Shown here: positions 1 to 64,000 of the stretch, in pieces
How positions within the stretch are numbered: the stretch's first letter is position 1
How the letters are laid out: each line of letters starts with the position of its first letter
IMG/VR virus record: IMGVR_UViG_3300017989_000096
Origin: an uncultured virus (IMG/VR IMGVR_UViG_3300017989_000096)
Taxonomy: Duplodnaviria; Heunggongvirae; Uroviricota; Caudoviricetes
Strand: one strand, 5' to 3'
DNA length: 64,000 nucleotides
Made by a program: the position numbers and the translations under genes
The notes under the pieces: model-generated
The model's database searches: none
What the model saw: the letters and a program-made list of their open reading frames with translations, nothing else
What the model was told of the DNA's origin: nothing

Positions 1-2
1 AT

Positions 3-314
3 ACAAAAGTTGAAGGCTGGAAACACTCCCCCAATCACGGCCTAATTCTGTTCTGGGCAATCCCAAAAAACGATAAAAAAGTAAACAGGTTCCCAGCTCC
101 ACTAAATGCTGATGCCATCTTCCCTATTGTGACCCAATACCTGAAAAGCGAAGATGCAAGTAAAGTTGAATGCAAAGACTGGGATGCTGATGCTGACCAC
201 GATGGCCATAATGAACGAGGCTGGCGTGTATACTGCACCGATTGGGGACACGTTGGCAATGAATGCTATGCCCTTATCGCAATCAAACCAGCCTATATCT
301 GGTACGGAAAATAA
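3..314 (+). CDS. hypothetical phage protein (5'-truncated by window)
   Basis: Frame open from base 3 (TKVEGWKHSPNHGLILFW...) through the 129..314 ORF to TAA. Confidence 0.7.
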   Translation, partial: TKVEGWKHSPNHGLILFWAIPKNDKKVNRFPAPLNADAIFPIVTQYLKSEDASKVECKDWDADADHDGHNERGWRVYCTDWGHVGNECYALIAIKPAYIWYGK

Positions 315-359
315 CCACCCCTCTGTGTGGTTGACGAATAAGCCAAATGAGGTCGCTTT

Positions 360-563
360 GTGCTGAGCAAAAAAATCTGCGAAAAATGTAAGCACTATCG
401 CCAACCCTATAGGCTGATGAAATACCCTAAATTCCCAGCCTACTGGTACTGCTATGCCCACTACCCGACCATAATGAGCATGAACGAAAACAGCATGCCC
501 CCTAATCGCTGCCTATATGCTCTGGAACAATTACTGGAAACACAATGCATGTACCCCAATTGA
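360..563 (+). CDS. small Cys-rich protein, MLSKKICxxC...PxxCxYxLE paralog family
   Basis: Same N- and C-terminal motifs as ORFs at 63078-64000; GAGG upstream. Confidence 0.8.
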   Translation: MLSKKICEKCKHYRQPYRLMKYPKFPAYWYCYAHYPTIMSMNENSMPPNRCLYALEQLLETQCMYPN

Positions 564-858
564 AGCAAAATATTCAGGTATCTCAAATTATGACCCAAAT
601 TATAATTATACGGCATTCAGGGTATTTCAAATTTGCAAAGTAGGATCTGATTCGGGCCTATTTTTGCACTTTTTTGGGGCTTTCGTTAAGTGAAACTGGT
701 TGAAAATTGGTTGAAAGGATAGCAAAATCCCATAGAAATTTTGCATTTGACGAATTTCAAAATTTTGAAAAACCCATAATTTTTTTATATCCAACTATAT
801 GTAAAAGAGCTGCGTCAAAGAACTTGCGCGTAAGTTCACTCTAAGCATAGCAAACACA

Positions 859-1218
859 ATGGCTTACGGAAAGCATGAGACTGATCCCAAGCAACGCAAG
901 TACTTGAAAAGGTACTACAAAAAAAATCGCAACGAGATAAAAAAAGAGATGCAGCAGTTACGAACGAGACATGCCCCAAGTACAGTAAACAGGCCCGGAG
1001 GGTTGTCAAAGGATAAGCGCAAGATACGACGCAAAAAAGACTACCCTGAACACATAACACAACCAAGCAGAAGTTCTACAGATTTCAAAACCGGAGAAGA
1101 AGAAACGACACAGCAAATTGCAAACGAGTTATTGAACGTTGCCCGGCTTTTGATAGGGAGTGAAGAGCGTGAGGGCATGAGACAGTTACGTGAAGCTCAA
1201 AAGCGTATAAGAATTTGA
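859..1218 (+). CDS. basic hypothetical protein with internal tag peptide
   Basis: Contains QIANELLNVARLLIG. Confidence 0.65.
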   Translation: MAYGKHETDPKQRKYLKRYYKKNRNEIKKEMQQLRTRHAPSTVNRPGGLSKDKRKIRRKKDYPEHITQPSRSSTDFKTGEEETTQQIANELLNVARLLIGSEEREGMRQLREAQKRIRI

Positions 1219-1385
1219 AGAAACACGTTAAAGCGAAAATTGATAGTGGATTACGACATGGAAAGCAAAAGATTTCGAAACGTATTTAAGATAGCTTTTA
1301 AGCACGTTAAAGCGAGTATCCCAGTAGGTTGGGGGATAGAGAGCCCATAGGTAAGGTTGAGGGAGCTTGTTTTGGAGATTAAAAA

Positions 1386-1643
1386 ATGGATAACGAAATG
1401 GTAGCAAGAACTTTACGCAAAATCGCTCAAGAGATAAGCGAGGACAGAAAGGTAAAGGCAGAGATAAGGCGGGTAGAGGTTTCATTGAAGCAATGTGAGG
1501 CAGCAATAAGGAAGTTGGAATCGGTTTACGAGCAGCATGAAGTAGCTTATGATACTGACGCGAGTTTGGAGTTGGAAATAGTTGAAGGCATACAAGGCAA
1601 TATCGAAATAGCAAAAGAAAAACTTGCCGAACTTAAAGCGTAA
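1386..1643 (+). CDS. tag-bearing coiled-coil protein
   Basis: GGAG RBS; MDNEMVARTLRKIAQEIS. Confidence 0.8.
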   Translation: MDNEMVARTLRKIAQEISEDRKVKAEIRRVEVSLKQCEAAIRKLESVYEQHEVAYDTDASLELEIVEGIQGNIEIAKEKLAELKA

Positions 1644-1658
1644 AAGGAGAACACGAAA

Positions 1659-2024
1659 ATGGATAACGAAATGGTAGCAAGAACTTTGCGCAAAATTGTT
1701 GGTGAGATATTGAAAACGGAGAAGAGGGCAGCAATGAGGCCGTTATTAGGCATAAAGACGATAAAGCAGTTAGCGCAGTTGCCTGAGATGCCCAGAGAGT
1801 TCGTAATCGAGAAAGACGATATCGAATACCTCTTTGAGAACTCAGGAGGCTCGGCTGAAACTATGATGGGTTATTTAAGCAAAGGCAAAGAATGCTGGTT
1901 CGAATGGGAATGCTTTCAAGGTGATACGAGACAAGTAAAAGCTGAATTGGGCTTCTATCGAGTGAAACTCATTTGGAAACCTCGTAAGTTCGAACTAATC
2001 CCTTGGAAAGTCGAAACTACCTAA
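1659..2024 (+). CDS. tag-bearing hypothetical protein
   Basis: AGGAG RBS; MDNEMVARTLRKIVGEIL. Confidence 0.8.
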   Translation: MDNEMVARTLRKIVGEILKTEKRAAMRPLLGIKTIKQLAQLPEMPREFVIEKDDIEYLFENSGGSAETMMGYLSKGKECWFEWECFQGDTRQVKAELGFYRVKLIWKPRKFELIPWKVETT

Positions 2025-2095
2025 GCCGGTAAACGTATAATTAGCTGTATCTGCATAAGCTGTTATGGCTTATGAAATTATGAAAGCAAAAAATA

Positions 2096-2476
2096 GTGGT
2101 AAATCCGGCTGATTATAGCAAATTTGCAAGAGATTTAACGCAACCTTTTGCAATTACACGTAAAGCTGAACCAAAAGGTGAATCGTGGAAAATAACTTGG
2201 CAAGTCGAAATCAAAACGGACCCAGTATGGTTGAGTTATTTGAAACAAGTAGCGCAGCATTTTGCCAACATGGTAGAGCACGATATCAAGATGTTACGTA
2301 CAATAGCACTTTATAACAGGCCCAGAGCATTTACAGGAGACTCAGTGATTATCAATTGGGAATCCAAATGCCTTGAATTGAGATTAGACGTGCAAGCTAT
2401 GGTACAACCTATGGAATTTGCTGTCAAACTGGGCCAGATGGGATTCGATATTGAAACCGGCAAAAACAAAAGCTGA
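2096..2476 (+). CDS. hypothetical protein
   Basis: 126-aa ORF on the coding strand. Confidence 0.6.
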   Translation: MVNPADYSKFARDLTQPFAITRKAEPKGESWKITWQVEIKTDPVWLSYLKQVAQHFANMVEHDIKMLRTIALYNRPRAFTGDSVIINWESKCLELRLDVQAMVQPMEFAVKLGQMGFDIETGKNKS

Positions 2477-2672
2477 GCAACTTTCAAATCCCTTAGAACA
2501 GCTTGAGGCTATACGAGATAAGCTGCCTGATGGGTCTGAATTAAGGGCTGAACTCGACGCAGTTATTGAATCCATGCAACCCAATGCAGAACTCAAAGCC
2601 CAACTAAACAGATTGGTCGATACGATTGAACGACAACGTATCAAACACGGATTGAAATAAGGAGATTAAAAA

Positions 2673-2909
2673 ATGGATAACGTAATGGCAGCAAGAACTT
2701 TACGTAAACTGGCTGCTTGGATATCTCCAACCGGTAGAAACGTACCAGATAAGGCAGACGTATTGAAGTACATAGAGGAAGCCCAAAAGAGTTTAGGATA
2801 TGTAGAAGACGCAGCCAGCAAAGCTTTTGCTGCTAAAGCGGCTATAGCTATTGGTAGAGAAATGGATAACCTGGATAAGCTGATTAAACTGATTAAGCGT
2901 ATGGATTAA
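2673..2909 (+). CDS. tag-bearing hypothetical protein
   Basis: AGGAG RBS; MDNVMAARTLRKLAAWIS. Confidence 0.8.
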   Translation: MDNVMAARTLRKLAAWISPTGRNVPDKADVLKYIEEAQKSLGYVEDAASKAFAAKAAIAIGREMDNLDKLIKLIKRMD

Positions 2910-3218
2910 GGTTGTAAGCATACCTGTGCAGCCTGTATATAGGCTGAAAATATAGATGAAAAGCTGGTTGGACATTAAATTTGGAAATAGCTCGGGTATG
3001 TTTTATGGGTAGGTTGATGGTAGGACGGCCCCGGAGCTTATACATACTGTATGCCGACAAAAAAGAAACGGTTGCAAAAAGCAAAAAGAGCAGAAAACAG
3101 AGTTAAATTATTAAAAAGCAAGAGATTAAATCAAGAATATAGCTCGGTTATTGGATAATGGGGTGGTATGAGGTAGATAAGAGTGAAGCAATGACGAATA
3201 TTATGGGGGGATTTGGCA

Positions 3219-3632
3219 ATGGATGAGAAACAGGTAGCAGGGGAGTTAGTTAGGATAGCGAAGGGGTTAGTAAGTGAAGAGCTTGATGCTGGTAAATTGA
3301 CTCCTGAGTTTAATTCGAGGGGTTTGGAGAGCGAGATTAAGAAGCGTGCAGGGATTGATCCAAAATTGGATTTTGAGATTAAGCCTGGGCGTAGGGGGCC
3401 TTACGTAGCTATTAACAGTAAGAATTTGGTTGACAGTTCAGGGGTATTCAAAGAGGTTTTTACTGATGTACGAATTAGCAATTTTGGTGGTTCAATTGGT
3501 GAAAAGGACGGAAAAATAATTGCATGGATTCCTGTCCATATTGATTGGAAACATAAGGGTGGAGGAACCAACGGAGCTGAGTGGTTTACTGCTTGGTTTG
3601 ATTTTGGCACTAAGAAGTGGACTTTTCGGTAA
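3219..3632 (+). CDS. tag-bearing hypothetical protein
   Basis: MDEKQVAGELVRIAKGLVS. Confidence 0.8.
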   Translation: MDEKQVAGELVRIAKGLVSEELDAGKLTPEFNSRGLESEIKKRAGIDPKLDFEIKPGRRGPYVAINSKNLVDSSGVFKEVFTDVRISNFGGSIGEKDGKIIAWIPVHIDWKHKGGGTNGAEWFTAWFDFGTKKWTFR

Positions 3633-3655
3633 AGTTAAAACAGAGGGGTTAAAAA

Positions 3656-4210
3656 ATGGAAGTCAAGTTAATTGGCGGTGATTTGAAGGCTTTTCAGAAG
3701 CAGTTTGGATTATGGATCAACAGGAAGCGAATGACGCGAAGTCGAAAGCGTCAGAGCATGAAGGATTTTGTTTTGCCTTATTTTGACAGACACAAGGGAA
3801 TTATAGAGCTTAAGTCGCAGCCATTAGCAGCAGGTGAAGAGCGTACGGGTCTGAAATATATCAAGCAGGAGTTTGAAGAGCTTTTAGGGATAGCAAAGCA
3901 TTTAGGTTTCAAGCCAGTGCCTGGCAGTTTGAGGAGGGGTAATGAACAGATAGCAAAAGTAGCTGCTGAACTGCTCAGGATAGCCAGAGAACTGGTGAGC
4001 GCGAGAAAAATTCGTAATGTCAAAGACGCGATGGATACAGTGAAAAAGATGGATAATTTGATAGATGACCTTGAGGAGGAATGGGCAGCGGTTGTGCCAG
4101 TGCATAGAGTGGGAGAACCGGGGCCTCCAGAGAGTGATATGTCCGTTCTTTTGGCAAAACTCCAAGAGAACATAACAGAGTTGCAGAAATTCCTGAAAAC
4201 GATGAAGTAG
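3656..4210 (+). CDS. two-module protein with internal tag
   Basis: Internal NEQIAKVAAELLRIARELVS. Confidence 0.8.
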   Translation: MEVKLIGGDLKAFQKQFGLWINRKRMTRSRKRQSMKDFVLPYFDRHKGIIELKSQPLAAGEERTGLKYIKQEFEELLGIAKHLGFKPVPGSLRRGNEQIAKVAAELLRIARELVSARKIRNVKDAMDTVKKMDNLIDDLEEEWAAVVPVHRVGEPGPPESDMSVLLAKLQENITELQKFLKTMK

Positions 4211-4221
4211 AGGGGAAAAGG

Positions 4222-4437
4222 ATGAACGCGAAAGTAGCTGCTGAATTGGTGAAGATAGCAAAAGAACTGGTTAGTGAGGACAAGCTTATGCGCGATATAG
4301 AGATGCAGGTAAGAGACATTCACAAGCGTTTGGATGAGGCATTAAGGTATGTAAAGAAGAGGTACAGGGATTACCCTCCACTGAGCAAGGAAGAAGCTTC
4401 CAGGCGGGTTCATTGGATGAAGTCAAAAGACAGATAG
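4222..4437 (+). CDS. tag-bearing hypothetical protein
   Basis: MNAKVAAELVKIAKELVS. Confidence 0.8.
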   Translation: MNAKVAAELVKIAKELVSEDKLMRDIEMQVRDIHKRLDEALRYVKKRYRDYPPLSKEEASRRVHWMKSKDR

Positions 4438-4528
4438 GCAATTTTGTCTATTTTGGCTGGAAGAAATAAGAGAGATTAGGAAAGAGATTTTGAAAATGGA
4501 TAAGACTTTACGCGCTTGGGACTGAAAT

Positions 4529-4855
4529 ATGATTGGGCACATAGTGCGCAGATTGGTTGCGAGTTTGATTCCTGCTTGTATTTATTCGCTCAGAGCAAAA
4601 GGCAAAAACAGGATTGTCAAAGTATCCATCAAGTATTGGGACAATGGCATAAACAAAGAAGAAGATTGGCCTTGTAATATATCTCGCAGCACTTGGAGAA
4701 GTTATGTGCGTGCTTTTAACAATTTGCCAAGAGTTTGCAAGCCACCAGGTGCTGCATCAAGGGCCACATATCATACAGGTACGATGGCTGATTTGAGAAA
4801 GCATCGTGAGTTTTTAGAGGGCTTGCGTTTAGAGTGTGGAGCCAGTTTGGAGTAG
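4529..4855 (+). CDS. hypothetical protein
   Basis: 108-aa ORF in gene run. Confidence 0.6.
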   Translation: MIGHIVRRLVASLIPACIYSLRAKGKNRIVKVSIKYWDNGINKEEDWPCNISRSTWRSYVRAFNNLPRVCKPPGAASRATYHTGTMADLRKHREFLEGLRLECGASLE

Positions 4856-4860
4856 ATACA

Positions 4861-5151
4861 ATGGACAATGAACAGGTAGCAAAAGAACTGTTGGAGATTG
4901 CTGCGTTATTAGCAGATAAAAAGACAGCTAACGGCAATATATACTCCGAAGAGGCTTTGAAAAAAGCTGCACGCCGTAAAGTGATTGACAAGATAGGTGA
5001 TTGGGAGTTAGCCATTGAAGCACGTTGGGGAGGTATACCCACACCTATCATATTGAAGGATGGTAAAGAAGTAGATCAGTTGGCTCCGAATTTGAAAGAT
5101 TACGCAGCCAAAAGAGAGTTCAAGAAGTATGTTCAAAAACACGGAGGATAA
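4861..5151 (+). CDS. tag-bearing hypothetical protein
   Basis: GGAG RBS; MDNEQVAKELLEIAALLA. Confidence 0.8.
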   Translation: MDNEQVAKELLEIAALLADKKTANGNIYSEEALKKAARRKVIDKIGDWELAIEARWGGIPTPIILKDGKEVDQLAPNLKDYAAKREFKKYVQKHGG

Positions 5152-5155
5152 AGGA

Positions 5156-5386
5156 ATGAGAAACAGACAAGTAGCAGCTGAACTTTTGAAGATGGCTAAG
5201 GATTTGTCAGCGGCAGTAGCTCCGGGCATGGATAGGGATTTAGCAGCAGTGATTGACCATTGCCAGCAAGTAAGACGAATCATGAAGAAGAATCCAGAAG
5301 ATTTCCCTGGTGCATTAGAGGTACGTATTAGCCAGTTAAGAAAGCTCAGCCAAGAATTGTTGCTGTATACAAAAGGAAAAAAATAG
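5156..5386 (+). CDS. tag-bearing hypothetical protein
   Basis: MRNRQVAAELLKMAKDLSA. Confidence 0.8.
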   Translation: MRNRQVAAELLKMAKDLSAAVAPGMDRDLAAVIDHCQQVRRIMKKNPEDFPGALEVRISQLRKLSQELLLYTKGKK

Positions 5387-5463
5387 CTCGTGTATCGAAT
5401 TGCCAGAAGAAGAACAACAGAGATAGCGCTGAGTCTATGCAGCCCATATGGGGAGAATTTGCA

Positions 5464-5769
5464 ATGGATAACAAAAAGGTAGCTGCTGAGCTTTTGAAGA
5501 TTGCCAAGAGCCTGGTTGCTATTGGAACTGAAGACATATTGCAGGAGTTCCCTCAGCGCAATAGGGCATGGCATTATGATACACGTAAAGAGGTTTTCGT
5601 AGCCGAAGCTTCTGACTTGGGAAGAGGCACTTGGCGTGATCCTTGGAATCGTCCGATTAAGAATAATTGGTTGCGTGAAGTGCGGGATCGTGAAGGCGAT
5701 ATCATAATGTGGAAAGGCTATACAACTGTAAAAAGTAAGAAAGTCGATTTGGTGATTTTTAACGATTGA
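5464..5769 (+). CDS. tag-bearing hypothetical protein
   Basis: MDNKKVAAELLKIAKSLVA. Confidence 0.8.
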   Translation: MDNKKVAAELLKIAKSLVAIGTEDILQEFPQRNRAWHYDTRKEVFVAEASDLGRGTWRDPWNRPIKNNWLREVRDREGDIIMWKGYTTVKSKKVDLVIFND

Positions 5770-5781
5770 GGAGGCAAACCA

Positions 5782-6288
5782 ATGCCCGAGTTTCTTAACC
5801 CGTTTCAAGTAAAAGATTCTGATCGTGCTATGAACTCTCGTGAGCTACAAAGAGCAATCAGACAATCCATTTCGGCTGAAGAAGAAGCAGTGCATTTGTA
5901 CGAAGCTTATGCAGATGCTTGTGATGACGAAGCAATCAAAGAAGTTTTTCAAGACATTGCCGATGAAGAGAAAGTGCACGTAGGTGAGTTTCAAGCAGTT
6001 TTGAATCGTTTGAGTGCTGATGAGGTTGAGTTTCTTGATGAGGGTGAAGATGAAGTAGCAGAGATGTTTGAAGAGAAAGTTGCTTCTGAACTCATAAAGG
6101 TTGCCAAATTTTTGACAGGTGCAACCTACACCCTGACAGATGCTGATATTAAAGACATAGCAGATCATTGTAGTGACAAGCTTAAACAGAAGGCTCGCAA
6201 GTCGGGCAATACAGCTTTGTATGATGCTGCTGAGGCTGTACGCCAAATGGTAGCAGCTCAAATCAAGAAGGTTGGCAAGAAAGGATAA
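5782..6288 (+). CDS. ferritin-like (encapsulated-ferritin/rubrerythrin-type) protein fused to tag and C-terminal helical module
   Basis: RAIRQSISAEEEAVHLYEAYAD...DIADEEKVHVGEF diiron E...ExxH pattern; then EKVASELIKVAKFLTG. Confidence 0.8.
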   Translation: MPEFLNPFQVKDSDRAMNSRELQRAIRQSISAEEEAVHLYEAYADACDDEAIKEVFQDIADEEKVHVGEFQAVLNRLSADEVEFLDEGEDEVAEMFEEKVASELIKVAKFLTGATYTLTDADIKDIADHCSDKLKQKARKSGNTALYDAAEAVRQMVAAQIKKVGKKG

Positions 6289-6291
6289 GCA

Positions 6292-6579
6292 ATGAGTAAT
6301 GAGCAGGCAGCAAGAGAGCTTGTTAAGGTCGCCAAAAGCTTAGTTGGGCAGCCTAATATCAGGAGAAAGATAATTGAATTGATCTCGAAAGCAAATAGTG
6401 CAGTTGGCTATATCAAAGCTGCTGGGGAAGAGTTTGAGGATTTGGTTAACACTCGAAACCTTGATCCTGATGCAAAGAAAAAAGTCGAAGCATTGAAGAG
6501 TGAGTTTGAAAAGCAGGGCAATAGTTACAGAACTTTTGTAACCAAACTGATTAAGGAAATAAAAGACATAGGAAGATGA
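6292..6579 (+). CDS. tag-bearing helical protein
   Basis: MSNEQAARELVKVAKSLVG. Confidence 0.8.
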   Translation: MSNEQAARELVKVAKSLVGQPNIRRKIIELISKANSAVGYIKAAGEEFEDLVNTRNLDPDAKKKVEALKSEFEKQGNSYRTFVTKLIKEIKDIGR

Positions 6580-7052
6580 ACAAAATGAAAACAGCTAAAA
6601 AGCCAGTCATTGACATACTCGACTACAACGTACGCCGCGATGCCATGCTATTCACAATTGACAACAAGAAGTATTTGGCATTAGGTGTGGATACGAATGT
6701 CTTTCATAAAGTGCAAAGGATAATGAGTTTCAGCCATGGCAAGGCTTTGGCTTGGTTGAAAGAGCATGCACATATTAAGAGAGTTGCTTCGGTAGGTAAG
6801 CGAATGAATAGCAAACAGGTTGCACAAGAACTTTTGAAGATTGCAGATAGTTTGTCTGCAAAGATAACAGGGAACAAAAACAAGTTTCTCAGGCAGATAA
6901 GAGATTTGAAAAAATACTCGTTCATAGCCATGCGTACAGCACGTCGGGATGCTGACGATTTCGCTGAAGAGAATCCTGGCGAAGCCAACCCATACGATTC
7001 AGATGTTGATTTTTGGAGTGATGCGTACAACACTTTAGGAGAAATAGCTTGA
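6576..7052 (+). CDS. two-module protein with internal Met+tag
   Basis: Internal MNSKQVAQELLKIADSLSA. Confidence 0.75.
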   Translation: MNKMKTAKKPVIDILDYNVRRDAMLFTIDNKKYLALGVDTNVFHKVQRIMSFSHGKALAWLKEHAHIKRVASVGKRMNSKQVAQELLKIADSLSAKITGNKNKFLRQIRDLKKYSFIAMRTARRDADDFAEENPGEANPYDSDVDFWSDAYNTLGEIA

Positions 7053-7240
7053 AAAGCAAATTCCGACAAGCAAGTGCACATTTAGCTGCGGTTGATGCTT
7101 TGGTGACAAACCTCAAAGTTAAAAAGTTGCCTGTCGATACGACCAAGACTTTGGAACAGATTGAAGTTGAGTTGAATGGTGCACAAAAGTCACTAAGCGA
7201 AGCCCAAAGATTCATGGGCCAAGCATTAGATATCCTATAA
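7049..7240 (+). CDS. small helical protein
   Basis: TTG start overlapping previous stop, GGAG upstream. Confidence 0.5.
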   Translation: MKSKFRQASAHLAAVDALVTNLKVKKLPVDTTKTLEQIEVELNGAQKSLSEAQRFMGQALDIL

Positions 7241-7357
7241 TTTATTGTAAATCATTGTTTTACATATAGTTATAACTTTCCAGCAAAATTATTGGATATT
7301 TTTCAGTAGGATAGAAGGTCAGACTGCAAGAAACAAGGATAGAATTCGGGGAAAATC

Positions 7358-7606
7358 GTGTATGAGAGGATGATAGAGCGTGTTGCTCGCAAAGAATTAG
7401 ATGGCTATGATCCTCTGGCAGTATTATTTGTCGAAGTTCAAGATGCAATTGAAAAGGTTGAAAAAGCTCGCAGAAGAATAGAAGACAAAATGAGGGGTTT
7501 GGATAGAGATGTTTTGCGAATAGTAGATCAGCAAGTTCTGCGTCGATTGAATAAAGCCGTCAGCGAATTGGAGCAAGCTGAAAGATATTTGAAAGGACTG
7601 CTCTAA
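7358..7606 (+). CDS. coiled-coil protein
   Basis: Heptad-rich 82-aa ORF abutting next gene. Confidence 0.65.
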   Translation: MYERMIERVARKELDGYDPLAVLFVEVQDAIEKVEKARRRIEDKMRGLDRDVLRIVDQQVLRRLNKAVSELEQAERYLKGLL

Positions 7607-8590
7607 GTGGCAGATGTTTTCCTCGAAGACTATGCTTCAACATTGGAGGATGCTGCTGGAAAGCTGGCTGACATATCAAAACAGGTAGTCAGCAAACCAG
7701 AAGTGGATTTCAACAAACAGAAAGTCAAAAGAGCTTTGAAGCAGTTGAATGTAGTGCTTGGTTTGTTGAAGAGTAATTTTCGTGTTGCAGGAGAAAGGAC
7801 CAAGATGGTTACCAGCAACATTCGAGTAGCTTCTGAACTGCGCAAGATTGCAAAACTGCTGACTGCTGGTTTGACTGGTGCAGCATTGAAACCGATTGTG
7901 GATAGATTAGGATTCGCACGTCCATTTGTGGAATCCAGTCTACTCAAGATATTGGAGTACTATGGCGTAACAAGCGATAAGGTTGCGCAAATGGTTTTGG
8001 ATGACAGGTCTGTGAAAGTTGTGTTGGGCAGAATGACCAACAGCGCGGAAGACGAAGCTTACAGTTTGGCTGTTGAAAAGTACGGTCAAGATGAATTGGA
8101 ATCAATGCCCAAAAAAGATTTTGACAAGGCTTTGATTGAAGCTCTTGCGGTGGTTTATAAAGCACGCGGTAATGACCCGTTGCAGTTTACCCGATGGAAG
8201 AGTAAGTTTGATCGAGCCATTCCGCCACTTGTTGAGATGGTACAGGATACAGCACCAGGCACGGGACAACTGCAATATGTCGGCGAGATTTTTTCTCGCA
8301 GCAGAATGACGGAAGACGGACCCACGGGTGGTGGGTTGATGCACTCTTATGCTTTGACTCCGCCTGGTTACTACATGGCTATCAAAAAAGCTATTCTCAG
8401 GATGAAGCGTGCTCTTGACAATAAGAAGTTTGGCTATGCGCATATAAGCGTGGTTCCAAAATCGCGTAAGTATGGAGTACCGGTATTGGAGGTATCTGCT
8501 GGATTGGGTGAGAAAAAGTCAGACGATACTAAAATGATGAAAGATTTGTTGAAGTTTTTGAGTAGCAAATTCAAGCTTGAGTTCAAATAG
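7607..8590 (+). CDS. multi-module protein with internal tag
   Basis: Internal NIRVASELRKIAKLLTA after an AGGAG...ATG. Confidence 0.8.
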   Translation: MADVFLEDYASTLEDAAGKLADISKQVVSKPEVDFNKQKVKRALKQLNVVLGLLKSNFRVAGERTKMVTSNIRVASELRKIAKLLTAGLTGAALKPIVDRLGFARPFVESSLLKILEYYGVTSDKVAQMVLDDRSVKVVLGRMTNSAEDEAYSLAVEKYGQDELESMPKKDFDKALIEALAVVYKARGNDPLQFTRWKSKFDRAIPPLVEMVQDTAPGTGQLQYVGEIFSRSRMTEDGPTGGGLMHSYALTPPGYYMAIKKAILRMKRALDNKKFGYAHISVVPKSRKYGVPVLEVSAGLGEKKSDDTKMMKDLLKFLSSKFKLEFK

Positions 8591-9196
8591 ATGGACATTG
8601 AAGATACTCGTATTCCAAAGCATTTAATTCCGAAGTATTTGTACGTTGGAACGTATGCAGAATACTATTACGGTTACGAGGGAGCAAAACATCCGCCAAT
8701 CAAAGAAGTTGGCTTACGCCCAATAACCGGGCAGTTCAAGCATACAGGTAGAAGACGCGATTCGATTTACTTGTCAGCGTCACCACAATTGGCAATGACT
8801 TATGCTCGGTTATATCGTGAACCAATAGTATTGAAGGTTGACGCGGGTAGATTGAGCAAGAGCAAGTTTTACTATGACCCAGACGACATAGGAACTTTGG
8901 AAGAGCCAATCCAGATGGCTTACCGAGGTTCAATACCAGCAAAGCTTATTTCTGTTCACTCAGGAGAGAGAAGAGCAATGAAGAACGAACAAGTTGCCAA
9001 GGAGCTTTTGAAGTTGGCTAAGCAGCTAACAGCAAAAAAGCCAAAACCTGAAAGCTATACTTCCAAACAATTGTGGAAGGTCTACAAAGCTTTGCAACTT
9101 TTGGAGGAAGTTGAGAGAGGACTCTCAAAAAACGCATTCAAAGGGCTTCCGGGTGATTTGAAGAAGGACTATAATTTTACAGATTGGCAATCTTGA
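8591..9196 (+). CDS. Tpt1/KptA-like ADP-ribosyltransferase-fold protein with internal tag
   Basis: YLYVGT...IKEVGLRP...IYLSASPQLA...PIVLKVDA resembles the NAD-binding lobe of Tpt1/ART; then MKNEQVAKELLKLAKQLTA. Confidence 0.6.
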   Translation: MDIEDTRIPKHLIPKYLYVGTYAEYYYGYEGAKHPPIKEVGLRPITGQFKHTGRRRDSIYLSASPQLAMTYARLYREPIVLKVDAGRLSKSKFYYDPDDIGTLEEPIQMAYRGSIPAKLISVHSGERRAMKNEQVAKELLKLAKQLTAKKPKPESYTSKQLWKVYKALQLLEEVERGLSKNAFKGLPGDLKKDYNFTDWQS

Positions 9197-9209
9197 AAGG
9201 GTTTGAGTA

Positions 9210-9623
9210 ATGAGCAGCAAACAAATCGCATCAGAGCTTTTGAAAATTGCCAAACAGTTGACTGCAAGTAGTTGGAAAGTAGTCGAAAAGAAATATTCAT
9301 CTCAGCCTGGAGAGTTAATGCTCTATGCAGCCGCAGCAGCCAAAATGGACAAAATCACCGAGAAAACAATTGGGTGGGAAAATAAAGATGCTGCAAAAGC
9401 AATTGGTTCTGAGATGGATGCAGTAATTGATGGTTTGCGTCGTGCGAAAATCGATGTGAAGAGTTCAAGGTTTAGTTGGAATCGTGGAGATACAGGATTG
9501 GTTCCATCTGGTGTAAAAGAAATGTCGGCTTCTCGTTATTGTGCTGTTGGTGTTACGAGGTCAGCACAAGTAGCGGCACGGGTAGCTGAAGTTGCAGAGC
9601 AACTTGGTTGGAGAAAAGTATGA
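9210..9623 (+). CDS. tag-bearing hypothetical protein
   Basis: MSSKQIASELLKIAKQLTA. Confidence 0.8.
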   Translation: MSSKQIASELLKIAKQLTASSWKVVEKKYSSQPGELMLYAAAAAKMDKITEKTIGWENKDAAKAIGSEMDAVIDGLRRAKIDVKSSRFSWNRGDTGLVPSGVKEMSASRYCAVGVTRSAQVAARVAEVAEQLGWRKV

Positions 9624-10069
9624 GACAGGTCGCAACTGAGCTTACAAGCATAGCCAGATTGATTTTGGGAATTCAAAAAGCTATGGAGGGCAAAGAAGTT
9701 GCCAAACTTGTTGCTCAGTCTTTAGCAAAGGCTGGAATGCCACGTTTGAGCAAATATTCGGGAGGAGAGATTACAGGCTGGACTCGATCAATAGGAAGCA
9801 CAGGATTCAGCTTGAGAGATGCAAAAGGAAATATTGAGTTCAACGTAGTAATCTCTGGCAAGAATGCTGGCGTCAAATATGAAGAGACCAGCAAAGGACA
9901 CGAACCCGTAGATGCCAAAAAGCTTTGTCCCAAAATTACAGCAGTTTTCAAAAGGTTGGGGTTCAAAGTTAAGTCTTGTAAAGCAACAAGCTGGCAGCTT
10001 GTTTTTGATGACGATATTGGTTACACGGTAGTTACTGATTGGCCTGAGTGGGTATTGCCCACTAACTAA
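9620..10069 (+). CDS. tag-bearing hypothetical protein
   Basis: MRQVATELTSIARLILG; ATGA overlap. Confidence 0.8.
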   Translation: MRQVATELTSIARLILGIQKAMEGKEVAKLVAQSLAKAGMPRLSKYSGGEITGWTRSIGSTGFSLRDAKGNIEFNVVISGKNAGVKYEETSKGHEPVDAKKLCPKITAVFKRLGFKVKSCKATSWQLVFDDDIGYTVVTDWPEWVLPTN

Positions 10070-10080
10070 GGAGGTCGAAA

Positions 10081-10461
10081 ATGGCTGGCACAACATTAGC
10101 AAGTTGGTGGCAATATAGCCGTTGGGGTTGGGTCATTACTCGTAACAGTCGCATCACTCTGCCTACTGGTGCGGAGCTGACTGCGGTACAGAGTTTCTGC
10201 AATTTGTTTTGGAACCCAAGCACCAGAATCGGTACACGTCCTTGGTTGGAAGACAAGTTCAGGCGTACAGCTATTGGTTCACAAACCAACGCAGCTGCAA
10301 ATGAGCCTGCATGGGTCAATATTAAACGCATGGGTGTAATCAGTCGCGATTTGAAAAAAATTCCAATGACTGATGCGGAAAAAGGCTATGTGGACACAAT
10401 AATTGCAGCTACGGGTAATAGACGTTATGGAACAAGTCCTTATTACGGCAATACGGTTTGA
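10081..10461 (+). CDS. hypothetical protein (no tag)
   Basis: Strong AAGGAGGT RBS. Confidence 0.8.
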   Translation: MAGTTLASWWQYSRWGWVITRNSRITLPTGAELTAVQSFCNLFWNPSTRIGTRPWLEDKFRRTAIGSQTNAAANEPAWVNIKRMGVISRDLKKIPMTDAEKGYVDTIIAATGNRRYGTSPYYGNTV

Positions 10462-10475
10462 AGGAGGTTAGGGTA

Positions 10476-10685
10476 ATGGATAACAAAGCAGTGGCCAGAG
10501 AGCTGGTCAAAATCGCACGAGAGATTGTTTCTTTGAGCGAGAAACAAAAAGAGTATCGTGAGTTCTTTGACAAGAAGCTCAAAGAGTACGGAGTCAAGAG
10601 CCCAGCCGAACTCGATGACGCCAAGAAGAAAAAATTCTTTGACGAAATTGACAAAGGCTGGAAAGGTGAAAAAGAGTCTGATTGA
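10476..10685 (+). CDS. tag-bearing small charged protein
   Basis: MDNKAVARELVKIAREIVS then KEYREFFDKKLKEYGVKSPAELDDAKKKKFFDEIDKGWK. Confidence 0.8.
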   Translation: MDNKAVARELVKIAREIVSLSEKQKEYREFFDKKLKEYGVKSPAELDDAKKKKFFDEIDKGWKGEKESD

Positions 10686-10700
10686 GAGGATGTGTATATT

Positions 10701-11072
10701 ATGAGCAGAAAAGAGATAGCCAAAGAACTCGTGCGAATTGCGCGTCAGATTGCTGCTAAAGAGAGTGACATCAATGAGGTGCGCAAGACGCTTGAGCGCA
10801 AGTATCCAATTAAGAAAGACCCAGGTGTTTTGCGTGTCAGACGTGCTCAGATGGAAGACGTTTATGAGACGCTGATTGAAAAACTAAACATGAGAGAGAC
10901 ATTGAGTGGAGGGACTCGTACGCTTTGGTGGGACGTCTACGAAGGACATAATATTGCCGTCATGTACGCTGCTGGTGTGGGTGGTTTTCCCGACATAGCA
11001 ATCTATGCCAAGTCCAAGAAAGATTGGGAAGCTGCAAAAGATTTGTTGCGTGAGGAAGGATTGATTCGTTAA
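10701..11072 (+). CDS. tag-bearing hypothetical protein
   Basis: MSRKEIAKELVRIARQIAA. Confidence 0.8.
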   Translation: MSRKEIAKELVRIARQIAAKESDINEVRKTLERKYPIKKDPGVLRVRRAQMEDVYETLIEKLNMRETLSGGTRTLWWDVYEGHNIAVMYAAGVGGFPDIAIYAKSKKDWEAAKDLLREEGLIR

Positions 11073-11083
11073 GGAGCAATCTT

Positions 11084-11500
11084 ATGAGCGAAGTAGATTG
11101 GAGGAGGGTGGCCAGAGAACTTGAAAGAATGGCCGATGAGGAGCCGAACCCGCATAAAGAAAAAGTTATGCGAGATATGTTGGGTCAAGAAGGCACGGCC
11201 AAAGCTTTAGTGCGTCTGGCAAAAAATCTCAAAGCTATGGATGGCGAAATGACGTCTACTGAGCGTAAAGAAGCTGCCAAAGAGTTGTGTCGTTTAGCAA
11301 AACGTTTGGCCAGCAAAAAGAAGGTTGCGTTTGGTAATGAACGTTATGCTAAGGCTCTTGTTATGGCATCAGACCACAGTTTTGGTTTGGCTTTAGATGC
11401 GTTGGCTGCATATGCGATCAAAACAGGACATGGAAACATTGGTCGACTGATGGTTGCAACGGCAGCAAAGGTTGAGAAGCTTGAGGAAAGTGGTCTTTGA
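11084..11500 (+). CDS. protein with three tandem tag-like helices
   Basis: RRVARELERMAD / TAKALVRLAKNLKA / EAAKELCRLAKRLAS. Confidence 0.8.
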   Translation: MSEVDWRRVARELERMADEEPNPHKEKVMRDMLGQEGTAKALVRLAKNLKAMDGEMTSTERKEAAKELCRLAKRLASKKKVAFGNERYAKALVMASDHSFGLALDALAAYAIKTGHGNIGRLMVATAAKVEKLEESGL

Positions 11501-11718
11501 CTCCCTATAAGCGCTATCTTGGATTGAAACGTAGCTTGCTGTATTTGTTGCATACGGCAGCAAGAACTTTCGATACAATGCAAGTGGAGGAGTTCCAAAC
11601 AGCCGGTTTGAATGAAGAGGAGATCAAGCAGGAAGAAGCTTTTATGGATAGTATTCATGCACTGGCAAGACAGTGGTGTACAGATATGAATTCAAATAAT
11701 CATGAAGCTGAAACCTGA
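11497..11718 (+). CDS. hypothetical protein
   Basis: TTGA overlap with previous stop. Confidence 0.5.
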   Translation: MTPYKRYLGLKRSLLYLLHTAARTFDTMQVEEFQTAGLNEEEIKQEEAFMDSIHALARQWCTDMNSNNHEAET

Positions 11719-11737
11719 ATGAAAAGGAGAGCTGATT

Positions 11738-11986
11738 ATGTCCAAATACAATTACAACACGCTCTATGATCCACAGAATGCGCTCCCAAAGCGTTTGCCA
11801 AATATTGACTCGGCAAATGCTGCAACGACAGGAATGCAAAACATTGGCATCCCATATGATAGTACGGTAGATGTTGATGATGCAAAAGAGTATTGGAACG
11901 GTTCAGACCTAACAGGTATTTACGGTATCTCTATTGGGATTTTGTACTATGCTCGTTTTGGAAACTTGAATTCGTTTATTCCGTAA
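11738..11986 (+). CDS. hypothetical protein
   Basis: AAGGAG RBS. Confidence 0.75.
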   Translation: MSKYNYNTLYDPQNALPKRLPNIDSANAATTGMQNIGIPYDSTVDVDDAKEYWNGSDLTGIYGISIGILYYARFGNLNSFIP

Positions 11987-12009
11987 CTTCGTAAGCCGGG
12001 TTAGTTGCT

Positions 12010-12201
12010 GTGAGGAGTAGATTTATGGTAGAAGAAGGAAGATGTTATGTTTGCAATGCGACTGGAATCCAAATACTTAAAAGGACAAAAACCGCATTGC
12101 GTTTTTATTGCAAGGTATGTGACGAGGAATGGACTCTTTGGGATGTGAGAAAGTTTTCGTCTGTTGAACCAAAAGAGGAGTTGTGTGGCCAAAGGGCTTG
12201 A
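12010..12201 (+). CDS. zinc-ribbon protein
   Basis: CYVC...CKVC. Confidence 0.55.
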   Translation: MRSRFMVEEGRCYVCNATGIQILKRTKTALRFYCKVCDEEWTLWDVRKFSSVEPKEELCGQRA

Positions 12202-12225
12202 CTTTAATGATTGTGAGGTGACAGG

Positions 12226-12564
12226 ATGAATCGACGTAGAGTTGCATCAGAGTTGGTAAAGCTGGCTGGAAGACTGCTTGGTCCTGGCGTTCCTGATGGA
12301 ACAGGGCCGGTAGGTCTTGGGCGTCGCCAAAGACGCAGATGGATGCCTTGTCCCATCACTGAAGTGGTAGAAGCACCCATCGCAGAAGACGAAGAGGAAC
12401 TGGTTGAATTGGAGCCAGTACAAGTTGCATCTGAGTTGGTGAAGATTGCAAAAGAACTATTGGCTGCCAAAACTTTCCCATGTCCCATTTGTGGGACAAA
12501 AGTTTTGGAGCAGACAAAATACTGCGTCAAATGCAAGAAGAAAGTCGAACCAAAAGGCAAATGA
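12226..12564 (+). CDS. double-tagged protein with C-terminal zinc ribbon
   Basis: MNRRRVASELVKLAGRLLG; QVASELVKIAKELLA; CPIC...CVKC. Confidence 0.8.
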   Translation: MNRRRVASELVKLAGRLLGPGVPDGTGPVGLGRRQRRRWMPCPITEVVEAPIAEDEEELVELEPVQVASELVKIAKELLAAKTFPCPICGTKVLEQTKYCVKCKKKVEPKGK

Positions 12565-12573
12565 ATCACAACG

Positions 12574-12816
12574 ATGGAACTGGCAGTAGAAACTGGCTTC
12601 AACGACTCGAAGTATTGTGGCATCTTAGGTGAAGATACACGCTGCCGGTTTTTGAATTGGGAAGAAGAAAAATGCAATCTGTACGACAAAAAAGTATTGC
12701 GTGGGATTTTAGGCCCCACCCGTTGTGATGCATGCATAACTGATAGAGAGAAGATGGAAAAATATCAAGAGGGTTTGGAGAATGAACAACAAACAAGTCG
12801 CCCAGAAATTGCTTAA
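12574..12816 (+). CDS. Cys-rich hypothetical protein
   Basis: Five Cys including CDAC. Confidence 0.55.
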   Translation: MELAVETGFNDSKYCGILGEDTRCRFLNWEEEKCNLYDKKVLRGILGPTRCDACITDREKMEKYQEGLENEQQTSRPEIA

Positions 12817-13180
12817 GATAGCCAAGCAGCTGATTGGCACGCAGAGACGAGCTCGTGGCTTGCAAAAGATTGCGCATATAGAACATGAGCCAAGAGGTTT
12901 TTACTTTGTGTTGACGTGGCGGTTTGCTTTGGGCAACTACATGATGGTAGACTATGTTGTGGATGCCATTGAAAAAACAAAACGTGAATATGAAAAAGAT
13001 ATGCGTTTGATAAGCAGATACGGCAGTTTTAGTCCAACAAGATGGTCAGGAGCATTGAAGAGTAGTGGTCGAGGGGCTGTGGTTGAGTTTTCCGTCGATG
13101 CAAAATTGCTCAAAATGACTACAGACCAAAAAGACGAATTTGTTGTCTCTTTGTCGAATATGGATTTTGAGTGGAGGTAA
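12782..13180 (+). CDS. tag-bearing hypothetical protein
   Basis: MNNKQVAQKLLKIAKQLIG. Confidence 0.8.
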   Translation: MNNKQVAQKLLKIAKQLIGTQRRARGLQKIAHIEHEPRGFYFVLTWRFALGNYMMVDYVVDAIEKTKREYEKDMRLISRYGSFSPTRWSGALKSSGRGAVVEFSVDAKLLKMTTDQKDEFVVSLSNMDFEWR

Positions 13181-13181
13181 A

Positions 13182-13610
13182 ATGAACAAAAAACAGATTG
13201 CTCGCGAATTGGTTCGACTTGCTCAAGAACTGGTTATGCCAGCAGACTTGTTTGATGGTACTGATTTGCAGGTAATTGAATTTTTGCATAACAATGCAAG
13301 TCCAACTGATGATGAGTTTCATGCATGGGCAGAACAGAATGGTTTAGACACTCACAAAGCGGAGGCATCGGCTTACAAATTGGCTGCGTTGTTTGTTGAA
13401 TTTTGGAAAGGTGGGTTTGCAAATAGAGATGGAATTGCGCCAGAAGACGTTGACCAAAAAGAATTAGCAATGGGTATTGAAGTCGAACTTGAGCATACGC
13501 CAAATCCAGCAGTAGCGAAGCGTATTGCTTTGGACCACTTAGCAGAAATTTTTGATTACTATACTCGCTTGAAGGCTATGGAAAAAAAGGCTGAAGGGGC
13601 AGCTGAGTAA
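13182..13610 (+). CDS. tag-bearing DUF5661-like protein
   Basis: MNKKQIARELVRLAQELV; ELAMGIEVELEHT...IALDHLAE..DYYTRL motif recalled from DUF5661. Confidence 0.7.
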   Translation: MNKKQIARELVRLAQELVMPADLFDGTDLQVIEFLHNNASPTDDEFHAWAEQNGLDTHKAEASAYKLAALFVEFWKGGFANRDGIAPEDVDQKELAMGIEVELEHTPNPAVAKRIALDHLAEIFDYYTRLKAMEKKAEGAAE

Positions 13611-13810
13611 TAGTGATTGACAGTGCTATTGCTTTATTCCTACTGTGAGGTGCTTAATGAATGGAAGAGCAAAGAATAACTTGGAGTGCTGTTGTATTTG
13701 TGATTCTTTTGGTTGTGTTGGTTGTTTTTTCCTGTATGACTTTGAAAAGCTGTATTTTGATCAGACACAGTAAAGAGCCTGTAATATTGCCATTTCGAGG
13801 GCATTGAGGG

Positions 13811-14155
13811 ATGCTTGATATATCAAAGATAGCCAATCGAGTTGCCGATTGGCAACTGGTTGCTGCGGATCGTAGAAAACGTAGAGCGATTGAAAGCTTT
13901 ATCAAAAACTGGAACACCTTTATGAAGGTCAGTCCAGAGGTGCATAAGCTTGGTGGCATTATGCAGCGTATGTTGCATGATGTTGATGAACTGGAAAAAG
14001 CTGGATTGGAAGTTCCAAAGAAATACAAAGATAAACTCAAAAGAGCCTATGACATTTTGGGAGATACTTATCCCGAAATAGTTGAGATTGAATTTCGGTT
14101 TCGCAACCCAATGCAAGACTGGTTGCGCGATTGGAGCCAACAAGCCGGATTGTAG
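13811..14155 (+). CDS. hypothetical helical protein (possible degenerate tag)
   Basis: MLDISKIANRVA; GAGG RBS. Confidence 0.7.
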   Translation: MLDISKIANRVADWQLVAADRRKRRAIESFIKNWNTFMKVSPEVHKLGGIMQRMLHDVDELEKAGLEVPKKYKDKLKRAYDILGDTYPEIVEIEFRFRNPMQDWLRDWSQQAGL

Positions 14156-14340
14156 AAGGGATTTGCAAGTCGTTAGCCTTGAAAGGAGAATATGATGAGC
14201 AAATGTAAACGCGGAAGGCACGTCTATCGAAAGATTAACCAGTACATGAAGATTTGCACTCGTTGCAAAAAGCGTGTATGTATCGGCTTTGGAACTTATA
14301 GAGTTAATCCAGTAAGCAACATCTCAGGTCGCAAAAGAAA

Positions 14341-14421
14341 ATGAAAAAGAGTGGTAAGGGAAGACGTAAAATAGGTAGAAGAAAACGCAAAGCACGCCGC
14401 AAGGTGCGTCAAAAACATTAG
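14341..14421 (+). CDS. 26-aa very basic peptide
   Basis: MKKSGKGRRKIGRRKRKARRKVRQKH; ATG overlaps stop of an upstream small Cys ORF. Confidence 0.55.
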   Translation: MKKSGKGRRKIGRRKRKARRKVRQKH

Positions 14422-14430
14422 GGAGATGTT

Positions 14431-14895
14431 GTGGCATATCTTAATTTGTTGAACGAAGCGAAAACAAAAGTTGTAGCAGATTATCCTAACGCGGAATTTT
14501 TTGTTTCCGATTGTCCTATTTCGGAAACAGAGATGCACCAGTTTGGTGACATTACTCAATTTCGTTTTGCGTTTGTGGATATGGATGACTACTCAACAGT
14601 GATGATCAAATGGGTAGAAGGCCAATGGAGTGAGGTTCACAGTGTTATAGACCCGTGGACTTGGAGCCAGATTTTTTCGTTGCCTGTTGGTTTCGGAATA
14701 GATGCAGCAATCAACTATGCCAAAGCAGCTCTTGGAGTTCCCGGTTTGTCATTTACATGGTTTGTGTTGCGTAAGCCGTTTTTCTCTAACATTACGGAAC
14801 CATCGTATATGTTTAAGTGTCCAGAACCTGCTCTTGGAAAGTATGTATTTGTCGGAGCGGTGACTACGAATGTCACAACGATGAATATTGTGTGA
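14431..14895 (+). CDS. hypothetical protein
   Basis: GGGAG RBS, GTG start. Confidence 0.7.
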   Translation: MAYLNLLNEAKTKVVADYPNAEFFVSDCPISETEMHQFGDITQFRFAFVDMDDYSTVMIKWVEGQWSEVHSVIDPWTWSQIFSLPVGFGIDAAINYAKAALGVPGLSFTWFVLRKPFFSNITEPSYMFKCPEPALGKYVFVGAVTTNVTTMNIV

Positions 14896-14902
14896 GGTTG
14901 CC

Positions 14903-15346
14903 ATGCCTGAACAAAAAGAAAGCAACACTCAAATTCTAACCAAAAGCAAGTTATGGAAAGCTGTGTTAATAGCTTTGGCTACTGGCGTTGTTGGACTCTT
15001 TTTTGGCGGTGTGACTTGGATATGTACTTCGTTGCTTGCACTTCAAAAAGACATGACAGAAACAAAAGCGTTCCTCAAAGAACGTTTTGCTGAACGGCCT
15101 GATGACATGGCTTTGTGGGAACAGGTACATGGACATGAAAAGCAGCTAAGAGAATTAGAGATCAAGATAGGAATCAACGAAGGGCTTTGGAAGGCTGTCC
15201 ACGGTGGGAGAACAAAGAGTTTTGAGCCAAAAGACGATCCTGCTAAAGAACCGAATGAAGAGAGCGAACTTCAAAAACCTGAAGAAGATACAAGAGTGTT
15301 TCGTGAGCGACATTTACATCCTTGGGTGCAAAGACAAGCAAAATGA
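14903..15346 (+). CDS. single-TM membrane protein with coiled coil
   Basis: Hydrophobic AVLIALATGVVGLFFGGVTWICTSLLAL. Confidence 0.7.
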   Translation: MPEQKESNTQILTKSKLWKAVLIALATGVVGLFFGGVTWICTSLLALQKDMTETKAFLKERFAERPDDMALWEQVHGHEKQLRELEIKIGINEGLWKAVHGGRTKSFEPKDDPAKEPNEESELQKPEEDTRVFRERHLHPWVQRQAK

Positions 15347-17496
15347 ACGTACCCAGAGAGCTTATCAAAATTGCAAAGCTAATCACTTCTGCACGTGCCG
15401 AACAAGAGGTAGAGAAGTTTCTCAAAGCATTTCTGCCCGGTACTCCTTTTGCGCATAAAGCCTTTGCTGTAGGTGGTTACGTTAGAGATCAAATGTTAGG
15501 TCTCGAAGCAAAAGATTTGGATATTGTAGTGGAGATGAAAGATGGAGCTGAAAAGCTAACCAAATTCCTCCGCAAGCAATTGGGTAGATCAGTTTCTACC
15601 CCCCGACAGTTGGGTGCCGGTTATCCTATCTGGCAAATTACTTTCAAAGATAATATCACCTTCAAGGACAAGACCTATCGAACAAAAGGTGCTATTATCG
15701 AGTTTGCCGATACGATGACGGAAAGCTTTCCCGATCCCAAAACACGCCAACGTCAAACTGAGTTTGGCACAATAGAACAAGATGTCGAGCGCAGAGACTT
15801 CACTGTCAACATGTTGATGAAGGATTTAACCGATGGGGAAGTCAAAGATTTTACTGGAGTTAGTAAGAGCGATTTGGAGAAAGGCATTCTAAGAGGTCAT
15901 CCTGGCGTTTCTCTTGACAAGATATTTGCAAATGACCCACTTCGCATGATTCGGCTGATTCGTTTTCAAACCAAGTATGGTTGGAAAATTCCTTTGTCCG
16001 TTTTGAAAACAGTCAAACGTAATGCTAAGCGTATTCGAATTGTTTCCAGCGAACGGATAATGGAAGAGTTGAAAAAGGTTATGAAGCTGGGCAAGCTGGA
16101 TAAAGCAATTCGGCTGATGAAGATCACAGGGCTATTGAAATATGTGTTGCCGGAGGTTGACGAACTGAGCAAGGTGCAACAAGATGTAAAGCATCATGCT
16201 GAGGGGAGCGTTTTCAAACACACGTTGATGGTGCTAAAAAATGCGAAACCTACCGTTGAAGCACAGATGGCTGCTTTGCTCCACGATGTCGGCAAAAAGG
16301 ATACGCAGGAAGTTATTGGAGACTCCATCAAGTTTCAAGGTCATGAAGAAGTCTCAGGTGAAATCGCAGAAGCCATTCTGAGACGATTGAAGTTCGATGT
16401 TAACACAATCAAGCGTGTCAAAACGGTAGTCGAGAATCATATGCGCCCACACAGACTGGGCGATGAAGTGCTTGAGAATCCGACTTCGTCAAGATCACAA
16501 AAAATGCTAAGGCGTTTTGTTCGTAGGGTTGGCGATGAGTTTGTTGATGCGGTTTTGGATTTAGCTGAGGCTGATGCTTTGGGCAAATTGCCGCCAGAGA
16601 ACTACATTCCAAAGCTTCGCGAAATGATTGAAGATGTAAGCAAGTCACCGCTGCCAGTTTCAAGAAAGCCAGTCTTAGACGGGCGTGAAATCATGAGATT
16701 GTTGGGAATTGAAGCTGGCCCGCTTGTTGGCGAGGTAGGCCGATTTCTGCTTGAATTGCAAGATGAGTTTGCATCCGAAGGTAAAGCGTTGACAAAAAGC
16801 GAAGCAGAGAAAAGAGTGCTACAGCAGTTTGGAGCAAGACGTAAAGCGACTGATGGAATACCTGTTCCTACGCCAGGTACGAAAACAAAAATTCCTTCAC
16901 GTAGACGCAAGTATTTGGTCGATATTAAAGAGGAACTTGGCTACAAGAAACCAAAGGAACAGAAGAAGATAGAAGAAGTTGCAAATGAGTTAGCTAAGAT
17001 TGCAAAGTTGTTGATAGGAATAGACCTCGATCAGTATGGAGAATTTTCTCGACCTGCTCGATTGTACTTCCATTCGTTCAACAAACCTGTGCATCTGACC
17101 AAAGCATTACGCATGGGTAAGTTTGGTAGATCAAAACTGACCCTTATTGGGACGCAATACAGTAAAGGAGTGCCTTACAGAAATCAGATTTGGTTTCGCA
17201 AGCCGATCAGGGTTGAAATCTTCCCGACTTTTTACACAACTAAGAGCGACGAAGCTTTTGCAGAAATCAAACAAGAACTGGCAAATCGCTTCAATGTTGG
17301 GATTACACAAGCACAGGTTGGTGGTAGTAATTTTGCTAAAGAGCAGGAATGGTACTATCCTGGCATGGTGCCATTGAGTAAGCTTGACGTAGCAATGGTT
17401 GTTTATGATCGAAATACGTCTGATGAGCAAAAAAGAGAGATTGTAGACCTTGCAGATAGGTGGGGATTTTCTCATACCGAATTTCCTTGGCAATAG
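15343..17496 (+). CDS. cca: class II tRNA nucleotidyltransferase (CCA-adding/poly(A) polymerase family) with HD domain, N-terminal and internal tags and an extra C-terminal domain
   Basis: VGGYVRD...KDLDIVV, RRDFTVN, DPLRMIR, ERIMEEL, HHAEGSVFKHT...LLHDVGK, GPLVG motifs. Confidence 0.9.
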   Translation: MNVPRELIKIAKLITSARAEQEVEKFLKAFLPGTPFAHKAFAVGGYVRDQMLGLEAKDLDIVVEMKDGAEKLTKFLRKQLGRSVSTPRQLGAGYPIWQITFKDNITFKDKTYRTKGAIIEFADTMTESFPDPKTRQRQTEFGTIEQDVERRDFTVNMLMKDLTDGEVKDFTGVSKSDLEKGILRGHPGVSLDKIFANDPLRMIRLIRFQTKYGWKIPLSVLKTVKRNAKRIRIVSSERIMEELKKVMKLGKLDKAIRLMKITGLLKYVLPEVDELSKVQQDVKHHAEGSVFKHTLMVLKNAKPTVEAQMAALLHDVGKKDTQEVIGDSIKFQGHEEVSGEIAEAILRRLKFDVNTIKRVKTVVENHMRPHRLGDEVLENPTSSRSQKMLRRFVRRVGDEFVDAVLDLAEADALGKLPPENYIPKLREMIEDVSKSPLPVSRKPVLDGREIMRLLGIEAGPLVGEVGRFLLELQDEFASEGKALTKSEAEKRVLQQFGARRKATDGIPVPTPGTKTKIPSRRRKYLVDIKEELGYKKPKEQKKIEEVANELAKIAKLLIGIDLDQYGEFSRPARLYFHSFNKPVHLTKALRMGKFGRSKLTLIGTQYSKGVPYRNQIWFRKPIRVEIFPTFYTTKSDEAFAEIKQELANRFNVGITQAQVGGSNFAKEQEWYYPGMVPLSKLDVAMVVYDRNTSDEQKREIVDLADRWGFSHTEFPWQ

Positions 17497-17498
17497 AA

Positions 17499-17849
17499 AT
17501 GATAAATGGTCTCCCATTTGTGATTCACGCATGCGAAATCTTTTACGGTTTCGAATGTGCAGTTGTTTCATGTGAAGGAATCAATCTAAAAGGAGCTTGT
17601 ATTCGTTTACCGAATGATCATTTCTTTCGCTTCAGTGACGCAACTTTAGCATTGCCTGGTTTTCGCTTGGCAACTGAAGGAAAACTTAAAGGAATTGAAA
17701 AAGGCTGGTGGATGTGTTTTGAATGTCCATCTGATATGACTGACAAAGAGATATTGCAAATTTGTAGACGAGTAGCAAAAAGAGCAAAGCATCCATATTG
17801 GTATTGGTTTGTAAGAGGATGTAGACGGCTGTTGCGTAAATTTATTTGA
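17499..17849 (+). CDS. hypothetical protein
   Basis: ORF following cca. Confidence 0.55.
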   Translation: MINGLPFVIHACEIFYGFECAVVSCEGINLKGACIRLPNDHFFRFSDATLALPGFRLATEGKLKGIEKGWWMCFECPSDMTDKEILQICRRVAKRAKHPYWYWFVRGCRRLLRKFI

Positions 17850-17858
17850 TGCCACATC

Positions 17859-17935
17859 AAGGCTGTGTCGGTTCGATTTTGCCTTTTCCCTTCTCCAAAA
17901 TCGAGTTATACCGGCACAGCCTTCCTCCCTTTTTC
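17859..17935 (+). terminator. long hairpin/terminator closing the tagged-gene block
   Basis: aaggctgtgtcggt-tcgatttt...aaaatcga...accggcacagcctt followed by a pyrimidine/T tract. Confidence 0.65.
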
Positions 17936-17974
17936 CCTAAGCACGTCTAAAATTTTGCTGCTTGCATTGTGCTT

Positions 17975-18008
17975 TGAAATCTGTTAAATAATTAGAAAGG
18001 AGATTTCA
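17975..18008 (+). promoter_or_regulatory. GTTAAATAATT core within inverted repeat tgaaatct/agatttca
   Basis: Repeated intergenic motif; right arm abuts SD and ATG 18010. Confidence 0.7.
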
Positions 18009-18009
18009 T

Positions 18010-18543
18010 ATGCGCACACGTGATTCGCAAAGGAGCAAAGTGTATGCTGCGGAGCAGTTGTTTCGTGAGCGAATCGACAAAGAGAAGCAGCCGGAACTCT
18101 ATGCATTCGCAGAGGACAAACTGGAGCTGGAGGAGTTGCAAAAGCTGGTGAACCACTTGGTGAGTTTGGCTTGGTTCAAACGCCGGTGGTCGAGAGTTGG
18201 TGAGATCGAAGTCAGAGCTGGTGGACAAGGCAGAACGCATGCTTGTGGAGTGCGAGTTTTTGGAGGTGGGGTTGTCAAGCTTCCTGCTTGGTCAAGAACG
18301 AAGCTGGTTACTTTGCACGAGGTTGCTCACGTCTGCGCTTTTTCTTTGGAAGCTCATGGCAGACGTTTTTGCCGGACATTTATTGAGTTGGTGGAACATG
18401 AGGCAGGATATGAGGCGGGAAAGCTGTTGAAGAAATGTATGGACGAGAAAAGAGCGAGGTGGCGTAAGCGATACAAGCGTCCTGACTTGAAAGGTAAGAT
18501 GCCGCCTTTTGTGAAAGAAGCTGCTAAACCACAGGAGAAGTAA
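18010..18543 (+). CDS. HExxH metalloprotease-like (SprT-like) protein
   Basis: LVTLHEVAHV...AHGRRFCRTF. Confidence 0.75.
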   Translation: MRTRDSQRSKVYAAEQLFRERIDKEKQPELYAFAEDKLELEELQKLVNHLVSLAWFKRRWSRVGEIEVRAGGQGRTHACGVRVFGGGVVKLPAWSRTKLVTLHEVAHVCAFSLEAHGRRFCRTFIELVEHEAGYEAGKLLKKCMDEKRARWRKRYKRPDLKGKMPPFVKEAAKPQEK

Positions 18544-18969
18544 ATGCGAAAACTCATTATCATGCGGGGGCTTCCTGGTAGTGGAAAATCGTACACTGCC
18601 AAACGTCTTGCCAAAGACAAAGGCACAGTAGTGTCTGCGGATGATTATTTCATGGTCAATGGCAAGTACGTCTTCAATCGGGATGAAACGTACATTGCTC
18701 ATGCTCAGTGTCAGGCAAAGACGGCAAGGTTGATGGCTGGTGGTGCACCGCTTATTGTGATCGACAACACGAATGTCAAAGTGATGCACTACCAGGTATA
18801 TCTCGAACTGGCAAGAGAGTTCGAGTATGAGGAGGAGATTGTGTTTCCGGAGTACAAATTGGCATTCAAAAAGCCAAAAGTTTGGGATGTGGATTATCTG
18901 GCGTACAACAACAAACACGATGTTCCTTTGGAAGTGATTCAGCAAATGGCAGATGATTTTGAGTGGTAG
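18544..18969 (+). CDS. AAA_33/polynucleotide-kinase-like P-loop protein
   Basis: IMRGLPGSGKS, SADDYF, IVIDNTN, HDVPLEVIQQM. Confidence 0.85.
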   Translation: MRKLIIMRGLPGSGKSYTAKRLAKDKGTVVSADDYFMVNGKYVFNRDETYIAHAQCQAKTARLMAGGAPLIVIDNTNVKVMHYQVYLELAREFEYEEEIVFPEYKLAFKKPKVWDVDYLAYNNKHDVPLEVIQQMADDFEW

Positions 18970-18981
18970 AAAGGAGCTACA

Positions 18982-19242
18982 ATGCCTAAGCGTCAAAAGC
19001 ACATCGTTACAAATCAGTGGTTGTGTGTTGTTGCACGCGTCGCAAAGACGTCGCCAATCGCAACTGAAATCATCGAAGCATGTGATCGTGATGAAATTAC
19101 GAGAGTGCTTGTTACACAACGCATGCTTGCTCTGTCTTCTGACCCGAAAGAACTCCCCGATCCGGAGTTGGAAGCAACAGCACACTTGGAGTCAATCTGG
19201 AAGCATTTGGATAAGCATTATCCAAAGGAACTTTATGTTTAG
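18982..19242 (+). CDS. hypothetical protein
   Basis: AAGGAG RBS. Confidence 0.7.
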   Translation: MPKRQKHIVTNQWLCVVARVAKTSPIATEIIEACDRDEITRVLVTQRMLALSSDPKELPDPELEATAHLESIWKHLDKHYPKELYV

Positions 19243-19263
19243 AAAGCTGCGAATGAGTTCGAA

Positions 19264-19292
19264 AATCTGTTATAAATTGAACAGGAGAGATT
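19264..19292 (+). promoter_or_regulatory. promoter core variant in inverted repeat (ctgtt/aacag, aatct/agatt)
   Basis: ctgttataaattgaacaggagagatt. Confidence 0.55.
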
Positions 19293-19293
19293 A

Positions 19294-19503
19294 ATGGCCA
19301 CCAAATGGAGCTATGACAAACTCGGAGATGAATACGACAAGCTCTGTCAAAAATATCTTGCCGAGACCGTAAGTGGTTGCACTTCTATTACTTGGTTCGT
19401 TCACTATATGGACTGCTTGATGCTTTTTTTCAAAGCAGGATGGACTGAGGAAGAGTTCGATACTGAGCTGGAACGCCGTCTTATTGAAAAGGACAACAAA
19501 TGA
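19294..19503 (+). CDS. hypothetical protein
   Basis: AGGAG RBS. Confidence 0.65.
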   Translation: MATKWSYDKLGDEYDKLCQKYLAETVSGCTSITWFVHYMDCLMLFFKAGWTEEEFDTELERRLIEKDNK

Positions 19504-20462
19504 GCAGTAATGCGAAAGTGGTTGGAAAGCTTAGAGAGCTGGCTGATTTGTCGGCACTCGCAGGTGAGAACAAATTCAAAGTCGGTGCATACCAGAGAGC
19601 AGCTCAAACACTCGAACAATTGCCGAATGCAGACCTGACAAATCCAACCTCGATACACGGGATTGGAGAGAGCATTGGCAAGGTAATCAAAGAGGTGTTG
19701 GAGACTGGCACATGCGAGAAGATCGAAGAGCTGAAGAAATCGCAAGGACACTTGCTCGGACTGTTGAAGATTCGAGGAGTTGGTCCTACGACTGCGAAAA
19801 GGCTGTATGACATTCACAAAGTCACAAGCGCAGAAGAAATGAAGAAGCTGATGGATGAGGGAGAGAAATTTACCAAAGCGATCAGAGAAGGCATTGTGGA
19901 TGCGCTCAATGCAGTCGAGACAAAAGAGGAAGTTGAAGCGCCAGAGCACAAAGCAGGTGAAATGCTGAATGCTGCATTGGAATATTTGGAGGTTGGTTTG
20001 CATCCTATTCCGATTCAGCCAAACGGAAAAGTGCCTTTGATGAGTTGGCAGGAGTATCAAAAAAGACAGCCGACAAAAACAGAGGTGACAACGTGGTGGA
20101 CGCGTTGGCCAAATGCGAACATTGCAATTGTGACAGGAACGAAGAATGGAGTTGCAGTGATCGATATTGATCCAGGTCACGATGGCACATGGCCAAAAGA
20201 ACACAAACTGCCAGAAGACTGCGTTGCGAAGACGCCAAGAGGGGGAAGGCACTACTTTGTGAAGCACGCGAAAGGGATCAAAAATTCGCAGAGTGGATTA
20301 GCCAAAGACGTTGATACGAGAGGAGAAGGTGGATACGTGCTGGTAGCACCAAGCACTGTGAAAAACAAGTCGTACGAATTCATCAAAGGTAATTTGAAGG
20401 ACGTAAAAGAGCCTGAGAGTTGGTTGAAGGAAGAGTTGTTGGCTCTGTCACAAGAGAGTTGA
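19500..20462 (+). CDS. DNA polymerase X N-terminal (8-kDa/HhH) region fused to bifunctional primase-polymerase N-terminal domain
   Basis: GENKFKVGAYQRAA, IHGIGESIG, IRGVGPTTA; then PIQPNGKVP, WWTRWPNANIAIVTG, VIDID, TPRGGRHYF, DTRGEGGYVLVAPS. Confidence 0.85.
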   Translation: MSSNAKVVGKLRELADLSALAGENKFKVGAYQRAAQTLEQLPNADLTNPTSIHGIGESIGKVIKEVLETGTCEKIEELKKSQGHLLGLLKIRGVGPTTAKRLYDIHKVTSAEEMKKLMDEGEKFTKAIREGIVDALNAVETKEEVEAPEHKAGEMLNAALEYLEVGLHPIPIQPNGKVPLMSWQEYQKRQPTKTEVTTWWTRWPNANIAIVTGTKNGVAVIDIDPGHDGTWPKEHKLPEDCVAKTPRGGRHYFVKHAKGIKNSQSGLAKDVDTRGEGGYVLVAPSTVKNKSYEFIKGNLKDVKEPESWLKEELLALSQES

Positions 20463-20507
20463 GATGGATAGTTGCCAAATCGACCATTATGGAATTGGAG
20501 AAATAAG

Positions 20508-20864
20508 ATGTCAAAACAGACAATTGCTGACGCTTTTATTCCTGTGGAGCGGGAATACAAAGCAAGGGTGATGGAAGAGACATGGGGACATTTAGCTCCG
20601 AAGAAGAACCGCATTTACAAAGGCACTATCATTTTTGCTTATGGAGAGTATGGTGATATGGTGCCTTTGCATGCTGAGTTTGCTGGTTTGGATGACTCAC
20701 CGTGGTTTTTTGATGCTTTGTCAGATTTTATTAGTGACTTTTGTTTACAGCAAGAGAAGTGGGGAGTATTTCGATTCACTGGAACGTTTCGCAACTACAA
20801 ATTCAAAGGTCAGATAGAGCAGGTGCATGTGGATAATGGAACCAGTAATTCGAATCACAACTAA
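20508..20864 (+). CDS. hypothetical protein
   Basis: GGAG RBS before MSKQTIAD. Confidence 0.65.
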   Translation: MSKQTIADAFIPVEREYKARVMEETWGHLAPKKNRIYKGTIIFAYGEYGDMVPLHAEFAGLDDSPWFFDALSDFISDFCLQQEKWGVFRFTGTFRNYKFKGQIEQVHVDNGTSNSNHN

Positions 20865-21561
20865 ATGCACACAAAAGTGCTCACATTGTTGTTATGAGTG
20901 CTCTCCAAAGCGTAATGATATGATGAGTATAACAACTGCGAAGCAAGTGAAGAAGTTCCTGCAAAACAACGGTATCAAAAATATTGAAATCATGGGTGGT
21001 GAGTTTTACTGCCATCCTCAGTGGAAGCGGATTTTTGAAATTCTTGTGCCCGGCCTTTCAACTGTGCGGTTGGTGACTAACGGAGATTGGGCACATGACA
21101 AGTCTGTACCTGAGTTTTTGAAACAGTTTGAAAATCTTGTGCTTGGTATTTCGAAGGATGAGTGGCACACGAACAAGAATGTTAGAAAGGCTGCCGCTGC
21201 TTGTAAGAAGCATGGCATACTACATAGGGTAGCAACCAAGGAAGAAACCACGCCTGAATCAGTCGTACCTGTTGGTAGAGGCGAGTTGCTGTTTGGTTTT
21301 TATTCGATGTTTGGCTGCTATTGTAAGAAGCCAGACACTTGTGTTACGTTTCTGATTGACGAGAAGGGTGCTATTTTCCATTGTCCTTTTGGAGTGTGGG
21401 ATGAAGGCAACGTAAAAGACTTTGATAGTGATTTTGCTGAGTTCCATGACGATTGGAGAAAAAGGTTTAATAGTGTGTTTGTTGCAAATTGTCGTGTTTG
21501 CGTTGAAGCATATCGAATGCAGGTTGCGCGAGAAAAGGAGCCATGCCATGTCAGCGATTAA
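20836..21561 (+). CDS. radical SAM protein
   Basis: CTQKCSHC, MGGE, VTNG. Confidence 0.9.
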   Translation: MEPVIRITTKCTQKCSHCCYECSPKRNDMMSITTAKQVKKFLQNNGIKNIEIMGGEFYCHPQWKRIFEILVPGLSTVRLVTNGDWAHDKSVPEFLKQFENLVLGISKDEWHTNKNVRKAAAACKKHGILHRVATKEETTPESVVPVGRGELLFGFYSMFGCYCKKPDTCVTFLIDEKGAIFHCPFGVWDEGNVKDFDSDFAEFHDDWRKRFNSVFVANCRVCVEAYRMQVAREKEPCHVSD

Positions 21562-21672
21562 GCGTTGGATCGAAACACGACTCGAACTTGAAAGCATAAT
21601 GACTCCGAATAAAATGTTGTTTATCCCTCTCAGAAAATCAGAGATTTTGGCTGAAATTCTACAGGAGAAACG

Positions 21673-21712
21673 GAGTGAGAACTGTTTAATAAATGAAGAA
21701 CAGAAAACACTC
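21673..21712 (+). promoter_or_regulatory. promoter core in nested inverted repeats gagtg/cactc and ctgtt/aacag
   Basis: gagtgagaactgtttaataaatgaagaacagaaaacactc. Confidence 0.6.
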
Positions 21713-21729
21713 TGATAAAGGAGGGAACA

Positions 21730-22443
21730 ATGGCACAGGCGTTGAAAGCATTCAGGAAGGCAGCAAACAAGGGCTCTAAAGCTGCTGAGAAAAAGGTTGA
21801 CAAGCCTGCCAACCACGTGGATGCGTCGGAGATCAGCAAACAGTTGGCTGAGTTCAAACTGGCGCGGAAGCAGGCTCAGGAGGCCAACAATCGGGCCAAA
21901 AAGGTCGAGGACGAGATTATCAAATTCGGGCTCGACAGCAGACAGAAAGTCAGTCAGGCTCAGGGGAGAGTTGAGCCGTCAGTCGTGATGGTTGGCGATG
22001 AAATCGAAGTTGAAGGTCAGAAGATGCGACCGAGCGTGATGCTCACAGTCAGGAGTGATTGCTATCGGGTGCGGAAAGCGGAAGCGATCCAGGAAGTGCT
22101 CGATGGTGAGTACGAGACCTACTTCGATGAGAAGACGACTGTTGCTCTCAAGAAGGAGAAGCTGGCGGACACAGAGCTGATCAAGAAACTGATCGATGTC
22201 TGCGGTGGTAAGATCAAGGTCACAATCGATCCGAGCATTCTTGATGATGAAAAACTGGCACGCGAGGTCATCAAGACAATCGGTGGTACGAGTCATATCG
22301 AAGAGGTGTTCGATGTGACACAGACGGTCAAAGCCAACAGCCGGTTCACAAACGAGATGGTGCTGAATACTGAGCTGGCGGAGCGAGCGAAACCTCTGAT
22401 TGAAAAGCAGGCAATCACTGTGGACCGGCCTTCACTGCGGTAG
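21730..22443 (+). CDS. hypothetical protein
   Basis: AAGGAGG RBS, 237 aa. Confidence 0.8.
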   Translation: MAQALKAFRKAANKGSKAAEKKVDKPANHVDASEISKQLAEFKLARKQAQEANNRAKKVEDEIIKFGLDSRQKVSQAQGRVEPSVVMVGDEIEVEGQKMRPSVMLTVRSDCYRVRKAEAIQEVLDGEYETYFDEKTTVALKKEKLADTELIKKLIDVCGGKIKVTIDPSILDDEKLAREVIKTIGGTSHIEEVFDVTQTVKANSRFTNEMVLNTELAERAKPLIEKQAITVDRPSLR

Positions 22444-22996
22444 AAAGCGAAGGAGAGAGAGCAATGAAAGAAGCACATTATGAGTGGGGAAGAAAAGAGG
22501 GGTTGACTGACGAGGAAATCGAGAAAGATTGGGAAGCCTTTATTGCAGACTACGATGAATGGGAAGAGCAAAAGAAAGCGAGCTGAAAATGAATGTTGAG
22601 GTTCTGAAAACGGAAAACAAGTGTGTTTCACGTCCTTGGGATATTTGGGTCGATGGCAAGCTTTACATAATGGGTTATAAAACTCGCAAGGCGGCTCAGG
22701 AAATGAAGGAGTATATGGTTTCGAGCTTACTTAGTGGGTTTGAGACCGAGGAGTCTCTAAAGCAATATCAACCAGGGACTCAGACTTGCAGTGTTGAGGA
22801 TTGAGAGTACGGGTTTTTGGATTGGGTTGACCAAGTGAAAAAAGTTTTGACAATGGAGGGAAAGACGTGGCTCCTAAAAATAACCCCATCTATGAAAGAG
22901 TGATGTGGTTTTTTGAGACGCCGATAAGGGCAATGGGAGTGTTGATTGCTGCATCTTTGTTTATCTTATTGTTTCGGTGGTTGTTGGTGTGAATAA

Positions 22997-23668
22997 ATGA
23001 AGATTCAAAAAGCACCACGAGGCAAAAGCGAGCAAACAATCAAGCCGTTTGTTCCAATGGTGGATATCATTCCTGAAGGCGAAAAAGGCGATTGGAAGAT
23101 CAGTCACTTTGAAGTCGATGAAGAGGCTGCGAAGTTAGATCGTTTAAGAAACGTGTTCAGTTTTAGTAGCCGTGGTCAACTTTCAGTTACGCCAGGAAAG
23201 TATGTGCGCTTGTCTGGTAAGAGCTGTGGCGTAATGATGAGTGACACGCGTAACGAACAGTATACGAATCGTGACCTTATCTGGCACGCAAATGGAAAGG
23301 TGCTCATTGCCGGTTTGGGTATTGGTATGGTACTGCTCCCCGTAACACGCATGGAGGAAGTCAAAGAAGTAACCGTCATCGAGAAAGAGCAAGCAGTGAT
23401 CGATTTGGTATATCCACACCTGAAACCACATTTGGGTTGCCCTACTAATGTTATCCATGCGGATATCTTTGAGTGGGAGAAGCCGAAAAACGTCAAGTGG
23501 GATGTTATCTTTTTTGACATCTGGCCTTCCATCTGCGGTGACAACTGGGGTGAGATGAAAAAGCTCAGGCGTAAGTTTTGTCGTTCGTTGAATCGTGAGA
23601 ACCCAAAAGTGTGGATAGGAAGTTGGGAACAAGAAAGCTGTAAAGCCATGGATAAGGAATGGAGGTAA
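22997..23668 (+). CDS. class I SAM-dependent methyltransferase/spermidine-synthase-like fold
   Basis: KVLIAGLGIG, VTVIEKE, HADIF, WDVIFFDIW. Confidence 0.8.
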   Translation: MKIQKAPRGKSEQTIKPFVPMVDIIPEGEKGDWKISHFEVDEEAAKLDRLRNVFSFSSRGQLSVTPGKYVRLSGKSCGVMMSDTRNEQYTNRDLIWHANGKVLIAGLGIGMVLLPVTRMEEVKEVTVIEKEQAVIDLVYPHLKPHLGCPTNVIHADIFEWEKPKNVKWDVIFFDIWPSICGDNWGEMKKLRRKFCRSLNRENPKVWIGSWEQESCKAMDKEWR

Positions 23669-23669
23669 A

Positions 23670-23921
23670 ATGCACACGACAATTCAACTCATTAAAGAAT
23701 GGTACGACCGAGGTGTGCAAGAAGGCGCGAAGTGGATGATTGTCGTTTGTGATACTTTCGATCACGAAGACTACCCGGTCTTTTGTAAAACGAAAGAAGA
23801 GTACGTGGTAAAGTACGATCACTACAACGGCAAAAACATGCAGAGAATCATGGAAGTGTATGACCTCTCAAAGCCGTTTAATAAACAAGCAAAGGGTCGA
23901 GTTTTCAACGGGCCAAAATAA
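23670..23921 (+). CDS. conserved phage hypothetical protein
   Basis: IVVCDTFDHEDYPV...MQRIMEVYDL; GGAGG RBS. Confidence 0.75.
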   Translation: MHTTIQLIKEWYDRGVQEGAKWMIVVCDTFDHEDYPVFCKTKEEYVVKYDHYNGKNMQRIMEVYDLSKPFNKQAKGRVFNGPK

Positions 23922-24552
23922 CATTTCTCTAAAAATTCGTTTTGGGAAGTGTTATAATTTGTCAGGAGCGAAAATGTTGAGCAAGGAAGATTTGGACAAA
24001 CGCCTTGAAGAGCTTAAACAACTGCGAAAAGAGAATCGCAGATTGAAAAGGGTTCTAAGCGCGGCGCGGAAATATGAAGAGCAAGGAACTAACGATGCGT
24101 TGGTGGGTCTCGGAGAAGCATTGGATTCGACCAGAGACATTCGGTGAAAAGATGGAACAGGAAATACTAACCTTATGCCCTATCTGCGGGAAGTATGGAG
24201 TAGGAAAGCATATTCCTCTATACCCCGATGAACAATTTGACCCTGACATTGGAATGTGCAGATTTTGTGAGACTCCATTTCGTAATATGCGGGATGGAAA
24301 GGTGGACCTCGATGCTGCTAAACGGCTGATATTAGCCGTTTTCCCTAAAGCAGAGAACGTTCTGATAGGGGAAGAGGGTCGAGGAGCACAATTGTCATTA
24401 TCCCTGTCCTGAATGTGGTCAAAAAGCCCTTATATCGGCTTGCTGGGATTTTGGGTTGGTTTGGATTATGTGTGATGAGTGTGGATTACACCGTCAAGTG
24501 GATAAGTACGGTCTTGCCATAGACTTACTACATTCAGATGTGAGGGTCAGCA

Positions 24553-24870
24553 ATGTGTGAAGATGCTTTTCCAAAAGAAGTGACTATCGGTGAGAAGTAC
24601 GGGCCTGCAATGGAGATTCGAACCAAGGAAGAAGCTGCTGAATATTTGATGAAGTGCATTAATCACACAATGGATTGTCGTCCGGAATTGTCCATTGATG
24701 AGGCTCGAAAAATCGAACTTGAAAACATAGGTTATTACACGGGTTACTATGACCCACAAACTGCTGAACGTGTTTACAAGTTATTCAAAACTGAGCATCC
24801 TCTTTTTGGCCGAGTCTGGCCGAGTCCAGAAAAAGCTTTTGAAATGGGAAAAAGAGTGGCAAATAGGTAG
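24553..24870 (+). CDS. hypothetical protein
   Basis: NIGYYTGYYD motif; GAGG RBS. Confidence 0.75.
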   Translation: MCEDAFPKEVTIGEKYGPAMEIRTKEEAAEYLMKCINHTMDCRPELSIDEARKIELENIGYYTGYYDPQTAERVYKLFKTEHPLFGRVWPSPEKAFEMGKRVANR

Positions 24871-24873
24871 CAC

Positions 24874-24909
24874 ACTCCGTTAAATAATTGTGGACAATTA
24901 TTACGGAGG
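24874..24909 (+). promoter_or_regulatory. palindromic promoter/RBS element, copy A
   Basis: actccgttaaataattg-tgga-caattattacggagg. Confidence 0.75.
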
Positions 24910-24915
24910 ACAAAA

Positions 24916-25611
24916 ATGGCAATCAAAACATTCACTTGTTCGATCTGTGGTAAGGAAGGGCTTACAAGACGCAAAACGTACGCGCTTAAGGATGGGACTC
25001 GTGCTTGCCGAGAACATGGACAAGCTCAACAAGATTTCCAACAGCGCGAAAAAGAGGATGCTAAAAAGAAAGCAGATGAGAAGTACAAGGAAGAGCAGAA
25101 ATTCAAACGTCGCGATCATTGGCATAAGATGAATTCCGATGCTCAATACTTCGACGAGTATATGCAATGGCCTCGAAACCATTGTTGGACGTGCGGAGCT
25201 GAAGGCATTTCTGCTCAGGTGTTTTGCGTACGTGTTTTGATCGAAAAGAAGAGGCTCCAATTGCATCCTCTCAATCAGGTGATTCAGTGCGTGAAAGACG
25301 ACATTGATGCATTCCAGAAAGCGCTGAAAAAAATCCACGAAACGACAGAAACTGTTTTGGACTATTTCAAAGTTAAGGACATGAAGCAGGTTCTTAACCG
25401 AACAAAGTACCGTATGCGGCCAATCGTTCAAATGATGGGTTATACCCAAGTCTGCACACGTTGCTCACCGAAGCTAAAGATATCTAAAGAGATGCAATTT
25501 GAAACGCTTGACGAAATGATGGATGCGGCAGAAGTTGCAAAAACATTGATGGAACCGGCAGTAACAGCAGCAGCAATGAAAGAGATCAGAAACGAGGTTG
25601 AAAACAACTAA
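24916..25611 (+). CDS. Cys-rich hypothetical protein
   Basis: CSIC..CREH, CWTC..CTRC. Confidence 0.75.
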   Translation: MAIKTFTCSICGKEGLTRRKTYALKDGTRACREHGQAQQDFQQREKEDAKKKADEKYKEEQKFKRRDHWHKMNSDAQYFDEYMQWPRNHCWTCGAEGISAQVFCVRVLIEKKRLQLHPLNQVIQCVKDDIDAFQKALKKIHETTETVLDYFKVKDMKQVLNRTKYRMRPIVQMMGYTQVCTRCSPKLKISKEMQFETLDEMMDAAEVAKTLMEPAVTAAAMKEIRNEVENN

Positions 25612-25672
25612 ATTACGACCATGCCGATATCTTTGAAAAACCTATAAGTTCTTGGCTGTCAATCAGTTTCGA

Positions 25673-25708
25673 ACTCCGTTATATAATTGAGGACAATTAT
25701 TACGGAGG
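25673..25708 (+). promoter_or_regulatory. palindromic promoter/RBS element, copy B
   Basis: actccgttatataattg-agga-caattattacggagg (34/36 identical to copy A). Confidence 0.75.
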
Positions 25709-25999
25709 GTTAAGAAATGGTTGACAAGGTCGTAATGATGCTCGCAAACGATGTGATTCTGCCAGGTGAAATGGCAGACGAGGAAGAGCTGGAAGAGGAA
25801 GCGAGAGAAGCATGCTGGCAGATGTACGAAGAGCATTTGATTCACGAAGCGGAGAAGGAAACTCAGATCATTGCGTACGAGAGGAAGGTGCGCTAATGAG
25901 AAAGCTGCTTTGGAGGATCAAACGTTGGTGGCGGGTTCGGAAGTTTTATCGTCCGAGTCGGGGAATGATTCGGAAATACAGGTACTAAGGAGAAAGAAA

Positions 26000-26272
26000 A
26001 TGGCAATGGTTACTTGCACCGCCTGCGAGGGTAAGAAGAAGATCAAGGTGAAGTTTCACGAAGGAAGCAAGGTTTCTTATTTCGAAATGGAGTGCGTCAC
26101 CTGCAATGGCACGGGTAAAATTTCGGAAGAGCAGAAGAAAGCGGAAGAAGAGTTTTGGTGCAAGTGCTCTGATGGTGAAAATGTCACATATTACCCTGAT
26201 GGCACACATCCGAAGTGCAGCAAGCATTGTTGGGCTTGCAATATCTGTGGTGGAATAGTGCAAGTCGGATAG
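26000..26272 (+). CDS. DnaJ-type zinc-finger protein
   Basis: CTACEG, CVTCNGTG, CNICGG. Confidence 0.7.
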   Translation: MAMVTCTACEGKKKIKVKFHEGSKVSYFEMECVTCNGTGKISEEQKKAEEEFWCKCSDGENVTYYPDGTHPKCSKHCWACNICGGIVQVG

Positions 26273-26491
26273 CAGGAGGCGAAGCAATGGTTTTCCATTA
26301 CTGGCAGAAAGGGATGAAAGGAAGATTCCACGTCCTGATCCGCTATGGTAGAAAAGACAAAGCGGAGTACGACATTGATGCCGTGGATGCACTGGAAGCA
26401 GAACAGTGGGCAAAGAACCAAGCACGAATCAAAGGTTGGACTGAAATCAAAGTTGAAGTTAAGCGAAACGATGGATAGCAAACAAAACACG

Positions 26492-26515
26492 CTCCTGTTA
26501 AATAATTGAAAGGAG
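26492..26515 (+). promoter_or_regulatory. promoter core in ctcct/aggag inverted repeat
   Basis: ctcctgttaaataattgaaaggag. Confidence 0.7.
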
Positions 26516-26729
26516 AAAAGCAATGGCAAAGGTGCGCTACCATCACGATGAGAAAGACGATGAGATGGCTCGAAAGTTTACGACAGCTGCACGTCTACGG
26601 GAACAGACGATTCAGAAGCCTGGCGTTCGGAAGAGTCGTTCGGCTTTTGAGATGTCGATTCTGCAACAGCTGTCGAGGCGATTCATTCAGAAGTAAAAAT
26701 TTGTACTTGGTTGACTGAAGGAGGGTAAG

Positions 26730-27002
26730 ATGGGTTTCTACGAGAAGATAAATTCAGGTGCATACAAGCCAAAGGTCAAGTATGTTTCGCGCAAGAAAGA
26801 CGAGGCTCAGTGGCAGGCTTACAAAGATGAGCTTGCACGTCTTGATGCAGAGTTCAAACGTGATGCACTCAAAGAGGTCGGTCTTGAGAACCATCCAAAG
26901 GCCAACAAAGCTTTCGCTTTTGCTTGGTCTCTTGGCCATGCCAGTGGCTTCAGTGAGGTTTTCAGTTACCTGGAAGAGATTGCTGAAATACTGAAGGACT
27001 GA
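26730..27002 (+). CDS. conserved phage hypothetical protein
   Basis: HPKANKAFAFAWSLGHASG; AAGGAGG RBS. Confidence 0.75.
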   Translation: MGFYEKINSGAYKPKVKYVSRKKDEAQWQAYKDELARLDAEFKRDALKEVGLENHPKANKAFAFAWSLGHASGFSEVFSYLEEIAEILKD

Positions 27003-27189
27003 AAATGAAACTGAGAGAACTGAGACAGATGACCAAAGGGCTGAGCGGGGATTTGGATTGCGAATTCTTGATTAGCTATGACAGCGGTTATGCAAGGGCG
27101 CGTAGCAAAGAGTTGGCAATGAGAGTCGAGAGGGAAGTTAAAGACGGTAAAACGATTCAGACGGTTATTTTTGAGGGAGCTGATTACTG

Positions 27190-27489
27190 ATGCCTGATCT
27201 GACTATTGAAAACTCTTGGGTTTGTGAAACCGCAGAAACCTACCATGAACAGGTAGGTAAGTATTTGGTTCGTTTCAGTGCACACCGGATTTTTACCAAC
27301 GATGAAGGTTGGAGTTGCGAGTGTTTGGGTTTCAAATACAAGAAGCATTGCAAGCACATTGAGGTTGCGAAAAAGAATCGGTGTGGTTGGATGCAGCAAG
27401 TTAGCGGTGGAAATGTAGTAGAACGTGATGGAGAGTATTTCTGTCCCAAGTGTGGCCAAGCGGCTATTCCGGTAAGGATTGCAGTATAG
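27190..27489 (+). CDS. SWIM zinc-finger protein
   Basis: WSCECLGFKYKKHCKHI. Confidence 0.8.
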   Translation: MPDLTIENSWVCETAETYHEQVGKYLVRFSAHRIFTNDEGWSCECLGFKYKKHCKHIEVAKKNRCGWMQQVSGGNVVERDGEYFCPKCGQAAIPVRIAV

Positions 27490-28689
27490 AGGGAGGCATT
27501 GTCATGATCTCGATGGATTTGATGGAGAAAATACCTGCTGGAGATAACCCATTCCGTCATGATTTGTTTCATATGGGAAAGAGCATTGGTAGCAATATCA
27601 CGGCCATGTTTTCTTCTTACGATGATCAAGTTTGTGATTACCTCATCCTTATCGATCAGAGAACGGGGGAACGTGTTCGTATTACTTTCTCTGGCGGAGA
27701 AAAAGCCGCAGAGAAAGGGGCTGTGTTCAATGCTATGATGGGGGGAAAATGAGAATTCTTGCAAGTATAGCAACAAGGGAATACCAACACTTTGAAATGT
27801 TGGGGCAACTGAAAATAAGGCGTTTGGTGCGTTCTGTTGAATCGCAAAAGGTTCAACTTCGTGGACCAGATGAAGATGGCAAGGGCAGATACATCGATTT
27901 GTACGTATAGGGGGTAGGACAATGCCGATGTCGATACCGTGTTGTGGATGTGACAGGAACCGGCTGATTTCAATGCGTTGCAAAAAGAATGGCGTGTTGG
28001 TGCGTGACGAGAAAGAATGGCCGGAAAGCATTTACAGTGTCATGAGTGCTGATATGTTTGAGTGTCCGAACTGTCACCAAAAAATTGTTGTTGGTTTTGG
28101 CAAACCGAGAGCACTATCCAAAGAAGAAGCAGAACTTGAACTACAAGCGATTGGCCAAAAAGAGTTTTTGGTTAGGAGGTTGTGATGAGCAAAAGAAGTG
28201 CTGAACTCAAATCTCACACACAACGGAGCCATGAGCGAAGAGACCGCGTGGCAAAAAAGCTGTACACTTACCTCAAAAAAGCAGGACTTGAAGTTGACAA
28301 AATGAAGATGCCTCCATGGGGAAAAAGGCTGTAGGCTTTTTGGTTACCACGAAACACGATGCGGAGCGTGTGAGTATTGATGTTTGGGGGAACCAGTTTT
28401 CAATTCCCATATCGATAACTGCTTGCATTTGTCGCAGACCTCTTTTTTCGAAGCAAATCGAGCTTGGTTACAGCAAGGAAGACTTCACAAAGATAGAGTA
28501 CGAGCAAATAGTGAAGATTGTCAAACAGTTTATCTATCGTGGAGCATTGCATCGCTTGTTTCAGCATCTTGGAGAATGCGATGACACAGAGTTGCTGGAA
28601 AAGCTCTACTCAAAGTTCCATGACAAATTGCCGATTGGGGAGCAAGAGTTTGATCGTTTTCAGGCTGAAATTGATGAAGGGATTGGATC

Positions 28690-29553
28690 ATGAGAGTTAA
28701 CACGACCACGTTCAGTATCGTTGCAGGGTCGTCTGCTTGTAACGCGAAATGTCCCTTCTGCGTTGCGAAAATGACGCCCAAATGCGGAATCGATGACCAT
28801 CCTGAACAAGTGAACTGGCGCAACTTTGATAAGGCATGCGAATACGCTCGCAATCATTCCGTTAATACGGCACTGATCACAGGCAAAGGCGAGCCTACGC
28901 TGTATCCTGAACAGATCACGTCCTACCTTCATGCCCTGAGAAAGCACGAATTCCCCTTTGTGGAACTTCAAACCAACGGCATTGAGATTGAGAACAATCC
29001 AAAATACAGGGATTACTACCTGAAGCAGTGGCATTATCTCGGCCTCACTACGGTAGCCCTGTCAGTCATTGGAGCAAGTATTCACAAAAGCAATGAATGC
29101 ATGCAAGGAAGCAAAGCTGTTGGTTGGTGGAATGTCACTGAAGCAGTGCATGAAGCAGGACTGTCAGTACGCCTTTCAAGCGTAATTTGCAAGGGCTATG
29201 GTGACAGTTGGAAAGAAATTTCAGCCCTGATCAAAGCCTGTCAGATGGAAGAGGTAGAGCAGCTGACGCTGCGGCGTATTGGAAAGCCTGAAGAATGCGC
29301 AAGCGAAGAAATCAAAAAATGGGTGGATGAACACTTTGAAATGAGTGAAGATGTTTATCACAGAATTCGAAGCGAGTTTCCTGTGTTGATGCGTCTTCCA
29401 CACGGGGCTGAAATCTATGACATCGAAGGTCAAAATGTTTGTTTGACGAATTGCCTGACATTGCCTAATGAAGACGAAATTCGACAGTTGATTTTCTTCC
29501 CTGATGGACATCTGCGTTATGACTGGTCAAAGAAGGGAGCATTACTGTTATGA
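28690..29553 (+). CDS. radical SAM protein
   Basis: CNAKCPFC, ITGKGEP, LQTNG. Confidence 0.9.
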   Translation: MRVNTTTFSIVAGSSACNAKCPFCVAKMTPKCGIDDHPEQVNWRNFDKACEYARNHSVNTALITGKGEPTLYPEQITSYLHALRKHEFPFVELQTNGIEIENNPKYRDYYLKQWHYLGLTTVALSVIGASIHKSNECMQGSKAVGWWNVTEAVHEAGLSVRLSSVICKGYGDSWKEISALIKACQMEEVEQLTLRRIGKPEECASEEIKKWVDEHFEMSEDVYHRIRSEFPVLMRLPHGAEIYDIEGQNVCLTNCLTLPNEDEIRQLIFFPDGHLRYDWSKKGALLL

Positions 29554-29735
29554 CAAAACGTAGAACAATTACTCGTGATGAACTTCAAAGGCTTTCGATT
29601 TGCAATAGTCGAAAACTGCCCCGTATTGTGAATGATGAAGGTACTCGATATGAATGGGTTGGCATCGGATGGATTAACAAAGGAAAAGCAACGGGCAGAG
29701 AAATAAAAGTAGTTGACTCAAACTCTGAGTAAGGT

Positions 29736-29750
29736 CTGTTTTATAATTGA
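29736..29750 (+). promoter_or_regulatory. promoter core variant
   Basis: ctgttttataattga upstream of 29779. Confidence 0.6.
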
Positions 29751-29778
29751 GAGAAACTTATCTGAAAGGAGTTAAGCA

Positions 29779-30174
29779 ATGGACAAAGCAAAAGCGGATG
29801 AGTTGCACGAAGCGATTCTGAAAGCTCTCGGTGAGGTTGAGAGTGAGTATGGAATCAAGTTCAAAATCCAGGGTGGCATGTTTACCGATTCAAACGTGAT
29901 TTTCAAACTGCAAGCTGCCGAAGTTCAACAAGACGGAACTGTGAAGGATCGTATTGCTACCGACTTCGAACAGCTCGCACACCGGTTCGGTTTCAAACCT
30001 TCTGATCTGTACCGAGAGGTAAAGATGCTTGGACGTACATACAAAATCATAGGTCTGAAACCTCAGTGCTGGAAGTATCCAGTTATTCTCGAAAGGGACG
30101 ATGGCAAGCAGTTCAGGTTTCCTGTTTCGGGTATTCTTATGCGAATGAAGACTGAAGCAGCAATACGTGCGTAA
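29779..30174 (+). CDS. conserved phage hypothetical protein
   Basis: YKIIGLKP..WKYPVI; AAGGAG RBS. Confidence 0.75.
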   Translation: MDKAKADELHEAILKALGEVESEYGIKFKIQGGMFTDSNVIFKLQAAEVQQDGTVKDRIATDFEQLAHRFGFKPSDLYREVKMLGRTYKIIGLKPQCWKYPVILERDDGKQFRFPVSGILMRMKTEAAIRA

Positions 30175-30383
30175 AAGGGAAGCTATGGAAAGTGGTGATT
30201 TGTTTGAAGAGTTTGCGAAGCTTTTTGGTAAGTTGGAAAAACTCAAAAAGATTGTCGAAGTTTCGATGAATACGAATTCGCCTTGTCTAAAGTGTATTGG
30301 ATATGGCGAAGGATGTACGATAATTCTTGAACGTGATCCCGAAAAGGAATGCCCAGCTTTTGCCGAGAGAGAAGAAACAGGAT

Positions 30384-30660
30384 ATGATAAACCAAGTATC
30401 ACAAATTGACTATGCAGAACGATATCCATGTGTGCAGTGTGGGTATTGTTGTCGTAAAGCGCCCTGTGCTTTTGGTGTTTGGGATAACGAAAACCATCGT
30501 TGTTTATCTGACGGAAGACAATCTGTGTTCCAAGTACGACGAAATCAAAAAGCATAAGGGTCAGTGGATGAGCCCTGCTTTTGGATTTGGTTGTTCTTCG
30601 GCATTATTTAATTCTGATCGTGAAAGGAAAATTCGTGAAAGGAACTCAAAAAGAGATTGA
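30384..30660 (+). pseudogene. YkgJ-like Cys-cluster protein split by a frameshift
   Basis: CVQCGYCC..PC...C in one frame continues as YLTEDNLCSKY in another at ~30504. Confidence 0.55.
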
Positions 30661-31899
30661 TTGAGGTTGTGCAGAATGAAAGGAAAGTGATGTTCAAAGC
30701 CAAAAAACTTAGTGGAAAAAACCGGGCAGGTGCACAACAGTATGGTACGGTTACATTGACAAATGGTTGTTTTGCACCATTGCTAAAGACAAAAAGGGAA
30801 CGTACATTCGCACGATGTCGATATTGCAGGATGAAATTCATCCGGGACATGCAATTGGATGTCACAAAACACTTGAGCTTGCGAAAAAGAAGGCGCAGAA
30901 AGAATTTGAATACTTCTTGAATGCATGTCATGAAAGGAAGAAATCATGAAAATTCCACTAATGTGTCAACTGTTCGGTCACAAATTGATGCACGATAAGA
31001 GTACAATTCTCATTTGTGAGCGTTGTGACCACACAACTGAATGGCCTGCTGATATGATTTGTCGTCGGTTTGGTCATTGGTTCGAGGGAAAGTTTTGCGT
31101 ACGTTGTGGAGAGAGAGTTTCTTTCGAGAGATGCCCTGGACACCAGTATGAGCTTATTGGGGTTTCGCATTTGAGTAGAGCTACGATATTTTCTCCAGAT
31201 AGTTGGAGAGGAATCACTGTTCGGACCTATCGTTGTAAAATTGATGAGCGAGAACCAAGCACGACAACAGGGCTACATAGTAAAAAGGGAATATGATGAC
31301 AAAGCTAACTCCTATTCAAAAGCATGTTCTTCGTGAAATGCTACACAACAACTCAACGCTTACAGCAAGTGCTATGAATGGCATCCATGTTACAAAAACT
31401 GACATGCCAGTAAATGTTAGGACGGTGGTTGCCCTGCGCAAGAAAGGTTTGCTTGTGAAGCTGATTGACCATTTCATGCTTTACGAGTATGCTGTTCATA
31501 AGAAAGCACGAGAGTTGAATTGTTGGGATGAGCTTGCAAACCCGCTTTGTCAAATGTGGGATATGAAAGTGAGGACAAAATGAGTTTGCTGCTTTCGAAT
31601 AGTGAACCAAAAGGAGTAGAGGCGAAATCTTTTGGTGGTTTATTTGGTCAGTCAGATATCACACTTCGTGTTCCTATTAGAGATGAAGACCTTTCAAAAG
31701 CAACCTATGCAAATGGCAACGTATCAAAATGGGTTGATGTGGAAATGCCTTTTGATGACTTTTTTGTTATGGTTGAATATGCTTTGACTAATGCTGATCT
31801 CAGGTTGCCAAAAGACCCTCGGTTGGAGTTTTTGTTTAAGCTGAAGCGTATTGCAGTTGTGAAAGGACATAACTCAGGCGGAAAGAGGTTGGAATACCA

Positions 31900-32340
31900 A
31901 TGAAGTTCAAAAGCAAGTATGATTTTCTTAGCAACTTTTATCCGTCAAGGGTAAGGTACAATGGGAAACTATTTCCAACCGTTGAGCATGCTTACCAATA
32001 TGCCAAAATGCATGATCCGGTTTTCAAAAAACTTATCCAAGAAGCTTCCACTCCTGGTCAAGCAAAGAGGCTTGGAAAAAGAGGCCCGATTGTTGCTGGC
32101 TGGGACAACAAGAAAATCCCTATTATGCTTACATTGCTGAAAGCCAAATTCAAAGACGAAGCACTCAAAAAGAAACTTCTTGCAACTGGATTGATTAAGC
32201 TTGAAGAAGGCAATACATGGCATGACAATTTTTGGGGTAATTGCGAATGTGAAAACTGCAAAATCAAACCCGGCGAAAACATGTTGGGAACTTTGCTGAT
32301 GCAGGTTCGCGACGAATTGCGGAGGAAAGATGGACAATGA
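31900..32340 (+). CDS. NADAR (YbiA-like) family protein
   Basis: FLSNFY, FPTVEHAYQYAK, AKRLG, LLATG, EGNTWHDNFWG, GENMLGTLLMQVR. Confidence 0.9.
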   Translation: MKFKSKYDFLSNFYPSRVRYNGKLFPTVEHAYQYAKMHDPVFKKLIQEASTPGQAKRLGKRGPIVAGWDNKKIPIMLTLLKAKFKDEALKKKLLATGLIKLEEGNTWHDNFWGNCECENCKIKPGENMLGTLLMQVRDELRRKDGQ

Positions 32341-32815
32341 AAAAGCATATGCTGTAGATAAAGCAATGCGTCATAGAGTCAAAGTAGAGTGTTGTGGAGC
32401 CTACAAAGGGTACGACTATATTTGTGTATTGGTTAAAGAGTTAGGTCATCGTTGTGGGTATGTGCGCTTACCAACATCTCATCCATTTTTTGGGGTGGAC
32501 TATGACAAAATCTATGAAATTCGAGATGTTGAGTGTCATGGTGGACTGACCTTTAGTGGAAAGCTTGGTTGGCTAAAGGATGGCTATTGGATCGGGTTTG
32601 ATTGTGGACACGCAGGAGACGGGCGTGTTTATGATTATATGGATTCAGAAAAGGCTAAAATGTGGAAGCGTATGGAAGACTTTCAAGATGAAATACGTTC
32701 GAAAGACTATGTTGAAGAGGAGTGCAGAGCAATAATTGATCAAGTGAAGCAGGTTTGGAGGATTCGCTCAAAACTATTTTGGCGAAAGTTGAAAAATCTA
32801 TTGCTTTGGAGGTAG
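32330..32815 (+). CDS. conserved phage hypothetical protein
   Basis: GHRCGYV, HGGLTF, WIGFDCGH. Confidence 0.75.
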   Translation: MDNEKAYAVDKAMRHRVKVECCGAYKGYDYICVLVKELGHRCGYVRLPTSHPFFGVDYDKIYEIRDVECHGGLTFSGKLGWLKDGYWIGFDCGHAGDGRVYDYMDSEKAKMWKRMEDFQDEIRSKDYVEEECRAIIDQVKQVWRIRSKLFWRKLKNLLLWR

Positions 32816-32845
32816 GAAGGGATATAATTCAAAAAGGAGAAACAG

Positions 32846-33721
32846 ATGAGCCACTTTATCACCGTTGTGATTCTGCCAAAAAAGTACAAGAAGATTTTCA
32901 GGTTCGGCGAAAAGGACAAACCTGCTGTTGTCAAAAGGTGGCATGGAATTGCTGAACGAGCCGTGGCAGAAATACTTGCCCCTTTTGATGAGAACAAGTC
33001 GGTGGACCCGCATGAAGAGGGGTGCTATTGTGTGGGGTCAATTGCACGACATGAATCTGAAAAAGAGGCTGAAAAACAACTGAAGATTGATTGGGAAGAT
33101 TTGAGGAAGCGCTATTGGGCTATTCCAGATGACAAACGCCCCGTGTGGCAAAAGTTTGCTCCTGTAAAAAAGTTTGGTAAGCTCCAGAAAAAACTTGAGC
33201 GAGAGCATCTCTTGAATGGTAAGCCGGATACCACTTGTGAAGATTGCAAAGGTACAGGAAAGAGAACAACGTCATACAATCCAAATTCCAAATGGGATTG
33301 GTGGCAAATTGGTGGACGTTGGACTGGTCAATACTCTGACTACGACCCAGCGAAAGACCCAAACAACATTGAAGTGTGTGACTTGTGTGGTGGAACGGGC
33401 GAACGCCATGATAAGATTGTAGATGGGAAATGCAACGCTTGTGGGGGAAAGGGCAAAAAAATCAAGTGGCCAACACAGTTTGAACCGATTGCTGATGATA
33501 TTTTGCCGGTTGAAAGTATTTTGAGCCAAATTGAGCAGGATGAAAACAAGTCACCTTTTGCGATTGTTACCCCGGATAAGGAATGGCTTGAAAATGGTGA
33601 TATGGGTTGGTTTGGTTTTGTATCTAATGGGAAAGAAGAGGAAGTGTGGGCGAAAGAAACAAAAGGTGTTTTCGAACGCTTCAAAGAACACATCGCGGTT
33701 GTAGTTGATTGCCATATCTAA
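32846..33721 (+). CDS. phage protein with DnaJ-like CxxCxGxG repeats
   Basis: YNPNSKWDWWQIGGRW; CEDCKGTG, CDLCGGTG, CNACGGKG; C-terminal VVDCH. Confidence 0.8.
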   Translation: MSHFITVVILPKKYKKIFRFGEKDKPAVVKRWHGIAERAVAEILAPFDENKSVDPHEEGCYCVGSIARHESEKEAEKQLKIDWEDLRKRYWAIPDDKRPVWQKFAPVKKFGKLQKKLEREHLLNGKPDTTCEDCKGTGKRTTSYNPNSKWDWWQIGGRWTGQYSDYDPAKDPNNIEVCDLCGGTGERHDKIVDGKCNACGGKGKKIKWPTQFEPIADDILPVESILSQIEQDENKSPFAIVTPDKEWLENGDMGWFGFVSNGKEEEVWAKETKGVFERFKEHIAVVVDCHI

Positions 33722-34272
33722 TGAAAGGAGACAGATGAGCGATTTTGTTATGAAGAAGCCTGCTGCCGTGTTGTTGGACAAGAAAGCAAAAATCAAAGAC
33801 AACAAGGAAGGAAAAAAGATGAACGGAGATGAACTCAAGCTCAATGTTGGTGATAAGATTTGGCGTCCGGTTCATATGTTCAATTGGAAGCCGCAAATAC
33901 AGACACCTATGTTTCACGAGACAGAGCAAGGTTCATGGATGGGACGTGCAGTATTGAATAGCTCGTTTTGCTTTCACAAAAAGAGAGACATTTGGGTAAT
34001 GTATGACAATCAAGCAAACCGAGGGTTGGTTTGTTTCTTCAACGACCGTCCACATGATGATTGGACTTACTTCATTGTCAAAGGGATTTCCAAAAGCGGA
34101 AATGTTGCTTTTGTTCAGCCAATCTATGGCTCTGAAGAAGAACTGATGGGACAATATTGCCTGTCCAAGGCAGAAGTGAATGAGCGAAATCGTCAGCCAA
34201 ATCCTAAAAGAGAAGAAGCTGACGGTGAGCGTCTGGATGACTCAGATGAACTTTGGGAGGAAGGTGAGCAAG

Positions 34273-34722
34273 ATGAACGCGATGGATGAGTTGCGGCAGT
34301 ATATCTCTAAAAATGCAATTCGGGGTGCTTGTACCTGCGGTAAATGCCTTGATGCTCCGCAAAACCCGAAAGAGAAACAGCCACAAGGTCATACGGTTGA
34401 TTTGGAATTTTTCAAAGTGGCAGCAAAAGAGTCAGCCAAAGCAGATGAATTGCGCAAGCTTGTTCAAGAAGCACTCCCTCAATGCTTTGATGGAGAAGAA
34501 CATAATTATATCAACTTGGGTGCTTCAATAGGTGACCAGGGCTATGCTTTGATGTTGATTGGGTTAGGTCATATTTTGAAGCTTTGGATCGCATTGTCTC
34601 CAGCGACAGTGTTGGGGGATAGTGTGCCCGAAGCGCTTCGCAAGCAAATGGCAGGAATGGGTATGATTGCTCTGAAAGCTGACAAAGAGCCAGTTGCTCA
34701 GGAGGACATTAGTGGGACTTGA
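34273..34722 (+). CDS. hypothetical protein
   Basis: ORF in gene run. Confidence 0.7.
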   Translation: MNAMDELRQYISKNAIRGACTCGKCLDAPQNPKEKQPQGHTVDLEFFKVAAKESAKADELRKLVQEALPQCFDGEEHNYINLGASIGDQGYALMLIGLGHILKLWIALSPATVLGDSVPEALRKQMAGMGMIALKADKEPVAQEDISGT

Positions 34723-35056
34723 TTTTGTAGGTTCTGATGCTCATTGGTCATATAGCGGTTTTATGCGTTTTCGTATAAAGCTGGCAAAGGAAATTGGCCT
34801 TGATTTGGAAACCATGCATGGTTTTGGTGGTATTCAAGAATGGCCCGATGCTGAGAATGAGCCATTGGTTTATTTGCTGGATCATTCAGATTGTGATGGG
34901 GAGTTGTTTCCAGAGCAATGCGCAATTGTTGCACCACGTCTTTTAGAAATCGTTAGCAAATGGGATATCAAAGAGCGAGATGCCCAGCAAGCTATTTTGC
35001 TTGCTGAAGGGATGAAAAAATGTGCAGAGAAAGGCGAAGTGTTGGTTTTTTGTTGA
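34694..35056 (+). CDS. conserved phage hypothetical protein
   Basis: WSYSGF...LLDHSDCDGEL. Confidence 0.7.
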   Translation: MLRRTLVGLDFVGSDAHWSYSGFMRFRIKLAKEIGLDLETMHGFGGIQEWPDAENEPLVYLLDHSDCDGELFPEQCAIVAPRLLEIVSKWDIKERDAQQAILLAEGMKKCAEKGEVLVFC

Positions 35057-35593
35057 GAGGTGATTTATGACGTGGGATGAGTGCGTTCCATCGGAAGAAC
35101 CTAAAGAGAAAGAGAGGTGACTTATCGGTTACACACACTACTGGCGTACTGATAAATGCGCTGATGTGAAATCCAAAGAGGGTTTTGCAAAAGCATTGCT
35201 TTTGGTCAAGCAGATTATTAAGCGTCACAAAAGCTTACTTTGCTACGAATATGATTTGCAAAGCAAGCCTCCTGAAGTAACGAATGAACGTATTCGCTTC
35301 AACGGAAAGGGTGACGATGGTTACGAGACATTTTTGTTCACTTTGGGAAGTGATTTCGGTTTTTGCAAAACTGCTATGAAGCCTTACGATATAGCGGTTT
35401 GTGAGTGTTTGATTGTGTTGGGAGCACATTTGCCAAAAGCTGAAATTTCGTCTGATGGGATTTATGACAATCGTATTGATCCTGGTTGGCAGCAGGCAAT
35501 TCAAAATGTGCGTGACCATTTTGGCATTGATATGAAGATAGATGATGGTAAGTTTGTTTATGGAGTAAAGAAGCATTGATGTAGGAGGAGCGA

Positions 35594-36043
35594 ATGAGGA
35601 GACTATTACTTTTCATCTTGCTTTTGTTTGCATCGTTATTCGCCTCAAACGCACGCGAAAGCAAAAAGACACAACTCACACCGGAAGAACACATCAAGCG
35701 AGCAGAACAGTATTACAAGAAAAAGGATTTTTGGCAAACCCTCTGGCATTACGATAAAGCAAGGATGAAAGTAAAGTCTAAAGGGAAAGCCAAAGAGCTT
35801 GTCAAAATCATGAACAGAATCTTTTGGGAGGCGATTGTCTACAAGATTGAAAACAAACAGATCACAACCACGACAGGAGCAGTAACCTTTTTAGAGGGAA
35901 GAATCGAAAAGAAGAAAAAAGAAAAGCTTGATCATAAAGATGCTACAGAAGTCCTTAAAATGCTCCAACAGAAGCAATATAATAATGCAATGGAGCGAAT
36001 TAGAAAAATACTGGAAAAGGAGAATTCAGATGGCGACAAATGA
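35594..36043 (+). CDS. signal-peptide protein, TPR-like helices
   Basis: MRRLLLFILLLFASLFASNA; AGGAGG RBS. Confidence 0.7.
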   Translation: MRRLLLFILLLFASLFASNARESKKTQLTPEEHIKRAEQYYKKKDFWQTLWHYDKARMKVKSKGKAKELVKIMNRIFWEAIVYKIENKQITTTTGAVTFLEGRIEKKKKEKLDHKDATEVLKMLQQKQYNNAMERIRKILEKENSDGDK

Positions 36044-36542
36044 CGTCCCTGGTGCTGTTGCTTCAAATCAAGATGATCTCCATGTTGGCTGTTGGGCCGA
36101 ACACCCAGATGGCAGCCTGTTGTTTGTTGAAGGTACGGAAGGTGGAACGATTGTCTATCTTGTTTTTGACATGAGTCAAAAACCACCTGTTCAATATCGT
36201 GATGGTATGCCTGAAAAAGGTTTCAAGGATCATTTCCAATGGATCAACAAGAAAGCCAGAAGTGGCGATAAATGGATTTGGCATGACAAGACTGATTTTC
36301 CGTGGAACAAGGTCATCAAGCAGGGTGCAAAGGATGGGGTTGATTATGTTTGTGCAGACGATTTGATTTCAGCTGCACAAAGGGTAGCTGAAAGTCGTGC
36401 GCTTATTCGCAAAGGCAAGCCTGTCCGTCCAGATGACTACAGCCACATGGTTCCAAAGCTGACAGCCGCAGCTAAGGAAATTCGTGATGGTATCCAAAGA
36501 GCAATTGATACGTTGGAGTCGAACGATAGCGATGGCAGCTGA
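36030..36542 (+). CDS. hypothetical protein
   Basis: AAGGAG RBS before MATNDVPGA. Confidence 0.75.
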   Translation: MATNDVPGAVASNQDDLHVGCWAEHPDGSLLFVEGTEGGTIVYLVFDMSQKPPVQYRDGMPEKGFKDHFQWINKKARSGDKWIWHDKTDFPWNKVIKQGAKDGVDYVCADDLISAAQRVAESRALIRKGKPVRPDDYSHMVPKLTAAAKEIRDGIQRAIDTLESNDSDGS

Positions 36543-36879
36543 GAAATGCAATTTTGACAGCTGGTACAAAAACGAGGGTTTGACTCGCACAGACACCTAC
36601 TGCCATGACTGTGGTAAAACCTTCATTGCTGAAATAGATTTTGATGTAGATGGCAAACATATCGTGGTCTGTCCTTATTGTGGTCACGAACATTGTCGTA
36701 CGATTAAGGACGGTAAAGTGACCGAAGATCGTTGGGATGGAAGAAATGGTGACAGCAAGGAGGTTAGAAAAGCCCGAACTTGGAAACACGATGCTTTACA
36801 AATGAAGACGACTATTGCTTGTCATTTCATTCGTGAGCGATGGTTGAATTTTGGAAAGGAAGTACGTGACGACAATTAG
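36532..36879 (+). CDS. zinc-ribbon protein
   Basis: CHDC...CPYCGHEHC. Confidence 0.7.
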   Translation: MAAEKCNFDSWYKNEGLTRTDTYCHDCGKTFIAEIDFDVDGKHIVVCPYCGHEHCRTIKDGKVTEDRWDGRNGDSKEVRKARTWKHDALQMKTTIACHFIRERWLNFGKEVRDDN

Positions 36880-37666
36880 CGATTTAAGTAAATTGCCTGT
36901 TCTGAAAGATTGGTCATATACTACTCCAACCACTTCTGGTGGGTTGTCGGATTTTGGTAGAACTTTCCCAAATTCTTCTGATTGGTCCTCGTCGGATTCA
37001 AGCACATCGGATTTAACTAATTCTTTCAAGCAGTTTACAATTCGCTATGAAATAGATGATTCACTTTTTGCTGCAACAAAAATTGATCGACAAACTTTGA
37101 GTCGAATGTTGCAATCGCAAGCAAATTGGCAAATGCAGAAATACATTGAAGCAGAAAAGTTGAAGCGAGTTGAGGTTGATACAGGGGTGGATATTGATTT
37201 AGCGTTGCCTGATGGACATGTGATCAAAGTCAAGTCTGATGGAAGTTTTGCTATCGAAAACAAAGATGCCAAGGTTACGTACAAAGCTTGCAATATGCGT
37301 GAGTTCAATCGCTATGTCAATGCCAGCGATTTGGTAGAGGAATTTATCAGATTGCTTGGCAGATTGGGTTGTAAGCAAAGCCAAGTATTGAATGTACCCA
37401 TAGAGCTGTTCATTAATTTTTTGATCCTCAAGGCGGCAGAAGCAGACAATGTAACACCCCCACCGGATGTGCCAAAGTTGGAAAATCACCCATTGCTTCC
37501 TTCGCCACGCCATGATGCAAGATGTCTATTTTGCAAGCGTTTTATCTGTCGTACGTTTGCTTACGATGGGTTCAATTTTTGTAACGGTGATCACGCACAA
37601 CGCTATTGGGAGCGGATGGATGTCAAAACTAAAGACAAAATACAGTCGCCGCAACTATGCAGATAA
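36851..37666 (+). CDS. hypothetical protein with C-terminal Cys/His cluster
   Basis: CLFC...CNGDH. Confidence 0.7.
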   Translation: MERKYVTTISDLSKLPVLKDWSYTTPTTSGGLSDFGRTFPNSSDWSSSDSSTSDLTNSFKQFTIRYEIDDSLFAATKIDRQTLSRMLQSQANWQMQKYIEAEKLKRVEVDTGVDIDLALPDGHVIKVKSDGSFAIENKDAKVTYKACNMREFNRYVNASDLVEEFIRLLGRLGCKQSQVLNVPIELFINFLILKAAEADNVTPPPDVPKLENHPLLPSPRHDARCLFCKRFICRTFAYDGFNFCNGDHAQRYWERMDVKTKDKIQSPQLCR

Positions 37667-37921
37667 GCTGGAGAAACTGATAAAGCTCTTGAAAGAAAGT
37701 TTGGGTAAGAAAGCTAAAGTTCGAGTTGAGTTTGAGCAATCGGCGGCTTATGATGACAAGTTCTATCTGACAATTAGCTATGAATTAGCAATGTTGTTTG
37801 GTGACCGCTCAACGGATGAGAAAGTACATAAAGCTTTGCACAAATCGGGTTTAGGTCGTTACTTTACAGAGTCTGGTAGCGGCGGAGGTTTTAATCGACG
37901 TGATATAGGATTCATAGAAAA

Positions 37922-38233
37922 ATGATTATGCCAACAAAACCAACAGCAAACAAAGCTATCTACAAATACCCGCTCGAATTGAAACCTGACGCACAAGAGA
38001 TCGAATTACCGATGGGAGCAAAAATTCTCTCAGTTGCCAATCAACGGGAACAAATTTGTGTTTGGGCACATGTCAATCCGGATGTGAAAGAAACGCAGAC
38101 CTTTCAGTTCAAAATTTTTGGGACAGGCCATCCATGTGAGTTACCAGCTAATGCCCAATTTCTCGGAACTGTCCTTATAGCAGGCGGTTCGTTTATTTGG
38201 CATATATTTTTTGTTGAAAAGTTGTCGGAGTAG
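37922..38233 (+). CDS. conserved phage hypothetical protein
   Basis: IYKYPL..LPMGAKILSV..IFGTGH..FLGTV..WHIF. Confidence 0.75.
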   Translation: MIMPTKPTANKAIYKYPLELKPDAQEIELPMGAKILSVANQREQICVWAHVNPDVKETQTFQFKIFGTGHPCELPANAQFLGTVLIAGGSFIWHIFFVEKLSE

Positions 38234-38241
38234 GATTTGAT

Positions 38242-38883
38242 TTGTCGGAACGTAAACACGCCAAATACTCTCCTTCGAAACTTCCTATCTTAGCTGTCTG
38301 TCCATGTTTTGAACCTGCTCCGGTTGGTGAAGCTGCATGGAGAGGAACAACCCAACATAAGGTTATTGAGGACTATTTCAAAGGTCGTGATCCACACTGG
38401 AACGATTTGACCGCAGATGAGCGTTTACGTGTACGTTGGGCTATCAGGTGGATTAATAACAACACGTCAGCAAACAGACAAATTGAGATTTGCTTGACTG
38501 CTATTGGTAGTGATATTGCTTTGATGGAAAGAGGCTATGCTGATGTGTTGGATGTCCATAGTGATCACGTGCATGTTGTTGATTACAAATCAGGACGGCA
38601 AAGAGATGCTTCTCACCAATTAGCTGCTTATGCATTAATGGCGATGCGTAGGTATGAAAAGGCTCATTCGAAAGTAACGGTTTTGTATGGTAACAATTTT
38701 GCTGTTGTACCTGCCACCTACACAGCCGAACAAGCTGCTGCTCTTATCATCCCGGTTCTCAATAGTGTTGTTGACCCGAACAAGAAACCAAATTTGTGTC
38801 AGTATTGTGATTGGTGTATTTGGATTGGAAAGTGCGATGCATTTAGTGCCCGAATCAAAAGAATATTTGGCAAAAAAGATTGA
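38242..38883 (+). CDS. PD-(D/E)XK (Cas4/RecB-like) nuclease
   Basis: YSPS..C, GTTQH, GYADV, VVDYKSG, QLAAYA, CDWC...C. Confidence 0.85.
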   Translation: MSERKHAKYSPSKLPILAVCPCFEPAPVGEAAWRGTTQHKVIEDYFKGRDPHWNDLTADERLRVRWAIRWINNNTSANRQIEICLTAIGSDIALMERGYADVLDVHSDHVHVVDYKSGRQRDASHQLAAYALMAMRRYEKAHSKVTVLYGNNFAVVPATYTAEQAAALIIPVLNSVVDPNKKPNLCQYCDWCIWIGKCDAFSARIKRIFGKKD

Positions 38884-38910
38884 AAGTCTCTCCGCTTTTG
38901 TTCTCTACAA

Positions 38911-38925
38911 CTGTTAAATAATTGA
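38911..38925 (+). promoter_or_regulatory. promoter core
   Basis: ctgttaaataattga immediately before AGGAG. Confidence 0.7.
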
Positions 38926-38937
38926 AGGAGTTATGTA

Positions 38938-39192
38938 ATGCAGTTGAATGAGAACGAAGCAAAAGTGATGAATGCACTGTTTAAGAGCAGCGCAGGAAAC
39001 GGACACGATTTTGGTTATACTGATGACGTTAACTGCGAAGAGCTGGGGATTACTCGTAGGCAGCTTTCGGGGTATGTTGCTCAGCTGTCCAAAAAGGGTT
39101 ATATCGAGCTCTATTACGATGAGTGGAACTCGTTCATTCTTACGCAAAAATACTGGGCCGAAAGTGGCAAGGTTGATGCATTTGTGGTTTGA
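38938..39192 (+). CDS. winged-helix-like protein
   Basis: ELGITRRQLSGYVAQLSKKGYI. Confidence 0.65.
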   Translation: MQLNENEAKVMNALFKSSAGNGHDFGYTDDVNCEELGITRRQLSGYVAQLSKKGYIELYYDEWNSFILTQKYWAESGKVDAFVV

Positions 39193-39268
39193 AAGGTAAG
39201 GCGCACACAAGGCTGTACCATTGCAGTGTAAAGGGGAAGTTCCTTTACCGCCTTACCTTTTCTTTTTC
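39192..39268 (+). terminator. branched hairpin followed by T tract
   Basis: aaaggtaaggcg/cgccttaccttt 12-bp stem enclosing two inner stems. Confidence 0.6.
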
Positions 39269-39333
39269 AAAAAAGAGCACGACTTTTCATATTGCAGCAG
39301 TTAAATAATTGAAGAGCAAACAAACTGCGGAGG
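39267..39333 (+). promoter_or_regulatory. extended promoter element (repeat with 40747)
   Basis: tcaaaaaagagcacgacttttcat..gcagttaaataattgaagagcaaacaaactgcggagg. Confidence 0.75.
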
Positions 39334-39341
39334 GTTGAAAA

Positions 39342-39932
39342 ATGAGTGATAGTTACCTTGATGCACCGGCAACAAAAATGCTGCAAGTTCACTGCTCAAT
39401 TTGCGGTAGGCTGTTGTTGGACTCGGATTCGATTGCGCAGAGGATTGGTCCGGAGTGCAGAGGGGGATTGGAGCTGCTTGAGCCGGATATCAGACAGATT
39501 GCGAACGAGCATGTGTATCATGCTGCGCAAGCGGCACTCGAAGGCAGAATCGAGGAAGTGATGCACTACGCTGATCTGGTTGAGCAGCTCGATAGCAACC
39601 TCAAAGAGCTGGCGGATCGTATGCGTCGGCGCTTTGTTAAGAAGATCGAGGACACCCAGAGGAAGCCGGAAATTATTGTGGAGGAAAAGGGCAAAGAACT
39701 GGTGGTCAAAACTCCACCGGCTTTTCGTAGGGGTGGAAAGGACGTTTGGGAAGAGTTCAAGACTTCATGGAAAAGGATTGATGGGAGCTGGTGGGACCAC
39801 AAAGCAAAACGCTGGCACATCGCAAACACACAGAAGGCTGCGGTACAATTGTTTGGTTTGTTCAAGAGATACTTTCCGGGTCGTTCAGGTGTTGGACGCA
39901 AAGGCGTATTCGTTGTTCCTACAGAACAGTAG
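39342..39932 (+). CDS. DUF6011-like zinc-finger protein
   Basis: CSICGRLLLDSDSIAQRIGPEC. Confidence 0.75.
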   Translation: MSDSYLDAPATKMLQVHCSICGRLLLDSDSIAQRIGPECRGGLELLEPDIRQIANEHVYHAAQAALEGRIEEVMHYADLVEQLDSNLKELADRMRRRFVKKIEDTQRKPEIIVEEKGKELVVKTPPAFRRGGKDVWEEFKTSWKRIDGSWWDHKAKRWHIANTQKAAVQLFGLFKRYFPGRSGVGRKGVFVVPTEQ

Positions 39933-40247
39933 GAGAAAAAGAAATGTTAGGGTCGCTACGAAAATTGTTTGCCAAAAAGCAAGAACCTGTAGTTCGACTG
40001 GCAGACGAAGAAAAAGATACCATTCGACGCTTTGCTCGTGGAGAGACAGAGCTTCGCGAGAAAGCAATTGCAATTTTCTACAGAGCGTTGCGTGATGGAA
40101 CATGGCAGAGTGCGATGAAAGAGAAGGAATCAAAAACGAAAACAATGTTGCTGTTCATGTCGGAAGTGGACGCAAAGGTTCCTGATTTGATGCTGAGAGC
40201 GAAGTATCGAGAACAGGTATCCAAAATATCTTGAGAAAGGTGAAAAG

Positions 40248-40556
40248 ATGGCAAGGTATGAGTGCCCAAAATGTCGTAGCACTGAAGTGGAAGTAGAAGC
40301 TGTTTGTCGGATGAGTCTGGGTGTCGAGAACGCCGAAGGCGACGAGCCTTTGGAATTTGACTATGATGACAATTCTTTGGCTTGGTGTGGAGATTGCAAT
40401 CATCAAAGTAAGCTTGCTGACTTTGCGCCAAAGCCACGCACACAAGAAGAGCGTATTGCAGAGCTGGAATTGGAGAATCAAAACCTGAAGATACTGAACA
40501 AAGCATTGCAAGAGAAATTGGTGAAGAGGAGGGACACACATGTTCATAGGCGATGA
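40248..40556 (+). CDS. zinc-ribbon protein
   Basis: CPKC...CGDC. Confidence 0.7.
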   Translation: MARYECPKCRSTEVEVEAVCRMSLGVENAEGDEPLEFDYDDNSLAWCGDCNHQSKLADFAPKPRTQEERIAELELENQNLKILNKALQEKLVKRRDTHVHRR

Positions 40557-40746
40557 CCCTGATGAAAGATGGATGGTGCAAAAAAGGCCGGACCCATTAG
40601 CACCAAAAGCACCGAGTATCTTTGAGGCCAGATTCGAACCGCAAGGGTGCTCTTTGCTTTGTTCTACGTGGGAGGAAGCAAAAGAAGTGGCCGAATTCCT
40701 TAACTCAAGGAAGATAGCGCCGCTGGTGGATTTGGACGAATAAAGA

Positions 40747-40819
40747 TCAAAAAAAGAGCTCGACTTTTCATGTCGTAGCAGTTAAATAATTGAAGAGCAA
40801 ACACTAACTGCTACGGAGG
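40747..40819 (+). promoter_or_regulatory. promoter core in perfect 11-bp inverted repeat cgtagcagtta/taactgctacg
   Basis: Right arm runs into GGAGG SD of 40826. Confidence 0.8.
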
Positions 40820-40825
40820 ATTAAA

Positions 40826-41347
40826 ATGGCTGACACATTCGAGCTGGTGCAGGAGAGGAAAAAGAAGGTCAAAAGCTATTCGCACGGTCATGCCTTCGAG
40901 TTCAATGCAAATGTTTCGCACTACCGAATGATCAATGTGCCAAACAACGTGGAAGATGCATTCGATGCAGTTACCGATGCAGTCTACGAGATTATGAAAA
41001 AAGTGCACCACCACGTGAACGTCACGCCAAGTGAGTTCGACTACGAATACGGCAGCATAAGAGGGACGCATTTTGAAGGTTGGGATTGGGAAGTGTGGCA
41101 AGACGATGATGTCACACTGGAGATTGATGTGACACACCTGAAGCTGAAAGAAGGAGTTGAGCTGGCAAAGGAGCTTGCTGAGCTTGGTGTTTCGGTTGAC
41201 AAGACGTGCGGAGGAGATGACTATCACGATGGTGCTGATTATACGGTCAAGGTTGCGACGGAGCCAATTATTTGCTTCAAGAAGGTCGAAGGTGAACTGA
41301 GAGCGATCATTGAAATGACTTTGGAATGGGAGTTAGCGAGAAATTGA
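40826..41347 (+). CDS. acidic hypothetical protein
   Basis: GGAGG RBS. Confidence 0.75.
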   Translation: MADTFELVQERKKKVKSYSHGHAFEFNANVSHYRMINVPNNVEDAFDAVTDAVYEIMKKVHHHVNVTPSEFDYEYGSIRGTHFEGWDWEVWQDDDVTLEIDVTHLKLKEGVELAKELAELGVSVDKTCGGDDYHDGADYTVKVATEPIICFKKVEGELRAIIEMTLEWELARN

Positions 41348-41805
41348 GTAAGTACACAGTGTACCATACGAAGCACGAAAGTTTTGCTGCTGGAGTTTTG
41401 GGTGACGAAGTACCTTTTCCTGAAGGATTTGAAAAGGTTGCTGTTGTCGAAACTGCCAGTGGATTGGAATCTGTGTGGGCGATTACACAACATGTTGAAA
41501 GTGACTGGACGAAAAACGAGGCGGTCCAGGAAACATTTATGGATCGCTGTCGTTCGACAAGCGTGGGTGATGTGATCGTGGATGAAGAAGGCAAGCGTTT
41601 TCGCTGTGCTTTTGTTGGTTGGGAGGAATTTTGATGGCTAAGGTAATTTGTGACAATGCTGGTGCTTTTCCACGTTGTGATGAATGTCCTCATGCCGTAT
41701 TGCACGAACGGACAGAGGCTTGTAAAACAACGAATTGCTTTAACCATTCCACATGGGAAGGATCAAAATGTGAGGAAGAAATTGACGACATTCGGGTTGA
41801 CTAAC

Positions 41806-41820
41806 CTGTTAAATAAATGA
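41806..41820 (+). promoter_or_regulatory. promoter core variant
   Basis: ctgttaaataaatga. Confidence 0.6.
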
Positions 41821-41847
41821 GTAAACATATTTGCTGGAGGGCAAAAA

Positions 41848-42372
41848 ATGCATAAGGTTGGCGATTTTGAAGTTGTTAGTGGCGAGATCAACGTTGGTGA
41901 CCCTTGTTATGGAGGTGACAGACGTCTGACTGCCATGAATGGTAGGTGGCAAGGTTTTGTCGAATACAGTGACGAAGGGAGTTGGGGAACTCGCGTTGCT
42001 GTTTTGTTGGCACGCCATGCTGACTACAACAACTTTTTGTCCAATTTGGAAGAGGATGGAGGACTTGGAGTTGATAGCGGTCAGATGTCTGTGGTGGACA
42101 ATGACATCGCTGCTGATTGTGGGGAAGGATTGTACGATGACATTTGCAAGGCTACACTCGCGAAAGAGAGTGCTGGCCTTGTGAGTGCTTTGGATGATGA
42201 GCACTCGATTCACGGAGTTGCATCTTCTACTGGATTTGGTGATGGATTCTATCCTCTGTTTGTTGCCAAAAACGATGATGGCGAAGCAATTGCTGTGAAG
42301 GTAGTGTTCATTGATGACGAACCGGTATTGGAGGAAGAAGATGAAGAAGAATGGGACGAAGACGAAGCCTAA
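41848..42372 (+). CDS. DUF4241-like protein
   Basis: VGDPCY, GVDSGQM, SSTGFGDGFYP. Confidence 0.75.
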   Translation: MHKVGDFEVVSGEINVGDPCYGGDRRLTAMNGRWQGFVEYSDEGSWGTRVAVLLARHADYNNFLSNLEEDGGLGVDSGQMSVVDNDIAADCGEGLYDDICKATLAKESAGLVSALDDEHSIHGVASSTGFGDGFYPLFVAKNDDGEAIAVKVVFIDDEPVLEEEDEEEWDEDEA

Positions 42373-42543
42373 AGTCAGACTTATTGGTGAAGACGGAAAT
42401 GCTTTTGCCATTCTTGGCAAGGTAAAGAAAGCTCTGATGAAAGCCGGAATGAAAAAAGAGGCTGAAGCGTACCAAAAAGAGGCTACCAGTGGGGATTACG
42501 ATCATCTGTTGACTGTGACTATGAAGTACGTGGAGGTTGTGTA

Positions 42544-43410
42544 ATGGGGTATTATATGGGTTGTGGTTCGCAGATCAACGAATCGCAACTGGAAACGTAT
42601 GAAAAGACAGGCCATTACGTTGCAGAGCCAAAGTGCGATGGCCAATGGTCCATTTGCAGATCAGCATTTCGGGTGCAGAAATTTCACAGCCGCTATATGA
42701 AACCGCAAGCTTTTGGTGTTGACTTTCCACGCTTGCCTGAAGGTACTTGGATAGTAGGAGAGTTGGGGATAGGACAGCAAGAAGCAGTTAAACGTCAAAA
42801 AGAAATCGGACACGAATTTATGGATGTATTCGATGTGTTGCGGATTGAGGGTAAAGATGTGACTCAATGGGATGACAATGACAGACGCAGAGTACTGTTT
42901 GACGTGTGGGACAAATGGCCTCAAGAGCTGCAAGAATGGTTCAGGTTGGTGCCGCGTTGGGATTCACGATTTCGAAAGCACTTCAAAGAGCAAGATGAAG
43001 GTTTGGTGCTTAAGCGAGTGGGTGATCGTACAGCACATTTTTATGTCTGTGACTCACTGAATCCACATTGGATCAAAGTAAAGCGAGAAATAACAGTGGA
43101 TATGGTTGTGATGGATTATGAGTTATCGAATGCTTCGTCCTTTGTTAAACCTGCGGCAAAACGGCTTATATGCGGAGTTTACAAGGATGGAAAGTTGCAG
43201 TTAATGACTCGGGTTGGAAATATGACAGCCGAGATGCGTTATGATATTGCGGCTAATTTTTACAAATACAAAGGACGAGTTATTGAGATTGTGTGCAATA
43301 AAGTGTTTGAGAGTGGTGCGGTTCGGCATCCACGATTCAAATGCTTTCGAGATGACAAAATGCCTGAAGATTGCACTTGGGAAGCACTCAAAAAGTTGAT
43401 GGAGGTGTAA
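42544..43410 (+). CDS. lig: ATP-dependent DNA ligase (minimal adenylation + OB)
   Basis: EPKCDG, VGEL, FDVL, EGLVLK, WIKVK, RHPRFKCFRDDK. Confidence 0.9.
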   Translation: MGYYMGCGSQINESQLETYEKTGHYVAEPKCDGQWSICRSAFRVQKFHSRYMKPQAFGVDFPRLPEGTWIVGELGIGQQEAVKRQKEIGHEFMDVFDVLRIEGKDVTQWDDNDRRRVLFDVWDKWPQELQEWFRLVPRWDSRFRKHFKEQDEGLVLKRVGDRTAHFYVCDSLNPHWIKVKREITVDMVVMDYELSNASSFVKPAAKRLICGVYKDGKLQLMTRVGNMTAEMRYDIAANFYKYKGRVIEIVCNKVFESGAVRHPRFKCFRDDKMPEDCTWEALKKLMEV

Positions 43411-43411
43411 G

Positions 43412-44200
43412 GTGGAAACACACGAAAGAAAGACAGTTCACATTGACAAGGTGGATGTTGAAGAACGAGATGGAGTGATGGCTATTCGTCTACGGCCATT
43501 CAGGTGTCCTAAGAAGCATACTCGGTCTCATTTCATCAGTGTTAAGGATTTCAAAGCATTTCAAAAAAAGCATCCCACGTGGAATATCGTGTCTGTTTTG
43601 TGGAATGTTGGGCCAATTTATCATTACTACGGGGGTCAAACGTGGGACTTTTTGCGTCGTGGGTTAGCCAGCGGGACGACTGAGTTTTTTGATGCGATCA
43701 GAAAAGCAGAAAAGAAAGACGCTTTTGCTGTGCTACACGAGGAGGATTTTGACAAGAACAAGCTGTTGCGATTTGATGGCAACTCTCACACTTTTTATCT
43801 GTTGGATTCTGATATGCCTTGGTCGAGGCCGTATCACTTTGACTACATTGGTGGTGTGTGCAATGACAATTTTGATTTGAATGTGGCGGAGAAGGTTTTG
43901 AAAGTACACCCAGCCGTATCTGACGTTAAGCGAATTGAGATTCCACATTACAACCAAAGCGATGGTCATACTCATGCTGTCGAGTTTAGTGTTGAATTGT
44001 CTCAAAAAGATCACGACAAACTTGTTCGGTATTGGCGTGATAAGCGAAAGGCGGATTATTGGCAAGGCAAATTGAAAGAAGGATTGGTGCATTATTGGAA
44101 TTGGCAGACGCTCAAAACATATAAGGGCAAAAAAATCAAACATCGAGGAGCACCTGATTTGCTGGGTCTCAAGAAAGCATTGAAGAAGGAGCACAAGTGA
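43412..44200 (+). CDS. hypothetical protein
   Basis: 262-aa ORF. Confidence 0.7.
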   Translation: METHERKTVHIDKVDVEERDGVMAIRLRPFRCPKKHTRSHFISVKDFKAFQKKHPTWNIVSVLWNVGPIYHYYGGQTWDFLRRGLASGTTEFFDAIRKAEKKDAFAVLHEEDFDKNKLLRFDGNSHTFYLLDSDMPWSRPYHFDYIGGVCNDNFDLNVAEKVLKVHPAVSDVKRIEIPHYNQSDGHTHAVEFSVELSQKDHDKLVRYWRDKRKADYWQGKLKEGLVHYWNWQTLKTYKGKKIKHRGAPDLLGLKKALKKEHK

Positions 44201-45111
44201 GCATTTTTACAGATACCCCACCGCTGCGGAAATGTGATTGCTCGGGGGCACCAGCCTTGCAATATGATCATGACGAAAAAAGGGAAAGGGATAAGTATTG
44301 GGTCAAATGTTCCAAGTGTGGTTTGAGAACAGAACAATATGAAGCAGAATACACAGCACGGTTGGCTTGGAATAACAAGTTCGCTTTGAGGAGCAAAAAT
44401 GTATGAGATAGATATTCTATTGGAGCGGATTCACACTTTAGCAACTACAGCATTGAGCGGACAGGCTCATGTTTATCCTACGTTAGGTGAAATTCAAAAT
44501 CTTGTGAGAGACGCAAGAGAGCTTACAAGATTGCCCAGTTGCTTTTGGCAACCTGAAGATGTTTTTGATCGTGCAATAGAGAGTGAACGCGCCATTACAA
44601 TGGAAGAAGCAAGAGAAATTTTGATGGAGAACAAAAAGAACATAGAGGAGGATATGTGTAAATACGGATGGGACTCAATTGACTATGCTATTGACGATTG
44701 GTTTGAAAGGATGAAGGAATGATTAACCCAATTTTTGTTTGGTTTGGATGTTTTAGTGGGTGGGTTTGGATGCATTTTGTCACCTATTCTTTTTGGAATG
44801 GGGCAAAAATAGAACGCCAGAAGAAATTGATATCCAAGTGCCATAACAAGTTTGGGTGGCTATTGATGATTTTTATGCTAAGCTACTTGTTTGTCTGGGT
44901 TATAGTGGAGGGAAGCAAATGAAAATGACAACAGGGACTAATATTTTCTGTCCTCATTGCAAGAAGGAATTGCAGGTGGAAACAGAAGGTTTGTTGGGAG
45001 GGGTTTTGCAACAGCTTTTCTTGCAGAGTGCTATGGAAAGGCTTCGCAAAGAAGGTGGAAAGATCAAATGTGGGAGCTGTGGAAAGATTTTTTACATGAA
45101 AGGAATGAGAC

Positions 45112-45675
45112 ATGGTTAGCCCACTCTATTGGCATCACGTTGTGAGTGCCAGGCAAAAAGCTCTTAAGGCGTACTATGAGTACGTTCAAGAGCATTGGGA
45201 CGCATTTGGGTTTGAGACTTTTGAAGACGTCAAAAATACGTTCCATGAGATGAAGATTACAGCATGTGGGATGTCTGCTGATAATGATGGCAAACCACGA
45301 ATTGCATTTGCTGTGTTCGGAATGTTTCCTGATGAGATCGATGTTCCCATCACGGACAAAGTGAAACAGCTTAAGGGTTGGAAAAACTTTTTGGCAGCAG
45401 TACGGCGTAACCTTCATGGGCAACAGAAGATCAAAGTAGAGATGATTGGACCTAAGAAAGAGTTTCCTGAATGTCAAGAGGAAAGTTGTATGCATAAAAG
45501 AGAATGTGCCAACCACAAGACAGCAGGAGATTTTCGTTCGGAAGGTGGTATGACACCTCACTTGAGTTTTGTAGACGGTGAGTGGTTTTGTGAAAAGGAA
45601 GATACAGAGTTTCAAGAAGGAGCAATGCTGCTTCGCGAAGGTAAGCTCATTGCGGGGGTGCTTAAAAATCAGTAA
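45112..45675 (+). CDS. hypothetical protein
   Basis: 187-aa ORF. Confidence 0.65.
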   Translation: MVSPLYWHHVVSARQKALKAYYEYVQEHWDAFGFETFEDVKNTFHEMKITACGMSADNDGKPRIAFAVFGMFPDEIDVPITDKVKQLKGWKNFLAAVRRNLHGQQKIKVEMIGPKKEFPECQEESCMHKRECANHKTAGDFRSEGGMTPHLSFVDGEWFCEKEDTEFQEGAMLLREGKLIAGVLKNQ

Positions 45676-45706
45676 AGTTTTTCTTTTTGTGTGATATAAT
45701 TAAGCA

Positions 45707-46084
45707 ATGAAAACACTACAACTGATTGCTTTGTTGTTTTTTTGTGGGTGTTCTGTAGTACCAAAATGCGAGCAATACGAAATAACGGTCAAAGCGTATT
45801 GTCCATGCAAACTTTGTTGTGGAGAGTGGGCAGATGGTTTGACCAAACTGGAAACAGATGCATATCAACCAGGAGTTGCTGTCCCAAAAAATGGCCCTAT
45901 CCCATTGGGAGCAATAGTAGAAGTACCTGGTTACGGTGCTTATGTAGCGGATGATGTGGGTGGAAATTTGACCAAGTGGTGGAAAAAGGAAAAACGTTTA
46001 GTGATTGAGGTGCGATTCAAAACGCACGAGGAGGCTTTACAGTGGGGCAACCAGAAGCACAAAATTCGGGTATGGGCGAAATGA
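45707..46084 (+). CDS. 3D-domain (MltA-like peptidoglycan-acting) protein with lipoprotein-like signal
   Basis: LLFFCGC; AYCPC..CCG..ADGLT; IPLGAIVEVPGYG..VADDVGG; HEEALQWG. Confidence 0.8.
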   Translation: MKTLQLIALLFFCGCSVVPKCEQYEITVKAYCPCKLCCGEWADGLTKLETDAYQPGVAVPKNGPIPLGAIVEVPGYGAYVADDVGGNLTKWWKKEKRLVIEVRFKTHEEALQWGNQKHKIRVWAK

Positions 46085-46298
46085 GAAAAGAGCTGTCTCT
46101 GTTTGTTGTTGAGCATGCTGATGGCAGTGTAGGAGTGCAAGCATGTGAAAAGGAAGACGATGCGATATACTATTTTGAGAATTGCCATCAAGTGAAAGAT
46201 GGGGGCAAGGCTCGAATGACATTAGTTACAATTGAATTCGAAGACGTTCTGAAAGCTAAGGCACGAGTGAAATTTTTAAGAAAGTCGCCGACAAAATG

Positions 46299-46336
46299 AT
46301 ATGTCGCTCAGTTAAATAATTGAAGGAGCTACATAT
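46299..46336 (+). promoter_or_regulatory. promoter core in 10/11 inverted repeat atatgtcgctc/gagctacatat covering SD and start
   Basis: atatgtcgctcagttaaataattgaaggagctacatatg. Confidence 0.8.
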
Positions 46337-48560
46337 GGTTAGTGCTGTTGAGCGACAGGCAGTATCTGAAGTAGAAGAAGCACTGAAGGTGATTGCTTCA
46401 TGGATCGGTGGCAATCACAAGATCAGAATTGTCCATATTGCTCCTGGTGGCACACCACATGCAGACATAAGAGAGGGAGTACTGTACATTCCACCGATGA
46501 ATGGTTTGAAGGATTTGATGCAAGCACGCTCGTATTACTACCATGAGGCATTGCACATCTTACACACCAAACTAAAGCCGCCTAAAAACCAGACGTTGTT
46601 TGCGATACTTAACTCGCTTGAAGATTGGCGAATTGAGCATGAGGGTAGCAGAGCTTTGGCAGGGTGTAGAGTTGTGTTTGATTGGGAACACGAATTTTAT
46701 AACAAGAAGATTGCTACGCAAGTGATTTCGGGTGAAGCACAAAATTCACCTTTGTGGGAGGCACTCTGTGCAATGAATCTGATGACGCATGGGGTATCTC
46801 TTGTTTGGAAGCCAACCACTCTTGCTCAGCAATATGTTGATGCTGGATTGGATGTGTTCCAAGAGGTTCGGAGTGCGAAATCAACAGCAGATGCTCTTGT
46901 GGTTGCAGAAAAGCTATATGAGCTTTTCAAGCAGGTAAAAAAGGAGCAAATGCAGCAACAGCAACAACAGCAGCAACAGCAACAACAGCAGCAACAGCAA
47001 CAACAGCAACAACAGCAACAACAGCAGCAAAGTGACGGTGAGGAGTCACACACAAGTCAGTCGAAAGAAAACGAAGAGCAGTCACAAGAAGGTGGGAAGC
47101 AAAAGCAGAATAAGAAAGAGCAGAAAGACAAAAGTCAAGATGGGAAAGAACAACAGCAGCAGGGCGAGGGTCAGGGTGAAGAACAAAGCGAAGGCCAGGG
47201 TGAAGAGGAGCAGCAAGAAAAGAAGGGTGAAGTGGACCACGACAATTTAGCTTCTGCTGGTGATATGCCAGAAGAGGAAAACGATAACGAAGGTGAAGGT
47301 GGAGAAGAAGAGGAAGAAAGTAAGGAAGACAGCAAAGGACAGCAAGGTGAAAGTGGTGAAGAAGAGGAAGAAAGTAATAGTGAAGAAGGGGTGAGCAGTA
47401 AAGAAACTGGTGAAGGAAAAAGGAAGAGCGAAAATAAAGAGGGAACAGAGAAAGAAGCAAAAGGAGATGCACAACCAGGTGATGGTGGAGGAAAGTACAC
47501 TCCAGAGCAAAACAGGAAAGAAGATAAAGGAAAGGGCGGAGATGGTACTGATGAACTGCCAGAGCCTGATGACGATGAAATTGAAGAACAGCTGAAGAAA
47601 GAGTCAGCAGGAGACTCTGCTGGCGAAGTGTTACAAAAAGCATTGCAAGAAGAGCTGAAAAACATTCCGCCAGGTGATAAGAAATATGCCAGCGTTCGGG
47701 AAAACGATGTTTACCGGGTGCCAAATACGAGGTTGGAGGACAATAAGAGATTTGATGATCGACGCAAGCAAGTTGCAAATCCAATTCAAGGGATGAGTCG
47801 CTGCTTGGATCAGGCACTGCGTACGTTGGCACGTTGCAGAAAGAGACCTCTGCAAGTCAGAGGCAAGTTGGATATGAAGCAGCTGGTAGCAATTGGCAAG
47901 AATCTTTCGAAGCGAGTATTCTACACTATTGACAAAGGTCAAACATTGGACACTGCTGTTTCGATTGTTCTTGATGAGAGTGGTTCGATGAGTTACAACT
48001 ACCATGAGATTCAGCTGTTGGCAATTGCTTTAGGTGAAACACTGCAAAAGATCAAAGTGCCTTTTGAAATGATTGGATCGACGACCAAGTATATTGGTAG
48101 CCGTATTCCTTGGGAGTTGAGGTCGATAAAAGGCTATGATCGGACAAATCCATTGGTGTTCGACATTTTCAAAACGTTCAGTGAAAACTGGATGAGGGTG
48201 CGTTCCAGAATTACGAAATCGTTCCATTACAACCACAATGCTGATGGAGAAGCTGTTGAGGGTTGTGCACGACGTTTGATGATGAGACCAGAGAGTCGCA
48301 AGGTTATTTTCAGTCTTAGTGATGGCAGACCTGATGCGGGGCATGGGAATGGACAGAAGATGGGGACCTATCTACGTAAGGTTTGCAATGACTGTCGTAA
48401 GCGCGGGATAGAGGTTTATGGATTTGGGATTGGAACAGAGGAGCCAAGACAGTTTTATGGTACAAAATTCTTTGTTCATTTGGCTGATATTGGCTCGATG
48501 GGGATCAAGTTTTTCAAAGTGTTTGCTGATATCATTACGAAAGGCAGAGTCAGGGTATGA
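46335..48560 (+). CDS. CobT-like protein: N-terminal HExxH region, poly-Q/acidic linker, C-terminal VWA
   Basis: YYHEALH, NSLEDWRIE; MIDAS LDESGSM, NADGE, SLSDG. Confidence 0.85.
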   Translation: MVSAVERQAVSEVEEALKVIASWIGGNHKIRIVHIAPGGTPHADIREGVLYIPPMNGLKDLMQARSYYYHEALHILHTKLKPPKNQTLFAILNSLEDWRIEHEGSRALAGCRVVFDWEHEFYNKKIATQVISGEAQNSPLWEALCAMNLMTHGVSLVWKPTTLAQQYVDAGLDVFQEVRSAKSTADALVVAEKLYELFKQVKKEQMQQQQQQQQQQQQQQQQQQQQQQQQQQSDGEESHTSQSKENEEQSQEGGKQKQNKKEQKDKSQDGKEQQQQGEGQGEEQSEGQGEEEQQEKKGEVDHDNLASAGDMPEEENDNEGEGGEEEEESKEDSKGQQGESGEEEEESNSEEGVSSKETGEGKRKSENKEGTEKEAKGDAQPGDGGGKYTPEQNRKEDKGKGGDGTDELPEPDDDEIEEQLKKESAGDSAGEVLQKALQEELKNIPPGDKKYASVRENDVYRVPNTRLEDNKRFDDRRKQVANPIQGMSRCLDQALRTLARCRKRPLQVRGKLDMKQLVAIGKNLSKRVFYTIDKGQTLDTAVSIVLDESGSMSYNYHEIQLLAIALGETLQKIKVPFEMIGSTTKYIGSRIPWELRSIKGYDRTNPLVFDIFKTFSENWMRVRSRITKSFHYNHNADGEAVEGCARRLMMRPESRKVIFSLSDGRPDAGHGNGQKMGTYLRKVCNDCRKRGIEVYGFGIGTEEPRQFYGTKFFVHLADIGSMGIKFFKVFADIITKGRVRV
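46953..47030 (+). repeat. CAG/CAA trinucleotide tract encoding 26 Gln
   Basis: 78 nt of mixed CAG/CAA. Confidence 0.95.
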
Positions 48561-49312
48561 GAGGAACACCAGAAAACGTAGGAAAGCTGTTTCAAAAAGC
48601 CATGCGATGGATTGATAAAGGTGGCACAGGAACAGAATTAGCTGTTAATATTATGAAGAGCATGAGTGAAGTTTATGAAGCTGACGAAGAAACAGAGCCG
48701 GAGGTTAAGATGGTTACCAAACTAAGAATGAATCGTGTAGCACACTACTATGGTGGACGTAGTGACAAAGTATATATTGCGTCGGTGAGAGAGGTTTCAC
48801 CTGGCGAGTTCATTGTTGTAGGGAAGTATGGGCGCAGAGGCTCGTGGATGAAGGAACACATCAAGCCTGGAGAATACTCAGATGTCAATGTTGCAGTTGC
48901 AGAAGCAGAGGCACTTTTCCGTTCCAAGACAGAAAAGGGCTATGTTGATATTGATAGTCCGAACTATGACGGACCTGTTACATATCATGATGTTCGGGAG
49001 CATTTGGAACCTGAATTGGGTGATTGTAAAGTGATGAAAAAGAAGGTGGCAAAGAAGGGGGCAAAGAAGGTCGGTGTTTACGGACATCCTGGAATCGGCA
49101 AAACATCTACGGTGAAAAAGAAGCCGGTTGAGGAGAATTTTGTTGTTAAGTGTACCAACAACGATGGAATGGAGGATTGCTTTGATCTGAATGTGACCTA
49201 TATTGCTCGACGTCACAAGGTTGATTCAGAAATGTTTTTGGTGACGGATAAGTTAGGTCAAGAGCGTGAATGCTTCAATGATAGGTTTGAGATAACAGAT
49301 GATGAGGAATGA
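48557..49312 (+). CDS. WGR-like domain protein with C-terminal repeated module
   Basis: SDKVY...VVGKYGRRG...FRSKTEKGY; C-terminal VKCTNNDGMEDCFD..DKLGQERECFNDRF. Confidence 0.75.
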   Translation: MRGTPENVGKLFQKAMRWIDKGGTGTELAVNIMKSMSEVYEADEETEPEVKMVTKLRMNRVAHYYGGRSDKVYIASVREVSPGEFIVVGKYGRRGSWMKEHIKPGEYSDVNVAVAEAEALFRSKTEKGYVDIDSPNYDGPVTYHDVREHLEPELGDCKVMKKKVAKKGAKKVGVYGHPGIGKTSTVKKKPVEENFVVKCTNNDGMEDCFDLNVTYIARRHKVDSEMFLVTDKLGQERECFNDRFEITDDEE

Positions 49313-50088
49313 AGGTTGTGTCACGCATGAACAAAAAGCTGAAGAGGCTGTTAACTGAGGCTGCCAAAAAGAGATATGGTAAAAAGAATCCTCTTCCACC
49401 ATTCTATGACAAACTTGCCCTCACTGACAAGAATATCAAAGACGACTTGGTTAGGGAGTTGGTTGAGCTTGCGAAAAAGTTTAATCCCCAACAGTTTTCT
49501 ACCTTGTCACAAAATGATAAGGTCTTTGTGGGTTTGAAAAGAAATCTGCCAAAACACTTCCAGCGCGGAAGATTATATTACGCGTGGGATACGAGAGAAT
49601 TGTTTGCCTACAACGGTGGGCAATGGGCACGAATCGCGTGGGATGAAAGAGAGTTGACGCAAGAAGAAAAGATTGAGACTGCGCAGTCTATGGCCAAAGC
49701 CGGTCTTATGACCCCGAAAGATGCTGCCAGTTTCTCTGGTTTTAAGTTTGATGAAATTGCACCTCCACACTTGAACTGTTCACAATGCAAACATTATCAT
49801 GGAGGATCGTGTAGTCTTAACTCTACCCCGGCGGGTGAGTTGTGTGAAAGCTATGTTGCTATCGACAACCAAGTAGAAATTTCAGAGGAGGACTTTGGAG
49901 AAGGAATGTTTGAAGTTGAGTGCATTGACAACTCTGGAAAAGAAGAAGAGTTTGATATAGGGGTAACCTATATTGCAAAAAATCACGCTGATAAGACTAA
50001 TAGCGATATGATTATTGTGTTTGACAAGTTTGGCCAGGAGCAGGAATGCTTCAAGAATCGGTTTAAGAAGACGGAGAATTCATCATGA
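49309..50088 (+). CDS. hypothetical protein with C-terminal repeated module
   Basis: VECIDNSGKEEEFDIGVTY..DKFGQEQECFKNRF. Confidence 0.75.
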   Translation: MKVVSRMNKKLKRLLTEAAKKRYGKKNPLPPFYDKLALTDKNIKDDLVRELVELAKKFNPQQFSTLSQNDKVFVGLKRNLPKHFQRGRLYYAWDTRELFAYNGGQWARIAWDERELTQEEKIETAQSMAKAGLMTPKDAASFSGFKFDEIAPPHLNCSQCKHYHGGSCSLNSTPAGELCESYVAIDNQVEISEEDFGEGMFEVECIDNSGKEEEFDIGVTYIAKNHADKTNSDMIIVFDKFGQEQECFKNRFKKTENSS

Positions 50089-50741
50089 TTTTCATGAGAT
50101 ACAACGGTGGTGCTCCCGATGGGGATTTTACAGTCGGGAAGGTATACTTCGCACACGATGCATTGGAACATGAAGCAGTTGGGCGAACGGAGTTTTATGT
50201 TACTGATGACAACGACCAGAAGTTCAAATTCCGCTTTGATGATTATTTCCAAGAACTGGAAGAAGTCTATGCAGTTTGGCTTGGCGGGATTGAAGGAGTG
50301 GGTCTTGAGGTAGGCGAAACAGTTGTCATTGATCGCGCTGAAGATGATACCTTTGGAGCAGCAGGACATGGGTTTTTCAGACGAGAGCATTTTGAAATAC
50401 TTGATGGAACCAATCTTAAGCCAGGAGTGTATGTTTGCGATGTGCAAACAGGTCGATGGCTTAAGGTTATGAGGGTAGATGGCAAAATGAATCTGAGTAC
50501 GGAAGAGGATTCTGAAGTTTTTCATACGCCATTCGATTTCAAATTTGCTGTAGCGGATGGAGCGATTATCGATATGCCTATTGTCTATTGTGTGAATAGC
50601 ACAGGGATAGAAGAATTGACAGAAAGTGAAACATATGTTTTGGTTGCCAGTTTGAATGATATGGTTTGTGTCAAAAATGACAAAGGAGTAGTTGGAGAAT
50701 ATGATGCATCAAGATTTTCATGGGTACAGTCAGAAAATTGA
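50085..50741 (+). CDS. protein of tandem small beta modules
   Basis: FTVGKVY..VTDD; VYCVNSTGIEEL..KNDKG..SRF. Confidence 0.7.
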   Translation: MIFMRYNGGAPDGDFTVGKVYFAHDALEHEAVGRTEFYVTDDNDQKFKFRFDDYFQELEEVYAVWLGGIEGVGLEVGETVVIDRAEDDTFGAAGHGFFRREHFEILDGTNLKPGVYVCDVQTGRWLKVMRVDGKMNLSTEEDSEVFHTPFDFKFAVADGAIIDMPIVYCVNSTGIEELTESETYVLVASLNDMVCVKNDKGVVGEYDASRFSWVQSEN

Positions 50742-50758
50742 AAAAAGCTGTAGGGCAA

Positions 50759-50804
50759 CCGCAGATAAATCAGTTAATAAAATGAAGATACAAATAGGCT
50801 GCGG
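50759..50804 (+). promoter_or_regulatory. promoter core variant in ccgcag/ctgcgg inverted repeat
   Basis: cagttaataaaatga; right arm overlaps GGAGG. Confidence 0.6.
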
Positions 50805-50814
50805 AGGGTAGAAA

Positions 50815-51054
50815 ATGGTTTTTACGATGAGTACGGAGGAACAAGAGGTGGCAGAGCAGGTGGAAAGGCTGATGGAAGGACATTCAGCTTTGACCTACCA
50901 AATTGGTGATTCAGAGATTGCAGGGATTTTCAAAATCTTGCGCATGGCTCGCGTGAGACATTATTTGTCACTGAGAGGGATCGCGGTAGTAATTTCTTCC
51001 AAGGAAGGAAACATTGAAGAGATTAGGCTTATTCGTTTTCGGAGGGTTAAGTGA
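50815..51054 (+). CDS. stand-alone paralog of the downstream AAA ATPase N-terminal domain
   Basis: MVFTMSTEEQEV...LRMARVRHYLS vs MAFTMSAEEQEV...LRKSKVRHHLS. Confidence 0.8.
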   Translation: MVFTMSTEEQEVAEQVERLMEGHSALTYQIGDSEIAGIFKILRMARVRHYLSLRGIAVVISSKEGNIEEIRLIRFRRVK

Positions 51055-52283
51055 TGGCTTTTACGATGAGTGCGGAGGAACAAGAGGTTGTCAAACGCAC
51101 CAAACAATTGGTGGAAGAGCACGGGCGGTTGGATGTTTCGTGGGACGATCCAAAAGTCAAAGACATGGTGCCTACGCTGCGGAAATCGAAAGTACGGCAT
51201 CACCTGTCAACCGCTGAGCAGGTTGTAGTCAGTCTCGACCCAATCAACAAGCAAATTAGTCTGTTGAGATTGGGGGTTGCTTCGTCAAAGGCTGTTGCTA
51301 CTACCACGCCACAAACAGCACCAAAACCAAAAAAAGAGCCAGAGCCGGAAAAGCCGAAAGTTCCTACGCTGGGCAAGAAGCACAAGTACGAAAAGCCGTG
51401 GTTCCATGAAGACATGAAGAGAGCTATCCAAGCGGGTTTGGTGGTGCAGGGTGTTGGTGCACCTGGCACGGGCAAAACGCACCATGCTCATATCCTTGCT
51501 GATGAACTCAACATGGAACTGTTTTTGGTAAACTGCAACAGGGATATGGATATGGCTGCGGTGCTGGGAGAAAAAACAATCGCAATCGATGAGAAGACGA
51601 AGCAGAACTATGTCAAGTTCATGGAAGGGCCAGTTCTGCGAGCGATGACTTGTGGATTGGATGAGAAAGGAAATGAGGTAGGTCCAAAACCTGGACTGTT
51701 GGTGCTGGATGAATTTCCAACTACGCCAACGTGGATCGCAATCGGGTTGAACAACATGCTCGATAGTTTTGAAGAGCGACGTAAGGTCTGTGTTACAACC
51801 GATGGTGGACGAAGAGTTACTGCTCACAGTGGATTTAGAATTGTGCTGTTCGGCAATACGATTGGGCGTGGACATGTTGATGAGAAGGATCATTTGCTGA
51901 CAGCTCAGGCAGATGCACTGGACTATAGTACGCTTAGTCGTTACGAGGCGACATTCGAGTACTACTGGAACGAGAAGGCGGAAGCAAACATTCTGAGGCA
52001 AAAGATTGGCGATGATCGAATCGTAAAAGATGTACTGAAGTTTCGTGATGCAATTCGGGATCAGATGCGTCTCAACAATGTGGATACGATGCTGACCACA
52101 AGGCACATTGTTACTATCGGGAAGAGTTATGGAGTTTACAGCGGTGACATTGGAAAGGCAATCTACTTTGGTGTCATCACTAATGTGCCTGGGAATGAGC
52201 GTCAGATTTTCAATGAAGCAGCGCAAGTTGCTTTGGGTGAAGACCTTGAAAGGAAATATCGCCCAACACGTCGACGCAGTTAA
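51054..52283 (+). CDS. MoxR/CobS-like AAA+ ATPase
   Basis: GAPGTGKT, EGPVLRAM, LVLDE, AHSGFRI..GNT, ALDYSTLSRY. Confidence 0.85.
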   Translation: MAFTMSAEEQEVVKRTKQLVEEHGRLDVSWDDPKVKDMVPTLRKSKVRHHLSTAEQVVVSLDPINKQISLLRLGVASSKAVATTTPQTAPKPKKEPEPEKPKVPTLGKKHKYEKPWFHEDMKRAIQAGLVVQGVGAPGTGKTHHAHILADELNMELFLVNCNRDMDMAAVLGEKTIAIDEKTKQNYVKFMEGPVLRAMTCGLDEKGNEVGPKPGLLVLDEFPTTPTWIAIGLNNMLDSFEERRKVCVTTDGGRRVTAHSGFRIVLFGNTIGRGHVDEKDHLLTAQADALDYSTLSRYEATFEYYWNEKAEANILRQKIGDDRIVKDVLKFRDAIRDQMRLNNVDTMLTTRHIVTIGKSYGVYSGDIGKAIYFGVITNVPGNERQIFNEAAQVALGEDLERKYRPTRRRS

Positions 52284-52306
52284 CCCTCCGGCATCAGCCA
52301 AGCGGC

Positions 52307-52335
52307 GAGGGGTAGGTTTAGCCAGCCTACCCCTC
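52307..52335 (+). terminator. GC-rich 10-bp hairpin
   Basis: gaggggtagg/cctacccctc; no T tail. Confidence 0.45.
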
Positions 52336-52352
52336 AAATGGAGGGAAGCATA

Positions 52353-52790
52353 ATGGACGTCAATCGATACTTGATTTATGAGATGCTGGATAAGCAAATT
52401 TGGTTCAAACTTCCGGATCGGTTAGGAGGAGGTCAAGTTCGAGGAAATGTTGTTGATGTCTATCGTAACGTCATCACAAACGAAATAGAGATTACTCTTA
52501 GCAGAGAAGAAAAATTTGTATTTCGTGAGCCGGATAGCATTGTGAGGGCTGACGAAAACACGATTTTGTTTGTATATGGAAGTGAAGATGTAGATACTGA
52601 CGACGATTTCTTTGAGGAATTGAGAAAAGCTTCAGAACAAGGTTTGGGAGCTGACCAAGTTTTCAAGTCAATGCAAAAAACCAGTGTGATTGTTAGTTTC
52701 ACAGTGAGGGAACCAAAACAAAGCGGCACGTTTGAAAGCAAACGTTCCCAAACACAGAGACTCAGAAAGCTTGAAGAAGAACAAAATTAG
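52353..52790 (+). CDS. hypothetical protein
   Basis: GGAGG RBS. Confidence 0.7.
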   Translation: MDVNRYLIYEMLDKQIWFKLPDRLGGGQVRGNVVDVYRNVITNEIEITLSREEKFVFREPDSIVRADENTILFVYGSEDVDTDDDFFEELRKASEQGLGADQVFKSMQKTSVIVSFTVREPKQSGTFESKRSQTQRLRKLEEEQN

Positions 52791-52891
52791 AAAAATAAAA
52801 CAAGTCAAAAAACTGAGACGTAAGAGGTTATATAATTAGAGTGAAGTTTAAGTTGTGTGTTGTCAGACATTTAGCGTAAGGAGGTAAGCTT

Positions 52892-53779
52892 ATGGTAAGG
52901 GTTTTGAAGCAGGTCAAAGTTCTCGGCTATGAAGTCAAAGCCGAGTTGATGGACACTGTCATTCCTGCATCAGTTGTCAAAGAAACCGCAGAGATTTGCG
53001 GCTTGACGGCACGATACATTCCCAGAGATAGTCGGAAGAGGGCAGTTATTCGTGCTGCTCATGCTGTTTGCAAAACGCTCAAGGATGGTACGCAGAGTAG
53101 GCACGGTCAGTTTCGTGACCATCTCGCTCGCAGAATTCACGAGAATGGAGAGTCATTCGTGATGGGGATTGTGGATGAAGCACGAGATGAAGCTCACGAG
53201 GAACTGAACTACGAAAAAACGACAACGGTGCGACTCAACAAAAACACAAAGCATGTGGACGCAAAAGGTGAGAAAGCGGATGCATTCATGGAGGAGTATA
53301 GTCTGTACGCTTCAGGTTTGACCTCCGATGACATTCGCAGTGGGTTCATCTACAAAATCATCAGAGAGGACTGTCAGGGTGTTGCTCTGATTCGAACGGG
53401 TGGACTCTACTTTGTACCCGAACAGTACCTGCCTACGATCCAGGCTCTCAACAGGTTTTGCAGTGAGTTGGGTCTTGGTCGTATCTGGTTCGACATGAAG
53501 GTTGAATCGGATGAGTCGCAGGAATGGATTTGGGAGTGTGCCAAGCGCGAGGTCAAGGTCAAGGTCGATACGATCATGCGGGATGTTGACAACCTTGGCA
53601 GAATCAGTAGTGTGCAGAAGCGTCAGCTAAGTCTTGAAGAGAGTGCTGGACTGCTGAAGGCTTATGCTGAGCTGACTGGTTACGGTGCTGAAGCGGAGGA
53701 TTTGCTCAACGAGATCAACAATGCAAGCGAAACAGTCGCAAAGAGACTGGCAGAAGTGGAAGCTGCTAAGTCTGCGTAG
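52892..53779 (+). CDS. conserved phage hypothetical protein
   Basis: AAGGAGGT RBS; TGGLYFVP; ggttatataattaga core upstream at 52826. Confidence 0.8.
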   Translation: MVRVLKQVKVLGYEVKAELMDTVIPASVVKETAEICGLTARYIPRDSRKRAVIRAAHAVCKTLKDGTQSRHGQFRDHLARRIHENGESFVMGIVDEARDEAHEELNYEKTTTVRLNKNTKHVDAKGEKADAFMEEYSLYASGLTSDDIRSGFIYKIIREDCQGVALIRTGGLYFVPEQYLPTIQALNRFCSELGLGRIWFDMKVESDESQEWIWECAKREVKVKVDTIMRDVDNLGRISSVQKRQLSLEESAGLLKAYAELTGYGAEAEDLLNEINNASETVAKRLAEVEAAKSA

Positions 53780-53802
53780 TAGAAATGTGAGAGGAGACAC
53801 TC

Positions 53803-53834
53803 GAAAGGCCCTCTAAATGAGGGCCTTTCTCTTT
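53803..53834 (+). terminator. Rho-independent terminator
   Basis: gaaaggccctc-taaat-gagggcctttc-tcttt. Confidence 0.75.
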
Positions 53835-53844
53835 GGAGGAACAA

Positions 53845-54741
53845 ATGCGTTCTGAAGCCACGCCTTTGAAACAAGCAATCATCGTCAAGGCATTTACCAC
53901 TTGGTTATCGCAAATTCGTAGTGCAGGAAGGCCAATTGTTGTTGCAGATTTAACGGCTGGTCCTGGACAATATAATGATGGGATGTGGGGAAGTCCTTTG
54001 ATTTTCTATTTTGCGTTACGCAAGTGGTCACGCACTACTTCAGGTAAGTTCACACTTCTTGCGAATGATAAAAATCCAGAATGCTATTGGAAGTTGTTGC
54101 AGCAATTTGTCGAACGAGGCAATCCTGAAGATGTACGCGTATATCGTGGAGAACAAAAAGACATTTTCCCTTTTCTCTGGTCGTGGATGCATGGTAAGCG
54201 AAGTTTGGTTTATGTAGACCTGTGTGGAGGCAAATTCGATTTCGAGTGCATGGTAGAACCATTGAAGATTCCAGGTTTGAAAGATGTGGATGTATTGATT
54301 AACATCTCATCAGCGTATATTAAACGGGGAGGACACAACGGAGTTAGTCTACTTAAACCGACCAGAAAGTACTGGCTAATCACGCCTTACGAAGGGAAAC
54401 GCAACTGGGTTCGTATCTTTGGAACAAATCGAGCTGGATTATGTGTGCATTTTCGTTCATTGGGATTTAACGATGTCCGGCAGGAAGTCGGACAAACCAT
54501 TTGGGAGGATACTGTGATGGCACCAACTAAAGATGGAACCAAGCGGGCACTCAAAGCTTGGGAGACGAGAACAAAGGCTGATCCGGACATTGGTCGAAAG
54601 GCCGCAAAGAAGGCAGTTCAAACGCGTCGCAAGAACGAAGCAATCAAATTGCTCAAAAAGGGCATGCTTCCAACCAACGTAGCGAAAAAGACGAAGTTGA
54701 AAATTACAGCGGTTCAGCGACTGCGCAAACAGATGTCATAG
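53845..54741 (+). CDS. TcmP-like SAM-binding protein with C-terminal HTH
   Basis: VADLTAGPG..GSPL, LVYVD, DVLIN. Confidence 0.65.
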   Translation: MRSEATPLKQAIIVKAFTTWLSQIRSAGRPIVVADLTAGPGQYNDGMWGSPLIFYFALRKWSRTTSGKFTLLANDKNPECYWKLLQQFVERGNPEDVRVYRGEQKDIFPFLWSWMHGKRSLVYVDLCGGKFDFECMVEPLKIPGLKDVDVLINISSAYIKRGGHNGVSLLKPTRKYWLITPYEGKRNWVRIFGTNRAGLCVHFRSLGFNDVRQEVGQTIWEDTVMAPTKDGTKRALKAWETRTKADPDIGRKAAKKAVQTRRKNEAIKLLKKGMLPTNVAKKTKLKITAVQRLRKQMS

Positions 54742-54759
54742 TTGTAAAAGGAGAACATT

Positions 54760-55989
54760 ATGAAAAAGAAAGATTCTGTAGGTATCCCTGGGATTTGTAT
54801 CAGGAAGATTTTGGACATTTATCTTACTCCAGACAATATGGCACAGCATGCTGAGTTGCCTAAGTTTGTAGGAGATAGGAATCTGGACAAAAAACATGTT
54901 GCCTATTTGCGTCGTTCAATGGAGGAGGGCAGTTTTTTGTGGGAACATGTTACCCTTGCTGTTTGTTGGCTTGGAAGAAAAATGTACAGGCTCAACGGCA
55001 ATCATGTATCGCACGCAGTATGTGATATGCCTGTGAAATTCAAATCACCTCGCAAAGTTCATTATGTCGTCTACGAAGCCAAAGCAGAAGACGCAATGAG
55101 GCAACTGTATAATTTGGTTGATGAGATGAAGCGGCGCACAAAGTCAGACAAAATCAAAGGCAGGTTGTATAAAACTAAGCAGTTGAAAAAGATTGACGAT
55201 CCGAAGTCTTTGGAAAAAATCATGAATGGGTTTAATCAGTTTCTCATGAAAGATATTTGGAATTCCAAAAGACGGATTCGTGCGAGCGAATTCAAACCGC
55301 AGTCAGAGTCTGAGTCTGTCAATGAGTTGGCCAAAGAAGCTCTTGGCAAGAAAAACAAGTACGTGCTTGCGATTGCGAAGCTGTTGGGTCAATGCGAATC
55401 CAACAAAAAGCATGCTTGGTGGAAAGAGTCCATTGCAATGATGTTCTTGACCTACGAATATTTTCCAAAAGATTTGAGGTCTTTCTGGAATATGGTTATA
55501 ACGGGTGCAGGAATGAAAACTGAGACAGACCCACGTTGGCGTCTTCGCGAACTATTGCAAAATCCAAAATTACAAATATCAGGTGGGAGTGTTGAGAAGA
55601 TTACCGGGATAAGATTGTACCAATGCATAGCCTATGCTTTTGTAGTGTGGAAGAACGGTCAACCAATTCGAAAGCTTGCACACTTTACGAAATCATTTGT
55701 AATTCCAGATGTTGTGCAATGTTTTTCCGAACCAAAAGGACCTATTGCCAGAAGGCTTCTTTGTGCAAAACAGGTTCAGCAAAGTCCAATTACCGATACT
55801 GTGATAGAAATCGTCCGTAATAGCAATGGAGTAGGCATAGCACCAAGAAAAATTGTTAAGGTGGCTGAAGGGTACGGTTTCAATCCACACAGTGTTTCAA
55901 CCGTTTTGAGTCGTCAAGTCAAGAATGGCGTTCTCAAAAAAGACAAAGGCTTGTATTTTATTGGTGGAACAAATTGGAAAAGACTTTGA
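54760..55989 (+). CDS. ParB/DndB-like N-terminal domain protein with C-terminal winged helix
   Basis: DRNLDKKHV..L..SMEEG, RLNGNHV (DGQHR-like). Confidence 0.55.
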   Translation: MKKKDSVGIPGICIRKILDIYLTPDNMAQHAELPKFVGDRNLDKKHVAYLRRSMEEGSFLWEHVTLAVCWLGRKMYRLNGNHVSHAVCDMPVKFKSPRKVHYVVYEAKAEDAMRQLYNLVDEMKRRTKSDKIKGRLYKTKQLKKIDDPKSLEKIMNGFNQFLMKDIWNSKRRIRASEFKPQSESESVNELAKEALGKKNKYVLAIAKLLGQCESNKKHAWWKESIAMMFLTYEYFPKDLRSFWNMVITGAGMKTETDPRWRLRELLQNPKLQISGGSVEKITGIRLYQCIAYAFVVWKNGQPIRKLAHFTKSFVIPDVVQCFSEPKGPIARRLLCAKQVQQSPITDTVIEIVRNSNGVGIAPRKIVKVAEGYGFNPHSVSTVLSRQVKNGVLKKDKGLYFIGGTNWKRL

Positions 55990-55999
55990 AAACGAAAGG

Positions 56000-56033
56000 C
56001 GAATCTGATATAACTGTTTGAAAAGGAGATTCG
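56000..56033 (+). promoter_or_regulatory. promoter variant in cgaatct/agattcg inverted repeat
   Basis: cgaatctgatataactgtttgaaaaggagattcg. Confidence 0.55.
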
Positions 56034-56035
56034 TC

Positions 56036-56680
56036 ATGTCCAAATTGGCAATTGTTGAAGAAGCGCTAAAATCGCGCAAAGAGGACTTGTTTCGTCTCAA
56101 GGTAGAAAATGAGGCTTTGGACAAACAGATTGAGAAAAATGCCAAGCGTATTCTTGAGTGTACTACTCAATTGGAGATTGGACAGGAAGCACTTCAGTTT
56201 CTTGAAGACGTTGCAAATACACGCCGTGGAGTAATGAAATCTCAGATCGAAAAAATCGTTTCTGAAGCATTGGCATTGATTTACGGTCCCAGCTATAGAG
56301 TCGAATTGGTTTATGATGTGAAGAACAATCGCAGTTCGATGGAGATAGAGTTGGTCAGAAAGACGGCTGACGGAGAAGTTCGTACTGGTATGAATCTGCA
56401 TGGTGGTGGAGTTTCAGATACGATTAGTGTCCCTTTGAGGTTGTTAGTGCTTTTGGCATCACGGCAGACGGATAGAGTTTGTTTGTTAGATGAACCTTGG
56501 AAATATATGGATTTGACAGAGCGGATTGAGCGCGTAGCTGAATTTGTTGGCGAGGTTTCTCGCCGTCTTGGTTTACAAATGGTTATGTGTTCCCACCATG
56601 AGATAATGCATTCCACAGCAAATAGTGCATGGCATGTAGCAGATGATAATGGAAAAGCAATCGTCAAAAAAATCAAATAA
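56036..56680 (+). CDS. SbcC/Rad50-like C-terminal ABC-ATPase half with coiled coil
   Basis: LHGGG signature-like, LLDEP Walker B, CSH H-loop; no Walker A. Confidence 0.75.
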   Translation: MSKLAIVEEALKSRKEDLFRLKVENEALDKQIEKNAKRILECTTQLEIGQEALQFLEDVANTRRGVMKSQIEKIVSEALALIYGPSYRVELVYDVKNNRSSMEIELVRKTADGEVRTGMNLHGGGVSDTISVPLRLLVLLASRQTDRVCLLDEPWKYMDLTERIERVAEFVGEVSRRLGLQMVMCSHHEIMHSTANSAWHVADDNGKAIVKKIK

Positions 56681-56696
56681 ACTGTTGGCATTCCTA

Positions 56697-56749
56697 TCTT
56701 GCTCCAGTTAAATAATTGAAGAACAATTTCTATTTGCTGGAGGGCAAGA
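56697..56749 (+). promoter_or_regulatory. promoter core in bulged inverted repeat tcttgctccag/ctggagggcaaga covering SD
   Basis: cagttaaataattga core. Confidence 0.8.
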
Positions 56750-56750
56750 A

Positions 56751-57335
56751 ATGGCTGCACGCTACGTTGCAATTGAACTCAATGAAGTGAAGGAACTGTT
56801 GAAGGAAGAGAAGGGTTGGAAGGAAGTGGATGTTGCCAATGTGCACGAGCACGTTTTCGATTGGGCTGTGCCAGAACGAGACGGAGTTGTGGTTCGGGTA
56901 TATAGCTCGATCAGCAAAGATTTTGGTTGCCGTAAGGTAGGTGCGGATGCGATTCGCATTTGCGCAGTGGATGTCAAGCGCAACCGAGGTCTGGTGAAGT
57001 CACTGCGGGTCTATCGAGTTCCAAATTGGCAGGAGAGAGTCAAATCACGGGTGTGGAAGGTGATCAAAATTGCACGTGAACGGTCGATGAGAAATACTGC
57101 ACCGAACGTGCGTCAAAAACCTGCACCGGAGCTCTATGAAGGGAAGAAGGAAGAGAAAGTCAAATGTCAGGACTGCGGTGGTACGGGTCGTTATGTTTGG
57201 GGTACAATCATCAATGGAGTGCCGCAACATTCGGGTAAGTGCTATCGCTGTAATGGCAAAGGTTTTCAGACTGCGGAAGATCGAAAGCGGAACGAATACT
57301 ACGACAACCGAGTACGCAGAGTCGAAATTGCGTAG
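56751..57335 (+). CDS. hypothetical protein with DnaJ-type zinc finger
   Basis: CQDCGGTG...CYRCNGKG. Confidence 0.75.
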   Translation: MAARYVAIELNEVKELLKEEKGWKEVDVANVHEHVFDWAVPERDGVVVRVYSSISKDFGCRKVGADAIRICAVDVKRNRGLVKSLRVYRVPNWQERVKSRVWKVIKIARERSMRNTAPNVRQKPAPELYEGKKEEKVKCQDCGGTGRYVWGTIINGVPQHSGKCYRCNGKGFQTAEDRKRNEYYDNRVRRVEIA

Positions 57336-57591
57336 GAGGTGTGTTGTGATTTATTTAGCGAAATACCAAGAGGAAGCAGGCTATGTCGATGGCTTTGTCA
57401 AACTTGGTTTAGTCAAAGCAAAGTCCGAAAAGGAAGCAATCGAAAAAGCAGCAAAAATCATTACGGGTGATAGTTTTTTTGATTGGGACGCTGAACATTT
57501 TGAGTTTGTGAAACGTCATCTTTCTGTTGTAGCGGTTGATGGCGGGTTTTTGGAGATCAGCAGAGAACACACGGATTACGAAGGGTGACCG

Positions 57592-57882
57592 ATGAAAACA
57601 GCTGCTGAACTCAAGGATGTTCCTTTTCCTGATTGCTATGAAGAGTGTGAAATTGTCAGGATACTCGGAGTTGGTGAGTGTGATTCCATTTGTCCACACA
57701 AAAAGAATCAGTGTCCTTGTGGTTCAGGAAAAGAGTCATGGTGGGAAAACGATGCACAAGGCATTCCTCTTGAGCGTGTGTGTCCTGATTGCAAAGAACA
57801 GAAACTGAGCAAATATCGATCTATTATTCTTACGGGTTACACGCAAGCTGATGTGGATGAGCCTATTGAACCGGAGGAGTAA
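57592..57882 (+). CDS. Cys-rich (SEC-C-like CPCGSGK) protein
   Basis: CPCGSGK, DAQGIP..VCPDC. Confidence 0.7.
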   Translation: MKTAAELKDVPFPDCYEECEIVRILGVGECDSICPHKKNQCPCGSGKESWWENDAQGIPLERVCPDCKEQKLSKYRSIILTGYTQADVDEPIEPEE

Positions 57883-58472
57883 GATGGAAATTTTTTGTTC
57901 TGAGTGCAACATTTGGCTTAAGGAAGAGAAGCTTGTTTCTTATGTTGAGGGAAGCAAGCATTTGCACTGCCCACATTGCGGAACCCTTTTGGCAAGACAT
58001 GATGTTGGCTTAGAGGAAAAAGAAAAAGGAGGTAACTGATGTATTACGATGGTTGGTATTTGGAGTATCTGGTTGGGCAGGTAATACGAGCCAACCCAAG
58101 GATGTCGGCGAAGCAAGTGGTTCACAAGGCGGCTGCCATACAAAAGGAGTTGCAGAGCCACTCCAAACGAGAATCTCTTTTGCGGGAAAAAAAGAGAGCC
58201 AAGATGGATGCCGATGAGAAGAAATTGCTGGAACAGGACAAGCAGTTAGTTTGTCTGAGAAAGAAAATGGATGCGGCCAGCAAAAAACTGACAGAGCTAA
58301 ACCACACCCGACCTACCAAGAAAAACCAAGAGATGCTGGGGAAGAAACGTGAAGCCGCACGTGGTGTGCTTTTAGATTTGAAATCACAGCTTTCAAAAAG
58401 GGAGCACGAAATTCGGCGTGTGGTTCAAAAGAAATACAACGAATCGTAATCAAAGATTGTTCAGAGGAAGAA

Positions 58473-58766
58473 ATGAATCGTTGCCTTAGTTGCATGAAAT
58501 TCAACAGCTGTTCTAACAGAGTATCGGACAAGGATGTCGATGTTCAGTGCTCTGCTTTCAAAGAGTGGTCGAAAACACGTTTGGTGATGCGTTGTGTTAA
58601 CAACATGGGCTTGGAAGAACATTTCGATATTGGACTCGGGTATGATTTCGATGAGAAATCTTTGCTGCCAAATCTTGGTGAGCCTGAGTTGGTTGTTGTG
58701 TACGACAAGTTTGGTCAGCCGAAGGAGTGCTTTTCTGATCGTTTCGAATTGGATGAGGAGGAGTAA
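58473..58766 (+). CDS. Cys-rich N-terminus plus repeated module
   Basis: MRCVNNMGLEEHFDIGLGY..DKFGQPKECFSDRF. Confidence 0.75.
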   Translation: MNRCLSCMKFNSCSNRVSDKDVDVQCSAFKEWSKTRLVMRCVNNMGLEEHFDIGLGYDFDEKSLLPNLGEPELVVVYDKFGQPKECFSDRFELDEEE

Positions 58767-58767
58767 A

Positions 58768-59214
58768 ATGTCTGATGATTGCGAATGTGACATTTGTTCG
58801 GGTAAGGAATCGTTGGGTGATGCAAAAGCATGGGAAATGGAATGTTTGAAAAAACATGGTTGGTATTCTCACATCATACAAAGCGGTGACTCGACTACGC
58901 CAACAAGGTATAATTATCACACTCATGGTTTGCCGGAAGGAAAAGATTTGCAGATTGTCATGCCTTTGCCTCCCGACGATGCTCATACGATTGCTGCGAC
59001 AATTGCTAACAGAATCAAGGCAGGTGAGGATATTCAACATGGCTCTGTGTTGGATGAAGTGATTTGTAATTTTCAAGTAAGGTTGGTCGAAGCGGAAGAC
59101 AATGGCAGAAGAGTTTTACGTATCATTTTCCCTGACCAACAAGGCAAAATTATGCCATGGGATATGGCAGAACCATACTTGCAGCAATATGTCGGAACAA
59201 AAAAGGAGGGTTAA
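58768..59214 (+). CDS. DUF4262-like protein
   Basis: KHGWYSHI..NYHTHGL..DLQIV..RIIFPDQQG. Confidence 0.65.
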   Translation: MSDDCECDICSGKESLGDAKAWEMECLKKHGWYSHIIQSGDSTTPTRYNYHTHGLPEGKDLQIVMPLPPDDAHTIAATIANRIKAGEDIQHGSVLDEVICNFQVRLVEAEDNGRRVLRIIFPDQQGKIMPWDMAEPYLQQYVGTKKEG

Positions 59215-59217
59215 CTC

Positions 59218-59727
59218 GTGCGTCAAGTGAAATGGCAAGATGATTCAGGCAATTGGCATTTCGGTATTGTCACAGGCGAAAAGCATGACGGAATCAAAGC
59301 AGCTAAAGGCAACGTCTTTGTTGAGCATGCGATCCTGCCAGAGCTCTACGAAATCGAAGCGAACAAACTCACAGAGATTCCTTATGGAGATTATCCTGTC
59401 AAGGATTTTCGCACAGGAGAGATTACCGAAGGTGGAACTGAATTTGATCATTATGTAAATCGTTGCTGGCTCGAAGCTCGCAAACTTTCCAAAACTGTTG
59501 GAAGTGGGTTGAAGAAAAACAAATTGTTCTACCTTCCAGTTGCTGACGGTAGGGCTTGGTATATTGTAACGAAAGTCAATCCGAAGACTTGCGATGTAGA
59601 ATGGAGGGGGTTTGGTCCTGATCGTTGGCTTGATCGAGTGCTGGGGTGGGGTGGACGTTTTGAAAGATCACGAATTGAACCCATTGTAGAGGGGGTGGAT
59701 ACATTAGAGAAAATATTTTCAAAGTAA
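59218..59727 (+). CDS. hypothetical protein
   Basis: AAGGAGG RBS; PVADGRAWY. Confidence 0.75.
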   Translation: MRQVKWQDDSGNWHFGIVTGEKHDGIKAAKGNVFVEHAILPELYEIEANKLTEIPYGDYPVKDFRTGEITEGGTEFDHYVNRCWLEARKLSKTVGSGLKKNKLFYLPVADGRAWYIVTKVNPKTCDVEWRGFGPDRWLDRVLGWGGRFERSRIEPIVEGVDTLEKIFSK

Positions 59728-59805
59728 AATTGAAAAACACGTTAATTACGTCGAGCAGAACGATATAACAACTCGTGAAGACAAACTGTTGTTGAGGAGA
59801 TAGCG

Positions 59806-61113
59806 ATGTCAAAGAAAAAAGACAAGAAGTTGAATGAGTACGAAAGAGGATATGCAGGATGTTATGGTGACCAAGTCAAAATTGATCAGGTCACGCAGTT
59901 TTTGCTTACAAATTTCAGCCTGAATGATCTCAACGAACAAGCAAACAAGCCTCGATTTGCTCAGTGCATTTGGGGACATCCAGGAATTGGCAAGACTGCT
60001 TGCGTCAAGGATTTGAGAGGACAGCCAGTTACATGGCGAGGCAAGCAGTTTGATGGTTGGGATGTGAGGGATGTTCCAATTGCTCAGTGCGAGGAGATGG
60101 GAGATTTGCACGGCATTCCAATGGATTGCCTCCTGATGTACAAAGTGGAGGGCAAAGGGCCAAATTCAAAGCGTACTGATCGGTGGGTGCCTCAGAAAGA
60201 ACAGACGATTATCGCGTTCAGAGAAGATGGATGGGTGATCGATTCTGATGTTACTCCACGCACAGTAATGGCTCCACCAGATTGGGTGCCTCTTGAACCA
60301 GGTCCGGCTATTCTTTTGCTGGATGACTGGAACAGATCGTCATTGCGTATCATCAAAGGCATTATGCAGCTTTTGCAGAACTACGGAATGATTAGCTGGA
60401 GATTGCCTCCGGGATGCAATATCGTTCTGACTGGAAATCCTGATGAACAAAGCTATCTCGTTACGACAATCGATCCTGCTATTCTGACTCGTATCAAGCA
60501 CATTACTCTCAAAGAAGATTCAAAACTGTGGGCGGAATGGGCAACAAGTCAGAAGCTTGATGCAAGAGGAATTTCATTCTTGCTGTACGATCCAGAAATG
60601 ATGTGTGGTAAAGAGCTTACTAACCCTCGAACGTTGTCAGAGTTCTTTCAATATCTGACACTGGTGGACGATTTGCAAGATGTGGATGGAAACATTCGTA
60701 AGGACGTTGCGACGCACGCACGTAGTCTGTTGGATGAAGAGACAATCAATGCGTTTTTCATTTTCTGCACTCGTGAAATGGAGGACGTAATTGAGCCGCT
60801 GGATATCCTTGATGGAAAGAAAGGATACAAAAAGCGTATTGAGAAGCTGATGAATCGCAAGGAACCACGAACGGATATTCTTGGTGTTACCTGTGAACGG
60901 CTGTTTGCAACAATGGTAATGGAGGAGACAGATCAAACTCAGCAAAGGATCAGAAATTTCCAAGAGTTCATTGTCAGCAAAGAAATTCCGGAAGACATTC
61001 GACATGCAATTTGCCGCAGGTTGGCACGCAGGCCAGAACATGATGGTAGGAACCAAAAGTGGTTGCTTGGAAGTGACCAACTGCGTGATTTGATTTTGGA
61101 TACGCTGAGATGA
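59806..61113 (+). CDS. MoxR-like AAA ATPase
   Basis: WGHPGIGKT, GDLHGIP, PPDWVP, LLLDDWNR, TGNP, DPAILTR, TNPRT. Confidence 0.85.
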   Translation: MSKKKDKKLNEYERGYAGCYGDQVKIDQVTQFLLTNFSLNDLNEQANKPRFAQCIWGHPGIGKTACVKDLRGQPVTWRGKQFDGWDVRDVPIAQCEEMGDLHGIPMDCLLMYKVEGKGPNSKRTDRWVPQKEQTIIAFREDGWVIDSDVTPRTVMAPPDWVPLEPGPAILLLDDWNRSSLRIIKGIMQLLQNYGMISWRLPPGCNIVLTGNPDEQSYLVTTIDPAILTRIKHITLKEDSKLWAEWATSQKLDARGISFLLYDPEMMCGKELTNPRTLSEFFQYLTLVDDLQDVDGNIRKDVATHARSLLDEETINAFFIFCTREMEDVIEPLDILDGKKGYKKRIEKLMNRKEPRTDILGVTCERLFATMVMEETDQTQQRIRNFQEFIVSKEIPEDIRHAICRRLARRPEHDGRNQKWLLGSDQLRDLILDTLR

Positions 61114-61367
61114 GTGAACCAAAGCGTTATCGATGGGTCATTGAGTTTTTGCATTGTACGCAAGTCGAATCTGATTCAAATGACGCTGCTGAAGTCTCTG
61201 AGGAAGCCTACCAAGATTTTCTTGACCAATTAAAGAGCGGATCATTTCCGGAGTTTGGAATTCATCCGATTGAATGTGAAGATCAAGAAACCAAAGAAAC
61301 TCATTGCTATTAAAGCGAGTGAAAGCGTTCTTATACGTGGTAAAACGAGGGTTATTAGGAGGATAAA

Positions 61368-61871
61368 ATGGCTAAGAAAGTTCGGACTGCGTCAGTAGAT
61401 GCTTCTGTTGCGAAGTTAATTGATGATGGAGCAAAGAAAGATCAAGAACTCAAGAATATTGAGGTAGAGTTAGCTGGTATCAGAGCGACAGTAACTCGGA
61501 CTGCAAATGAGAAGTTTGAAGAGGGAGAAACCAGTTTGCGTTTGGAAGGAAATGTTGCTAATGCCCTTGCAACTCGCAAAACAAGTTTCAGTTTGGAGTT
61601 TGATGGCGATGCAGATGAGAAGGCTTTTGAAGAGGCTTTTGCTGAAGGCACTTTTGATAGTGCAGTAAGGGCTTCTATTGCTGTCAATGTAACTCCTGAG
61701 CGTTTATCTGAGTTAAAGGATTTGTTGGATAAAGCAAGGTTTTCTTTTAGTCAGTCGTGGAAACTGGATAGTAAAGGATACAAAAGTTTCAAAGAACCGG
61801 GAGGAAATAAAAGAGCATTGGGAGATAATGTGAAGATGAAAGACTCGGTTACAGTAAAGTTTGAGGTTTGA
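61368..61871 (+). CDS. hypothetical protein
   Basis: AGGAGG RBS. Confidence 0.8.
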   Translation: MAKKVRTASVDASVAKLIDDGAKKDQELKNIEVELAGIRATVTRTANEKFEEGETSLRLEGNVANALATRKTSFSLEFDGDADEKAFEEAFAEGTFDSAVRASIAVNVTPERLSELKDLLDKARFSFSQSWKLDSKGYKSFKEPGGNKRALGDNVKMKDSVTVKFEV

Positions 61872-62113
61872 AATGGCAAAAAAGAAACACATTTGGGGAG
61901 CTTACCAAATTGATATATGGGTTGAAGAGGCCACACTTCGCATGACAAAACTTTGTGAGTGCTGTGGAAAACTTCCTCAGAAAAAACGTGTAATCATTCA
62001 ACAAATGAGTCGCCACTTTCCTAAACGATATACTTATTGCTCAGTGTGTATGTCAAAAACGATAAAGGAAATTTTGTTGGACTTATTGGAAAAAGCGGTA
62101 AAGGAGAATTGGG

Positions 62114-63088
62114 ATGTGGTGCGACGAGAAAGAAGAGATCAAAAAAAGACTCACAAGCCTCGAAGACTTGCACAAACTTGTTAAGGCACGCCGAGAGAAT
62201 CCTTCCTCAAGTGAATTTGTTGTGTTAGGTTTATGGAGGTTGGACAAGCATGGTCAAGTGTCGCAAGTGAAGAAGCGTATTCTTGTCCCACCAGTATGTA
62301 CAGTAGAAGAGTATAGCATGCTTGCGGAAGCATCTGGCGAATCGGATGCTCACTGGTGGAGCATGAGTCCTCATATTCCGCACCCTGATATTCCCTGTGC
62401 ATTTTGTGGTAGAAAATGGACACTTGATGACTGCTGGGATTTTTTGGTAATGGATGAACCCGAAAAAATCTCACTTGCTGCTTTTTGGGGTGAGAGTTTT
62501 AAGGCAGCCAAACAGCATTATGCTGCCAAGCGAGATGCAATTTATCAAGTTATGCAGGAAATTCGAAATGACAAGCATATTGATTTGACATTGAAAAACC
62601 CGCACTCTGAAAAAGAGTGGGAAAGAAAAGAGGTTAGAAACAAACTCGGTTGGATTGAAAAAGTAGATGATAGCCGGGTTATTGAAGAAGGAGATGAAGC
62701 AGGAGCTTTTGTGATTCGATTCTATCATAGGAAGTGTTACAAACTTATGCATGAGCATGATGTACGTGCAGATTTCACCAGGGTGTTCAAGAAGGCTGGT
62801 TTTGAATATTTCTTGATTCAAGCCATTCCAAGCGGGTATTGCGATTGCGATTATTGTGCTCCGTGGTTTGAATTTCAGACGGAACTTGGCAAATTTACGA
62901 TTGGCTGGAGAAAGCGTGTTGTTAGTATTAACTTGGATGTTGGTTTGAATTTGGCTGAGTTGTTTGCTGATGAGAATGTTACCAAAGATGAGACATGCAT
63001 TCATGCTTGGGGATACGAGAAGGTTTTGGAGTATCTGACAAAGATTCGTCAAGCATTGCTCTGTGTAGGGGTGCAAAATGCTGGATAG
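62114..63088 (+). CDS. hypothetical protein
   Basis: IGWRKRV, HAWGYEK motifs. Confidence 0.75.
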   Translation: MWCDEKEEIKKRLTSLEDLHKLVKARRENPSSSEFVVLGLWRLDKHGQVSQVKKRILVPPVCTVEEYSMLAEASGESDAHWWSMSPHIPHPDIPCAFCGRKWTLDDCWDFLVMDEPEKISLAAFWGESFKAAKQHYAAKRDAIYQVMQEIRNDKHIDLTLKNPHSEKEWERKEVRNKLGWIEKVDDSRVIEEGDEAGAFVIRFYHRKCYKLMHEHDVRADFTRVFKKAGFEYFLIQAIPSGYCDCDYCAPWFEFQTELGKFTIGWRKRVVSINLDVGLNLAELFADENVTKDETCIHAWGYEKVLEYLTKIRQALLCVGVQNAG

Positions 63089-63317
63089 GAGCATTTGTAA
63101 AAAATGCAAGCTTAGAAAGCTAAGAGACAAAGGGCGGTACGGCGATGGAAGAATGACCAACTTTGGGCATGAATGGAAATATGGGAATTTTGTCGATTGT
63201 CCAGTAGGTGTTAAAAACTGGACATCGGATATGACATTGTGGGAGGGAAGTGGTTATTTAGATTGGCGGTTTGATGACCCACCCATAACTTTAGAGCATT
63301 TGATGGAATATGCTTAG
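63078..63317 (+). CDS. Cys-rich paralog family member
   Basis: MLDRSICKKC...CP...LEHLME. Confidence 0.8.
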   Translation: MLDRSICKKCKLRKLRDKGRYGDGRMTNFGHEWKYGNFVDCPVGVKNWTSDMTLWEGSGYLDWRFDDPPITLEHLMEYA

Positions 63318-63582
63318 CAAACGAATCTGCAAAAAATGTAGCTATTACAAGGTTTTGAGAGACGCGGATAGGCAGCGGTACATTGCCTTGACACGAGTAG
63401 TTTTGCCTTTTGCACCAAGGAGTATCAATTTGGAAGCTGAAGTCAAAAGAATGTGGTGGTGCGGTTTGAACCCTCTAACTGGACCGAGAGATTTCATTCT
63501 TTCGTGTGTTGTAAGAGGCAGTGAAGTTCCGGAAAACTGTCCATTCGTTACTGAGCACGTGTTAGAAACACAAGAGTGTTGA
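63310..63582 (+). CDS. Cys-rich paralog family member
   Basis: MLSKRICKKC...WWC...PENCPFVTEHVLETQ. Confidence 0.8.
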   Translation: MLSKRICKKCSYYKVLRDADRQRYIALTRVVLPFAPRSINLEAEVKRMWWCGLNPLTGPRDFILSCVVRGSEVPENCPFVTEHVLETQEC

Positions 63583-63788
63583 GTAAAAAAATTTGTCAAC
63601 AATGCTGGGGTCATCGAGGGTGGGAATGGTTCCATCTTTGGACGGATGAATGGAATTGCATCAAAGATGGTCGGAAACCTTATGCCTATTACAGTAAACT
63701 TTTGTTACGAAAAGACGCTCCAATTCCTGCTCATTGCCCATACTACCTCGAACACCTGTTGGAAACCCAAGGAAGTGTTGATGCTTGA
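63576..63788 (+). CDS. Cys-rich paralog family member
   Basis: MLSKKICQQC...WNC...PAHCPYYLEHLLETQ. Confidence 0.8.
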   Translation: MLSKKICQQCWGHRGWEWFHLWTDEWNCIKDGRKPYAYYSKLLLRKDAPIPAHCPYYLEHLLETQGSVDA

Positions 63789-63987
63789 CAAGCGTATTTG
63801 CAAAGCTTGCTGCCAGAAATCTGTGGCAAATTGGAATCGGTGTGACGAGATAGATTGGGAAAAAGGAGCAATATGTTGTTCGGCAGGGACTATTGCTTTT
63901 ACTGACAAAAGACCTCCTCGTGGTTGTCCTTATGAGCTTGAACATTTGATCGCGCTTCAAAATGGAATTGAGCAAGGCAGTTTGTAA
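63781..63987 (+). CDS. Cys-rich paralog family member
   Basis: MLDKRICKAC...PRGCPYELEHL. Confidence 0.8.
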   Translation: MLDKRICKACCQKSVANWNRCDEIDWEKGAICCSAGTIAFTDKRPPRGCPYELEHLIALQNGIEQGSL

Positions 63988-64000
63988 ACGTTGCAGACTA
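63962..64000 (+). CDS. Cys-rich paralog family member (3'-truncated)
   Basis: MELSKAVCKRCRL. Confidence 0.65.
   Translation, partial: MELSKAVCKRCRL

Follow-up and report, generated by a model that had tools for sequence, protein, structure and literature searches.

In the window, a 64,000-nt stretch of one strand of IMG/VR record IMGVR_UViG_3300017989_000096 (Caudoviricetes, uncultured virus), the two flanks of a short repeated core are complementary to each other in a locus-specific way; this complementarity is genuine and is confined to about half of the sites. Computation supports potential pairing of the upstream flank with the SD/start region of the downstream gene at about half of the sites. 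On computational grounds, the core itself appears to behave like a promoter: it shows strand specificity, an intergenic location, and a TATAAT-like hexamer; at 17981 and 39298 it follows terminator-like hairpins; and its placement ahead of the CobT-like, AAA_5, and DUF6744 genes is kept in relatives. Phage T4 already offers a known case of RBS hiding in read-through RNA, and we lean towards reading the core as a phage-specific promoter with an untranscribed upstream part that serves as an anti-RBS in read-through RNA, as at T4 e, soc, 49, and I-TevI.

A repeated core upstream of start codons

The sequence GTTAWATAATTGA, with at most one mismatch, has 10 matches in the window, all on the + strand (10/10), compared with 0.33 +/- 0.60 in 100 shuffles. 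A PWM built from these 10 matches identified 13 + strand sites with a score of at least 19 (17981, 21682, 24877, 25676, 26495, 29736, 38911, 39298, 40779, 41806, 46309, 50771, and 56705), scores that are partly circular because the PWM was trained on its own GTTAWATAATTGA matches. Lower-scoring + strand matches are found at positions 3100, 48642, and 50727; three matches in all fall on the minus strand, each scoring 8 or less, and none of them is strong. Sequence outside long ORFs makes up 6.5% of the window and holds 10 of the 13 strong cores wholly and one mostly. An earlier note had claimed 16 intergenic cores: this stands for the strong sites, 11 of 13 being wholly or mostly intergenic. 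Three of the 16 are degenerate, TATAAT-like forms of the core: 19267, which has a 1-nt deletion, 52826, and 56005. The core lies 11-51 nt upstream of a start codon at all 16 sites, and each start codon is preceded by an SD. Most sites have AATAAT as the hexamer; 25676, 29736, and 52826 have TATAAT. A tract rich in A lies upstream of the core; no -35 box is conserved across the window's core sites. Sites that lack a hairpin conserve the core equally well. The sites and their predicted structures are as follows (fold z for the single site; RBS opening in kcal/mol).

17981..17996, +: core CTGTTAAATAATTAGA, PWM 19.1, fold z -1.75; arms 17975-17982 TGAAATCT / 18001-18008 AGATTTCA, an 8-bp stem over the SD ending 1 nt before ATG 18010; RBS opening 10.7 vs 2.2
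19267..19282, +: degenerate core CTGTTATAAATTGAAC, ATG 19294 downstream; flank stem only 5 bp; fold z +0.07, hairpin not above chance
21682..21697, +: core CTGTTTAATAAATGAA, PWM 22.3, ATG 21730, fold z -4.38; hairpin 21671-21677 / 21708-21714 plus inner CUGUUU/AACAG helix brackets the core and ends before the SD; no RBS unmasking (-0.6)
24877..24892, +: core CCGTTAAATAATTGTG, ATG 24916, fold z -2.89; arms CTCCGT..AATAATTG 24875-24890 / CAATTATT.ACGGAG 24895-24908, right arm over SD; RBS opening 8.9 vs 3.5
25676..25691, +: core CCGTTATATAATTGAG, near-copy of the 24877 cassette, ATG 25717, fold z -2.88; arms 25674-25689 / 25694-25707
26495..26510, +: core CTGTTAAATAATTGAA, PWM 25.3, ATG 26523, fold z -1.24; arms CTCCT/AGGAG only, 26492-26496 / 26511-15, 5 bp, chance level for a single site
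29736..29751, +: core CTGTTTTATAATTGAG, PWM 19.4, ATG 29779, fold z 0.0; no significant bracketing hairpin
38911..38926, +: core CTGTTAAATAATTGAA, PWM 26.4, adjoins SD GGAG, ATG 38938; flanks pair over 4 bp, no bracketing stem, fold z +0.19
39298..39313, +: core CAGTTAAATAATTGAA, then leader GAGCAAAC, PWM 26.1, ATG 39342, fold z -0.94; weak arms 39297-39302 / 39323-39328; CGACUUUUC also pairs with GGAGGGUUG
40779..40794, +: core CAGTTAAATAATTGAA, then leader GAGCAAAC, ATG 40826, fold z -2.55; arms 40774-40784 CGTAGCAGTTA / 40805-40815 TAACTGCTACG, an 11-bp perfect stem adjoining SD GGAGG; RBS opening 11.8 vs 5.2
41806..41821, +: core CTGTTAAATAAATGAG, PWM 20.4, ATG 41848, fold z -0.74; no bracketing hairpin, SD in loop of a small local hairpin
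46309..46324, +: core CAGTTAAATAATTGAA, ATG 46335 of a CobT-like gene; arms 46299-46309 ATATGTcGCTC / 46326-46336 GAGCtACATAT, an 11-bp stem with one mismatch, right arm over SD and the A and T of the start ATG; fold z -4.43, reached in 0/200 shuffles; RBS opening 9.4 vs 1.7
50771..50786, +: core variant CAGTTAATAAAATGAA, ATG 50815 of a small ORF before an AAA_5 gene, fold z -0.74; arms 50759-50764 CCGCAG / 50799-50804 CTGCGG, 6 bp, overlapping SD; unmasking only 0.3
52826..52841, +: degenerate GGTTATATAATTAGAG, PWM 6.7, ATG 52892 of a DUF6744 gene; no bracketing hairpin, fold z -1.13, core-to-SD span unbridged
56005..56020, +: degenerate CTGATATAACTGTTTG, ATG 56036, fold z -1.46; arms 55998-56006 GGCGAATCT / 56027-56035 AGATTCGTC overlap SD, 7-bp perfect stem, 9-bp helix in the fold; RBS opening 9.3 vs 3.9
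56705..56720, +: core CAGTTAAATAATTGAA, ATG 56751, fold z -2.16; arms 56697-56708 TCTTGCTCCAGT / 56737-56749 GCTGGAGGGCAAGA, with a bulge, over SD; RBS opening 13.3 vs 7.0

The sites 24877/25676 and 39298/40779 are two pairs of near-identical cassettes; 24877 and 25676, as near-copies of a single cassette, are not independent. The cores at 17981 and 39298 each follow a strong terminator-like hairpin and precede the next start codon:

17859..17923, +: long terminator-like hairpin with a CCUCCCUUUUUCCC tail after it, -36.1 kcal/mol, z -6.8, closing the core-free upstream block
39192..39260, +: branched terminator-like hairpin followed by UUUUCUUUUUC, -32.3 kcal/mol, z -3.9, located 38 nt upstream of core 39298

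Terminator-like sites occur at chance frequency (20 vs 17.0 +/- 4.3; 18 vs 15.5 +/- 4.7) and all genes in the window are co-directional, so read-through is plausible. The search for a phage sigma factor or RNA polymerase suggested in the earlier note recognised none among the genes of the 64-kb window, and there was no match to an Rfam family.

Predicted pairing between core flanks and ribosome-binding sites

Perfect bracketing stems of at least 6 bp were found at 9 of the 16 sites; the rate was 12% in 1376 geometry-matched placements drawn from 86 control genes and 20% in 240 swaps of flanks. In all nine, the right arm lies on or directly next to the SD or start codon, a placement that the earlier note had given as usual. 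The 21682 hairpin stops short of the SD. The arm pairs quoted there are all present in the sequence (46309 with one mismatch, 56705 with a bulge). As a set, the flanks pair above the permuted and control levels, with genuine complementarity at only about half of the sites; CTCCT/AGGAG at 26495, just 5 bp, is at chance level. A notable bracketing hairpin is missing at 19267, 29736, 38911, 41806, and 52826. Taken singly, six of 16 sites have a fold z of -2 or lower (21682, 24877, 25676, 40779, 46309, and 56705). From locus to locus, the arms change in position, length, and sequence, and loops of 14-54 nt separate them. The predicted helices are short (6-11 bp; whole fold -9 to -20 kcal/mol), and masking may therefore be partial; the stems at 40779 and 46309 reach well past the SD.

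Shuffled flanks were among the checks proposed in the earlier note. Under permutation of the real flanks, which retains composition and the common core, the duplex energy summed over own flank pairs was -174.9 kcal/mol vs -132.9 +/- 9.0 (z -4.7), a sum reached in 0/5000 permutations. Robust variants gave z -3.4 to -6.2, dropping weak or paralogous sites gave z -4.0 to -4.9, and with one member of each similar site pair removed the observed sum was reached in 0/10000 permutations. The signal is weak when the core's first six bases are left out of the left arm (z -1.7, p 0.046), and the own-flank excess is absent at the 86 motif-less genes (z about -1). When the left flank alone was dinucleotide-shuffled, only 4/16 sites stood out at 5% or below and 12/16 had p above 0.05; few sites are significant by this measure because any CU-rich flank can pair with GGAGG.

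The cost of opening the RBS was predicted for read-through RNA and after truncation at the presumed TSS, and compared with control genes. Predicted opening in read-through RNA was 8.4 kcal/mol for core genes vs 6.3 for control genes (p 0.007), and predicted relief upon truncation was 3.7 vs 1.7 kcal/mol (p 0.007). These predicted values are in line with the proposed RBS masking, but a masking hairpin is lacking at 5-7 of the 16 sites. Together with the restriction of the core to one 39-kb block of the 64-kb window and an effect in 8/11 loci of relatives, this makes the earlier wording, "genome-wide" and "systematically", an overstatement.

A two-box promoter in distant relatives

Distant relatives carry a different, two-box promoter, CCGGATT-N14-GCAATRG, with a spacing from CCGGATT to GCAATR of exactly 14 nt in 43/48 + strand pairs and no minus-strand pairs. 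The motif precedes CobT-like, AAA_5, and DUF6744 genes, as the core does in the window, and the leader after its boxes, GAGAGCAAC, matches GAGCAAAC 3' of cores 39298 and 40779. In some relatives there is complementarity between the 14-nt spacer and the SD region. Among 42 promoters from 11 loci, the sum for own spacer/leader pairs was -461.7 vs -394.6 +/- 14.8 when permuted across all (0/20000), and permutation within locus gave p about 0.001. Predicted relief upon truncation was 6.0 vs 2.1 kcal/mol (p 5e-6); predicted read-through RBS opening was not above that of control genes (8.7 vs 7.6, p 0.18). The own-pair advantage is present in 8 of the 11 loci and missing in L012, L039, and L059, and 8/42 promoters fall short of the average by 3 kcal/mol or more. 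Part of the related clade thus repeats, with unrelated sequences, the placement of the left arm within the spacer of the promoter.

Proposed mechanism, alternatives, and known systems

We infer the promoter identity, TSS position, existence of read-through RNA, and translational effect. The 16-nt core C-N-GTTA-AATAAT-TGAA would be the -10 region (AATAAT/TATAAT hexamer together with conserved neighbouring bases) of a phage-specific class of promoters, which would drive a block of co-directional, non-structural genes belonging to a large uncultivated phage. Transcription would probably start ~5-7 nt 3' of the hexamer, near the conserved GAA-G/A; a TSS 7 nt after AATAAT would place the starts of 17981, 26495, 38911, and 46309 inside or at the SD, which is unusual. 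At roughly half of the promoters, DNA at or just before the start of the core, complementary to the SD/start codon of the downstream gene, would not be transcribed from the gene's own promoter. Read-through RNA would carry both arms and fold the RBS into a helix of 6-14 bp, while RNA from the own promoter would be without the 5' arm and leave the RBS open, a proposal by which translation of such genes would be tied to their own promoter.

It is unlikely that the core is a promoter whose hairpins have no translational role and serve as attenuators or terminators, as stability or processing elements for incoming transcripts, or as recombination-prone cassettes, as proposed for the PeSL (promoter-early stem-loop) cassettes of RB49/phi1. 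PMC2839356 describes the PeSL as intergenic promoter and stem-loop cassettes ending in SD and start codon; the stem-loops are located over the -10 box or in the -35 to -10 interval, and one of them has terminator activity in a reporter. The near-identical cassettes at 24877/25676 and 39298/40779 are what cassette shuffling would yield, and the 21682 hairpin leaves its SD untouched. Against attenuation or termination, a U tract follows the right arm in 0 sites, arms 14-54 nt apart do not make a compact GC-rich hairpin, and the 9/9 placement on SD/start is needless for a terminator. RNase III requires stems of roughly 20 bp, and those seen here fall far below the length needed for processing. 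Slightly less probable is that the complementarity is functionless, a by-product of CU-rich flanks facing a purine-rich SD, together with duplicated cassettes and the choice of the best among many pairs. Left-flank shuffles do pair nearly as well at many sites (12/16), 5-bp CTCC(T)/(A)GGAG matches are generic, there are two paralogous cassette pairs, and the effect is absent in three relative loci; yet composition-keeping permutation never reached the observed sum, even with similar pairs thinned, the excess is absent at motif-less genes, 11-bp stems (perfect at 40779, one mismatch at 46309) run well past the SD, and the effect is seen again in relatives with unrelated sequences.

The motif could also act as RNA, a conserved AU-rich loop sequence on a variable SD-holding stem targeted by a phage repressor or activator protein (RegA-, Com-, or coat-protein-like) or an endonuclease, which we consider quite improbable. 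In the predicted hairpins the core does occupy the loop, always near an SD and 11-51 nt from the start codon, in a window with no recognised sigma factor or RNA polymerase. It is, however, equally conserved where the hairpin is absent, contains a canonical TATAAT/AATAAT hexamer, and has no Rfam match; at 17981 and 39298 it follows terminator-like hairpins, where re-initiation is needed, and the relatives' rigid 14-nt two-box arrangement with upstream A/T tracts is typical of sigma-type promoters. The earlier note's own alternative, that the hairpin itself is the promoter determinant, extruded in DNA and read by a phage RNAP like the N4 virion enzyme, is very improbable and was not borne out. 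Polymerases of their own are common in large phages, and inverted repeats surround the core at about half of the sites; but the loops span 14-54 nt, the arms are variable in position, length, and sequence, the hairpin is missing at 5-7/16 sites despite an intact core, and the relatives show a fixed-spacing, sigma-type geometry.

Of the known systems, N4 virion RNAP promoters share with the window an inverted repeat at a phage promoter. The N4 hairpins have a 5-7 bp stem and a 3-nt loop and are conserved and required, unlike the window's long-looped, locus-specific, and often absent structures. The PeSL of RB49/phi1 (Arbiol et al. 2010, PMC2839356) are likewise repeated intergenic cassettes of AT-rich tract, promoter, overlapping stem-loop, SD, and start, with near-identical copies at several loci. 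Their stem-loops are described there as compact, often GGGG...CCCC, and as terminators and recombination sites, whereas the window arms straddle the -10 region and presumed TSS, are locus-specific, and use the RBS as right arm, at promoters with no conserved -35 box. The T4 precedent invoked in the earlier note (e, soc, 49, I-TevI) matches the descriptions of promoter-in-hairpin translational occlusion in PMC3014915 and PMC2988022, which cover T4 e, soc, 49, I-TevI/II/III, and segB and Aeh1 mobE. In those accounts, as proposed here, SD and/or start codon pairs with sequence upstream of a gene-proximal promoter, own-promoter transcripts are without the 5' strand, and the genes lie in long co-directional units. 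The window differs in coming from an unrelated uncultivated phage, with a promoter GTTAAATAATTGA rather than TATAAATA, in the putative use of this design at about 9/16 promoter sites in one 39-kb block vs a handful of late genes, and in the genes concerned, which are non-structural (CobT-like, ATPases, and unknowns).

The promoter-like core

The sequence GTTAWATAATTGA, allowing at most one mismatch, has 10 matches in the window, each of them on the + strand; the shuffled controls gave 0.33 +/- 0.60. A weight matrix (PWM) built from these 10 matches identified 13 strong sites on the + strand between 17981 and 56705 (each site is named by the first position of its core), with weaker + strand sites at 3100, 48642, and 50727; on the minus strand no site scored comparably. 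The conserved stretch reads C-N-GTTA-AATAAT-TGAA, its mid-core hexamer being AATAAT at most sites and TATAAT at three; among the 16 sites listed in the earlier note, those at 19267, 52826, and 56005 are degenerate variants resembling TATAAT. Of the 13 strong cores, ten lie entirely within the 6.5% of the window outside long ORFs, and all 16 sites stand 11-51 nt upstream of a start codon having a Shine-Dalgarno sequence (SD). A search for a conserved -35 box upstream of the window cores found none, only A-richness and loose yGRC/TTGAC/CGAC-like words at variable distance.

The core is called a promoter because of its AATAAT/TATAAT hexamer, its position after terminator-like hairpins at 17981 and 39298, and the occurrence in relatives of a two-box motif before the same genes. 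Each of these two cores has a strong terminator-like hairpin with a pyrimidine/U tail before it and the next start codon after it. Strong hairpins were observed at 17859-17923, 39192-39260, 52307-52335, and 53803-53829 (-25 to -36 kcal/mol, z -3.8 to -6.8), and a pyrimidine/U-rich tail follows three of the four. They probably mark the limits of transcription units; the long or branched loops of the two largest made a simple terminator scan miss them. Promoter cassettes also occur as two near-identical pairs. The segments 39260-39325 and 40744-40805 have in common an upstream A-tract, GAGC-CGACTTTTCAT, and the leader GAGCAAAC, and the segments 24871-24912 and 25670-25712 have in common CTCCGTTAWATAATTG-GGACAATTATTACGGAGG, sites 24877 and 25676 being copies of a single cassette; both pairs look like duplicated or shuffled cassettes.

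A phage sigma factor or RNA polymerase that might read the core, which the earlier note had proposed to look for, was not recognized: in the window, which covers part of the genome, Pfam and PHROGs searches of 118 ORFs returned no sigma factor, RNA polymerase, or gp55-like sigma/gp33, nor did a more lenient scan with 20 of the ORFs, and neither a sigma factor nor an RNA polymerase appeared among 94 ORFs of six relative loci. Counts of sigma-70 consensus promoters were at or below chance, and an Rfam scan returned no family.

Flank complementarity and the ribosome-binding site

The earlier note had described locus-specific complementary arms around the core, and every arm pair that it quoted was found in the window. 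When left flanks (20 nt upstream plus the first 6 core bases) were permuted against right flanks (core position 14 through the start codon), the sum for the sites' own pairs was -174.9 kcal/mol against -132.9 +/- 9.0, with 0/5000 permutations as low. The result held for the 13 strong sites alone (z -4.2), without 25676 (z -4.0), with one of each similar pair removed (z -4.1), with a longer left flank (z -3.4), and with the left arm extended to core position 15 (z -6.2). With core bases left out of the left arm, z fell to -1.7 (p 0.046), which indicates that the first core bases take part in much of the pairing. Perfect bracketing stems of at least 6 bp were present at 9/16 sites, against 12% in geometry-matched placements at 86 control genes and 20% in flank swaps. 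The earlier note's observation of the core and its complementary flanks is confirmed.

It could be argued that the complementarity is a by-product of composition or duplication. The same permutation test on 86 motif-less genes gave -0.3 kcal/mol per gene (z about -1), against -2.6 at motif sites. Taken individually against shuffled left flanks, 12/16 sites were not significant, and whole-fold z values, computed against shuffles, varied widely among sites.

Whole-fold z of each core site
46309: z -4.4
21682: z -4.4
24877: z -2.9
25676: z -2.9
40779: z -2.6
56705: z -2.2
17981: z -1.75
56005: z -1.5
26495: z -1.2
52826: z -1.1
39298: z -0.9
41806: z -0.7
50771: z -0.7
19267, 29736, 38911: z about 0

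At each of the nine sites with a perfect stem, the right arm lies on or directly beside the SD or start codon. The cost of opening positions -15 to +3 around the start codon, in RNA beginning at -80, was predicted to be 8.4 kcal/mol for the 16 motif genes and 6.3 for 86 control genes (Mann-Whitney p 0.007). With the RNA truncated at core position 16, this predicted cost fell by 3.7 kcal/mol, against 1.7 in length-matched control truncations (p 0.007), and the predicted gain reached 4.9-8.6 kcal/mol at eight sites. The earlier proposal that the hairpins form a translational gate thus stands in part: pairing of the ribosome-binding site (RBS) is predicted at 9/16 sites, and RBS-masking pairing is missing at 19267, 21682, 29736, 38911, 41806, and 52826, of which 21682 folds strongly and leaves its SD free. 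Describing the gate as genome-wide was too broad, as no strong core occurs in the first 17.9 kb or last 7 kb of the window and the design is found at about half of the promoters seen.

The phage, its relatives and their two-box element

The window is read as part of an uncultivated large phage, possibly related to jumbo phages. Its GC content is about 0.44, with a strong purine skew and SDs of the GGAGG type; its long ORFs are all on the + strand, and a tRNA scan of the window found none. Pfam and PHROGs named only non-structural functions among the 118 ORFs.

Functions named in the window by Pfam/PHROGs
CCA-adding enzyme; AAA_33 kinase; Prim-Pol; two radical-SAM proteins; NADAR; PD-(D/E)XK exonuclease
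ATP-dependent ligase; CobT-like VWA protein; WGR; AAA_5 ATPase; DUF6744

Megablast against 50,697 phage records gave no match to the window, and protein matches found by tblastn were distant and partial (identities <60%, at most 38% of the query covered). For the CobT-like protein, relatives with 35-50% identity turned up in metagenomes, including one on a contig of 338 kb. The runs listed as containing window 38800-47000 of the same phage numbered four, all of DNA and from sediment and seawater, with no RNA run among them. An 80.6-kb metagenome contig (L008) also holds the same phage, with 100% protein identity across the CobT-like gene; by our arithmetic it begins at about window 40397 and extends about 57 kb beyond the 3' end of the window, and the rest of the phage genome may be recoverable through it.

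Several features of gene content were noted in passing. A module conserved across the clade (window 46335-53779 and relatives) comprises the CobT-like VWA protein, a WGR protein, one or two unknowns, and an AAA_5 (CobS/MoxR-like) ATPase, followed farther along by the AAA_33 kinase, DUF6744, and the ligase. DUF6744 is fused to a HARE-HTH domain in relatives and for this reason may bind DNA or RNA polymerase; T4 gp30.3-like and LpxR-like genes are also present in relatives. The peptide motif VA-x-EL-x-K-IA-K-x-L occurs at least 20 times in window 1401-13240 and at 16978, mostly 5-6 residues past the start Met of otherwise unlike small ORFs (e.g., MDNKKVAAELLKIAKSL, MNSKQVAQELLKIADSL). These ORFs look like a multigene family or carriers of a common N-terminal helix, possibly a targeting signal, and none of their genes has a promoter core. 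An intergenic word, ACACGTTAA(A/T).., is repeated at window 1219-1385 and 59728-59760 (AACACGTTAAAGCGA, AGCACGTTAAAGCGA, AACACGTTAATTACG).

Relatives of the CobT-like locus have a recurrent upstream element of their own, CCGGATT followed by GCAATR, preceded by T/A-rich tracts. The gap between the boxes is exactly 14 nt in 43/48 + strand pairs and in no minus-strand pair. The element precedes the CobT-like, AAA_5, and DUF6744 genes, the same genes that follow window cores 46309, 50771, and 52826. After the second box many relatives run ..GAGAGCAAC.., resembling the GAGCAAAC that follows window cores 39298 and 40779; this likeness of leaders suggests that the window core and the relatives' motif belong to a homologous promoter class, with transcription starting a few bases past the hexamer. 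In full, the motif is tttt-CCGGATT-N14-(t)GCAATRGtg, seen in loci L012, L015, L016, L019, L030, L032, L039, L045, and L059 (e.g., L019:761-800), with the boxes CTCTGGATTT..TGCAATGT in L016 and TCAGAATCC..CGTGCAATGA in L045. Other relatives have upstream motifs of their own, ..CCGATAATAG, ..GACAGTATAG, and ..GGTGATCTACC (L046:9926, 11699, 14523, 17836; L052:1270-9954; L021:1493-11991); at L046:14523 a 12-bp arm, CACAAAGCTGCC / GGCAGTTTTGTG, with one G-U, brackets the box and abuts the SD.

Pairing between spacer and leader/SD was evaluated in 42 non-redundant two-box promoters with a recognizable start codon from 11 loci (37/44 regex matches plus 5 from L045). The sum for own pairs was -461.7, compared with -394.6 +/- 14.8 when permuted over all (0/20000) and -408.9 +/- 16.4 when permuted within loci (p about 0.001). 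Own pairs were better than average in 8/11 loci, strongly so in L015, L016, L019, L030, and L032, with no advantage at L012, L039, and L059; by promoter, 17/42 were better by at least 3 kcal/mol and 8/42 worse by at least 3 (Wilcoxon p 0.013). At L019:761 the spacer and SD region pair over 11 bp (GAGAGACCTCC/GGAGGTCTCTC), and at L015:5059 the pair CATGCGTCT/AGACGCATG includes the start codon. Opening the RBS in the relatives' read-through RNA was not predicted to cost more than at 125 control genes (8.7 vs 7.6, p 0.18), but truncation brought greater relief (6.0 vs 2.1, p 5e-6). In part of the clade, then, the design recurs although the sequences are unrelated, which points to selection on the pairing; it is not universal there.

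The window core was found at PWM >=14 in none of 76 relative loci, and a 17-nt core search of the viral_contigs set returned seven contigs with one match each, consistent with chance. Two-box matches in viral_contigs were set aside, as there was one per contig among the matches listed and 14 specified bases make this consistent with chance. A protein-pattern scan of the same set for close relatives returned none, and phage megablast, tblastn, and viral_contigs scans together supplied no close relatives for true covariation. A literature search found no description of the two-box motif or of later systematic promoter/RBS hairpins, which is weak evidence of their absence from print.

Mechanism, rival explanations and known systems

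The best-supported reading of these folding predictions is a T4-type occlusion with the promoter inside the hairpin. In read-through RNA, which arrives from upstream and holds both arms, the SD or start codon would be paired with the upstream arm, and RNA from the gene's own promoter would be without the 5' arm. Read-through is plausible because the genes are co-directional and terminator-like sites in the window occur at chance frequency. No left arm reaches beyond core position 15, and from the position of the AATAAT/TATAAT hexamer we infer that the promoter lies between the arms. According to the excerpted text of two reviews, the SD and/or AUG of T4 e, soc, 49, and I-TevI are sequestered in long early transcripts, and transcripts from late promoters just upstream are without the 5' strand; the effect for e is quoted as 100-fold, and I-TevII/III, segB, and mobE of phage Aeh1 have comparable arrangements (PMC3014915, PMC2988022). 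The excerpted text of PMC10914365 contains nothing on RBS masking.

Other roles for the hairpins have to be weighed against T4-type occlusion. The arms might serve in attenuation or recombination, like PeSL cassettes, which in the excerpted text of PMC2839356 combine a strong sigma-70-like early promoter with a compact terminating stem-loop; the window, however, has no conserved -35 box, arms 14-54 nt apart, and no U tract after the right arm. They might also act as an RNA-level operator. The alternative raised in the earlier note, that the hairpin itself is the promoter determinant, would make it a DNA hairpin promoter such as that of the N4 vRNAP, for which a small conserved hairpin with a short stem and a 3-nt loop is required. 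The window speaks against this, since its loops are 14-54 nt, its arms are locus-specific, and 5-7 of the 16 cores have no hairpin. Reading the hairpins as RNase III sites was rejected because the stems are too short.

A much broader proposal, which we regard as doubtful, is that an entire lineage of uncultivated large phages employs the promoter portion that is not transcribed as a programmable anti-RBS (boxes GTTAAATAATTGA here, CCGGATT-N14-GCAATRG in relatives), tying translation of the gated genes to their own promoter in terminator-poor, co-directional genomes. Such an insulation or timing code would persist through ongoing co-evolution between spacer and RBS, and a putative phage transcription factor would take part in reading it; if so, it would be a general code, not an oddity of a few T4 late genes. 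Should the gate work as predicted, the T4 device of a promoter inside an RBS hairpin would not be confined to T-even phages and would be a recurrent solution for packing genes head to tail with few terminators, letting a gene ignore upstream transcription. The two promoter models (the window core and CCGGATT-N14-GCAATRG) are usable to annotate transcription units in metagenomic phage contigs, and the promoter and anti-RBS cassettes, as natural, compact, sequence-programmable insulators, are candidate parts for synthetic biology.

The T4 late promoter, which depends on gp55/gp33, has TATAAATA as its -10 element, and the window core has GTTAAATA, agreeing at 6/8 positions and so differing from the T4 late -10 element; a -35 box is absent at window cores too, and unlike the T4 late promoter the core is conserved across 16 nt. 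A bipartite sigma-70 promoter has its -35 and -10 hexamers about 17 bp apart. The window has a -10-like hexamer with no conserved -35, and the relatives have two boxes at a fixed 14 nt but with sequences other than TTGACA/TATAAT. The view that a known translational-occlusion device recurs in the window, in a phage lineage and with a promoter motif that are both new to it, is partly supported by these predictions. As the mechanism is already known from T4-type systems, the gain would be one of breadth, not principle.
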